Source: Tubulanus polymorphus
Lineage: Eukaryota; Animalia; Nemertea
Direction: 5' to 3'
NCBI RefSeq assembly: GCF_964204645.1
Contig: NC_134028.1
Span: forward strand, 19,041,653-19,105,652
DNA length: 64,000 nt
Shown here: in pieces, positions 1-64,000 of the stretch
How the letters are laid out: each line of letters starts with the position of its first letter
Numbering within the stretch: the stretch's first letter is position 1
Translations under genes and position numbers: made by a program
Notes under the pieces: generated by a model
The model's database searches: none
Seen by the model: the letters and a program-made list of their open reading frames with translations, nothing else
What the model was told of the DNA's origin: nothing

Positions 1-101
1 TGCCCTAAAGCAATTATGTTCCCCATTGAAACAGAGCCTAACGTTGCATTTGTCACATGCTGTATCTGTGAACCCCTTTGTGCACATCTTGCAACGGCCC
101 C

Positions 102-1349
102 TTTTTAGCCCACTTGGGACTTTAGTCCCAGCGGGCTATTGCGTTTACTTTTCGTCCGTCGTCCGTAGACGGAATCCAGTTATTTTGGGAAGTTTTGAAG
201 ACGCTTCAAGGTAATGTCTTGATATTTGGGTTACACATGTATCTACCCTAGACACATCTTCAGCCCAAAAACTGGCCCTGTCAGAATCAAGATGGCCGAC
301 TGGCAGCCATTGTTGTTCGCCAAAATCAGCACTTTTTACACATTTTTGAACTTTTTGAGGGAAATTTTGAAGACGCTTTGATCAATTACGGATATATGTG
401 AATCCCCCCAGGGCCCATCAACATTACAATAATTGGGTCGGTCGGACTCAACATGGCCGTCCTATGACCTTTTTAGTGCCCAAAAATGTTAATTTTGGCC
501 CGAATTCTGAGTCCTGTAGCTTCCTACTGGTTTGCCATTTCTCATTACAATTTGTGATGGGTATTCTTTGGAAAGGGATGTTTTATACCTGAGACATGTA
601 TTTTTCATCAGCCAATTATGACGCAATTGGCGGCCATCTTGGTGTCACCAGTACTCATTTGTAAGTGGGAAAAAGTTTTTCCACATTATATTGATACCTA
701 AGCATATTTTGCTACCACAATCAATTAGAAAGTTGTAGCTCATAACGTGTTCTATGATTGTGGTGAGTTTCAAGGTTATTGGATTTCGTATATGGCCACC
801 AGGGGGCGTTGAATAATACAATATCTTAGCATTTCTTTATTATATTCGTACCTATGCATATTTTGTAACCACAATCAATTGGAAAGTTGTAGCTCATGAC
901 ATCATCTATGATTGTTGCGAGTTTTAAGGACATAAGTTTTTCTATATGGTCACCAGGGGGCGTTGAATAGTAGAATAACTTAGTATTTCCTTATTATATT
1001 GGTACCTAGGCATATTTTGTTACCATGATCAATTGGAAAGTTGTAGTTCATGACATGTTCTATGATTGCGGTGAGTTTCGAGGTCATTGGGTTTTGAATA
1101 TGGTCTCCAGGAGGCGTTGAATAGTAGAATGACTTAGTATTTCCATATTAAATTGGTAACGAGGCATATTTTGTTATCACAATCGATTACAAAATCGTAG
1201 CTGCTGACATGTTCTATGATTGTGGTGAGTTTCAAGGTCATTGGTTTTTGTAAATGGTCACCAGGGTGCGTTGAATGTTGAAATTGTTAGATTGTTGAGC
1301 ATTTGAAACCACTTCCCAAGTGGGCATGGTGTCCCTGGACCCCTAGTTT
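102..1349 (+). mobile_element. Non-autonomous Helentron (HINE/DINE-1-like), family 1, full-length copy
   Basis: Inserted in a T-run without TSD. Sub-terminal inverted repeat GCCCACTTGGGA/TCCCAAGTGGGC, 5' internal inverted repeat, GTCC-type microsatellite, four central 154-bp tandem repeats, 3' short hairpin then CTAGT. Confidence 0.85.
685..1280 (+). repeat. 154-bp tandem repeat (about 4 units) inside the HINE
   Basis: Anchor TGG(C/T)CACCAGGGGGCG and variants recur at 793, 947, 1101 and 1255 (154-bp period). Confidence 0.9.
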
Positions 1350-3149
1350 CTAATCTTATTGGCCATCGGCCAGATCCATCCTTCTGCACGTCAGTGACAG
1401 GGGCAGTTCGAATCCGCTTGGGGGGTTTAGGGGACCTTTCATCATCGAGGGGTCTTCCCCTCTTTCTCTGATCATTAACTCCAATGAGTGCTTGGGCAAC
1501 CTTTGCTTGGAAATGCCTATTGCACATAACATTTTTTGTAGGCACACCCAGCAAACGACACTCACCGCGGTACAAAAGCCACGCGTTTACAACTGCAATC
1601 ATCACACTATGCCAAAATAAATAGAGATACCACCTCCTAGATTTGATTGGGTATTTATATAACGCAGTACAAGCATCTAGTAGATCAACTCCCCCCATAT
1701 ATGAATTGTACATCTTGATAATGTTTGGGCGTTCGATCGGTATGTATGTCTTCTGAGATTTATCTCAGCGCTGAACCTGGTCTATTGGTTCAACCCCTAC
1801 AAATATTGAAATTATTGTCACACAGTTGTTGTCAGCCCACTTCACAGCAACAATATTTGAATTTGTATCAACAACCTCTTCATACGACCCTCTTCCCCTT
1901 TTGAATTTGTATCAACAACCTCTTCATACGACCCTCTTCCCCTTTTGAGCAGTATCTTGTCATCACACAATGTACATCGGGGAAGGCGATTTTTACGTAC
2001 TGTACCAATGAAATGAATACCCATGGTATTCAGGGTGGCTACTAATGCTAGACCAGTAAAATAATTGTCTGCAAATACCTTGTAATTGCTGTTCGCAGGC
2101 AGAGTGCTACTCAGTTTTACAACAACATCACCCCCAACTCCAAGAGCAGAGCGTGTTCCCCCACCACCTTGGTACACGTCGAAATCACACAGTATACCAG
2201 AAGTGCCAGTACGTGCCCACATTTTGAGACCCCATTTATGAGGCTTGTTTTTTATATACTGTCTTATAGAGCTGTACCTCCCTTTGAACAGCACCATTAT
2301 TTCGTCTATAGAGTTATATTCTTCTGGCTCAACAGTAAGACAATTTTCTCGCAACAGGTTTAGCCACGGTCGAATTTTCCAAACCTTGTCTTTTTTCACT
2401 TCCTCACTAGCATTTAGATTATCAGCAAAGTGCAGCATAGTAACTAAGAACCGAAACCTCTCCCTACTCATTGTATCTGCAACAGGCGAAAATCTGGTTT
2501 CAGTCTCCCAATACATGCGCACACCAGGCATTTTTACTAATCCCATCAACAGATACATGCCGATTAGTTTTTCAAGTTCCTTTATAGACAGGTTAGCTAT
2601 AGTTCCTTTTTTTGAAGGGAGTTCTCATTTGAACACTGTACAACTAACCGCAACATATCGTCTGTTATGAATTTACAGAAGTATTTATACGGCGAAGATA
2701 ATGCATCTGGTTCTGTCAGGGGATTACCTCGGAAAATTGCATCCGGTGGATCAAATTTTTTTGCGCCATCGTGGGGGATTCGTCCACATCATTTAACAGA
2801 TTATTCACAAAGTTCGCTAGGGGTTCATCATCTGAAGAGTCAAATCCATCTGAGTCTTCATTTATGTCCTGGTTAGGTTCAGGTCCATAGTCTTCTTCAT
2901 CACCAGTTTCTTCAGACAATTCTTCGAGGTCGCTGTCATTTCCGTCACTGAGTGCCTCTAGGACATCAACAATTTGTAGCTTTTTTCTTCTTTCCATAAC
3001 CAGGACCTATAAAATAATGATAAGATAAATGTAAAAAAATGAAACTTCAAAAAGAGGGAGCATGGATGATAAGTTACAATGGATGGTACCCTTTTGTCAA
3101 ACCATCAATCGAATTCAAACGATGAATGACAGAGAGGCAAAACATGGGT

Positions 3150-4200
3150 CACATTTAAATATTCCAATAGCGGAATGCTAGTGAAAAAATTGTCAAAATA
3201 GACTTGATGATTTTTATCAACTAGGTCTGAACACAGAGAGATGACAATTTCCTCTCCAAGGCCTACATATCCAGGTCTTCATCATGATCATCAGTGTTAT
3301 CCTGCCCAGAGGTACCCTTACCTGTTGCCATCTTTAGGTCACGGTCTCCGGATGATGACGGATTACTGAACTCAAATATACGAGAGGAACAAAGACACCA
3401 ACACATTAACGACTGTGTCCATTGAGAGAGAGAACAAAGAGAGTTTTTATTTTACCAATATAGCGTTAGGTGGCAGCACTTCTCATAGTACCATCTTTAC
3501 ATATACAGTGTTGCACAAAACAATACATGTACAATAATACAGAAACATGAGTTTATATTATATCATTACCTTGATACACATCAAACTTAGATATATATCC
3601 ATCAGGGTCAGCCCTCATCCACAGTTTGTAGCCCGTTTTGATGGGTTTCATAGGATTATACTGTTTGATTGAGTGGCGCCCTTTGAACCTTTTCATGCTT
3701 TCATCTATACTAAACCTTCTAGAGACATTGTACAACTTCACAAAATTCTGATTTACTGCACTAATCAGTGGTCTCAACTTGAACAACTTGTCAGTATTGT
3801 TTTCGGGAATCTCGCTATTGTCGTTAACATGCAAATTAGATAGGATCTGGGCAAATCTGTTCCTAGGCATGACAGATGACACATATGGCACTCCCAAATC
3901 AAAGTCTGTTTTCCAAAATCCATCCAGCTGGGAAGTACGTGGTATCCCATAACTATGTTGACTCCCATAAAACCATACAGTTCCTCTTGCGTTATTGGCG
4001 ATATATGTCGGTCTTTCTGATTTATATACAAGTTTGTTTGGAAAAGTATATCATTGCAAAGTGGCTCATCCATGTATTTCAGAAATATACTTCCATGTGT
4101 TTCATTCGCTGTGTAATAACCAGGTACTGGGCCTGAAAGATATAAAGAAGGCCAACAAATTCAGTGATGCCCCTAGGATCTGAGAAGGGCTCAACTTCAT
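3150..4200 (-). mobile_element. piggyBac transposase fragment, element B, split by a solo LTR
   Basis: ORFs 3774-4073 and 3553-3897 (SIDESM, KQYNPMKPIKTGYKLW, FDVYQG). The frame resumes below 3322 as GKGTSG...GLGEEIV...VYFDNFFTSIPLL. Confidence 0.88.
3323..3565 (-). mobile_element. Ty1/copia solo LTR with 5-bp TSD
   Basis: Minus strand TGATA...CAACA, flanked by TTACC at 3318-3322 and 3566-3570. Shares motifs (ATGGCAACA end, GGATGATGACGGA, TGGCAGCACT) with the LTR at 62010-62217. Confidence 0.85.
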
Positions 4201-4577
4201 TGCAGGAAAAAGGTCACTGAGGCACAATTTTCAGGTTTTGAAGGCAACCTTATGCATGATTTTCATGCTTCAAGGGCAGGGAAAACTTGAAAATTTGAAT
4301 AAAATGAAAGAACAAGTAGGTAATAGTGGCTAGTTCTCATTTATACAGCATGGCACCACCAAGGGTGTTTTTGGGGCACACAGGTAGCTAAAAATGGGGC
4401 AGGGCAGCCTGCACCCTCTTTTGGCCTAAGCAGATCTAAGGACATCACATGCATTGTGTATAGATTATTTATAGAAATACATTCATGATGTAATATAATT
4501 TGTAGGTAAAATTAATCCTTGCCTTCTGGAGAATTGAAAGCTAGTTGAACACGTTACATCTCCTTTTTCTACCAAAA

Positions 4578-5063
4578 TCATAGTGCCACTTCTAGAAGAG
4601 ACTTCAATTGTGGTAAAGTTATCTTTTCTGTCTTGTCACCAATGTCCTTCAAAGATTCTAGTATACGTTTCAGTTCGACTTCAGTGATCGGATCATCAGG
4701 CTTATCACGTTTCTGTATGAAGTCCTCCAAGAATTTAACTTTTTCAATTTTATTCAATTGCTTTTTATTCTTTTTTGACTGAGAGGTCGATGGCTTGGGT
4801 ACGGACTTCTTCTTCTTTGACTTAGAGGTTGACGGCTTGGGTACAGTCTTTGCCGTTATTACGGGCCGACTAACTTCCTCTATCCAGTCAATTTTTCCAT
4901 TGCCGTTTTTGAATAGAACCTCCGGTTCTATCTTTCCAGTCAACCCCCCTTTATACCACCGTAGTTTTATAACTTCGTCATTTATTTCCATCACCTCGCC
5001 TATTTGAGGCCAGTAATCTGCATATTTTGCCATGTCTAATAAACACAAATTGCCAACTACCAT
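4578..5063 (-). CDS. Unassigned ORF/exon, probably the C-terminal part of a TE-associated protein
   Basis: 161-aa open frame with WPQIGEV...LRWYKG motif and a 14-aa tandem duplication (VPKPSTSKSKKKKS/VPKPSTSQSKKNKK). An acceptor-like AG lies near 5118. Confidence 0.4.
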   Translation of the reverse strand: MVVGNLCLLDMAKYADYWPQIGEVMEINDEVIKLRWYKGGLTGKIEPEVLFKNGNGKIDWIEEVSRPVITAKTVPKPSTSKSKKKKSVPKPSTSQSKKNKKQLNKIEKVKFLEDFIQKRDKPDDPITEVELKRILESLKDIGDKTEKITLPQLKSLLEVAL

Positions 5064-6091
5064 TTCTCTTTCAACATCTTTGATCGTTGAAGTTCCGGAT
5101 TTCTTGCCAATTACAACCTACAATTTCAAAATTAAACGTTATCAAGCAACTTATTACAGCACTCATTATATAATAGTAGTTCGTCAAAATTGATACCTTT
5201 TGAAAGTAAAGTAAATTTTTTAAGTATACTTTTAGCAGTTGTAGTTATTAAACTATGTTTATTGATGCGTGACTGGTTGACTTTCACCATACACTCGACG
5301 TCCAATAAATGAACAATGAACGATACGTAATTTTGACGCATTGTACTGCATCGCCATAGATGTAAGCAATAATAACTATTGGGCGTCATGTTTAGCTAGC
5401 TGATAAAAATATTGATGCGTAGAAATGTTGGTGCAATTCGCCTTGTAGAGAGGTGTTTCAACCCTTCAGGCCCATGTATCTACAAGCCTGTGTTTTCATT
5501 TGGTAGTTTTTCTAATAAAACTAAAGCACTCACTACAAAGTAAAAGCTTTTCCAGGTTAACCGATACGGTATGTAATATGTTAGTGTCAATTACATGCAC
5601 TTGTACAAAAGCGTCTGAAATAATATTTCGTAACATTTTATGTGTAGAAATCTAAAGAACTTGAATAGAAAATATACCGTGCTATTACAATCCCGAGACC
5701 AAGTTAATATGGTCGAAGTTTGGTTTGATCATATCCGGCACTCCAGAAGGAATTTTTCGAAGGAGGTGTCCAAATTTGTCTCCATCGGGTCCTTTGGTGG
5801 ATTTATTGGATGGAGTCAATATGCTCCATGACATCAGGGAAGTGCAAGGTTTGAGCATCTTGCACCCACATTTTTTCTGATTCGAAGATCCTGGTCACGG
5901 CATGATGTCAAAAGAATCAACTTGAAGCCTTGACTTCCGTATTACAACTAACTATGTATTTTATTCTTCAGTAAAAAGATACATCATTTAACTGCGCATG
6001 CGCTGGGGGATGGAGACGTGGATGACACCGGGTTATCTAATGTCTACTTTAACTTGACTTGAGAGCACATCAGGTGGCCTAGGTCAGTCAG

Positions 6092-7355
6092 TTTTTAGCC
6101 CACTTGGGACTTTAGTCCCAGCGGGCTATTGCGTTCACTTTTCATTCGTCCGTCCGTCCGTAGATGGTATCCAGTTATTTTGGGAAGTTTTGAAGGTGCT
6201 TCAATGTAATGTCTTGATATTTGGGTTACACATGTATCTACCCTAGACACATCTTCAGCCCAAAAAAATTGCCCTGTCAGAATCAAGATGACCGACTGGC
6301 AGCCATTGTTGGTCGCCAAAATCAGCACTTTTTACACATTTTTGAACTTTTTGAGGGAAATTTTGAAGACGTTTCGATCAGTTACCTTGATCGTTCGTAT
6401 ATATTTGAATCCCCCAAGAGCCCATCACCATAAGAAAAATTGGGTCGATCGGACTCAAGATGGTCGCATATGACCTTTTTAGTGCCCAAAAATGTCAATT
6501 TTGGCCAGAATTCTGAGTCCTGTAGCTTCCTACTTGTTTGCCATTTCTCATTGCAATTTGTGATGGGTATTCTTTGGAAAGGGATGTTTTATACCTGAGA
6601 CAGGTATTTTTGATCAGCCAATTATGGCGCAATTGGCGGCCATCTTGGTGTCATCAGTACTCATTCGTAGGTGGGAAAAAGTTTTTCCACATTATATTGA
6701 TACCTATTAAGCATAATTTGTTACCACAATCAATAAGAAAGTTGTAGCCCATAACATGTTCTATGATTTTGGTGAGTTTCAAAATCATTGGTTTTTGTAT
6801 GTGTCCACCAGGGGGCGTTGAATAATACAATAACTTAGTATTTCTATATTATATTTGTACCTATGCATATTTTGTTACCACAATCGATTGCAAAGTTGTA
6901 GCTCATGACATCGTCTATGATTGTGGTGAGTTTTAAGGACATAAGATATTCTATGTGGTCACCAGGGGGCGTTGAATAGTAGAATAACTTAGTATTTCCT
7001 TATTAGATTGGTGCCTAGGCATATTTTGTTACCATGATCAATTGCAAAGTTGTAGTTCATGACATGTTTCATGATTGTGGTGAGTTTCAAGATCATTGGG
7101 TTCTGCATATGGTCACCAGGGGACGTTGAATAGTAGAATAACTTAGTATTTCCATATTAAATTGGTAACGAGGCATATTTTGTTATCACAATCAATTAAA
7201 GATCATAGCTGCTGACATATTCTATGATTGTGGCGAGTTTCAAGGTCATTGGTTTTTGTATATGGTCACCAGGGGGCGTTGAATATTGAAATTGTGGCAT
7301 TGTTGAGCATTTGAAACCACTTCCCAAATGGGCATGGTGTACTTGGACCCCTAGT
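6092..7355 (+). mobile_element. HINE family 1, full-length copy
   Basis: Colinear with 102-1349: same TTTTTAGCCCACTTGGGAC start, four 154-bp repeats, ...GGACCCCTAGT end. Confidence 0.88.
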
Positions 7356-7799
7356 ATTGGTACATACCTCATAAAAGTCTTAATAGGACCAGAAAAGACT
7401 GGCAGTTGGCCTAAAACATTTTTTAATCCATTTTAAACTGTATTGATGGATTGCAAAAAGACTGCATTTGAAGGGGTTGAAAAGAGAAAAGTGACTCCAT
7501 GATTTGAAATTTCAAAATCCTTGCCAACGTATAACAAATTTCAGTTGGTAGGCATATCATTATCCTTTAACAGGTGTGAACCACAAAAACTGACTGAGCT
7601 AGGCCACCCGACGCTCAAGCAAATCAGACCTTTTCTAGTCTTATACATTATCAAACTCTTGATAAACATCTGATGACTGAAAACATGTATGTATAATCTG
7701 AACATAAGGAAATTCTAACAGGATTTACATTATTTTATAAATTTAGACCTCATTGAAGAAATGGGTAAGCTTTTTCAAATGCTCAGGACTAAGCTTTTC

Positions 7800-9290
7800 G
7801 CGAATTTCTGGACAAATTACTAACTTTTCTGGTACAAAATTTGGATGCTTCATATTGATGAATATCATGCAGATTTTTGGTCATTTTAATTTTTCCTGTA
7901 ACTGGGCAAGGGTAGGACCTGAAATCTAAATGCCGAATACAAAGATCATTAGGGTTCTCTTTTTCTTCTGGTGTAAAATTTGTTCAGCAACCATAGCAAA
8001 CCCTTCCGTGAAGAAATGTAAATTGGAAATCTTGAGGGGAATGTTGAGGTAGTTGTGGTTAAACGTTGCCTATTTCTCCTGTTCCAAGTGAATTTAATCG
8101 TATGTCCGATGTCGATATATTAAATAGATTACTGCGTCAAATGTTTGACTTATGCCATGTCAAGAAATGTGATAAAAGTTTCAATTTTTCTGCAACAGCA
8201 ATGCTATGTGAGCAAAAATAATGAAACTTGTATTGATTGCATTTACAGAAGCATTTGCTGTTCTTCAAAGAAAAAGTAACTTGATTATCTATAGCAGACG
8301 GCTCGCTAATAAGGCTATAGTTCAGTAATGAGCCATCGGTTGAAGGTGCTGGAAGAATAGCTGACAAATTTTTAAGTAAGGAGGATGCCTTTTAACATAC
8401 ACCCTTCAATATTGATTCGCTTACGCTAACGTTGTAGTGGGCTTTGGCTTGTTGAGGGGATACAGACAATGTTGCATTAAAGAAATTGCATGGATATTCA
8501 CCATGAAGAGCATGCATAGTGAGAGATCTAGCTTGAGATAAAAATTTCTCATCTACGTTCATATAAAAAAATGCAGGTTTTAATAAAAACTTACTAAATT
8601 CTTGCCTAACTTCAAAACTTTCCGATATACCGGCATATGCCTTTATTATCTCTTCGCGTTCGTCCAAGATTAATTGGTGTAAAGATTTTACGAATGCACA
8701 CAGACCCATTTCCCTTCTTTGCATCCAATTCCTTAACTTTGCATTTGTACTTTCCTAACTGTTTGTATAAAATTTCGGAGGGGACGCTCCAAGTCCTGCA
8801 TTAGTCCGGACGTCCTGGAGAATACTTTTCTTAATCATATCTGATTTTGATTTCATATACTTGATAAATGAACTCATTTTACCAGTAAGCTCCCAAACAC
8901 TAACTAATTCCGTCAGTTTGATGTCGAATTCTTTTACCGAACAGTCAGTTAGTCCAGGTGAATGTTTATCGCCAAATACTTGAAACAATACATTAGCTTT
9001 AGTTACAGAATCAACATTTTTTAATTGATCTTTCACATTGGCCTCAAAATGACGTGTGTAACGTAAATGTATAGCACCAGTAAAAAATTTGTGTGCAGCG
9101 TTGCTAAAATTTGTTTCGCCATCTGTACCAAATGCTGCGACATTTACTATTTTGTCATTTGCTTTCATCATTGACTGAAATAACTGACTGTATGACTCAT
9201 TTGTTTTATCATAATGGATAAGAACGGGTCCAGTAAAAATTGGGCTCTTTCCTGTCTTCTTGAGTGTGATCATGAGATGATCTCTAGAGT
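7800..9290 (-). pseudogene. Mutator (MULE) transposase with SWIM zinc finger, degenerate
   Basis: AFGTDGE (catalytic D), HLRYTRHF (degenerate CxxH), YTNS*ESTNAKL (catalytic E), CxCxxxxxxxxCSH SWIM motif. Stops and frameshifts. Confidence 0.8.
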
Positions 9291-11001
9291 GTGATCGAAA
9301 CGTTGTGTCTTTTAAAATCTTTGACTTAATAATTTCTTGATTTTTAAACTACATGTAGTAATTTGTATATAGTGGGTTTTTAACATTTATCATCAACTTA
9401 ACATTCAACTCAAAAGCTACAAACAATGAAACAATGAACACCTACAACAACTAAAGGGATTCAGAATCCTTTTAGTTGTTGCAGGTATCATTCTACCTTA
9501 CTGATGCCTTGTACATGTACCTACATTCATTAAAATGTTTGTGATATGTTACCCCTTTGGCATTTTCAGGAATTTTGCTCGTATAGTACATTCATTCATT
9601 TAATTGACAAGACTAAATTTAAAAATTTATCAAAACATCGCAAATAAAGTTATCATCCATTGCATTAATAAATGGAATAGAGCAAACTTATATTCACCTT
9701 TAGTTCAAGGTCTAATTGTAAACTTATTAAAGGCTACCAACTATTACTGATCATTGGCATTTTTGCAATTAAGACGAGTCTTTATACCATAATAACAACT
9801 ATAATGTGACTATGCCAAATATGACTCCCCTGGTTGAGCAAACATTGAAGGGGAAATAAAGACAGGTAACAAAAATATTGCATACTTCATAAACAGCAGT
9901 TTACTTAAATGTTTATTTAGTTTGTAAGAATTATTGGTTTCAGTCAAACACAGATAAACCTGTCTATGATCTCACATTCTATTGTATTTGATTGTAAACC
10001 ATGACGTAAGTAGTAAACTGATGGATTTTTTCTTAATTAATGCCGACTGTTGAAACTATGATGACATTTTGATAGCATCTTCCATGCCTTTCAATTTATA
10101 CCAGTAACTGCATCTGCAAGCGCATCAACCTACTATCAACGTTTATGAAACGTTGAACTAGATGTTTAATTTTGATTGATTTTAAGTTTAAAATGAAAGT
10201 TGAGCTGACGTAATTTATAGATATTGAATCAATGTTGTGTTGATAACATTGAAAATACGTCACGGTTCTACGTGGAATCAATGTTGAAAGCGAATATTGA
10301 ATTTAGGTTGAAATTAATGTTGACCTGACGTCAGTTTACAACCTTCATTAAACGTTGATAAGAAGTTGAAATAGAGGTCACATGTCCACGTTGAAAAGAT
10401 GTTGAAGATAACTACTGACAAAACAAGCTGAAATTATTTTTAAAATTGTTTATTGAAAAACGATTAATCATGTTCATAGATTTACAGGCATCCATTGTCG
10501 AGGCACCCGTGAGTTTACAAAAATCAACAAACCTAACAAAAAATACTGAAAATGGTTGAGCAAGTCGATTTTTTACTCTAAATACAAAGTTCATCTTTTA
10601 CCATGAGACAATAATGTGATACTGTATTCCCTGATTTTAGCAAGATACTTCAAAATTCCCTTATCTGTGGACAGCTCATGCTTAGATAATTCAAAATGAA
10701 GTACGAACATTACTTTTCACTATCTGACATACTAATCGAGAGAGCAATATTCCTTTGATAATAAGAGGCTTTTGCACAACTACATGTTCCCATCCAACAA
10801 AATCTAAAATCAACTGAATGGTTTATCATCAACTGTTTCAAAATTATGAAACAATATTGGTGTCCCTATATATGGTGCATACTTTAAGTGGCTTTACATG
10901 TGAGTAAGAGGAACTGTACCTCAGTTCAAACACTACTTGTGTAAAGAGTCTATCGTGCAAGTCTATTGTGCCTTACTGCCACCTTTCATGTAGCGCGTTC
11001 G

Positions 11002-11213
11002 ATTATCTTCTCCCAGTAAGTCTGGGTATACCCGGGAATCACTTGGATGCGTTTGATTTATCCGTCACGTGGTAGTTTGGGCTTCCCAGGGGAAGTTTAA
11101 GTAACCTGCTCCGAGTGTCTCTCATTTTAAACTTCCCTGGGGGAGCCCAAACTATCACGTGACGGATAAATGGATCCCCAGGGATATACCCAGACTTATT
11201 CGGAGAAGATAAT
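11002..11213. mobile_element. Fold-back MITE (long imperfect palindrome)
   Basis: ATTATCTTCTCC...GGAGAAGATAAT termini and inner arms TTTATCCGTCACGTGGTAGTTTGGGCT / AGCCCAAACTATCACGTGACGGATAAA. Confidence 0.75.
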
Positions 11214-11321
11214 GGAATGCACTCATAGTGCATACTTTAGGTGGCTCGACATTGTCTGTTCCACATCTTTTTCAATGCAGTTTATAAAAATTAAAAACAA
11301 AACATTATTGAAAACAAATAA

Positions 11322-11998
11322 CCCTTTGGTGCCTAGGGGTAGCAACACTGACAGTGACCTTGATTTATCCCCTCATCCCCAGGAAGTGATATAGATAATT
11401 AGGATGATATAGTTTTCGTCTTGTACTGTTATGGTGAGACACAAAAAGCTGGAAAATCAGTTCAGAGAGGAAAGAGGAGAGTAGACAACTAATGAATATT
11501 ATAGGTTGTAATTGCCAACATTTGTTATAAGCTGAAATGAATAAAACGTGTTGGTAACTTAAATCTGAAATTTCAGCGTGTGCAAAATTTTGAAATCTGG
11601 TTTTGAATTTCTGAGGAAAAATTGCTTTTACTTTTTTATTTTTTGGCCTTATGCCCTAATTTTTTATATGTTGTTAGAAACAGTCTATGGAATCCCCTGC
11701 AATTGATTATTCTGATAAGGGCAAGATAAGAGAGAGTTCCATTTTCAGAATTTCACCAAAAGAATTTCACCCAAAATTTTCTAGCTGGCCCCCATTACCA
11801 TATGTATAAATTTTGACAATGGATTCTAATTCTGCTAGAATATACCTTTAATTCGATACTTGGTTGAATGCTGTAGCACCAAAAATAAAAAAGTAATAGC
11901 AATTTCATTATCAGTCGTCTTCATCATTCATAGAAACAATAGAAATTGCTCAGGCTGATTAGTAGATTTACCGGCCGAACCCCTCAGGCACCAAAGGG
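11322..11998. mobile_element. Non-autonomous piggyBac MITE
   Basis: TIR CCCTTTGGTGCCT / AGGCACCAAAGGG. Flanks ATAA and TTAA. No ORF. Confidence 0.82.
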
Positions 11999-12044
11999 TT
12001 AAGCCATTTCACTCGACCTAAAAACCTCAAACAATATTGTTGTA

Positions 12045-12091
12045 AGTGAACGCAATAGCCCGCTGGGACTTAAGTCCCAAGTGCGCTAAAA
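12045..12091 (-). mobile_element. HINE family 1, 5'-end fragment
   Basis: GTGAACGCAATAGCCCGCTGGGACTTAAGTCCCAAGTGCGCTAAAA is the reverse complement of the family 1 start. Confidence 0.75.
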
Positions 12092-12135
12092 ATAAACTAA
12101 AATAATTACATCAAAAAGTTCAAACACTACTTGTG

Positions 12136-12276
12136 TCAGAGTCTATCGTGCGAGTCTATCGTGCCAGTCCATCGTGCCTTATTGCCACCTTTTCTATACA
12201 GTGCGTATTTGAGCTGACTAGACATCGTCTGTTCAATGTCCCTTTCTGTGCATGGATATCTTGAAGTAGCAATTTC
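12136..12276 (-). pseudogene. Exon resembling the C-terminus of a BEN/DUF4806-like domain
   Basis: TERDIEQTMSSQLKYALYRKGG fits the ...E..I...LK.AP.R.GG pattern. Acceptor TTCATTCTAG upstream. A partial duplicate lies at about 10922-10997. Confidence 0.45.
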
Positions 12277-12856
12277 TAGAATGAAAAACATGTTCAAATT
12301 ATAATTAACAACAAGCAATTGTAATTGTATTTGAATTTACATGTACTATCCATGCGCGTTCCAGAGCTGGCAAAAATAGCAGAGGGATGACTGTTTTACA
12401 TGTTTACCTGTTTTTGCTCAAAATATATAATGAAATCTCTTCAAATGTATTAATTTTCTCCATTGTGTATGATGAATAATGTGATTATTTAAAAACAAAC
12501 AAATGGGAACCAGGTTTCAAGTGGCAGTATATTAAATTGATGAAACATAACGCTTCTGGTACAAATGGGACTATATATGGCTATTTTAGCCCAACAATGG
12601 ATAAATGTCCAGTGTACCCATGAGGGGTCCAGGGATTCCATGCCCACTTGAAGAGTGGATTGAAATGCTGGAAAATATGTCAATTTCAATATTCAAAGCC
12701 CCTGACAAACATATACCAAAACCAATGATGACCTTGAAACCCACCAAAAATGTCATGATGCAAATTTGCAATTGATTGTGGTTGCAAAATATCCATTATA
12801 AATAGACAATCTGTATAATATTCAACTCCCCTTGGGGCGAGAAAGAATAACTGGTT

Positions 12857-12986
12857 GGGGAGTGTTCAAATAGTATGTACGGCCAATTTTGCGGTTTTTT
12901 AGACCCCCATGCACTCCCCCTTGTACGATCTTGGTACTTATTTTATTGACCCCCCCCCCTACCGTACGTACATTTTGAAAGACCCA
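12857..12986. mobile_element. Small MITE with imperfect TIRs
   Basis: GGGAGTGTTCAAATAGTATGTACGG versus the reverse complement of CCGTACGTACATTTTGAAAGACCC. Internal GACCCCC tracts. Confidence 0.5.
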
Positions 12987-15419
12987 CTCAACCAACGAAT
13001 CGGCCATAATTGTTGATAATACGTCCCTCCCGTTCTTCTTTTTCACCTAGAATTGAGGACTGTATGATGGCCGCCAATTATGTGACAGCTGACTGATCGA
13101 TAACCCGTCTATGCCAAAGATCTAACCGGTATCCTAAAGTATGCCCATCACAAATTTCAATGAAAAAGTCAAACCATAAAAGGGTGCCCACGGGAAGGCC
13201 AATTTCATTTTCCATACCTTTTCCATAAATTATAAATTTGCGTGCTACATGTGAGTAAATATCTAACCTATTCGACTAGTAACGTGTGTTTCCAAATAAA
13301 TGGGACATTCACTCTTAGTTATTAAAAAAATATCTTCATTTCGTTATAGATATTCATTACCTTTTTGAAAATTCTACAATAATATTTGTTCTGTCCTAAT
13401 TTCAATTACTGTATGAACCAATGATATGCTTTGTAAATATGATGTAATAAAATGAATTTGAATTAAATTCGAATATGAGAATTAAGCATAACTTTTTTCC
13501 ACTTGCTTTACTTGTCTCTCGATTCCAGAGTTTAAATTACAATCAAATCCAAATTGGCTAAAAAGTACACGGACTAAATGAAATGAACTGTAAGTCACTG
13601 CAAACCTTTTCCAGTGTTATGTCGATCGTGTTGAATCATTTTGCTTGACATGAAAGAATCAGATCTTCTATCATATGATGCAACATCGGCCGAAGAGAGT
13701 TCTTGGTGTTGACTGCCCTTAACCATTTGATTTCATGTGTTTGACATTGGAATCTGCATACACCCATTTGAACTGCAAAACATTCATAGAACATGAAAAC
13801 CTATATTGTAAACAATACATGCATACAGTTTTCAAACTTTCACTGATGTTGGATATTTGAATGAACTTTAGGCTTTAATTTCGAATTTTGAATTTCTAAA
13901 GCAGGAAATAATAAGCCCAATCAATAGGCCCTTACTATTCCCATTGTTATAATGCGTACAGCTGTATCGTACACTTAACAGTCAAGGACTTGAAATCGGT
14001 ATACAAGCCGTGGTATACAAGCCATGACCACACGAAGGTTTTGGATCTAGGCTTGAATATAAATGTCAGCAGGTCAGACAAGGCCTTAGCAAAATTTAAT
14101 CGCAAGGCTCAAATCAATTAGCTATTCTGCGTGTGGTATTCTGCGTAAATAGTGCAATAGACTGAATTAGACTTTAGGCTAGTCCTGACCAAATCCTATC
14201 TATGTGATAATGGCACCAGTTATAGTAACATCAGTGTAGGGCCAAAGAGGGAAAAAGTTGTGTTTGTAGTACGTAGGCATGGTAGGCTTATCGTACTCGC
14301 TCAATACTAAAACGCTCGAGTTACCCATACGTGACTGTACAGTGATTTCCACAGGTTTGCTGTATGGGAGTACGTTGACGCTCTGACTTGCAATATTGGG
14401 ATTCGAAACCAAATGAAAAAAATCCAACAGTAGTCCAGTGATTTACCAATTGAGCCACAGAACGCAACTGCAAGGTTGATGGAAGTTAATTTACATATAG
14501 CCTCACCTAACCAAAACCCTATTCTTTCACACATGTGCATACGTTGATTACAGGAACTCATGTAGGGTTAACCTGTGGAGATCGCCGTACAGACATGTAC
14601 GGGTAACAACTTCGTACTTAAAATGGTATTGGCTACTATAATAGGCCCTAGATCTAGATCATCTAGATAGACAAATAAATACCGGTGCAGTAGGCGTACT
14701 TAGTTTCCACACTTCACAAATGAACCAACAGACCAACCGGTATATTTTTGCCCCAGTACGCACCAACCGGCACAGGCCTAACACTTTTTGGCAACTGTGT
14801 GTTCCAGTAGGCTATCGATAATCACCTGATACTTTTCTGTCGTTTCTTTTCTCTCTGAAGCTGAATTGTCTGAATGTGGTCGAACGTTATTCTAGACCCG
14901 CGACTCAGCAACCTTGATTTACAAATTTTATCAAATCAAAAATTATTTATTGACGCCTTTGTTACATGAACAGATCGGCAATATACTTAAATAAAATAAC
15001 CACTATAACAAGAAAACAACAATATAAAAGAGGTAACAACAAACAAATGTTCATAAACCTGTAGGACTCGCGAACGCCGGACCCGTGAAGTCTTGGCTCA
15101 GACCTGATATTCTCGGAGCATTCCTCTTTTGGACGAATTATCGGTACATGCGCATTCAGGTTCAATTCAATTCTTTATTGACAGTAACCTAGTTCCGGTA
15201 ACTAATTTCAAGTTTCAAATAAGATAGACAGTACATTTAGAAAATCTGCTGGTTCAGAGAGACCGTTATTACAGTATCAATGTACACATTTCTTTTAGAA
15301 GCTTTTAATTGCCGAATCTGAATGGAGATGGATTTTATTTGACGAAAATAGGCGGAAAATAAATAATAAATATAGCTGCAAAGCAGCGATAACGGGTTTT
15401 CTGCACAGTCTTAAAATCC

Positions 15420-15660
15420 TGTTCAACAGTGGATTTCAACAAAGCATTTGATAAGGCTCAACATCAGCCATTACTAAAGAGGCTATGAGGAAACTATCAA
15501 TGATAGGTCGCCCAAATGGCTCAGCAGTTATCTCTGAACAGAAACTTGTAACCGAAATCAACGGGACGCCTCATCTTGGAATGAGACGGTCTAACTAGTG
15601 GAGTCACGCAAGGTAGTATCCTAAGTCGTCTTCTGTTTAATGTCCTGGCAAATGACATAC
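15420..15660 (+). pseudogene. Degenerate non-LTR reverse transcriptase fragment
   Basis: DFNKAFDK, WLSSYL and SGVTQGSILSRLLFNVLANDI match LINE RT motifs. A second copy lies at 51089-51310. Confidence 0.7.
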
Positions 15661-15756
15661 ACAGTAATCCAAAATATACCAGACCGAGTAAATTTCCAAA
15701 ACGACCTTAACACACTGTTCGACCAAAAAACTTAATGTTCCGACAAAACCACGGGG

Positions 15757-15962
15757 AATTATGAATTGTCGCGGGTGACAAAACCAAAATATTGAATTGT
15801 CACGGGCGACAAAACCAAAATAATGAATTGTCGCGGGCGTTAAAACCAAAATATTGAATTGTCGCGGCGATAAAACCAAAATAATGAATTGTCGCGGACG
15901 ACAAAAACAAAATATTGAATTGTTGCGTGCGACAAAACCAGAATAATGAATTGTCGCTGGCA
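15757..15962. repeat. 31-bp minisatellite, left block (about 7 units)
   Basis: Unit AAAACCAAAATAATGAATTGTCGCGGGCGAT. Confidence 0.93.
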
Positions 15963-17200
15963 TAACAAAATATGCCTCGTTACCAATTTAATATGGAAAT
16001 ACTAAGTTATTCTTCTATTCAACGCCCCTGGTGACCATATGCAAAACCCAATGACCTTAAAACTCACCACAATCGTAGTACATGTCATGAAATACAACTT
16101 TGCAATTGATCATAGTAACAAAATATGCCTAGGTACCAATCTAATAAGGAAATACTAAGCCATTCTACTATTCAACGCCCCCTGGTGACTATATGGAATA
16201 ATTAATGTCACTCACCACAATCATAGACGATGTCATGATCTACAACTTTGCAATGGATCATGGTAACAAACTATGCCTAGGTACCAATCTAATAAGGAAA
16301 AACTAAGCTTTTCTACTATTCAACGCCCCCTCGTGACTATATGAAATAACTAATGTCCTTAAAAACTCACCACAATCATAGACGATGTCATGAACTACAA
16401 CTTTGCAATTGATCATGGTAACAAAATATGCCTTGGTACAAATATAATATAGCAATACTAAGTTATTGTATTATTCAACGCCCCCTGATGGCCACATACT
16501 AAAACCAATGACCTTGAAACTCACCAAAATCATAGAACACGTTATGGGCTACAACTTTCCAATTGAATATAGTAACACAATATGCTTAGGTATCAATTTA
16601 ATGTGGAAAAACTTTTTCCCACCTACGAATGAGTATTGATGACACCAAAATGGCCGCCAATTGCGTCATAATTGGCTGATCAAAAATACCAGTCCCAGGT
16701 ATAAAACATCCCTCTCTAAAGAATACCCATCAGCAGTTGCAATGAGAAATGGCAAACCAGTAGGAAGCTACAGGACCTAGAATTCTGGCCAAAATTGACA
16801 TTTTTGGGCACTAAAAAGGTCATAGGACGGCCATCTTGAGTCAGATCGACCCAATTTTCTTATGCTGATGGGCCTTTGGTAGATTCAAATATAAACGAAA
16901 GATCAAGGTAATTGATCAAAGCGTCTTCAAAATTTCCCCATGAAAACTTCGAAAATGTTTAAAAAGTGCTGATTTTGGCAAACAACAATGGCTACCAGTT
17001 GGCCATCTTGAATCTGACAGGGCCAGTTTTTGGGCTGACGATGTGTCTAGGGTAGATACATGTATAAACCAAATATCAAGACATTACCTTGAAGCGTCTT
17101 CAAAACTTCCCAAAATAACTGGATTCCGTCTACGGACGGACGGACGGACGAAAAGTGAACACAATAGCCCGCTGGGACTAAAGTCCAAGTGGACTGAAAA
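15963..17200 (-). mobile_element. HINE family 1 copy (3'-truncated) inserted in the minisatellite
   Basis: Reverse complement of the 102-1349 family, including the 154-bp repeats (CGCCCCCTGGTGAC). Confidence 0.88.
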
Positions 17201-18135
17201 AGAATTGTCGCGGGCGACAAAACCAAACTAATGAATTGTCGCGGGTGATAAAACCAAAATATTGAATTGTCGCGGGCGACAAAACCAAACTAATGAATTG
17301 TCGCGGGCGATAAAACCGAACTAATGAATTGTCGCGGGTGATAAAACCAAAATATTGAATTGTCGCGGGCGACAAAACCAAACTAATGAATTGTCGCGGG
17401 CGATAAAACCAAACTAACGAATTGTTGCGGGCGATAAAACAAAAATATTGAATTGTTGCGGGCGATAAAACCAAAATAATGAATTGTCTCGGGCGATAAA
17501 ACCAAAATAATGAATTGTTGCGGGCGACAAAACCAAAATATTGAATTGTCGCGGGCGATAAAACCAAAATAATGAATTGTCGCGGGCGATAAAACCGTAA
17601 TAATGAATTGTCGCGGGCGATAAAACCAAAATAATGAATTTTCTTGGGCGACAAAACCAAAATAATGAATTATCGCGGGCGATAAAACCAAAATATTGAA
17701 TTGTCGCGGGCGATAAAACCAAAATATTGAATTGTCGCGGGTGACAAACCAAAATATTGAATTGTCGCGGGCGACAAAACCAAAATATTGAATTGTCGCG
17801 GGCGACAAAACCAAACTAATGAATTGCTGCGGGCGATAAAACCATAATAATGAATTGTCGCAGGCGATAAAACCAAAATAATGAATTTTCTCAGGCGACA
17901 AAACCAAAATAATGAATTATCGCAGGCGATTAAAACAAAAATATTGAATTGTCGCAGGCGATAAAACCAAAATATTGAATTGTCGCGGGTGACAAAACCA
18001 AAAAAGAAAATTGTCACGGGCGACAAAAACAAAACATAAAACCAAAAAAATGAATTGTCGCGGGCGATAAAACCAAAGTAATGAATTGTCGTGGGTGATA
18101 AAACCAAAATAATGAATTGTCGCGGGCGACAAAAT
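17201..18135. repeat. 31-bp minisatellite, right block (about 30 units)
   Basis: Head-to-tail 31-bp units with no spacers. They produce the artefactual 31-aa periodic ORFs. Confidence 0.95.
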
Positions 18136-18226
18136 CAAAATCATTGTTTTCTCGCGTTATTTTAGTTTTGTCGTAATGTCGCCCTCATTTGCATATTCGT
18201 GTTTTTTTATCTTATCAGCCACCATA

Positions 18227-18673
18227 CTAAAGCTTTAAGGTCGCGTAAAACTCGATAAACACTTCAAGCGACACAGCGAACGATTTCCTTTCCCCCACAG
18301 CGAACGCTTACTCCGAATGTCAAGTGTGACTCCAGCATACGGAAAGGAGTGTGTTATATACTGTATTTAGTAAATACCTTGTGGATTTGACAATGATTGG
18401 TATGTACTGTAGGAAATATAGAGTATTGATGGTATTGATATAGAGGCCCGCGGCCGAATAAAGTAATATATTATTTTATTTTGATACCTCGTCGACATAA
18501 CAGCTTTTCGCCGCTATATCTCTTCGGCGTGTTTACTTTAGGCCTACGACTCCCCGGTACACTCATGATTTATCTTAGTTAATACACGGTTAATTTGGTA
18601 AAGAAAAATAGGTATTGCTAAATTAACTGCTTGACGCCCGCAGCCAAATCACTGGTAGTAATAAATTAATTTG
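18227..18673 (+). repeat. Interspersed repeat segment, duplicated at 52612-53061
   Basis: Near-identical about 445-bp sequence beginning TTAAGGTCGCGTAAAACTCG. Confidence 0.85.
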
Positions 18674-20195
18674 TACTTGATTTGATTCTCAGAATGAGGA
18701 GAAACTCGCAGCTGATTCCCGGAACGACGATGTAGTGACACACGTCGATTGGTCGATGTTTACGGCTCGACAGTGCTTTTAAAATCTAAAGTAGTAAATT
18801 TCCTGTGTATTGGTATTATAATTTGATGAGGAAAATGGGTTATTGTTAAAATTAGTTTTTAAAAACCACGACAGAATGTGCAATCTTTGGGTAATAAATT
18901 TGTTAATTTATGCTTGAATTGATAATCGATGTGACCCAAGAAACGTGCGGTAGATTTCGGAAAGACGACTTAGAAAAACATGTCGGCTCTTTGAATGGGG
19001 CTCAATTTTCGATGTTTACGGCCCGACAGTGCTTTTGTAACGTTGATTCTTCAAAATTCGCACGGAGTATTTGTAGATCGAACTGAGCTGAATGATATCA
19101 GACGGATTGTATCGGCAACAGCGGTAATGTAAAAAAGCCTATGTACTTTTGACAAAAAATGTGTGGAAAAAAAAAAATAATAATAATAATAATAATAAGA
19201 AACACGCGAATCTCAATAGGGTTTTCTGTGATGTAACAGAAAACCCTAATAATAATAATCAACAGAATTACAAGAGGGTTTTCGACAAAAGTCAGAAAAC
19301 CCTAATTTATGTTTTATAAAGCATATAGAGCCATTTCTAAAGACCAGATTAACTTACTACCTGTATCAAGGATTGGTGCATCGTCAGATCTTATTAACAT
19401 TTGAATGTGCATACTTTTTGCTCAAAGATACACACAAATTTATGAGGGGGAAATTAAAATTTTCCCAATACAAAATATTTACTGTACCAACCAAGCATGG
19501 CAGAGAAACACACAGGTTTGTGTCCATAACTGTACTCTGATTGCCACACTTCACGCAAGTTGCTGTAAGAAAAATTTGATGAACAATAATTTTCATAAAA
19601 CAAATGTTTCACATATGAAACTCACAATACAATAATAATTTATGGCAGTGCACTTACTTGTTTGAGACCAATTGGCCTTGAACATTTCTGTAAATGATCT
19701 AAAATTAGATCAGAAGTAATGAACAAAATATACTAACCAGCACTCACTAAAATACTGCATTGGAAATGTAGACAAGACAAATGAAATGTTAGTTAAAAGC
19801 TTACAGATCTTCTGCCTCCAGTTTTCTCGATAGACACGTAAAGTACCCCTTCAGCATCTTGCTTACTGGTCATATTTCCGGTAGTATTTCTATTAATGCA
19901 TACATGAAAAATCTTTCGAACAACTAAAAATAAGCAAGTTCCAATATAGATTGTGACACCGGTGCTTACCATCTACAGCAGTAAACAATGGATAGTTGTC
20001 TCCCTCAAATGCTGTCGCCAGCAAACACCTAAAGCAATTTGAACTCAAGCCTAAAATGAATAGGAAATAAGCATGAAATGATAATTAAATTTCACATTTT
20101 TAGCTACCAAACTAATAGTTTGTATTAACCCTTTCAATACCACATAGTGTCTCCACTGCTGTACCGGAGGGAATTTAGGGGTTTATAGGGTTATA

Positions 20196-22718
20196 AGTGA
20201 ATCAAATGATTAAACTACAGGTTTATATACAACATAAGTTACAAAATTACAAGTGCTAAATTCTAAGCTAATTACAAACCAAGTATTTAATTACAAACTA
20301 ATTATTTGAATACATTTAGGATAAAGGATGAGCCGTTTTGAAATAATTGTTGATTTAAAGAGGGTCGTTGCGCTTTAATAAACAGGGCCTCCCTAATTTT
20401 ACAGTCGAGATCAGATGAACCTTTGTCTAGAATTTTGAATTTGTTGTTACTGAATTCCTGATCACAAGTGTGACAAATTGCGAGATGTTGTCCAATCGCA
20501 GAAGTCTTTGATCTGTGTTCCTTAATCCTGATGGCCAAATGTCGTTTAGTTTTCCCAATATAGGAAGTGTTTATATCACATAAACAATTAAATTTATATA
20601 TGACTTTAGCCTTCAGCGATTTAGGGGTAGCACATTTCAAAGAGAAAAAATTCTTAATTTTGGTCGTAGTGAATGCACATTTCAAGTTGATTTCAAAATT
20701 CCTTTTAAATAGATATTTTAATTTTCGGGCAAATAGGATTGACGGGTTACCAATATACGGTAATGAAATGAATAGATCAATTCCATCTTCAACAGGTTTC
20801 GGTTGAGGTTCTGAGTTCTGTTTTGATTTCAAAAATCTATTAATACATTGATCGATGACATGAATAGGAAATGCATTAGATTTAAACAGATTTTTCAAGA
20901 AATTGACTTCTTCTGAAAAGATGGTCCAATCACTGCAAATATTGTAGGCACGAAAAAGCATGGTATTGATGAGTCCTATTTTCCATTTATACGGACACAT
21001 GGCGTTGAAGTTCAAAAGTAGGCCTGTGTTGGAAGCTTTCCTGTACACTCGAGATATAAAGTCACTACCGGTTTCTAACGGAATTTGTATTTCGGTATCG
21101 AGAAAAGGTAATAGATTAGGACCTTGTTCAAAAGTGAATTTAAGGTTAGAATGGAGGCGATTCAATTCTTCAAAAAATAGTCTATAACTGGATACATTTC
21201 GAAATATGCCGAAAATATCGTCCACGTATCTCAGGTATAGTGTCGGTTTGTAATTAGTTTTGGAGAGGAGCAAGTTTTCAAAATGGGCAAGACAAAAGTT
21301 CGCTAAGGTTGGGCCTAAGGGGCTGCCCTTGCTTGAAAATACGATCATTGTACATAAACAAACCCGAAGTTGCGATTTTAAGTAATTCTTTGAATGTAGC
21401 CTGATCATATGTAGGTTTAGAGTCGGAAGCATATATATAATCGGAAACTATATCAATGGTTTCTTTCAATGGAACATTAGTGAAAAGTGACTCTACATCA
21501 AAACTTATTAGAATATCAGAAGGTTTAAAAACGAATTGTTTCAGTTTTTTAAGGAACTCCCAAGTGCTATTTAACATGAATTTAGACGGTATATGTGGTT
21601 TAATGATTTTATCGAGATATTTGGCCAGGTTATATTCAGCAGTGTCGATCATTGATACAACGGGTCGAAATGGAAAGTTATCTTTATGCACTTTGCACAA
21701 ACCATATAATTTACCAGGTTGGCTACCGCTTGGGTAGATAGAATCAAATATTTCTGAACTTACATACTGTTTCACATGTTTTCTCAGAAATCCGCAGATT
21801 TTGGTTTCATTAGATATGACAGGGTGATTCTTTCTCACATTTTTGATTTCAGTAAATTTACTTTTATCAAATACAATTTTATCTAATTTATCGAAATATT
21901 CGTTAGAGTCCAAAATAACAATGCCGTTGCCTTTGTCAAATGAGCAGATCTTAATGTCCTTGTTTTTCCGAAGTTTTTCAATCGTACGGTAGAAACGTCG
22001 GTTCCAGGTCGAGCCACATACTGATTTAGCGCTGTTGATAAATGAGATGGTCGCATGTCTAATACTTTCAAGGAAAGAGTTATTCACATTCGGTTCGCCG
22101 CCAGATATAGTCCTATTTTTGTGGTAAACAGTTTTTTCAATACGTGATTTAAGGTCACGTCACATTTAAGGATTTAAGTCATATATAAATTTAATTGTTT
22201 ATGTGATATAAACACTTCCTATATTGGGAAAACTAAACGACATTTGGCCATCAGGATTAAGGAACACAGATCAAAGACTTCTGCGATTGGACAACATCTC
22301 GCAATTTGTCACACTTGTGATCAGGAATTCAGTAACAACAAATTCAAAATTCTAGACAAAGGTTCATCTGATCTCGACTGTAAAATTAGGGAGGCCCTGT
22401 TTATTAAAGCGCAACGACCCTCTTTAAATCAACAATTATTTCAAAACGGCTCATCCTTTATCCTAAATGTATTCAAATAATTAGTTTGTAATTAAATACT
22501 TGGTTTGTAATTAGCTTAGAATTTAGCACTTGTAATTTTGTAACTTATGTTGTATATAAACCTGTAGTTTAATCATTTGATTCACTTGTATTTCACCTGA
22601 TGAGGGGATATGATCCGAAAACGTTCGTGTTAATAAACTGTATTTACTCATTAGAAAATGAGGTTTTTAATGTTATTGCTTCTATGGTTATTCGGATATT
22701 TGAACTCTCTTCCTAAGA
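20196..22718 (-). mobile_element. Penelope-like retroelement (RT + GIY-YIG), 5'-truncated, with inverted pseudo-LTR
   Basis: ORFs 21278-22087 (LYGLCKVHK, SFDVESLFTNVP) and 20302-21432 (GSPLGPTLAN, YLRYVDDIF, VIYKFNCLC...SYIGKTKRHL...EH). Inverted copy of the 3' end at 22176-22586. 14-bp TSD TTTATAGGGTTATA at 20182-20195 and 22719-22732. Confidence 0.93.
22594..22629 (+). ncRNA. Minimal type I hammerhead ribozyme in the Penelope pLTR
   Basis: CAC-CTGATGA-GGGGATATGATCC-GAAA-ACGT-TC-GTG: conserved core, stem I CAC/GTG, stem II GGAT/ATCC, palindromic mini stem III. AATAAA follows. Confidence 0.8.
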
Positions 22719-25007
22719 TTTATAGGGTTATATTTGAAATTTCATAGGATAGTTACCAAGGTATCTGACACAGAAAATTTATATAGCATGTTGTTGATAA
22801 CTTTTGGGCCAACAATTTAGACATAAATAATTTGGATATAAGTGAACTTGAGGTCAAGGTCACATACTCCAAGATGGCCGCCATGAAAAAAATTCACGAA
22901 AAAGTTTCAGATAAACTGCTCTGTCTCCCAGAAAAATGCACTGATCGATTCAATTCCAACTAAAATTGTATGCCATATATCCTTACTTTATGTAGTAAAA
23001 ATTTCAAAGCAATAGAACAACTAGAAAAATTTATTTTTCCACTAATTTACCAACTTCTCCACCGATATGTCGGAAGGCCGGATGTAAGGGGTTTCATTGG
23101 GGTGTAATTTCAGGCCTCAGAAAATTTGTATCTATGTATTTGACACTGATACATTGTATACCATGGTGTTGATAACCATTGGGCTTACAAATAAGACAAA
23201 TTATTTGAATATATGTGACCTTGAAGATGGACAGTTTCTGGTTCTTCATTATTGTTATTGGTGTCCGTTGCCATGACAACCGTATAAACAGGGTCTAAAA
23301 AAATTGTCACTGATTTCATTTTCATCATCAAAATCATTGCTGGCACTATAAACCTACTGTCTGACTAAGTCACATCATCTGAACTGTTGCTGTCATATTC
23401 GTTGTCACACTCAATTTGTTCACTACCAAATTCCAAGTCACCAGCATCACTGTCAGCATCATATACGAGCTGCTGAACTGTTTCATCCAGCCAAATTGTT
23501 TTTTTCATGGCTGTTGCCATCTTTGATTTTATGCAGATGGCAGCACCGGCTGATACTGATAGATATGCCCTTCTAGAAGGAGGGTTAAGTGATACTGTAT
23601 CACATACGGTACGGGTATGCTAGCTTGTCAATTTGTACCGTATGCCATACGGTAGTGGTATTGTAAGGGTTAATAAACTTACGATTCATCGCATTGTTCC
23701 CTAGCTGAACCCAGGCAGACAATTCAGGCACTGCAAAATGCTGTTCATATAACAGCTTGTTGAATTCAAATTTAGAAGCCTAAACATTGTCAAAAGAAAT
23801 GGACTAGGCCTATTGGATAAAAAAACATTACGTTAGAATCGTATCATATTTGACAGCTTGTAACCAAATCTTATAACAGACACTGTTCTGTTTCTGGCAT
23901 TAACAGTGAATGTAAGTAGAACACTTGTTTATGAATTGAATTGAATAATTAAGATAATATACCAGATTTAACAAAAGTTAGAGTCAGAATGAAAATAGTG
24001 TCGAAGATGAGTGTAATAGCATCCTCCTCAGCTGGGATTTGAACCTAATCGGTTTGTGCTGTGGCTGAGTGTAGCATTGCCATCATTCGGATAGCGCAGT
24101 GCGCAGCGCACTGTTTACTTATTAAGGCGTTGTTACCTCTACTACTTGAGATGCTGATTGTTAGTAAAAGGTGGATGTGCCGTTTTGGAAATAGACATAA
24201 CTTTTTCAAAACATGGTGATCGTTCATGATGGGCCTAAGATCACTAAGTGCTCGGAAAACGCTATTAATCCTTTTAGGTCTCACCGTGCGACCACTTTTT
24301 GAGGCAACCCCCCCTCATCACTCTCTACATGTGAAGTTTCTCAGGCATTCAAGGTCTTCTGTTCTGCCTTTTTGAAATTTTCTAAACACAGTGGACTATA
24401 GTTTGATAACTAGCGTCGTCCTCGGCTACTTTAGCATTCGAGACGTTCAACGTTTTTCTTTTAATTGTGATAATTTGAGTGGAGCCATCGGGTCGCGTCA
24501 CAGTGGTTCTGGAAGATAGCTGAAGCCGGCTTGGAGGCATTTTTACGGATTTCTTCTAGTATCTTCTGAAAGTCGTCGTTCGTAGGCGGGGTCGGGATCA
24601 CTTGACTTCTTGGTGTTTCTTTTGCAGTTTCAGGGGTTCTGAGCGGGTATTTCGTTTTTGCCGGTTATTGGCGATCTCAATCTCTTGCCGGACGGAACTT
24701 TATTTTCTTTCCCTGATTTTCTTTTGGTTGGGTCGACGGTTGGATTTTCCGAACGGCTTAAACATTGTATTTCAGGGGGATCAAACTCGAAATTTTTTGG
24801 CGTCCTTTATGGCAATGAGTTTGACTTTTTCGATAATCGACCTTGCATCTTCGGAATGTCTTTGATCTGTCTTTCGCCCTTGTTGGCGAATCAAATCTCG
24901 GCGCCCATTTTTATAATTACAAAGCTTGCACCTATATTCAAAGCCTTGATGTCTTACTCTGGCATTTCAAATCGTGTGCCTCGAGATTTTTAATTGAAGC
25001 GAAGTCC

Positions 25008-25300
25008 TTTTTAGCCCACTTGGGACTTTAGCCCCAGCGGGCTATTGTGTTCACTTTTCATCTGTCGTCCGTCTGTCCGTTTGTCTGTAGACAGAATCCA
25101 GTTATTTTGGGAAGTTTTGAAGACCCTTCAAGGTAATGTCTTGATATTTGGTTATACATGTATCTTCCCTAGACACATGTTCAGCCCAAAAACTGGCCCG
25201 GTCAGATCCAAGAAGGCCAACCGACAGCCATTGTTGTACGCCAAAATCAGCACTTTTTACACATATTTCAAGTTTTCGATGGAAATTTTAAAGAAATTTT
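25008..25300 (+). mobile_element. HINE family 1, 5' fragment
   Basis: Matches about 102-380. Confidence 0.85.
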
Positions 25301-26104
25301 AATGGTCTTAAGTATGCAGTGGACTCTTCTTTGTTACTTGGCCTGAATCTTCATCCGCTTAACTGGCCATTTCTTTACGGAAATGTATGCCTTGTACATA
25401 TTTGATGTTATAATGCATAGGAATCTCTTTACACCATTGTTTTTCCAATGATAGTCATCACACCTCCAGTTTTCTGCTATAAGAAAGTTCGTAAAAATTG
25501 ATTATATCAAGAAACTGTGATGATCACAACTCTGTTGTCAATAGCCCCAAGAATTTTTAGGTAGGGTCTTTAATTCACATATTTACTTATCCCAATTCAG
25601 AGTAAGATCTACCCTCCCCGACCTTGGCCACACTGCACAATATCGAAAAGTTGGGTTCCAGGACGTTGCCTAATCCATTATAATGCACGACAACCCTGGT
25701 CAAGGTCTTTTTTCAGATCTTTAAACTGGCTAGTTGAGAGGTGGAATGGTGATCTCCTTGATGAAGTGACTGCTGCCTTGATTCCCTGAATCACCCCACC
25801 TACCACGACCATTTTAGGGTCGTAAAGGTGTTTGCCACATGACTGTACGAACTCACCCACATCCAAATCAAATCAGTGCGCCTGAGCCTGTGAGTGCAGC
25901 TCAATCAGCTGTCCTTGATGAGCTGACCTTTCAAACGCTTGGTCTCAGGAGTTATAAGTGTCCAATGTTAGAGCATCCATATTTCAGTCTGATCTAAAAA
26001 GATAGTAGAGACAAGACATTTTACAGTTATGTGTTCTAAGAGATTTAACCAAGTACTTTCTATCCTTACGTGATAAAACTACGCAAAAAATCGCGAGAGA
26101 CAAA

Positions 26105-26295
26105 TGAAATATGAGTCGCACAATCACAATTTCGAAAGAGATTTTAAAACATCAAAACTATGAAGAGAATGAGAACGACCACTCTTGAGAATGGTTTTTA
26201 GGATAAAACCGAAAATTCGAGGTTTTAATAAATTCTTTATAGTTTTGATGTTTTAAAATCTCTTTCGAACTTGTGATTGTGGGACTCATATTTCA
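26105..26295. repeat. Fold-back inverted repeat / MITE (about 60-bp arms)
   Basis: TGAAATATGAGTCGCACAATCACAATTTCGAAAGAGATTTTAAAACATCAAAACTAT and its near-perfect reverse complement. Confidence 0.8.
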
Positions 26296-27973
26296 CTCTC
26301 TATCCGTAGTAATCTCCCTTTCTCTAGCCACTTTGCGCTGTTGTCCATTATTCTGGACGAGTGCAGCTGACAGCAGGTGCATGCTCTGTCAATGAACCAA
26401 CGCATGACTTGGCGAACTCACGTTATCGTACTGGAGGTCTTATGACGTTCCGAGGACAAAGCTGTCTGCGATTGTCCTACATAATGTCAGCAGGCATTGC
26501 TTTTACTTCGATAGGGCCAACCTAAATATCTGTTCTTTGCGGCATCAGCTCATTTGGGGCCCTCTTACCATGTGGGCCAATTCCTCCCCTGACTCTGTAA
26601 TGTCCAAAATGTATCTCTAGGACTCTGCGGAAAAATTCGCAAAAATTCACCATTGAATAAACTTTGTATGGATACAATAAAGATAATTCCACCTTATAAT
26701 TCCACTATGCAACGATCGATGCACAGCTTAAACGTGGTGCTGTCATTCAATATGCTTGTCATAACGTATCTCTACATACATCAAAATCATACTTGAATTG
26801 TTGACTTGTTGATGAAACACCTCCGAATGTCTAATCATTTAAAAGCTTTGCCCTCATATGAAACGATTTCCACCTTATCACAGGTGCACTCTGCCGCGTG
26901 ATTTAACCATTCATTGCCCACGTTGTTACTCTCAACATTTCTAATACAGTATAACCTCTCTAGAATGAACGCTTGGGGTTCCGAAGAAATCGTTCACTGT
27001 AGACAGGTGTTCACTAAATAGAGGTAGTACATATTTGTGTCACGCCGCCTACCAGCAGTTTGAATAACTATACTCAATATTAAGCATTAATCCAAAACAA
27101 TAACATGGCATCTTAACCACAGATCCATGACAGAGCTTGAGGTCATTGAAGTGAACTGTCCAAAGCTTGGTCCCTATGCATCCGTTCAACCGAACTCGGT
27201 GGGGGACCTTTGATAGTTTCTCTACAATTAATTATGTGTGGACCCACCCAGTGCTTGTGGAATATAGTCGGTCCACGACGCTGGGCAAACCAATCATAGT
27301 TGGTTGCCTGACGTCATTGGGCCTTCTCAAATTGTAGCTCATAACATGCCAGGGGCAGTGGCAGCATAAAATATATGGGCCGACCAAGAAATAAATTTAA
27401 ACCATCAATATCGACGGTGGAGCCATTTGATAAATGCGCCGAAGAATTTTAAAGGGGATCTGGGTCAAAATTTTGGGGCATTTCCATGGCTCCTGGGCAC
27501 TTCTAGAGGGTTCTCACACAAATCATTGCGTTTCAATCGAGCGTGATATCTTAAAATAGAAGACTAGCTTGTCGTGAATTTCAGCCTTCAAATAAATTGT
27601 ATTCCCTCTTCAAAACTTGAATGATTTCTCTCATGTCGAACTGTACGTACCAATACTATTGATTTCACATAGATAGCACATCCTATTCCCGCTTTAATTG
27701 CAATATCAAAATTACTACTAAAAAACTGGTAACTCTGACTATAAAGTGTTTTATCGCCATACATCTATTGGCTTGCATTTAATTTTTCCCAAATACACTG
27801 AGTCGATGCTTGGACTGGCCAACAGGCTTCGGCACTAGTGATGTGCAGATGAATTTCAGAAAGTCTATATTACAGACGGAAATAAACTTTAGAAACTGTA
27901 GACTGAACTTTAGAATCTGAAGACTATAAGGTTCCTCATAGTATAGATAGATGGCAGCACCCATTATACTTAA

Positions 27974-30636
27974 CCCTTTGAGACCCGGATTAATTATTAC
28001 ACATGCTATCCCAGTCCCAGATTAATTTAAGGTAATTGCAAGGCGAAAACGTCCTATATTCAAATGCTTGTAGCTCCCAGCCTATTAGAGATACAGCTTT
28101 GGTGTATAAGAAACTTTTGCACAGTTCTTTATAAGCTTTCTAATGAGACCAAATTTGTCATATTTTGAAAAATTTTTTGGGGTAAATTATGGAAAATTCA
28201 TGAAAAACGTTCAAATTCTGACGAAAATTGTCTTTTTTGTCTCAAAATCATTAGCTGTTCAAGAAATAACGCATAGAAGTATATTAGAGACTGAAATGAT
28301 TTGTCTCACCTTACTGATTATTCATGTGATTCTGCCTCCAATACACTTATAATCCACAAAACGATGATAAATCTCAAAGCATGGAACGTCACACAAAGGT
28401 ACAGGAGGTACACATGTTTTACACTGCCTTTGTGTCTGATGCCGGCGAACATACTTTTTGTTCTCTCTAAGTGTGCACACAACACAATCAGGCCTGCCAT
28501 TAGTTTTTTCCATAAAATGTGCTCCTCCATTCAAACGCTGTGGTGCATCGTTATGCCGAATCTGACGACCAGGTTGATGAGGTGCACGTTGGTAGTCAGC
28601 AATAAGTTCATGGCATAACTTCAAACGAAACTGTCTACTGGTCAATGCATGAGCAGCATTGGACACCTTGTGCATTATGTATGCATTTGTTACTGCTGTG
28701 ATAAGTAGGTGGCAAAAAACCTTTTTCCACCATTTCACTGAACGATGTAGTATGCTGAAATAGGAGTTGTATTGATCATTCAAATCAACTCCACCCATAA
28801 ATGTGTTGTAGTCATCAATTGCATTTGGTTTTTCGATATGTCTGTAACCATCCTCTCCTTCACGTGAACGAATACGCTTCACAGTAACACCTGCATTGCT
28901 AACAGTAGACAATACACAATTTGGGCTTTTGTCATACCAACCAATTGCTAACATGTCTGACGCGTTATGCCATAACATCAAAGGCGACATGTCCTGCAAT
29001 TGTCGTTTGTTGGTGGGGGCCGTGAATTGCTTCAGTTTTAGTGGATTTCCTGCACGATTCGCCCTAACTGTGCCACAGGCACCAATGTTTCGATCTTTTA
29101 GGTCCACAAATAGTTTCACACTAGTGAAGAAATTGTCCCATGTTATGACCTGGCCAGCCCTAACATTCTGCGATGCGTCCATAACAACTCGATACCCAAG
29201 GTCAACTTGGGTCCGCTCCTTTGTACAGCGTCCAATTGTGGGCATAACCAGTTTTCGACCCAGCCAGTATCCATGCTTTCATGCCCCACTTGACAGGCTT
29301 ACTCTTGATGTATTGCAACATAGAAGTTCGACCCTTGAAGGCTATCATGCCTTCATCCACGGACAGGAACTTTTCCATATGGAAGGCATCATTCCATGCG
29401 CGAACTAGCTGTTCAATCAAAGACTTGACCTTGAATGTCCTGTCATAACCAGGCTGCCCTCTTTGAATTTGTGTTTCGTTATTCACAGGGTGCAAGAATC
29501 ATAATAGCATCAAAAACCGATTGCGGCTCATTACGGCTCGGAATCCTGGTTTATCAGTCAGAGGATCAGTAGACCAATGTGCACGAAAAGATCCCCGATC
29601 TTCATATCCCGTTAGTAACAACAATGCCAGGAATGCTTTCATTTCGTCACTAGTGACATTATACCAGGTTTCTAGAACACTATCAGTAGTATTTCCACTG
29701 TTTTGATATTGTTGAAAATAACGATTTGTTTCAGTCACTAGCATGTCTATAATAGTGTCCGGAAAAGCTTTTGTGAAAAAGTCAATTGGCGTGTAGTCCG
29801 TTGTATCGAACTTGGGCTCACCTGGATTCGGACAGTTGTACTGCGGCAACCAGTTAGGAGGGGGGTGGTTTCTATCTTCAGCCCAATCAGGATCCTGATC
29901 AATGTTGGCACCTTGTGCACGTCCACCACGACCACCACGACCACGCACTGGGGCATAACCTCTCCCAGTTCCACGACCCCGCCTGCCTCTAACAGCAGCA
30001 GTAGCTCGACCACGTCCACGTCCCCGACCACGGACGACAGGTGCTGCTGGGGGTTGGGGATTGTCATTATCAGTACTGTCACTATCAGCAGACTGATTAT
30101 CATCACTATCAGGAGTATTATCATCACTTACAGGACTATTTTCACCATTATTGTCACTTACTTTCGCATCTAAATCACTTCCGGGTTCACTTTCGGTTTC
30201 ATTTCCGGGTTCAAAATCGCTTTCTGAACCACTTTCAGCGTTTGAGTCACTGTCATTAGAGTCACTGTCAGCAAATATCTCTCTTATTTCATGATCACTA
30301 AACCTGCCTGACATTTTATGAACGTTCCTTTCACCAAAAACCGTGCCGGAAATGTCACATTTACTTCAAATTTAGCGATAAAATTCCAAAAACTGCAATT
30401 CGCTTCAACTTCAATTTTCGCAAAATTCTTGAGTAGCAACATACCGTTCCAATAGTTTCAATGGGACGCATTGAACCTTTACTTGCATACCCAGGCGGTG
30501 GCAGCTAAAATCCGGCGCAGGTTACGCTGAAACGTCGGGGTAAAGTAGGCATGCCTGGTGCTCGCAATTTTGCGAGAGTGGGACCGACGGAACTGCTCCC
30601 GGCGCTCGCAAAATTGCGAGAGTGGGTCTCAAAGGG
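27974..30636 (-). mobile_element. Full-length piggyBac, element C
   Basis: Perfect 13-bp TIR CCCTTTGAGACCC, TTAA TSD at 27970-27973 and 30637-30640, sub-terminal palindromes CTCGCAAWWTTGCGAG (x2). Confidence 0.96.
28322..30314 (-). pseudogene. piggyBac transposase of element C (one nonsense codon, one frameshift)
   Basis: DDD triad SVDEGM / TWDNFF / MGGVDLND and C-terminal CRD CVVC...CKTC...LC...CF..YH. TGA at 29499-29501 in RNRFLMLL*FLH. Frameshift near 29220. Confidence 0.93.
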
Positions 30637-31097
30637 TTAAACTGTCGGCATATGCATAAACTCATCAACATAATCATTCATATGATCACTTGAAACAAAA
30701 GAAATTTGATTAATCAAAAAAATATGTATTTGTTTTTTAATGCATTTACAAATCTTAGATGACTATGTTATGACCAAGTAATCTATTCTCCACATCTGAT
30801 CTACTGTAATGATAGTTCAAAGCTACTGGACTTTCCTCAAACAACTGACTTTAGATATGGATGTTGTCTTATTTCTGAACAGGAGTGACATGTACACGGG
30901 CGACCACCAGGATTCAATCCATACCATCACGGTGTGTACTTTTTTGATAATAGATTTCATTAGCAATAGCAATAGCCGCTGACACTTTATATTTGAAATA
31001 AGAAAAATACATATCAACATAAAATGTTATGTTATCAAATTTTCTGACTTTTTATCATAAATCATAGGCCTGTATGTGTTTATTGGTTCCCCATTAG

Positions 31098-32850
31098 TCC
31101 TTTAGTGCCTGGGACACTTTTTTGAAATCCAACAAAACCACCTCAATAAACTTATTAAATATGATCAAAATAACACACTTATGGATTTAATTAACCAATT
31201 TTTGATTCCATAACATATTTACAGATTGTTCTCAAATGAGTACAGCAGGCATTTACTACTACCGAATGTCAATTTTTACCCCAACTCGAAATTTGGATAT
31301 AGTTCATATTTGAATCCATAATCAATGTAGCTGTTATATAATAACATCAAACAACCGATGATTGATTTCCAAATTGAAATCGCAAGAATTAAATAGCATC
31401 ATGAAATGTCAAGAAACAGTTTGAGCCCAACACACATAACACAGTTTTGCACTTAGCGCACATAAATCTTGATCGGCGTTACAGTTTTCGGCTTTACACC
31501 GGTTCTGAAATTCCATTTGGATGGGCCAATGGTCTCGTCCATCAAACCTGATTCCACGCGGAACATCACTCGCACTGTATGAAACTCTTGGTTTCTTTGC
31601 TTTGGGTTCATCTTCTTGATCGGACTCGGTATCAATACCAGCCATACGCGTCAATTTCAATTTGGAAATCAAGCATTGGTTGTTTGCCACCCATTTGCCT
31701 ATAAATGCACCAAGCATTTACAAGACACAGAGACAATAGATGAGTGAATATGCGAATATACCACTTTCTGCTTCTACATTTTGTCCTGTAGTGGGATAAC
31801 ATCATATCTGCTTTATCAACTCCACCCATAAACTCATTGTAAGTTTCCACAATAGCGGGTTGAGGAACAACAATTTCTTTTTTCTCTTTTCGGTCGTACC
31901 GCTTGCACTCACCAACTGGCTCCTTGCCAATATAATTTGAGGCAGTTAGAACCCGTTTTGAATCTAACCATGCACACACCACAACCTTATCTTCAAAAGT
32001 TTTTTCATCAATTGATCCTCTACCAGTTTAATTTAGTTTTTTCTCCTTAGCAATTTGGGAATTCCTTGTCTGGGTCTCCTGAATGGTTGATACTGCAAAG
32101 ATACCTTTTTCCCTCATATACACCAACAGTACATTCTATGGTTGGGCAGTTTCACCACACCCATATAGAGATTTATCCCGAATGCCTTCAATAAATCAGT
32201 TATTGAAAATTGAGGTAGAAATCTTCGCCCACCTTCCTGTAAACTACGCCATATATTGAATAGGTTATCCTGGAATACAATATCCTCCACTAAATCGTTG
32301 TGAAACAGGATACAGAAAAACTCAAATGCAGTACTCCATCTTATTTTATTTGGATTCATTCTATGTTCAACCTGTGTCAGTGGCATATCTTCTTCAGAAT
32401 CAGATGTCTCGCCAGTGTCTGTCTCACTATTGCTTGAGTGCAATGAAAGCCTGGGCTCATCTAAATCATCTTCATCGTCGGATGGTGCATAATTTCCATC
32501 GTCATCACTATCATCAGCGATCAGCCCATGGTCACTTTCTTCGTCTTCGACTGTGCATATTACACTTCCTCCCATAGAAAGACCTGAAAAATTATAAAGA
32601 TAAGTATTAGATATACAGATAATAATGAATAATAAAAATTCATGTACATTTTACCCGCTGTAGCATTAAGTGCCTGGTGTACTCAAAAAAGCACATCAAG
32701 TGTGTGAGCCCCTTACAACGTATGTGCTCAAATGATGCCGTTGGGCATTCCAACACATTTTCATTAGAATTTAAATTATTCATTGGGGTTTAAAGGTTAA
32801 AGAAATTTTTGGGAAAATGTACTCTTTTGAGTACAAAAGGCACTAAAGGG
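31098..32850 (-). mobile_element. Internally deleted piggyBac, element D
   Basis: TIR (T)CCTTTAGTGCCT / AGGCACTAAAGGG with degenerate TTAG/TTTA flanks. ORFs 32114-32575, 31632-31982 (FMGGVDKADM) and 31409-31717. The central catalytic region is missing. Confidence 0.87.
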
Positions 32851-34884
32851 TTTACATTCCTCATTATTGGGTAACCATAAAAACTGTTGTGAGTTAATCC
32901 TGTATGTACCTCTAAATGCAACAATCCCCTGAGCCTTTGGGAAAAGAGACTATGAAAATATTTTGATTATACATCAGTATTAAAGATAATACTCATTACT
33001 CACTATTAGCAATACCTATCTTCTAATAGTATCACCTATACATACATATAAGTGGAAGGTTGTGTGGTAGGCGTGTACGGTTGATGTGGTGTACCTGTTT
33101 GCACTGTTTCAGTCAAAGTTGAGGCAAATTCACTTGGCTTTTGGACTGCAGGTTCTGGGAGCAGACTGCCACTTTTTGACGTTGGTACAGCTGAGCTGTT
33201 TTCATCGCTCGATGATGGCTCAACTTAGTAATCCCGACTAACTTTGAGTCGCGTCGTGTGCCAGACATATTGACTGCATCTGTGTATTTGGTTTGGTATT
33301 CTTGGTCTGTGATTTGGTGGTCGTTTTTCTAGTAATTCATTACTTGGTGGTTGTTCAGCGCTGGGTACACTTTCATACCGTTTTAGTACTGATAAACCGT
33401 GGTCAGTTATATTCTTACCTGCCAGGGCTTCCTGTCGTCGAATGAACTCGGAGACAGTTTTTAGGCCAGCCGTAGGCTGAGCCTATTACTATACAAATGG
33501 AGCGAATTTAAATGACATGGTTTCCACACAAAAGGCTCTTTTGCTTGCCAAGTGAGGGCATATTCGAACAAATCACGTATTTAAGCGTAATCCATTCTCG
33601 GAATCGTAGCGAGCAGAATTTTGAAATAGGGTCTCATAAAAATGTTTTCTGCATTTTTCACGAAAGTTAAATCGGGAAAATTTCAATTTTTATCAGCCAA
33701 TCAGGAAGTTGTGTCTTCCCTGTGATTGGTTTATCTGAAAATATCAGCAGCTGTTCACGTGAATTATCGCGATTTCATTACTGGCGCTTTTGCGCATGAC
33801 GTCATGTATCAACACGCGACAATACTTCCGCGTTCGCTACGTGTTCGCTGATTGGCCCATTTACTGGGAAATTCCACAGAAGCCTAATGTGGTTTGTTAC
33901 AAGCGCTGTGATTGGCCCGACCCGATTCTGGCATGGCTTTAGCTTAGTGGGTTCGAATCCCTTGACGGGTGAAGATGATTGATCCTATCAATATCTATTG
34001 AAACAAATAAGTTTCCCGGTTGGGCAGCCGCGGATATCTACCGGAAGTGTTCCGGTTCGATATTTCGAGGTTTCTTTGAATTTTGGAGTGATTTTGAAAT
34101 CCCGTAAATACCAGCGGTAGATTGTGAAAACCCATTCCATGATATTTGTATTACTTAATCAACGAAAAGCGTCGGGGCCGCGCCAGGAGTTTTCGTGATT
34201 CAAGTAGCGCAATAGCCTACTTCTTCGTGTTCGTCCACCTCAATTTTCACTCCGCCGATCTCTGACACGGCTCTGTCCCCGTCGGCGCTGTGATTGCACT
34301 TTCGTACCACCAAAATTTTTTATTTCTATATCAGGGAGGTCTGGAGAATAAAAAAGTCAAAATTTGGATATCACATAGGCCTGATTTCATCGAATAAGTC
34401 GACCATGGTCGTTACGTTTCCGTACTTATTACCACCTAAAACCGTCTGAACAATTTTGTCACAACCAACATTTCGTTTACAGAAATCAGGTGTTCACGTG
34501 AATCCGCGGTATCGTCTACTGTTTTACTTCCGGGTTTTATTTTAAGATTTAAAATTGTATTTCAAGATCGATTTCTATGAAATCTATAGTTGATTTGGTG
34601 TTTGGGAGGAATTTTTATTTGCTCTACAGAAAATTCATCCTTGACAATTGCGCAAGGTTCGCGAAAAAAAGGTTTTACCAAATCGGGTGTATGACCTTGA
34701 TATGCTAATTAGCCATGTGCCCGAATTGCAAATTCAATCAAATTTTATTCTGCCAAAAAATGTTAAATACAATTCGCTTTCCGAGAGTTAATGGTATGCT
34801 GCATGGAACAAAGTTGTTTTGAGATGGGTCTTGAAGCTATTGAGGTCGAGAGATAACCATCTAGATAGTTCGTGAGAGTTCCAA

Positions 34885-35555
34885 AGTTTTGAAGACGCTT
34901 CAAGGTAATGTCTTGATATTTGTTTTATACGTGTATCTACCCTAGACACATCTTCAGGCCAAAAACTGGCCCTGTCAGATTCAAGATGGCCGACTGGCAG
35001 CCATTGTTGTTCGCCAAAATCAGCACTTTTTACACATTTTTGAAGTTTTCGAGGGAAATTTTGAAGACACTTTTATCAATAACCTTGATCATTCGTATAT
35101 ATTTGTATCCCCCGAGGGCCCATCGGCATAAGAAAAATTGAGTCGATCGGACTCAAGATGGCCGTACTGTGACCTTTTTTGTTCCCAAAAATGTCAATTT
35201 TGGCCTGAATTCTGAGTACTGTAGCTTTCTAATGGTGCACCATGTTTCATTGCAATTTGTAATGGGTATTCTTTGGAAAGGGATCTTTTATATCCGAGAG
35301 GGTATTTTTGACCAGGCAATTATGACGCACTTGGCAGCCATCTTGGGGTCATCAGTACTCATTCGTAGGTGGAAAAAAAGTTTTTCCACATCATAATTGA
35401 TACTTAAGCATATTTTGCTACTATAATCAATTGGAAAGTTGTAGCTCATGACATGTTCTATGATCGAGGTGAGTTTCAAGCTCATTGATTTTTTTATGGC
35501 CACCAGGGGGCGTTGAACAATACAATAACTTAGTATTTCTATATTACATTCGTTC
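34885..35555 (+). mobile_element. HINE family 1, internal fragment
   Basis: Matches about 190-850, including TGGCCACCAGGGGGCG at about 35497. Confidence 0.85.
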
Positions 35556-35949
35556 CTGCTGTCTGTGTTAACACACGATTTTACTATGTAAATGATATTG
35601 AGCAGGGAGTGTATATTGATAAATATAACCCACAGATTACATCATTTATAAAAAGCAAATCTGACAGGCTGGCCATTGTGCCCCTTGGGGCTCTTGTTGT
35701 ATTTACTTTCAACAAACGAATTGCTAATTTGCTCAGAACTGGGTCATCTACCGTAATTCGCTGTTGCAGCCTTTGGTAAATATTTGTTATGATCCATTTT
35801 TGCGGGGAAATCCTAGCAGTTCTGTCTTGACGAAGCCACAGCTGTTTGATAATACAGTACATCAGACGATTCTGATTCATGTGTAAGGTTGACGTTAATA
35901 TCAGATGGATTGATGATCTGCTGGTCATCACTTTCATAGTTGCTGTCAT

Positions 35950-38900
35950 TCAGATCTTCCTGTTCGATATCGGCATCTATTTCCAGCTCTATTTCGTCGT
36001 CCTATTCAATATCTTTAGTCTGTAAAATCTCTTTATTCTTCACGTAATGGTCGCACAGGTCAAATTGTTCACTTGACTGGCTAAAGAGGAACTCTAATCC
36101 GATCAATTCATTTCGTATGGGTACTGGGGGTTGAAAGTTTTCTTCCTTTTTGGTACCAAACAGCGTAAGACAATGTTCGTTAAGTCGGCTGATGAGAGAA
36201 AAGTTAAAGTAACGATTTTTTCTTCCTTTCTGGCCCATTACTGCTGCAGATTCTCTATCGGAATTCCACCGTGCTATTCCTGCTAAAAGGTGACGCTGAA
36301 ATGGAACTGCAGCACAGTGAGGGCCAGGTATCATCTGAGGAAGGAAGTAGTGAAAGCTTTCTAAACTGTTGCTACCACGAACTGTCTTGTAATGTGGCAG
36401 CTGAACATCATTGCGCTTTATATACTTGGTTATCGTATACATACTCCTTTCTGGTGGGTCCTGTATACACTCTAAGTGTTTCTGTTGAACAGTCCACACT
36501 TTATCAATTGCAGCATCGTCTTTGAATAGATGAATTTGATTTTCATCCATGCCAGCAGGGCCCTTCAGGGTGTCGATTACGTTCTGAACTCTTGCGTACG
36601 TTTCGTTGATACAAACTGTGATCCTACGTACGTAATGTTTTAGATCGTCCTTGTAGAGATGGTTTGAGACTATTTCACCATCTGATAAGTGACTCAAAAG
36701 TGTCGGGGATCCAGCTCTAATTGCCTTGATCAGTTGGTCCATATCAGCTTTATTATACGCAAATACAGCGGCAGATTTGAATAATGCGTATTTTGGATGG
36801 TGATCAGTTCGCACAGCAGCATCAAATCGATGAATCCAGTGAAATATGTCTAACCGAACGACCATTCCTGATTCAGCCCATTTCTCGAACAGATTCACTA
36901 TCGAAGAGATACCATTTAAACGGCAACAGCCACGATCAACATACATAATTTCTCCAGCATGTTCATACCGATTTATCAATCCATCTGCCATAGGCTTCAG
37001 CTTTTCCACGGATTCCTCACATGTGAGAACTGATATAAGCACCTGCGATGATTCGTTGCCGACATTCGTGCACCACTCTGCAGTACCACGGCCAGAACCA
37101 GAGAGTTTTTTGCAGATCTAAGAAAATAGTAAAACATCAGACTGTAGATAATATGATCCAAAGAATATGAATATGGTATCTGTATGTGACTTCTCAATTA
37201 CCTTTCATGTGGAATCAAACTTAAGAACTTTCCCGAAGGTTGACATGATTTGAGACGGATAATCATCAACATTCTCTGCCTCAGACATTAGAAATGCTTT
37301 CCGGAAAAGTTTGGCACTTGGAAGCTCCTTGCGGTCTGGAGGTGACTCGAACTCATGATCCATATAATCTGAGAGACCAAATTCTGACATAAATACTGAT
37401 ATCGAGACGTTTGCAGCTCATATATGTTTTGATGTAATGCATTTCAAAAATTAAAATTAATATTCATCAAGCGATTAAAGAATTTATACTTACTGACAAT
37501 CGATCCTCATCTGGTTAATGACGTTAATAATGTTGTGTACATATCTTTCCTGCTGAGGTAATCTTCACAGTGACTCTCCTGTACCTGCCGTCGTACTTTC
37601 TCCATTGTATTTCCGACTGTGCGGTCACGTAATAGTCGAACTATCTCCCGACCAACCCCACGCCTGAGAAATAGGTTTAGCAAAATTGAATATATTGTAG
37701 AATTTGAATACAATGTAGAATTTAAATTTCTTATGCCAGCAATGAATTATCAGTGCTGAACTTACCTCGGTGTGAGTACTGCAGGAAAAAATGCTTGATG
37801 AGCTCTGGTAAGTTGTGATAAGATAGCTGGTTACCAGGCAGAGAAGCGACCTATGCGATGTTCATTCGATGTTTTTGCAGCTTTCGTACATGCCAAACAA
37901 GCTTAAATTTCAGTCAACATATAATACCAGTCTCCCATGTCACATATGCGCCTAACTGTGTTCGAGTAACTGCATCGATACAAATAAACATCTTTATCCT
38001 CCCGGGCAGGGCATTCTTTTCGTGGACACTTTAGACTTAATATTTCCATACAACAACTGGCCGCCAAAAAAACAAATGGCTACGGAAAAATGAGTCGGCA
38101 GTTGGAGGTCGACCCTGAACGACTCCCGGAATATCTGGTGGATAGAACCACATTCGATCATCTTTCAAAACTCTACGTTTACGTTCATCACCATTGATAT
38201 CCTTATATGTCATAACATTCTGAAAAAGCCCACGTTCACTTTCCCTGAGCCAACCAATATCCGATTTAGTGAGGCCATTAGGACCTTCCCAACTTCATAA
38301 ACTATCTAAAAAAAAACATTTTTAGTTTAGATCAAATACTCATCAGTTTCATAAGGTCCGCTTGCCGGAACAAGAAATATGGCCTAGACCAGATCTTGAT
38401 TCTGATCGAGCCAGTTTTGGGCTGCAAATGTGATTTGGGTGATTACAAGCATCTTCAAAACTTCCCTACATATTTGGATTCCATCTACGGTTGGTCAGAC
38501 AGACTAAAGAAAGAATGAATGGACTGGCAACCAACAAAAAGTGAACACAATGTCATTATACATAATCTGTAACTAATAAAGGTCATTCAAACTTACTAAC
38601 CAACAAATTTCGAAATATTAGAACACTGAACATGAATAACTATGGATATGATAGTGAAATGCCTTGATTATTGTAAAAACATCGTATAATTAGTCTATCA
38701 GTTTCATTTTATAACTCGGTACGTGCATAGTTTTATTGACTGGCTGGACTTCAGCATTACTGACTGACTGAGGCATTGGGACGGTTCTTGATTGTTTCGT
38801 CTCTTGCTCCGAGGGTTCATCTGATGGTTCATATCCTACATACAATTCAGTACAATATAAATTTTCAATTATTTATGGAATTGATTAAGATTTTGGTTGA

Positions 38901-39960
38901 ATTTGTATGGATTTCAAGCCAATTTACTAAAGCTATTTATAGTGATATTTTAGAAGTATAACAAACCTGTTAGGATCTGAATTAAATGAAATATATACCA
39001 ATATAAGAACATACCCTTTGATAGGCTTTCAGCAGCTTGAATTAGTAACGAATCGTCTATCCAGGTTGGATCAAGGTCTGATGGACAGGTTTCTGTTTTC
39101 ATACTTTCTTCTGTTCTTGCTGACACCTACAAAGAAAATTATATTTATACAGAAAAACATTCACTTTAAATCAGTAAATTTCAACATCACCAACTGATAC
39201 GAACATACCACTTGGTTATTTCTATCTAGTATGTACTGGCGAAACCATTTCATTGATTTGCTCGAGATATCTACTTCATTAGTCATTATCCATGGTTTAA
39301 CTGATCTGTAAGCTGCCTGGGCCTTGGACCGATCATGATCAGATCCAATTTGTGGGTCGGCTTCGAATATAAGATGTTGCTGGTACCATTCCCACATTTC
39401 TTTGAATTTGAATTTTCCCTGCCCGTAGAGACAATAATCTACATTCTTTTCTAAGTGCGATGACACTGGTGGGAAGTAATCCACATATTTGGCCAGAGAA
39501 TCTTTCAGCCACCCATCATTGATTTCGGAGATTTCGGCGGTACGCGTACTCACTATTTAGTATAACCCACATCGTTTTCGAGTAACCACTTGAATGATTT
39601 TCCATCGTACTTTCCGAATGTGATGATTAACTGGCCCAGGTATTGCTTTTCTAGGGGGTTCGACGTATACAGTGCACAACACCTTTTAGCTAGAACAAAT
39701 TAATCATACATAAAAGCTTATGCGGTATTTTTCACATCAAACTTGGAATGGCTATGAATTTAAATACAGACCTTCGTAAAAAGCTGTCTTTTTATTCTTA
39801 AGAGCGCTGTCATCAGAGAGAGAGAGAGAGATTGAACGCCCATTATGATGCTTATTTTTGGTTGACTTGGCCTCTCGTGTCGCTGTGAATACACACTGCT
39901 ATAATTTCACAGTTTTCTAAATACCTGGCTCTTAAAGCTAATAGTTTATTTCAAATGTTT
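35950..39960 (-). pseudogene. Multi-exon DUF6729-like putative DDE transposase
   Basis: N-term FGKYDGKSFKWLLENDVGY, then LKFDST / ICKKLSGSGRGTAEWCTNVGNE, MYVDRGCC, VRLDIFHWIHRF (DxxH) and RGSNSLESFH. Pieces are separated by short AT-rich GT-AG introns. Confidence 0.65.
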
Positions 39961-40329
39961 TGATAATTTCTTCAAAAAATGATCTCTTACAAATAAGCCA
40001 AAACCAAAACCAATCTACACTATCGCTAATTGAAAATAACATTTCTAGTTAAACATGATGAATGGTACACCACATCCTATAATATAACATATCTTTCATC
40101 GAAAAAGTGAATCGCCAATTTACAGTAATTTGTTTCATTCGATAACACTTTCGCAACAAATAAATTTCAAATAACATTTTCAATTCTACCAAAAATGTAA
40201 CCTTCGCATTTTTCAAGCCTGTGCTGAATTGCTGGCTTTGTGCAAATATCAGCAATCCTTTTATCTGTGCTACAGTATTCTTGTTGGACCTTTCCAATGT
40301 TCACTTCACCTCCAATGAAATGATATCTT

Positions 40330-41620
40330 ACATCAATGTGTTTAGACCTTTGATGGTTTACAGGGTTTTTTTTGACAATGCTATGGTCCCTTGATTATCG
40401 TCATATCAGAGCTGGACCGTACTCACAAGGCTTACAAATATCAATTTCATTCAACAATTGCGTCAAGTAAAGGCATTCATGAAATGCACTAGCTAACACC
40501 TTTATATTCTGACTCACAGGTCGAAAGAGCAAACGTTTGCTGTTTCTTCAATTTCGACGAAATAGGTGGACCATTTTTAGCCAAACTAAAGAAATATCCG
40601 GTTGCCCTTTTCCTGTGCCAACTTGCGTCACAGTAACCTATTAGTTTTAAATCTTTGTCACATTTTCTATAACACAATTCAAAATCTATAGTGCCCTTGA
40701 GATATCTAAGAACATTGTTTTACAGCAATCCAATGTTATTCAGTCGGGTTCGATAAATGTTGGGACAATTTTGTGACAATCCAGGATAAGTTCAGACGCC
40801 TACAAGTCATTGCATAGATTAGACTTCCGACTGCTTCCCGATATTTTGTGGGATCAAATTCTGGGACTTTTCATTGTGGAAGTCTAATTTCTGCTCACAT
40901 GGAGTGGCCCTTGATTTGTGTTTTCGAGATATATTTCGTTTGACCCATTTTTACAACACAGTCTGATTGCTCAAAGTCGATGCCCAAAAACAATGATAAT
41001 GCTCTTTCATCTTGAGATCTTTCAGATTGAATTTATCTTTGAGCATTGCTTTGTTTCATATGAACATATATCATCCCTTGCTGCGATCAGTTAATCGTCA
41101 ACCCAAATCAATAATTATGATAATTTTGTCACGAACTTTCTTTGTGTAAACACATGGGTCTACCAGTACAACATTCCAATTTCTTTGTTTTAAGCCATTA
41201 AGTGACTTATTTAATTAACACTTGCTTTTGACCATCTGGTCCTGATTCTTGGAATCCTTCCAGTTGTTCCATGTATATTCCATGATCGATAGGTGCTTTT
41301 AAGTACACAGTTTTTGCATCCATCTGGTGTAACTTAAGATTATAGTAAGCTGCTAATTGCATGACAGATTGTACTGAAGTCAATTTTTTGGTTGGAGCAA
41401 AAATTTCCTCGTAGACAATCCCTTTGAATTGACTTGACGTTTTGCTTCATATTTGACCTTTTACATAGAAGTGCCATTTGGGTTCTCTCTAATTGAGTAC
41501 ACCCATTTTCCACCCACAGGGGTACGACTTCCAGTACTATGGCTAATGGTTACTATTCAGAGAATTCATCTCATCCTTCAATGCTTCTGTCACCAACGGG
41601 ATCTTTGAATTTCGCTTGAG
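40330..41620 (-). mobile_element. Degenerate Ty1/copia RT-RNase H fragment
   Basis: HQMDAKTVYLKAPID, LIGYCDASW and KKQQTFALSTCESEY. Many frameshifts. Confidence 0.85.
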
Positions 41621-41624
41621 TGAG

Positions 41625-41897
41625 TGAAAATACCACAAACAGCCAAGAAAAAAAAAAGTCACTGCACGCAGAGTTCCGGTCTTCAGTGGTACTTTATTCA
41701 GCGAACTGATCTCAATGATCTAGATGGTTACAGCAGTCTCCCTCTACCGTCCAAAACAACTAGTATATATAGTTCACTTCTTAATTATCGAATCATTTAT
41801 GTCAAAAAGTTTGAGTTATCTTTTGCAGCAGCAGTTCTATTTATGAATCGAACTGCTTTGAAAATCAATAACATAAATCAATAATACCGCTGTCACA
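41625..41897 (-). mobile_element. 3' LTR of the env-bearing LTR retroelement
   Basis: Minus strand: polypurine tract GGAAGGGGGTATA immediately followed by TGTGACAG..., TATA-like tract, AATAAA, and a ...TTTTCA end (exact end uncertain by a few nt). Confidence 0.7.
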
Positions 41898-42383
41898 TAT
41901 ACCCCCTTCCGCAAAGGCCCTGTCCCCAGGGACCGAAATCGTGAAAAAAGTACATAAACGCATGTCAAGCAGGTTGAACCGTGACATAAGGTCCTCAAAG
42001 ATATTAGACAGGAAAAACCTATTTAGTCAATATAACAACACCAACACTAAAACACTAGCATGAAATGATAATGATTGTTCCACAATCCATGTCCACAATA
42101 CATAATAATACAAGTAACATAATACAAAGATAGATAAAAACAGCAAACTACCAAGACATTAAATACATCCAGAACAATGTTTATTTTTTTTTTCTTTACA
42201 TATTTTATAAGTCATCAAATTTCAACATAAAGCAACCGTTCTTTTCATCCTAAAGTTATTTTCATTTCACACACTTACATCCTTAAACATCAATATTATT
42301 TAATTACAATAATTACATTACAATTTCTGTACACACATAAATCAATCTAAAGGCAGCCTACATCAGAGTCACGTAAGAGGTTA

Positions 42384-43030
42384 CCGTATTTTCCGGTGTA
42401 TAAGTCGAGTTTTTGAGACCAAAAATCATGTCCATAAAACGTAGGTCGACTTACACACCGGCTACACTTTCGATATCGTTTTAAACTGACGACGTTTAGA
42501 GTTCAAGGTCGCCATGATGAAATGGAATATTAATTTATGTTAGGCTACACTCATATACCAATTAGAATTTAGGATGTTGATAAAAATAGTTTGGAAATGT
42601 TTCAAAATTAACTAATGTTAAAAATCAAAAGAGAAAGAAAACCGCGTATATTCATTGTACAGTGTTTATATAAGCCGCGATGCTGTGGCAGCGTGCCAAT
42701 AATCAATACGCAGTCAGTCTAATAATAGACTACAGGCACGCGGCATTCAACGTATACTCTATACATTCAACACGTGGATACAAACAATGAGCACTAATCC
42801 GGTAATTTAATATTAGAAACAACAGATCCCAATGATTTAATAATGCAATTAGTGGTAAAGACTCTCAACTACTATGAGAATGACATCGGCACTGTTTTCA
42901 ATGTGACATATGTAAACTTATGAAGAAGCGACTCGACTTATACACCGACTATAGCCCTAGCACAACTTTTTAAACTGAAAATTTGACCTCGACTTATACA
43001 CCGGGTCGACTTGTACACCGGAAAATATGG
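42384..43030. mobile_element. Tc2/pogo-like (Tc1/mariner superfamily) MITE
   Basis: TA|CCGTATTTTCCGGTGTATAAGTCGA ... TCGACTTGTACACCGGAAAATATGG|TA. Repeated sub-terminal TCGACTTATACACCG motifs. Confidence 0.88.
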
Positions 43031-43337
43031 TACTAGCACATTACGTGAAGGCCGAACTGGTCATCTGCACCCAGCCTCTCAAAACACTTCTGCACCGCAA
43101 GAGCTCTTATGCAGCCTAAACCCTCGCATAGATAAATACAACATTCAACATATAATATTTCATATCCCACTATAAGTTATTCACTTAAGTTCAAATACGC
43201 AGGCCTGTCATACACTTATTGCAAACATACAATCGAAATTGAGTACTCATTACGCCTCTTCATTTTAATATGCCTCATACTATAATTAATATATCTATTT
43301 ATTATCTTTTAATCCATTTCATATCAGTGTCTAATTA

Positions 43338-43906
43338 TCAAAATGATACATATATAGACATTGTCGCCAATGGCCAATCGCCCAACGGTATAACCGACTC
43401 GTTAACATTACAAATTTCTAGATAAATAACACAATGTAATTCAGATCGCTCAATACTACTCCACGGAGAGCAACATTTCAGGATCGCACAAATCAAACAA
43501 ACGATATCCATGATCAATACCCGTACAACCAAAAAGGAAACCAAAACAAATATGACTTCCAACATGGGAATATCTGCAAGGTCAAACCGTTCAGTTACAA
43601 CTTTAACCAAAACCGTTTTGTTGATACCCTTTTCAAGGGAATCTAGCATTAGTTCATACGATTTATTCGAGACGACGGTAAACGCCTTCTCTAGAGGCAG
43701 TGAAGTCGCAACTGCCATCATCCCCAAAACCTTCCTTGTTTTAATGAAGATAAATAGACACAATAGCATGCTAGCCGAAGACAGAGCAATGGCTACAATA
43801 TTTAGGAGACCTGGCGTATCGGAAATGGTCCATTCAAAGTCATCGCGAGACTCGTCTGACTTCGCAGCCAAGGTATCCGCCTTCGATGCATAAATAGCGG
43901 TATGAT
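43338..43906 (-). pseudogene. env C-terminal part (transmembrane anchor)
   Basis: Hydrophobic LLNIVAIALSSASMLLCLFIFI followed by KTRK. Joins in frame with the 46668+ segment once piggyBac E is removed. Confidence 0.75.
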
Positions 43907-43910
43907 TTAC

Positions 43911-46667
43911 CCCTCTAGTGCCCAGACCTAGTTTTAAACTGATAAAAAAATATTTGAGGTATTAAATTGATGGATCTGGACCCAAAAACCACAAAATTGT
44001 AGCCAAATGTAAAAAAAAAATCTTTGGCCCCCCTTTTTGGCAATATTGTAATATTGCAACAGCGGGCATTGAGGTTCACAAAAATGAAATAAAATTATTT
44101 TTTTTAACTTTCTGTTAGGCTAATACCAGAGAAATCAAACCTCAATATTTATTATAAATGCTAAGTTGACACTATATTGGAACATACAAACTGTAAAACA
44201 TAAGATTCAATGCCAGTTTATCATTTCTATCATACCAACTTGCGTACAGTCAAGATACCAACATACCAACTTGCGTACAGTATATCAGGGGTTGACTGTA
44301 TTCACCAAAACATTCTGATAGTAGATTACACATGAAACAGTTCCTGTCACCGCTAAAACACAATCGCATATTACATTTCTCACAGCCTTTTTTACACAGA
44401 ATGCACCGTCCTCTTTTTTCGAGCCTTGTTGGCCAGTGGCCAAATCCATCTTTCTGAACATCGGTAACAGGGCGAACGAACCAATTTCACTGGTTTGGGG
44501 GATTTTTCATCAGCCAGTGGCCTACCACTTTTTCTTTGCGCATTTTTCCAGATTAGAGCATTAGCAATTTTTGCTTGAAATCCCCTGTTATTCATCACTT
44601 CTTTCGAACTAGCCAAGAAGACGACAGTCTCTACGATAGAGCAGCCAGGCGTTGACTGCTGCTACCATGACGGAATGCCAAAATAGGTACAAGTACCATC
44701 TTCTCGATTTGATTCTAAATTTGTAAAGTGATGTACAACTATCCAGAAGATCTACGCCACCCATATAGGCATTGTACATCTTCACAATGTTCGGACGCTT
44801 CACCATAGCAAAGTCTTTTTTGCTTTAATCCCAACGTTTCACCTCATCAACAGGCTCAACCCTGATATATGATGACACCAATGTAACAGCCTTATTATCA
44901 GCCCACCTCACAGCCACCACCTGAGAATTTGTCTCCACAGCCTCATCATAGGAGCCCCTGCCTTTTTTCAAGACCTCTTTTTCTGACAGCAGTGGGCAAT
45001 TAGGTTATCTGTTTTTTCGAATTGTACCAATGAAATGTATACCCATTGAACGCAATGCAACAATGAGCCCCAAACCAGTAAAATAGTTATCGGCGAAAAC
45101 TTAGTAATTCTTATGTTGTGGTAGTGATTTACAGTCACCACATCACCACCGACGCCAAGCGCTGAACGTGTGCCACGACCACCCTGATATATATCGAAGT
45201 TATAGAGAATACCAGATATGCCAGTTCTGGCCCAAATCTTTATGCCCCACTTATGTGGCTTGTTCTTTATGTATTGGCGTATGGAGTAATATTTCCCCTT
45301 GAAGGCCACCATAATTTCATCAACGGAATTATGTTCTTCCGTTTTCACTTTTAGACAATTATGTCGTAATGCGTCCAACCAGTTGCGAATTTTCCATGCT
45401 TTATCCTTTTTCTGTTGATCAGTTGCAGTTTCATTGTCAACATAATGCAAAATTCGACGTGCCATTACATCTGCAACTGGTCCAAAACGAGTCTCCTGTT
45501 CCCAATACATTCTGACAGATGGCATTTTGACCAGGCCCATCAGTAAATACATGCCTGAAACTTGCTCAAGTTCTTTGGTTGTCAAATTAACTACAGTTCC
45601 ATTCTTCTGGATACTATATACATTCGAAAACTGCACTACAACCTCAAGCATGTTTCGAGGTATAAACCGACTGAAATATTCATATGGTGTCTCGACAGAT
45701 TCTGATGATGGTGTCAAATTGTTATCCGTGAACGTTGTATCAGTCAGCTGAAGACTTGCACCTTTGCGCCAGCGATATGAAGTACTGGTTTTTGATTGGG
45801 TACTGGTACCAGGTTGAGGAACTAGATTACCCAAGGGCTCATCATCTGAGGTATCGAACCCATCATCATCGCCGTCGTCAGCACTATCTGAATGATCATG
45901 TGTCAAACCCACCTCTGGCCCATATTCATCATCACTTTCCTCATCTAACTCACTCGACTCACTATCATTACCATCATCAAGGGCTTCTAGGACATCAAGT
46001 ACAGATTTATATTTACTTCTTCTAGACATAATCATCCTGAAAAATATAATGAATCTCGGTGTTACCAGACATGTTGAAATAAATAGATTTTTTTTTACAA
46101 TATCGCCGTCAATTTTCCAAGTTGATGTATTTTTTCCAAGGCTCATTGATGTATTTGCTATCTGAAATAATGATACCATGGACTACTATAGTTTAATTTA
46201 CCAATCAATGCTTTACAAATATTAAAATCCAATTCCAAAAATTTGATTGAATTGAACTTGAAATTTCCTCAAATGCCTGTTGTTGTAATATTACAAACAC
46301 CGATTTTAGCCCTCCCCTCACATACAAGTCATGCATAATTTTTTACTGTGAATACGTTCTTAACGTTCTTTATACATTTAATTTCAATATTAACTGGTAT
46401 AAAACTATGATACATACCACTATCTTGGTAAATTCCAGTCTTCAAAAGTCCAAATTTCTGTGACCAGCTCGTGAAAAATTCCAGCTCACACTTCCTGGTT
46501 AGTTCATGCTACTACCGTTAACCGGCGCCACTATACGGTTGTTATATTACAACTACGGGTTTTAGAGGTCATTTAACAGAAAAATTAATATTTTTCAACG
46601 AAGATTAGGACCATGGGCCAGGTGCCCAAAATACTGTTGTAATATCACAACAGTGGGCACTAGAGGG
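43911..46667 (-). mobile_element. Full-length but degenerate piggyBac, element E, inserted in env
   Basis: 14-bp TIR CCCTCTAGTGCCCA / TGGGCACTAGAGGG, flanks TTAC / TGAC. Transposase from ATG 46035 (SVDEIM, FADNYF, YMGGVDLLD, CRD) with frameshifts and stops. Confidence 0.93.
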
Positions 46668-48110
46668 TGACCATCCTTTTAAAATCCAAAGAAAACTTTT
46701 TATCATTATCAACTAGACCCGACCAGTTAGCCATGTTTAACTTAAAATGAGGGAGTTCCGTTTTTATGGGATCTGTAACTGTAGTTCTCCCAAAAATATT
46801 GTCCAGCTGTTCCTGGTTATAAATTTGCGATACTACTGGGAGATTCATGCTATAATATTTAACAGGTGCCACATCACCCGCACAAGCCGAAATTTGTGGG
46901 CTAAGTTCAAAAGTGTTAGATGTTAATCGGCACTTGCACGGCACTGATAACAAACAAAACAGACAACTTTTAATTGCCTGGACTGGTTTCCCTGGACAGG
47001 TCAAATCCCATGTCGCTGGCTTTCCCGACATCAAGTATAAACTGTCTTTAACCTGCACTACACCCCCGAACTACGCAGCGTCGGCTCGTACCTGATATCA
47101 CACAATTGCGATACCAACTTAGACTCGTCCCTAGAAATTGCTAATGCGCAACTGAGAATATTTTGCGACTTCATCGACATCGCAGTGGAGGAAGATTTCA
47201 AATATTTGCCTGAGCATGAAGAATAGAATTTGGACAATAGCTCAGTATAAAACTGGCCATCGTCAGTTATACCAAAATAATCAGGTAACCCAGTTAACAA
47301 CGTACTGCGAGTCGACGAGGAATTGCATGGGAAAAACCATCACGTTGTATAAGCTGAAGAAGGCGTTGGTCGAGGATAAAGGAATATTGATGGTAATAAA
47401 TTATTATTTGTTTTCGTGAAAACAATATCCTGTACCTGATAAAACCCTAGCTCGTTATGCTGGATGGTGAAATCAACAAACTTGGCCTGTAACTCTTTTC
47501 GCACGTGTTGCAAGACCCTTTTTAAATCTTTCGGGGATACAAACTTCATGGGTAGATAGCCCTCTGAAAGAGTCTGAGTTCCTAAAATCCATTGTTGCGT
47601 TGTTCGTGTTTAATCGATCATGGATTGATAGTCAAGCATTAATTGCTTGATAACTAGTAAAATTAATCTATTGAAATATCCTTGGTTTTGAAAATTAGCC
47701 GCAACATCTTTTGCCAACTGGTCCATATTACTAGAATTATTCTTTACCCCAGCGACAATGTTGGCTATGCGAGCATCCGCAGAAGACATATACGAAATCA
47801 GGTCGTCTGAAATTGTTTTTATTTGCTTCGTATTTAACTTTGCCATATTCTCCACGTCAGTGATGTCCTTGAAAGCTTTGCGAGATCCTCATCGGTTGCT
47901 AAGCCAAAGAGGTTTTTCATAAACTTCCCCATAAATGGGGCCAAAGCTCTCTTTGGGCGTTTCGACTTGGTTATCTCGGCTTTAGTTATAGTTACTGGAA
48001 TGAGATCTTTGATTGTATTAATATCTTTGACTATCTGACCAACCAATTCGTTAAGGTGATCCCTCATAGAGGACATCAAATTGGTACCGACCTTAAAAAG
48101 TTCATCCCTG
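46668..48110 (-). pseudogene. env ectodomain (baculovirus F / errantivirus Env-like class I fusion protein), frameshifted
   Basis: Furin site RPKR followed by fusion peptide ALAPFMGKFMKNLFGLATDED, heptad region, LSEGYLPMKFVSPKDL, and Cys cluster CLFCLLSVPCKCRL. Confidence 0.8.
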
Positions 48111-48192
48111 CCTTTATGTTGACTAACAGCCATCATCAGGTGGAATGCAGCCATCATCAGCCCTCATCTGTTGACTAACAGCCATCATCATT

Positions 48193-48236
48193 CCACCTGA
48201 TGATGGCTGTTAGTCAACAGCCGAAACGTGGTTTCG
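48193..48236 (+). ncRNA. Hammerhead ribozyme-like motif (Penelope pLTR relic)
   Basis: CCAC-CTGATGA-T-GGCTGTT-AGTC-AACAGCC-GAAA-CGTGG: core plus a 7-bp stem II. AATAAA follows. The cleavage-site region looks degenerate. Confidence 0.65.
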
Positions 48237-48294
48237 TAATAATAAATTTGATCGTATAATTTCAAATTCGAAGTGTGGGATTTCTTCATTTATG

Positions 48295-51040
48295 TTACCC
48301 TTTCTTTTATTCCCATGTTTGGCCAGTTTATGTGCCATGTCACACACGACCATTGTCGGTTGGTGTTTCATCGATAATATCACGTCGACATGGTCCCTTA
48401 CACTTTCACCCCTTAATAGGAATTTAAGTCCGTACACAACTCGATGTGGACAACTTGCCGCTTACCAACCACCTGTGAGATAAACAATTACTTTTAACAC
48501 ATATAACTGGTGACTTGCGGTGACTCCTCCAAGTATGGATGCTATGTTTTTGCGGCATTTAATATTTCTTACCAGAGGATCCCCACAGCTTAACGAATTT
48601 TTTCACCATTTCTTGCTTTCCAAAAATATGCTGCTGCAATCTTTTGATATTATCAAGTTTAGACCCTATCGATGATAACCCAATACTTGTGCATACTTTC
48701 TTAATTTCCTTCAGTGGGAACTAAAATGGAAAATAGAATGAAAAGATGAAGATAAATGAACAATAACTTAATAAAACGAAAATATGGATGCGTTTGCTTA
48801 CCTCTTTATCGTACATGTACTCCAAAATATGCTTCGCAGTCAATGTGCATTCATCAAGGGATTCGCATGACGACACTGATTCTTCATCTGGGATTTTTTT
48901 GTGCTCGGTGTTAAATGCACAATTGTCGCCACGGCTTTTTCCTAGCCATGGCGCCCAATTATCGTAGCTTGCTTCTACGTTATACGTCGATCTCTCACGA
49001 CCTGCATACAGATATACCAATATCATTGTAACATTTTTAAATATGAGATCGAAAATATTTGTATTTAGGTTAAAGATATTTTTTACCTTACACGAAACCA
49101 TTTGCTAAGCATTCATCTTCAATTCTTCCAAAAATGCGTCCATATCAATCAGATCGGAAGGATTTTGAGGCTTTGGTAGATCATTTGCTGAAACAAATTA
49201 AAACATTAACTCTTAATTAATTGTCTACAAAAATATGGAAATTCCTAACAAATTAAGTAAACTGTTGTATTACCATTTGTGCGAAAAGCACAAATGGTAA
49301 TAAATGCTTCACCATTCGAGATGTGTCGAATGATAGTATGGCAGGATGTATACCGCATAAGACACAGGTAAAATCATAGGAATGATCCGACAAACTTTCA
49401 AAATGCATGTACGCTTTGAGAACTTGCTGCTTCACAATCTTCGTTTTGGTGAAGTATTCAAGAGAAGCAGTAACTTGTCCAACTGCCGTGTGCGACTGTA
49501 AAACAAATTGAACTTTTAGACACATTTCTAAACACTATTCATGTGATTCTTTACTAAAGTTTGATCGAGTAACTTACGAGTAACTTGAGCTCTGATCCAT
49601 AGACATAGCCATATTGTAAAGAAACAACTGTCATCAAAATTGTGAAGCCCTTCGTCATATTCTTGGTATCGAAACCAACGATTGCACGCAATACATTTAT
49701 GTACGTAAACTGCAACGTCTAAAGAATTAAGAATGATATTGAGCACAGATGAAAAATATTCGGTGATAAGTCAAACAAAGCGAGAAGTCAAGTCAAACAT
49801 AAGTATTTACCTGTATGTACTTTAAGGAGATCTATAATTTTCCCTTTAGTTGTGAATAGCACATTGACTAAATCACTGCCGCATTGACATTTCAACTCTT
49901 TTGGTTTTATCACCTTTGTACTTCTCGTCGGCGGAGTGATTGGTAGAGTTTTCGGAATTTTCTTATTGGTTTTGAGAAATGCGATCAACTGTTGAAGAGC
50001 TTCACCATTAGGTGGATACGTATTATTGTGCTGAGTAACACTTTCGGTCGCAGGACAGGTAACACTTTCGGTCGCAGGACAGGGCTCTGTAGCAGGTTCG
50101 TTGTCTGAAAATGCGATTTTGGATTGCCGGAGGAACCATTTTGCAATGGCTTGTGTATACATCCTCTCTGGCACGTTGTACAGCGACAGTTAAGTTGAGA
50201 CGATAATAAGTCAAATGTAACAATACAGCGCCCAAAATGAGCCCAGGATGTGATATATATATATCGACATATGCGTAAAGCGCTCACTGGTTTTCATTAC
50301 TGATAGTAAAGGCACACCATCCATGTTTGCTGATTGGTAGATTTTTTGGGCTTCGTTTTTTCGAATTTTCACTTATGATCTTTCTATTTACAAGTTCGCT
50401 GAGATATCTTTCGTTAAGAGCTATGGAGCCAGGTTTTATGGCATAATTAGTACTCTTTGTATGGTCGCAGATGAATGTCGAATTACCTGCGCGAACTGTT
50501 GCCAACATAAACTCTGAACAAGAATTTTCCTCCCATTCAATTTGTGCAGGCGGTGCTGTGCGATATAGTACATGGAGCGGATATCAGGGGCCATGCAAAT
50601 TTTTTCTAACCATGAATAGTCCTTGTTTAGTATCAACACAAACACCTTCGTGACGACGCGCGTTGTTTATTATTTCGAATGTGTTGCAATATGCGCTTTC
50701 AAATTACGTTTATAGCGTATCACAGTGCCACATATTTCACAAGTAACATTATCGGTGCGTCCATGAGTACGAGATATGGCTGCAATCTCTGGTTGGATGT
50801 CAACAACAACGGGAGCCATCGCATGGGATGCTGAAGATACGGCTGCAGTCTCTGGTTGGATGTCGACACGGGATGTTGAGGACTCTGATGCTGCAACATT
50901 TTCATATTTTTCGATGTGGCTGATGAATTTTTCTTTTCGCGTCACTGAGTCGTTACAAATAGGACAGTGATAATGTCTGTTTCTGCTCAGTGATGTCCCG
51001 TCACATTCAAAGTGACAAGAAAGCACCAGTAAACCTGTAA
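48295..51040 (-). pseudogene. Multi-exon HMGXB3-like / KDZ-family transposase with C2H2, SWIM and CxC clusters
   Basis: HYHCPIC..H, CEIC...H..TH, CRC....GCIH SWIM, YQEYDEGLHNFDD, YDFTCVLCGIHPAIL and CPHRVVYGLKFLLRGESVRDHVD...VVCDMA (HMGXB3-type). GT-AG introns, stops. Confidence 0.78.
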
Positions 51041-51088
51041 TTTAAGTAAAGGTAACGTCATATACGTAAACATTGGTGATGTGAAAAT

Positions 51089-51395
51089 AAGCATTTGATA
51101 AGGCACAACATCAGCCATTACTTAACAGGCTATTAGGAAACAGTATCAATGATAGGTCGCCCAAATGGCTCAGCAGTTATCTCTGAACGAAAACCTGTAG
51201 CCGAAATCAACGGAACGCCTCATCTTGGAATAAGTCGGTCTAACTAGTGGAGTCATGCAAGGTAGTATCCTAAGTAGTCTTCTGTTTAATGTCCTGGCAA
51301 ATGACATACACAGTAATCCAAAACATATCAGACCGAGTAAATTTCCAAAACGACCTTAACACACTGTTCGACCAAAAAACTTAATGTTCCGACAA
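51089..51395 (+). repeat. Duplicate of 15442-15746 (RT relic segment)
   Basis: Direct alignment by eye, near-identical. Confidence 0.85.
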
Positions 51396-51900
51396 GAAAA
51401 TCTTGTTTGAATGAAAATAATTCTTTGATCGAACAATACGCTTTTTGTTTGAACCAAAACTTTTCTTCATTTTGACAAAAAATGTGTTCGAATAAAAAGC
51501 TATGTTATTGTTGAAATGAAAAACTGTTTGTCCCGGCAAAAAAATTTGGTTGAGCGAAAACAATTTTTTAGAACGAATGTTTGAATGTAAACAATTCTGT
51601 TCGATTGAACGAAATACTTAATACTTTTGGTTCGGAGAAAAAACTTCTTACAATATACTTGTTCGAACGAAAAACTTAATGTTCTGACAAGAAAATTCTG
51701 TTCAAATTAAAACGATTCTGTTCGATCGAACGATTGTTCGAACGAAAAACCTTTCGTTTGGACAAAAAAAGTTTGTTCAACTTTGTTCTAACGATTTTTT
51801 CAAATTGGTTCAATCGAACAGAATATTATTGGTTCGAACGAAATAAATTTTGTTCCGACGAAAGATTTTCAAGCGAAAGGCCTTTTGAACGAGAAAAAAG
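51396..51900. repeat. Degenerate short-motif repeat region (GTTCGAACGAA-like)
   Basis: Recurrent TGTTCGA(T/A)CGAAC and AAAAACTTAATGTTC motifs. Confidence 0.6.
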
Positions 51901-51927
51901 ATATTTCTAGGGCTCCGCAGTAACTAA

Positions 51928-52184
51928 AAGCTGGACGTAGGTCAGCCTTGTGACGCGATGCAATCCTCGCGTTGCATTGCAAGTTTCGGTGCAAGTTGCT
52001 TGTGATACGATTGTCAGCGACTGTGTGCGACTAGTTTCTGCCGGTCGCAAGAGCACGTAGGTCGCAACCCGTCACAAGGGAGTGTAGGTCAATGAGTCGT
52101 TGCGACACAATCGTCGCTGGCGGTCGCAGTGAATTGCGTCGCAGTGAGTCACTAGCCGTCGCAAGGCCGACCTACGCCCGGCCT
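51928..52184. mobile_element. MITE, probably PIF/Harbinger-like
   Basis: Imperfect about 28-bp TIR AGCTGGACGTAGGTCAGCCTTGTGACG / CGTCGCAAGGCCGACCTACGCCCGGCC. TAA at or next to both flanks. Internal GTCGCA repeats. Confidence 0.7.
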
Positions 52185-53061
52185 AAGTCATTAGGAATTA
52201 ATGAAATACCAGTTTCATTTATGATGAAAAAACTCAAATGAAAAGTCTGGCTTATAAAGTTGTCTGTTCAGGCGAAATTTTCAAAAAAATCTTCATTTTT
52301 GCCAATAAAATTGATAATTGTGATTGATCGTTGCAAGTCAGAACCAGTTAATCACTAATTAACATGCATTTTAATAATCAGATTGCTCCTTTACAGTGAA
52401 CTTAGCTTTTACCTCGTAGAGGCTACTAGGGTATGTAGGCCTATGTATATGCGTAGGCCTAACATCCGGACAGATTGGTCGTAGGCCTATGGAATAACAA
52501 CCATCCTAAATATCGTAAATTTTGTTTTGAAGTTCAATCCAATGAGTCCGTTAATAAAAGCAACAATTATACTGTGTTTGTTTGAGACAGTAAAGCTCAG
52601 TGCCGGTAGGCCTAAAGCCTTAAGGTCGCGTAAAACTCGATAAACACTTCAAGCGACACAGCGAACGATCTCCTTTCCCCCACAGCGAATGCTAACTCCG
52701 AATGTCAAGTGTGAGTCCATCATACGGATAGGAATGTGTTATATACTTGTATTTAGTAAATACCTAGTGCATTTGACAATGATCGGTATGTACTGTAGGA
52801 AATATAGAGTATTGATATTGATATAGAGGTTGAGGCCCGCGGCCGAATAAAGTAATATATTCTTCTATTTTGATACCTCATCGACACAACAGCTTTTCTC
52901 CGCTATATCTCTTCGGCGTGTGTAGTTTAGGCCTACGACTCCCCGGTACACTAATGATTATCTTAGTAAATACACGGTTAATTTGGTAAAGAAAAATAGG
53001 TATTGTTAAACTAACTGCTTGAAGCCCGTGGCCAAATCACTGGTAGTAATAAATTAATTTG

Positions 53062-54000
53062 GACGACCACGGCATGGCTTACCCTTCTTTACCAGAGCCT
53101 GGGTGAGGGTGGCTTGGAATACTTTCATGGGCATGGTCTTCATTATGCCAAGTAAGTTACAATCTCGCCTGTACAAAAACCAAGAATTCACAACTGCCAA
53201 GGTGACAGTGTGGTAAAAGATATACAGATACCATCTTTTACTCTTCAACTGTCGCTTATACAGAGATGACAACATGTCAAGCAAATCTACTCCACCCATG
53301 CTCTGGTTATAGAGTTTGATTATGGCAGGACGGTTTACCTACACATGAGTTTTGCTGGACTTGTTATATCGCTGAACCTGCTCGACCGGGTCTTTTCCAG
53401 CATATATGGAAATAAGCCTCACGACCTTGCTGTCTAACCAGCACACGAGAGACAGGTTTCTGGTCTTCTCGTACACAGCGGAAATGGCTCCACGTCCCAT
53501 TACTTTCAAATCTTTCTCGGATTTTAGCGGCGCATTGTGCACACGGTTTGCTGAATTGTACCTGTGTACTGAAGACCCCGTCGAGCAAGTTCAGCTGCCA
53601 TTTCAAAGTTGGAAAAATAATTGTCTGCAAAGACCTTGTATGGTATATTTGGTGGTAGTGACTGACACATCTGCAAGACAACATTACCGCCAAGGCCACA
53701 GTGTGGCAGATCATCGATACCAATGCCAGTGCCCTTGCCTTGGTATACAGCGAAATCGTGGAGGAAACCAGATGCACTACAGCGCCCCTACAATTTAAAG
53801 CCCCATTTTTTCGTTTTTTTTGGCATGTACTGCTTACAAATTGACCTTCCTTTGAAGGCGACCATAATCTCTTCTATGCTTTGGTTTTCATCATCATTAC
53901 TGACCGAAAGAAAATTTTTCCACTGTGATTCTAACCACGGACGGAGTTTCCATATCCGATCAGCTTTTTTATCATCTTCTGTGGCAAGATTGTTATCGGG
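53062..54000 (-). pseudogene. piggyBac transposase fragment, element F
   Basis: IWKLRPWL, AFKGRSICKQYMPKKTKKWGFKL, FADNYF-like and MGGVDLLDML motifs. A piggyBac-type terminus GAAGGG|TTAA lies at 54055-54064. Confidence 0.85.
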
Positions 54001-54269
54001 AGCCGGGAGTAGCATTTGATGAAAAAATATTCCCGATCATCGGGAAAACACTCGGAAGGGTTAACTATCTCTAAAAGCAGCTTGGTCTCAACAGGCTTAA
54101 CCATAAGTCATGCAACTTTTTTAAACTCAATATCTCCACACCTGATCGGCACAGATGCACCAAATTGCTACCAAAGGTTAAACAAAACATGAAGTCTTCA
54201 AATTTATATAACATTACCTTTTATATCTTGATTTAAACTTTTTACAGAATGTTTAAGTGTGATTGCCAT

Positions 54270-54695
54270 TTTGCCTCCATTCCAATTTTTTCCACCTTAA
54301 TGTTTCTTATCTCAATGATTATGTTTCTCTTTAATTGTTCAATAGTTTTTGGTGTGTTCCGGTAAACCCTGTCCTTTAGAGAGAAAATAATCCAATGTGT
54401 TCGCATTGGGAGAGCAGACTGGCCAGTTCACTGGAGATCTCCAACTCAGTACTTGTACGCCAACTCAACCATGCACCAAAGTTAATGACTTCTCTGCAGT
54501 GTGAGGAGAAGCTCTATCCTGTTGGAACCAATGCGATTCAATACTCTGTTTGTCATAATTTCTTCTCGATGATGACATAAAGTATGTGGTGATCATGTGC
54601 CTATACAGTCTTCCATTCATGGTTACGGCTTTCCTATCATCATCCTAAAAGAAATATTGGCCAATTATTCCGTCCCAGCTCAATGCACACCACCA
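54270..54695 (-). pseudogene. Degenerate Tc1/mariner transposase fragment
   Basis: WCALSWDGIIGQYFF, VTMNGRLY, QQDRASPHTA and RVYRNTPKTIEQLKRNI. Confidence 0.65.
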
Positions 54696-55118
54696 AAAAA
54701 TCATAAAGACTAGTCTTTTTGAAAGAATAAGTTGAAATGCAAGACTAGACCACAGTTTGACTAACCGGCACACTAACCACGATTTCGTGCGGCCTCTTAT
54801 TTTTAGCTGGTTAGCGTAACCACAGATAAGCCACTAACCACGGTTAGGCTAACAGGGTTTTCCTGTGCCCGCCCCTGGTTGTGACGCTCCTTGTTATATG
54901 CAACTGCAACCCTGTAATAAACTTTACAGGCATTTCATCCATGCTATATCTTTTTGTATTTTAGTCAAAGCAATGGCAAAATTAGTTGAAATGCAACAAG
55001 CAAGGCTTGTTATAGGCCTATTTCATTATTTGATTCCAAAATTGGGTATATTTAAACCTGTTGTCAGTTGAAGTTGTCAATGCATTGGTATATAGAAATA
55101 TGACAGTTATCTTTTAGG

Positions 55119-55373
55119 ATGAATTCAACACAGGAACAGGTGCGATTGAAAAAGAAGGGCTATGATTTTTGGCGGACAGATTTGAGCGGTGCAAAGTACG
55201 TTGTCGCTCCAATGGTTGATCAGAGTGAGTTAGCTTGGAGATTATTAAGTAAAAGATATGGTGCTGAATTATGCTACACTCCGATGATTCATGCTTCGGT
55301 TTTTATAAGAGATGAACATTACAGAAAGGAGTCGATGATGTCTTGTTCAGCTGACCGACCACTTATTGTCCAG
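55119..55373 (+). CDS. DUS1L: tRNA-dihydrouridine(16/17) synthase 1-like, coding exon 1
   Basis: [29 protein letters not shown]...DRPLIVQ. Acceptor TTTTAG at 55112-55117, donor GT at 55374. Confidence 0.95.
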
Positions 55374-56691
55374 GTTTGTATTAGATATGCTTAGATGTTT
55401 TTATTTCTCTGAAACAGTAGTATTTAATTATCTTCTCAATCCCAAGGCAACAACTACACTGATTCTACTAAATCTTCCAGCTTTCCGGTGGATGAAAATC
55501 ATATCTAAAATATTTCTGAAACGTTGACCTCTGTTTCATTGTTCTCTATGTTGGACAAACAATTTTTAGCCCAGTTTTAGGTTAAAATAGCTTATTAGGT
55601 ATTAAGTATTAATAATTAGTCGTCAAAATAGCTTCTCTTCAGTGATCCATACATACACATATTGCAGTTCGTCCCAAAATTGTTCCAACTAGAAAATTCT
55701 TAAGTTGAAGAAAACACTTATTCGCTGGGCATCTGAATCACACTTATTCGCTGGGCATGCAAATTGAAGTTGCATCTCTCTTAGATTTTCGAGCTGTATC
55801 ACTGTACAGATGTATAGCCATGATAGCGCAACTCCCTTTTGGCTTCAATGCCTCTGGCTTACAGTTGTCAATGTGCTAAACAGTTGGATGACTTCTTACA
55901 GTTATTTCACTGCAACATCTACATTGTTTCATCACATGGCCTTGGCGTAGGCATCTAAGCACAACCTTGTTGATCACAAAAAGTCTCGACTTATGGTAAA
56001 TCAGACTTCTTTAGAAACATGTCACAGTCACAGTTAAGTTCCAATGACTGTGATGTAACTCCAACCAACGATTGCTTCATAATGTGGTTAGGATCCAATA
56101 ATCCAACAGGAGGGACTGATTCACTTTTTCAATATCTCTCTTGGCCATTTTGTTAACGTAACAAAAAACATGATCCTTGGAACAACAAATCCAACGCAAA
56201 AAACTATACAAAGCAAATAGTTTTAGATGTTTCAATATTGTAACATCGACAGTACAGCGAATGATAAAGATTACCTACTGAGAAAAAAGCAACATGCAAT
56301 GTAGGTTTTACATCTAAACAGGCAGCTACACAACAAGTACATCGCTAAACTGAACATCTCCTTTGAATAGATAATTGAAAATGTAATGTGCTGGATGAGA
56401 GTTCCATTCAATTTAACTGTCAGTCAATTTTTCGACAATTCCCTTATATGAAAAAAATATCTCCATGCTTAGATTAGTATACAAATGTATACTGAAATCA
56501 TCACAGGCAGTATAGGGAATGAAATTTAGTATGTTTTGGCTTTATTTAGGCTAGCATGGGTGTATGCTGGAGGTGATGTAATACGGCTGGTCCATTTGTT
56601 GGCAAATATTCGTTGATGGATTAAAAGGGGGTTTTATAACGATTTCTAACCAGAATTATCTGTAAATCTTATTTACAAAACTTATTTACAG

Positions 56692-56851
56692 TTTTGTGCC
56701 AATGAACCAGAAATCCTACTAAAAGCAGCAAAGTTAGCTGAGCCATTTTGTGAAGCTGTCGATCTAAATCTCGGCTGTCCACAAGCCATTGCTAAAAGAG
56801 GTCACTATGGTGTATTCCTGCAAGACGAGTGGGAGCTTCTTCATAAAATGA
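56692..56851 (+). CDS. DUS1L: DUS1L coding exon 2
   Basis: [53 protein letters not shown] (catalytic NxGCP). Acceptor TTTACAG, phase-1 donor GT at 56852. Confidence 0.95.
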
Positions 56852-57200
56852 GTAAAGTATCCTATTTATCTTACAATGCTCTCCTAAAATTATCCCAGTG
56901 CACACACCTACACGGGCATGACGACCGTTAATGCAGGACAAAGACCGAGTTTTTGAGCCTTGCGATCGATATACGTAGTTTTATTGGTGTTGGTGAATTG
57001 ACATGTACTCTGCGACATGTGGCTGCACTTCCCTTAAGAACCCATGTCCAGATATCACTTGAGACCCATATTTTATCTAAAGATTTAATCAAGGACTATT
57101 AAGATTGTCCTTTTAATAGAATTTGCATCCTTTCTCATTACCAGACTCCAAAACTTGGTTGCCAACTCTGGACATGTACCTGTATTATTTTCTTTTCTAG

Positions 57201-57313
57201 TAAGTCTATGCAATGAGCAGTTAAATGTTCCAATTACTTGTAAAATAAGAGTATTTCATGATATAAAGAAGACAGTAAAATATGCTCAAATGTTAGAGTC
57301 TGCAGGATGTCAG
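57201..57313 (+). CDS. DUS1L: DUS1L coding exon 3
   Basis: (I)[37 protein letters not shown]. Acceptor TTTTCTAG, donor GTTAGT. Phases match exon 2. Confidence 0.95.
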
Positions 57314-58439
57314 GTTAGTGTATGTCTTTTTAATTTCATTATTAATGTAGTTCTCGGTACAAGTGGGTCAACACTATCTTTGTTACATCTATGAAGTGAG
57401 CAAAAATTTTTAAAACAAAAATTAACAGATAGATTCAAAAAATTTTGTCAGCTTTCTTTTGTTCACTGGTTTAGAAAAAAATATCCGCTAAATTTCCTTC
57501 TGAGGTAACATACTTCAATACAACTTTACCGCTACGTACTTCATCCCTAATGAAATGGTAAGGAATGTCTATGTGCTTCAAGCGCTGGTGTTGTACTGGA
57601 TTATTGGCCCCATACAATAAAGTTGGACTAACTTCGTCTCCAAAATTAAAATCTTTTAGAAGATGAGTCAAAAATTTGGATTCCTGCACAGCCGCAGCAA
57701 GCGCCATATATTCGGCTTCACACGTCGACAATGCGACGGTCTGCTGTTTTCTACTCTTCCATGATACAGGCCCACTCTCATGGGCTAAACTAAAGCAATA
57801 TCCGGTTATACTGCGTCTGTCTGAGGACGCTGCCCAATGGGCGTCTGAAACCAACTAAGCAAATCTCTTTACACTTCTTAAAATTCAAACATTTATACAA
57901 CTCCCTGTCAATGGGGGCATTCGGGTACGCAGATTTAACATCCATTTGGTGGACTACCAAGTCATGTTGCACAGCTAGCTGTATGAGCACTCTAACTGAC
58001 GTTAAACGTGCAGTTTGGGAAAACATCTCACCAAAATCTATTCCAGCAACTTGCAAGTAACCTTTCGCAACAAAACGTGCCTTGTATTGTTTCTGCCCAT
58101 TGGCATCACTCTTGATTGCGTATACCCGGCGACCCCCCACTACTTGACGGTCTTCTGGAACTGTTGATAACTCGAAAGTAGCCTCTACAAATTACCTGGA
58201 GTATGAGACATATAATAACAATAATCAATATTCATACAAGAAGTGGCATTTACATAATCATTATCTTCATTGTCACTTAAAACATAGTCTTGAAGATAGG
58301 AAGGTTTGCGACTTTCCCTTTTGGGATATTTACGATCAGTGTTTTGATCACTACTATTTGTTACGTCAGATTTTTCGACAGTAGTTTCCTCACTGGGATT
58401 TGAATTTTCAACATCTGCTTCATTACTACTCAGAAGTGC

Positions 58440-59880
58440 CTACGGGCGGCTAGAAACAATTCTTTGTGAACTGTGAGTCTAGTACTCTTCCATTTACGCT
58501 CCGCACATTTTCATCATGGACTTTGTGCCTTACATTTCACACATTTTGCATCATGGACTTTGTCGTGATCCTCGTCGAGACAAACGTAAGGTTACACGCT
58601 TGATTTTAACCGGAGCATGTTGATCGAGAGCAGCGCCTAACTCCAGATTGAAATATGTGAGACAATCAGTGACGTCGGTGAATTGGGAAATACCATCATT
58701 TATGACTGATAGGCGTGCTTTGAAAGAATCAGTGTCAATGTCCTGAAGCTTCCTGGTAGGTAGAGTGGCATGAGTTAATATCAGCTTAGGCTGCCGTAGA
58801 CCACAGACCACAAGGTTGTAATCGGATACCAATTCACCGACACTCAACGACCGAAGAAAATTGGCGTCACTTCTCGTTATAACCACATCCAGAATATGAC
58901 CAGCTCAATGTGTCGGTTTAGACAAATGCTGAGAGAGTGCAAAAGTATCCAGAATGTCGGAGAACTGCTTTGAATCAGGCAATGCAGGTTTGTACAAATG
59001 AAAGTTTATATCGCCAACTATAACTATGTCGTCGGTGGTACTCAACAGAGACTGCAGGAGTTCAGTCAACTCAACGAAGAATTTAGCAATGGTCAGTTTA
59101 TTAGCACGAGAAGGTGGTGGTCGATAAATCACGATACATCTAAGCCGATTTTCAGTCAGGCAAATCTGCAGCTGCATCACTTCAAAGGTTATAATTGAGT
59201 CCGATTTGAGTATTTTGACTGAACTGGATGTGCCTTTGATGAGAACACCAACACCACCATAACCTTTGTTCCCAGCAGGCGGTAGCTTGTGAATCTTAAA
59301 TCCATCTCTGTTAAGGGCTTTGACGAAATATTCATCCTTAGCAGAATTTGTTAACCATGTTTCAGTCAGGCAGAGAATGTCGAGGTTATTTTCAATTACG
59401 CTATCCCAGATGTTGTCAATTTTATTTCTGACTGACCTACAGTTTAGTAGCCCCTAAGGTCAAGTGACGTTTTCCACCATGGTGGTTTCGCCTGGTTGAT
59501 GGTCGTTTATATATGCTTAATGATCTAAGTTTGTCCCTGAGTGCACTGTGCATGACTGATTTGATATTGATGAGCGACTTGACAGTTGTATAGTCCATTT
59601 CGATACCAGCTTGACTTGGTTGATTCATAACCGTGCATGGATGATCGTCTATCTCTATGTATAGTAGTCCACACAGAATAAACTTTAATAGTTTCCAGAA
59701 TTTAAATCCAGTCAAAATCACCATATCCATTTTATTCAAGCAGTGCTAATTGTCACCAAGATGAAATCCACTGATAGTTACATATTCATACAATTGTCCA
59801 GCAGTGAACTAGATATATTACTGGAGGAAAACTTGAGTTTAGATAGAGCAGACAGGAGCAGCAAATTAAGCGCTCACTAG
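58440..59880 (-). mobile_element. L2/CR1-group LINE 5' part (AP endonuclease) nested in copia
   Basis: LLNCRSVRNK, LCLTETWL, GGVGVLI, VIYRPP, IVGDINFH, PTH.AGHILDVVIT and SDYNLV. No RT follows. Confidence 0.85.
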
Positions 59881-61994
59881 CGACCTCTATCAATTGTTAT
59901 GAGGCTTATACACTAAATAGGCAGGACTTGTCCTGTCGTACCCGACAAAAATACCTTGTTCACAACTGTCATCTAATTTTGACTTGTTTTGGGTATAAGC
60001 GTAACACGTACGACCAAAAGTGTGCATGTGGCTCAAGTTTGGCTGCCTGCCAAGAAGCGCCTCATATGGAGTTTTCTTCAGACGAGTGTTAAAACACCTG
60101 TTCGTTATGTACGCTGCTGTTAGAACAGCCTACGTCCACAGTTGTTATGGTAATTTAGCCTCTAATAGGAGACATCTCACCATTTTGAAAAGTGACCTCC
60201 ATGACATCTCAGCCGTGCCATTTAGGTGAGGTGCGGACTTTTCATGTTTTTATCTGTTTTTCTATCAACAAGGATTCAAATTCCTTGGAAATGAATTCCC
60301 CGCCACCATCACTCCTTACACTTTTAACTATATTCACCTTCCCATATGGGGCTATGTCGGCTAAAAAGGTTCTAAATGCATGTAAAGCATCAGCTTTCTT
60401 CTTAATAAAATACACTGACACTACATTAGAATAATCATCTACACAGCATAAGGCGTATTGAAACCTTTATCATCAACTGGTTTGATTGGCCCTGCCAAAT
60501 CACAATGTATTAGGTTAAACGGGGCTTTTGCTCTTTCATTTGGTGCACGATTTCTAGACTGAGGCATTTTTCCTAGTACACATTCTTTACATTTAAAATC
60601 TCTTTTAGGACCTGTAATTTTCATACCTTTGACCACTTTCTCTAACCTAATTATATCGGGTACATTACAATGCCCATGAATACAGTGCCATTCACATAAA
60701 CTATGTGCTTCTTTTTCGCAGGAGATGGTATTATACATAAAATACAGACGACCATGTTTTCTGAAATTAAAAAAAGTACCATCTTTAGCAGTAAGATTAC
60801 CAGAATCTGAATAAAAATTCACCTTTGCACCTTGTCCAGTTGCCGCCTGGACCGAAAAAATATTTTGTTTAAATTTGGGCATAAACAGAGTTCTTTCTAA
60901 TATAACTTTATGCGTGTTTGCGTGTGAGTCGGTCAGGGAAACCTGCCCATTTCCCCTTTTAAGCTCTATATTGTTCTTTCTAGTTCCGTCTGCTAGCTCG
61001 ATGAAATGTTCCGCTGGTTTAAAGTTATCATCGAATGAAAGAAATTTTGTCTCGTCGTTCAGGATATGAGTGGTGGCACCACAATCCACGAGTAAACTGT
61101 TATTACCAGAATTTATTGTATACCCGCTGTTGTTATCGGAGTTCACACTAAAAATGAACGAGTTTTTATCGCTGTTGTTTCCGAATACGAATTTAGCTGC
61201 ATCGTGACCTTGTCCTCATTGTAGTTTCCTACAGAAATTAGTATCATGTGTATCGCTTGCAGTATTCGCACCATCGCCGTGGTCTGTTTTGTTTACAATC
61301 TTTCGCAATGTGACCTGGTTTATGACATCGATAACTTTCAACCTGACAGCCACTTTTAACTCTACGATTCTGTGGCCTACCCCTCGCACTGCTGTGGTAG
61401 TTTGTAGTATTATTTACATGTAACACGCTGTCATCATATGCACTCAATTGTGATTGAGCTTTATTCATTTCGGCAAAGTTTTTCAACGCAACTTTAAATT
61501 CTGCGAAAGAAATCACAACTTTTTGATTAATAACCGTTGTAAACGGCTTAAATTCTTCGGGTAAACCTTTAATGATCATTGCCACTAGTAAACTATCGCT
61601 TATGTTCTCTTCAGCAGACTTAAGGAACGCAGCAGCTGTTTCAGCTCTTAAAACATAATCAGTCGTGCTCTCATCGGCACTCATCTTCAGAGAGTTCATG
61701 GTATAAACTAATTATTTTAGGCTTACCCTTTGATAGGTAATGTTCACGTAGAGTTGAAAGTCCTTTTTCACCATTGTCTTTTGCATCGCACATAATTAGG
61801 GATAACGAGCGATCATCGAGGCATTGTACGAGCTCGGCGTATGCTTCAGCCTTCTTATTCACGAGCTGCTCGCCCACGAGTTGTGATCTTCCGGTCACCA
61901 CATCGTGCATTTTCTGGATTCTTATATATCCTAAGAATTTGGTTTCCCATAACTCATACTTGCGCTCATCACCATCATATACAGGTGCTCGAGA

Positions 61995-62009
61995 CCTGGG
62001 CCCATAACC
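61995..62009 (-). promoter_or_regulatory. Primer-binding site complementary to the internal (anticodon) region of tRNA-iMet
   Basis: GGTTATGGGCCCAGG directly after the LTR end CAACA. This matches the half-tRNA-type PBS of Drosophila copia. Confidence 0.85.
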
Positions 62010-62299
62010 TGTTGCCATTTTCGGGGGATCTCGATGGATGATGACGGAATAGAGACTGGCTTCCATTGTGATAAAACAACCTTGAGAGCCTTTTTATTGT
62101 GTAGCTAAACTACATAACTACATAATCAAATAGATGGCAGCACTGTCCATATTTCTTTACAGGGTGCAGCAAAACTAAATACAAACAATAAATCTAGCTA
62201 GGGTACATATTTTGACAGTAGGGTTGTGTTACCTTGTGTTGTGTCTTGTATAAGGGCACATTTTCCACCACCTGGCTTAGAAGAGGACTTTAAATTTAA

Positions 62300-64000
62300 G
62301 GGACATCAATGGCCTAAACTTAAGAAATAAAACCTAGACGTGCCAAAAATAATTGTAAAGATCTGCTTAAAAGTCATATATTAAAATTTTTTTCTAACTA
62401 AAATCTTGAAAGTAATCCAACCACTGCTTCATGTTTGTCAGGCTTCTCATAGGATTCACAGAGTGGTGCCTGTTCTATCCTAGATACAGCTTGTAGGTCC
62501 TCATTTCTTTCGACATATGTTATGAGCTCATCGAAGCATTGGTCAATAGGTACATGTATTCGGGATTTAAAGAAGAATTACATCAATATGAACTATGCTG
62601 ATATAATGCGTGTGAGTGGAAAAAAATTATGAAATATATTTTCATCACATCAAGCCCAAGAAGCAGGACGGATAAATAAATAAGTGCACACAATTAGCAG
62701 CCAACAGATATAGAGTATAGATATAGAGTATGATTGAGTTACAGGTATGTTGTAAAATTAACTATAATATCGCACCCTTCAATATTATTGAAAGCAATGG
62801 TTAGATAGTTTTACTGTATTTATTAAAATAAAACACACAGAAAGAAACAAGATTCTTCTCCTCAGAGAAGTCCTGCATTCTCATTATAATGGAGAGCTGC
62901 CAGATAGATCCTGCAATATACCGGTATTATTATCTCAACAATACATGTATTTCCAAAATGTATATAAGAACTGGCACCAATGGATACAAATTGGCTAGAA
63001 GATAACATACCTACTGCACGTTCCTTGGTTTGAGAATTTTAACATCTTAGGAGCAAAACGATTAACCACACTATGGTAACACTACGCCGCTAGTCTGACC
63101 AAGAGATGACATGTTTGTTACATCTCCAACGAATAGCTTTTTGGTCAACAGGTTTACAACTTTCTCGCAAGCTTCACTTCCTGTATACAGAGTTAATTAC
63201 CATTTCGAAGGAAAATATACCAAAATATATCAAATTTTCTTTTTAGTTATAAAGTGTACCTGGTCTCAACCATTTCTTCGGTTTTTCTAATGGACTGTGG
63301 CGACAGTTCTGGTGGATATTTTGAATATGTTCATTTGTTGAAGTCCATTTCCTCCTGATTTCTTCTTTATCACCAGGCGATGATGATTGAGCACACCAGT
63401 AGAGATGATATGTAATGCTCTTCATCCACAATTTCACAATAGGAAATGATTTGGAGATGGCGTCCAGTTTCTTAGCCAAATCTGAAAATAGATAAAAAGT
63501 TTTCAAATTTACAACTTTCATTAAAGTCACTTGATAAGTCCACAGTTTATGGCTTACGGAGAGTATTTGCCAAAAATTCACTTTTCACTACATGCCAGCA
63601 ATCAAAATAATGGGGAATATTCCAGGATACCCTAATCCATTTGGCAACTTGGCGGTGACAATCGGTTATAATAGCTTCCATAGTGAAACCCTCCAAGTCC
63701 TTTCAACATCGTTTCAATCCCTCAAGGTCCGTATTGTAACTATTGCCAGTTTCATTGCTCTGAAAGAGAACAAATAATTTCACAAATCAAGCATCCCCTC
63801 CTAGTATCAGCTGACTGCCTTTCAAGTTTTCTAATATTTTCGCTTTCGATTTTGTCCATGTTTCATTAATTGCTTTATAAAGAAATCGAGCTTGATGGTT
63901 GAAAAACGTCCTAACAGTTTGGCACTGTATATTTATAAACCTGAAAAGATACAATAGATTAAAGAAATACGTATAATTTAATAATATTTTCATTTAATTC
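62300..64000 (-). pseudogene. Multi-exon Kolobok-like transposase (degenerate)
   Basis: LILGGDA, WMKSITYHLYWCA...KWTS..HIQNIH..C.H...KWLRPG, QTS..YHSVVNRFAPK and YLAALHYNEN in exon-sized pieces with GT-AG boundaries. Possible terminus TTAA|GGGAC at 62296. Confidence 0.7.

What the first reader, a model, noticed from the sequence alone, without database searches (positions are those of the whole stretch)
1..64000. Near-total minus-strand orientation of about 20 unrelated TE insertions: candidate flamenco-like uni-strand piRNA cluster / transposon trap
Seen: seven piggyBacs, the MULE, DUF6729-like, KDZ, mariner and Kolobok relics, two copia bodies, the copia solo LTR, the env retroelement, the Penelope ORF, the L2 fragment, the BEN-like exon and the orphan ORF at 4578 all read on the minus strand. 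The coding exceptions are a short RT relic present twice as repeat cargo and the inverted Penelope pLTR. Non-coding HINEs occur both ways. If 20 insertions were independent and unbiased, the chance of one orientation is about 2e-6. Established: cut-and-paste transposons insert without strand preference, and uni-strand piRNA clusters such as Drosophila flamenco are dense nests of TEs antisense to one long transcript. Inference: a plus-strand precursor here would yield antisense piRNAs against many superfamilies, unusually including many DNA transposons. Alternative: the region is a giant intron of a plus-strand gene purged of sense insertions.
Basis: partly seen in the sequence, partly recalled or inferred. 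Interest (0 to 1): 0.85.

Follow-up and report, generated by a model that had tools for sequence, protein, structure and literature searches.

The report
One-way transposon nest inside DUS1L intron
In a probable ribbon-worm genome, sixteen unrelated transposon remnants all point against an ordinary tRNA-modifying gene (DUS1L) whose RNA cuts out a 47-kb stretch of them as one intron, so same-direction insertions were likely weeded out because they would harm the gene, although the stretch might also feed silencing small RNAs (untested).

Summary
The bias is real: 16 of 16 tool-supported coding insertions read minus (two-sided 3e-5), and the six piggyBacs are separate families. In run X4, one contig splices these exons. 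A second contig joins 8375 to 55118, a 46,742-nt GT..AG 5'-UTR intron. So 13 of the 16 insertions lie in or across this gene's transcription unit, antisense to it.

Best reading (0.55): sense insertions were purged from a giant intron, likely through splice or termination capture and Piwi targeting of nascent RNA. The bias exceeds measured vertebrate intron values (mouse ERVs 67.5% antisense gives 0.002) and includes DNA transposons. A dual-use locus, with the unspliced form feeding piRNAs, therefore stays open (0.35). No small RNA and no genome-wide baseline could be tested. The RNA evidence is one run. This scan noted similar one-way stacks in other genomes (74 notes); here RNA places the stack inside a gene.

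The parts
8249..8375 (+). Non-coding 5'-UTR exon of DUS1L, made of antisense MULE sequence. The 3' end (donor after 8375) is RNA-supported; the start at 8249 is inferred.
   Evidence: 30 loose letters of the X4 junction contig match 8340-8369 exactly and only there. Loose length 151 = 121 + 30, with AG at 8247-8248. One uATG at 8328.
8376..55117 (+). 46,742-nt GT..AG 5'-UTR intron of DUS1L; about 47% spanned by coding transposon relics, all antisense
55118..55373 (+). DUS1L first coding exon (ATG at 55119)
   Evidence: Pfam Dus E 1.5e-12; named DUS1L homologues up to 76% identical; spliced contig
56692..56851 (+). DUS1L coding exon 2
57201..57313 (+). DUS1L coding exon 3; the three exons give 176 codons with no stop
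57314..64000 (+). Next DUS1L intron, running off the window; holds copia, L2-type endonuclease and Kolobok-type relics, all antisense
   Evidence: 430 further letters of the spliced contig lie off the window; no further DUS1L exon by tblastn
1261..3006 (-). piggyBac relic A (upstream of the RNA-shown exon)
   Evidence: PF13843 E 3.6e-46
3108..4160 (-). piggyBac relic B
   Evidence: PF13843 E 3.3e-33
4581..5786 (-).
   Evidence: 95% identical over 87 aa to a Tubulanus polymorphus protein with DUF7869
7930..9348 (-). MULE relic that contains the DUS1L 5'-UTR exon antisense (left end approximate)
   Evidence: SWIM E 6e-5, MULE E 0.0013
20192..22590 (-). Penelope element with a 415-nt inverted terminal copy
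   Evidence: GIY-YIG and RVT_1; inverted repeat I2
22950..24990 (-). Two weakly supported relics: a piggyBac-like acidic N-terminus and a USP Cys-box fragment
   Evidence: by eye; UCH E 0.0067 and weak USP chains
28325..30365 (-). piggyBac relic C
   Evidence: PF13843 E 3.9e-27
31412..32650 (-). piggyBac relic D
   Evidence: PF13843 E 8.2e-21
33285..39687 (-). One DUF6729 element, interrupted by a 154-bp-repeat element and unidentified DNA
40170..41720 (-). copia relic 1
   Evidence: RVT_2 E 3.3e-12; tblastn to copia 2
43341..48163 (-). env-like relic, broken and apparently split by piggyBac E
   Evidence: Baculo_F E 4.9e-5 on the 47.8-48.2 kb piece; the 43.3-44.0 kb piece is assigned by eye
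44385..46182 (-). piggyBac relic E
   Evidence: PF13843 E 9.6e-29
48562..51041 (-). KDZ-type relic (C2H2, CxC4, SAP)
51035..54217 (-). 3,183-nt minus-strand GT..AG intron of a transposon-sense RNA, from the mariner-like relic into the KDZ exon
   Evidence: loose end before 54216 maps to 51003-51032
53057..54036 (-). piggyBac relic F
   Evidence: PF13843 E 4.4e-11
54245..54722 (-). mariner/Tc1-like relic (recalled motif; no Pfam or PDB hit)
57474..62093 (-). copia 2, with a nested L2-type endonuclease fragment at 58554-59453
   Evidence: gag, protease, integrase, RVT_2 and Exo_endo_phos hits
62401..64000 (-). DNA transposase relic, Mutator-like/THAP-related (Kolobok-type by recalled motif)
   Evidence: 555 relatives; Pfam Mutator at E<=0.001 in 6 and THAP in 1 of 14 scanned; tblastn
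15442..18676 (+). Non-autonomous repeat with a short RT-like relic on plus, 31-bp array and a nested 154-bp-repeat element; second copy at 51089-53064
   Evidence: very high summed DNA depth over the second copy

Best explanation
The nest fills introns of an expressed plus-strand DUS1L gene, whose RNA joins an exon ending at 8375 to the start-codon exon at 55118 across 46.7 kb, and the one-way orientation likely results from selection removing sense insertions that would truncate, mis-splice or silence this transcript. Shown: the bias, the gene, both introns, and low-level unspliced RNA. Inferred: (1) elements arrived in both orientations; (2) sense copies offered their own splice and termination signals to the host RNA and, being complementary to antisense piRNAs, would draw Piwi silencing onto the gene, which acts on any transposon class; (3) antisense copies were tolerated, decayed, nested into each other, and one was exonised.
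For: Intact DUS1L exons. Spliced contig at GT..AG. The junction contig's 30 letters map uniquely to 8340-8369 next to a strong donor, and the coding contig starts exactly at 55118, as expected if the upstream exon ends in A. Rough junction depth is about 97, against 206 for the coding contig and about 7 for unspliced contigs, so this looks like a main 5' route. The bias continues past the coding exons (3 of 3 antisense in the next intron). Non-coding 154-bp-repeat elements lie both ways. Antisense bias in introns is established: mouse ERVs 32.5% sense (PMC3446317, passages); DNA transposons in chicken and fly (PMC2911107, passages). In Drosophila, intronic copies nucleate Piwi-dependent H3K9me3 only when sense to the host transcript (PMC3504300, passages). 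Introns of piRNA precursors are often removed before processing (PMC7782496, passages).
Against: The bias is stronger than measured ordinary values. 16 of 16 puts the one-sided 95% lower bound at 83% antisense; the mouse ERV rate gives 0.002; with unbiased DNA transposons, 7e-5. Cichlid intronic DNA transposons show no bias (PMC4353498, passages). AATAAA is not depleted on the transcribed strand of the intron (45 seen, 46 expected); only ATTAAA (26 vs 44) and GT[AG]AG donors (42 vs 57) are, so simple poly(A) purging is weakly supported. About half of the intron is coding relic from many different families, as expected of a trap. The junction rests on one contig of one run whose kind is not on record. 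No genome-wide baseline was available.
Confidence: 0.55

Rival explanations
1. Dual-use locus: the DUS1L promoter drives both the spliced mRNA and, in germ or stem cells, an unspliced or alternatively spliced long RNA that is cut into antisense piRNAs. Antisense insertions would then be positively kept in the 5'-UTR intron.
For: Complete bias including 9 clear DNA transposons. Many distinct families, with piggyBacs at most 65% alike over long stretches. Snail piRNA clusters are enriched in DNA transposons such as Kolobok (PMC6128900, passages). A mouse locus has spliced short-exon isoforms, yet 85% of its piRNAs are intronic (PMC7782496, passage). Host genes can drive clusters (PMC13252550 preprint, Results). 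Nemerteans have piwi genes (PMC7764242, abstract). A transposon-sense spliced RNA exists in the intron.
Against: The nest is spliced out in the RNA examined. The gene-driven cases I read lie downstream of the gene or in 3' UTRs. No small RNA was seen. Purging alone predicts the same orientation.
Confidence: 0.35
2. An independent flamenco-like non-coding cluster with its own promoter, whose spliced precursor only incidentally reads through into DUS1L.
For: The only upstream exon seen is transposon-derived. The true start site was not found. Three antisense relics lie upstream of that exon.
Against: The far-upstream junction seems a main route into the ATG exon; the only other predecessor seen is unspliced at depth about 7. 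In flam-like loci the bias is driven by Gypsy alone (PMC10643416, passages), and no Gypsy pol hit was found here.
Confidence: 0.06
3. Chance plus window selection, local duplication, or annotation bias.
For: The window was chosen from a scan. Two short plus-strand RT-like relics exist. About 35% of the window is unannotated.
Against: Self-comparison shows only interspersed repeats, no segmental duplication. The plus strand was searched at least as deeply as the minus strand. p=3e-5, or 0.0013 counting both RT relics.
Confidence: 0.04

Closest known systems
Antisense orientation bias of intronic transposons (mouse PMC3446317; cichlids PMC4353498; chicken, zebrafish, fly PMC2911107; human PMC3088655; passages read)
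   Same: Elements inside a spliced protein-coding transcription unit, antisense to it; an antisense element exonised into the UTR.
   Different: Complete rather than about 60-70%, mostly DNA transposons (unbiased in cichlid introns), and concentrated in one 46.7-kb 5'-UTR intron beside introns of 1,318 and 349 nt.
Drosophila flamenco and flam-like unistrand clusters (PMC10643416, 12 passages read)
   Same: Dense nest antisense to one long spliced transcript.
   Different: Flam-like bias is Gypsy-driven, and the flam-syntenic clusters are 227-1,085 kb. Here the transcript ends in a coding mRNA, the cargo is piggyBac, MULE, KDZ and copia, and no piRNAs are shown.
Gene-anchored piRNA sources: promoter hijacking (PMC13252550 preprint, Results read), Tirant 3'-UTR insertions (PMC13226689, passages), mouse pi-1700016M24Rik.1 (PMC7782496, passage)
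   Same: A conserved gene's transcription runs through antisense transposon sequence.
   Different: The first two lie downstream or in 3' UTRs; the mouse locus uses a long unspliced isoform. Here the nest is upstream of the start codon and spliced out in the sample seen.

Membership tests
Intron with antisense transposon bias | Region lies between spliced exons of an expressed gene | tested here: met
   Junction 8375|55118 and spliced coding exons in run X4; 1-8.2 kb not shown to be intronic
Intron with antisense transposon bias | Elements antisense to the host transcript | tested here: met
   13 of 13 tool-supported insertions in or across the unit; 16 of 16 in the window
Intron with antisense transposon bias | Bias matches other introns of the same genome | not testable with these tools
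   no genome held
Intron with antisense transposon bias | Depletion of termination and splice signals on the sense strand | tested here: inconclusive
   AATAAA 45 vs 46 expected; ATTAAA 26 vs 44; GT[AG]AG 42 vs 57; acceptor-like motifs in excess, 32 vs 22
Uni-strand piRNA cluster | Transposon-dense, antisense to one long transcript | tested here: met
   coding relics span 51% of the window; plus-strand transcript
Uni-strand piRNA cluster | Makes 24-31 nt 1U, phased, one-strand piRNAs | not testable with these tools
   only contig runs were available
Uni-strand piRNA cluster | Transposon sequence retained in the exported precursor | tested here: inconclusive
   46.7 kb spliced out and about 127 nt of antisense MULE kept in one run; other isoforms and tissues unseen
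flamenco-like cluster (strict) | Non-coding locus, not a protein-coding transcription unit | tested here: not met
   the transcript splices into intact DUS1L coding exons
flamenco-like cluster (strict) | Gypsy-dominated antisense content | tested here: not met
   11 of 16 are DNA-type; the only candidate is one env-like relic (PMC10643416)

The most novel reading that the evidence does not exclude
A uni-strand piRNA cluster built inside the 47-kb 5'-UTR intron of the housekeeping gene DUS1L in a ribbon worm: one promoter gives the mRNA when the nest is spliced out and a multi-superfamily, DNA-transposon-rich piRNA precursor when it is retained.
Probability: 0.35. Interest if true: 0.72.

Novelty: new member of a known kind. 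Interest (0 to 1): 0.42.

Why it matters
Strand-biased transposon stacks are widely read as flamenco-like clusters, and this scan holds 74 such notes. This case shows from RNA that a fully one-way stack can be the spliced-out intron of a housekeeping gene, so bias alone does not identify a cluster. It also gives one locus where the two explanations make opposite small-RNA predictions. If purging explains it, selection against sense DNA transposons is much stronger here than in vertebrate introns, possibly through Piwi targeting of nascent RNA. If piRNAs come from it, it is a gene-anchored cluster upstream of a start codon, a layout I did not meet in the papers read.

Tried and rejected
The run search listed no holder on record as RNA; X4 is taken as RNA only because of its GT..AG joints. 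X4 cover over unique intron stretches was low and patchy (0-13 in most bins outside repeats and exons); contig depth and holes are no evidence on precursor level. No Rfam family or tRNA. Terminal-repeat and LTR searches gave no clean element ends apart from pairs around piggyBac D. A plus-strand tblastn hit at 62452-62565 (E 0.009) overlaps the minus-strand transposase end and was rejected. The protein Atlas gave no answer. I recalled spliced-leader trans-splicing in nemerteans as a source of the 30 unplaced letters, but searches did not support it (PMC7986045 has 0 mentions); it stays an untested alternative to a further upstream exon. A deletion allele instead of splicing at 8375|55118 is unlikely: canonical ends, an exact exon start, and an unbroken DNA contig over 54838-55698 in X1, a different sample. 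Seven literature searches and a DUS1L search, listings only, showed no nemertean piRNA cluster study and no DUS1L-piRNA paper among the rows shown. The supplement of PMC2911107, with the size of the DNA-transposon bias, could not be read.
Full report
Observation. 34 of 39 stop-to-stop ORFs of 120 aa or more are on minus. Pfam on 435 of 441 ORFs of 50 aa or more, homologue searches and tblastn of 44 window ORFs against the window give 16 separate coding insertions, all minus. Eleven are DNA-type (six piggyBacs, MULE, KDZ, a Mutator-like/Kolobok-type transposase, and the DUF6729 and DUF7869 elements, whose mobility is presumed). Five are retroelements (Penelope, two copias, an env-like relic, an L2-type endonuclease). 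Three weaker relics also read minus. Several ORFs that could be counted apart (33.3, 36-38 and 39.2-39.7 kb) belong to one DUF6729 element. The piggyBacs are separate families: the closest pair is 65% identical over 1,277 nt. Self-comparison shows no segmental duplication. The plus strand was searched further (0 of 138 short gap ORFs). The two-sided chance is 3e-5 for 16 of 16, and 0.0013 if the two unconfirmed plus-strand RT-like relics count. The bias is real.

Three plus-strand ORFs hit the Dus family. The first exon's named relatives are DUS1L, up to 76% identical. The exons 55118-55373, 56692-56851 and 57201-57313 give 176 codons with no stop, and no later exon lies in the window. Earlier notes of the scan call this genome a ribbon worm (unchecked). 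In agreement, the relic at 4.6 kb is 95% identical to part of a Tubulanus polymorphus protein.

RNA. Of four runs laid on 44-64 kb, X4 has a 959-nt contig at depth 206 that joins the three exons at GT..AG and goes on off the window. So 57.3-64 kb is intron. That contig starts exactly at 55118, behind an acceptor. Laying X4 on 53.1-57.6 kb showed a contig with 151 loose letters before 55112. Its nearest 30 letters match 8340-8369 exactly and nowhere else in the window at up to four mismatches. The next six window letters match 55112-55117 at five of six and are followed by a strong donor, which places the join at 8375|55118: a 46,742-nt GT..AG intron. The tool did not list this as a joint, because 8.3 kb was outside the stretch laid; it is read from the loose end. 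Subtracting known contigs from the bin gives a rough depth of 97 for it, against about 7 for three unspliced contigs. The exon is antisense MULE sequence and non-coding. 151 equals 121 letters back to an AG at 8247-8248 plus 30, the usual contig overlap (recalled), so a further upstream exon or leader is likely but unseen. A second loose end maps 54216 to 51003-51032 and fits a 3,183-nt minus-strand intron, so a transposon-sense RNA also exists in the nest. All of this is one run of one sample, and its kind is inferred.

How it likely works. Thirteen of the 16 insertions lie in or across the DUS1L unit, ten in or at the edge of the 5'-UTR intron and three in the intron after exon 3. Cut-and-paste elements are taken to insert both ways (established knowledge, recalled), so sense copies were likely lost. 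Two costs are plausible. Autonomous elements carry their own splice and termination signals. Also, sense copies in a nascent transcript are targets of antisense piRNAs: in Drosophila only sense intronic copies nucleate Piwi-dependent H3K9me3, although one such insertion did not repress its host gene (PMC3504300, 12 passages). The second route is class-independent and fits the lack of AATAAA depletion on plus (45 vs 46 expected). It is inferred, not shown here.

Why the piRNA reading survives. Measured intronic biases are milder: 32.5% sense for fixed mouse ERVs (PMC3446317, 12 passages) and none for cichlid DNA transposons (PMC4353498, 3 passages), though chicken and fly DNA transposons show some (PMC2911107, 7 passages; supplement unreadable). 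At the mouse ERV rate 16 of 16 has probability 0.002, and the data need at least 83% antisense. Selection of the window from a scan softens this by an unknown factor. The mix of many families resembles snail clusters rich in DNA transposons (PMC6128900, 4 passages). Most Nematostella clusters are uni-strand (402 of 457; PMC5731801, 4 passages). One mouse locus makes piRNAs mainly from the introns of its spliced isoforms (PMC7782496, 4 passages). Against this, precursor introns are often removed before processing (same paper), and the gene-driven clusters I read about sit downstream or in 3' UTRs (PMC13252550, abstract and Results; PMC13226689, 4 passages). Strict flamenco membership fails on two tested features: the unit is protein-coding, and the content is not Gypsy-driven (PMC10643416, 12 passages).

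Verdict. This is a real, extreme antisense bias inside the giant 5'-UTR intron of an expressed DUS1L gene. Purging is the best reading (0.55), dual use as a piRNA source is open (0.35), and an independent cluster or chance are unlikely. Small-RNA data and a genome-wide intron baseline would decide it.

Noticed in passing
window 51035-54217 (-): A transposon-sense RNA splices from the mariner-like relic into the KDZ C2H2 exon, skipping a high-copy repeat and piggyBac F; it runs antisense to DUS1L.
   Followed up: partly
window 8249-8375 (+): Antisense MULE sequence exonised into the DUS1L 5' UTR, with a 10-codon upstream ORF starting at 8328.
   Followed up: partly
window 23700-24990 (-): USP Cys-box fragment (UCH E 0.007), possibly a relic of the USP-bearing Mutator noted elsewhere in this genome.
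   Followed up: partly
window 4581-5786 (-): Relic of a kinase plus DUF7869 protein, 95% identical to a Tubulanus polymorphus gene model; probably a mobile element carrying a kinase domain.
   Followed up: partly
window 15442-18676 and 51089-53064: Very abundant non-autonomous repeat with a short RT-like relic and 31-bp arrays; summed DNA contig depth 26,000-37,000 over the second copy against about 35 in DUS1L introns.
   Followed up: no
window 100-1347, 6092-7364, 15963-17200, 25002-25303, 34884-35557, 12613-12796: Helentron-like elements (name recalled) with 154-bp internal repeats; four lie one way and two the other.
   Followed up: no
window 20192-22590: Penelope copy with 415-nt inverted arms that are nearly identical, so probably recent, yet with a frameshifted ORF.
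   Followed up: no
window 33500-34800 and 25300-28000: Unidentified stretches with fragmentary minus-strand frames; no Pfam hit.
   Followed up: partly
window 42380-43030: Short inverted-repeat element with pogo/Tc2-like ends (recalled motif).
   Followed up: no
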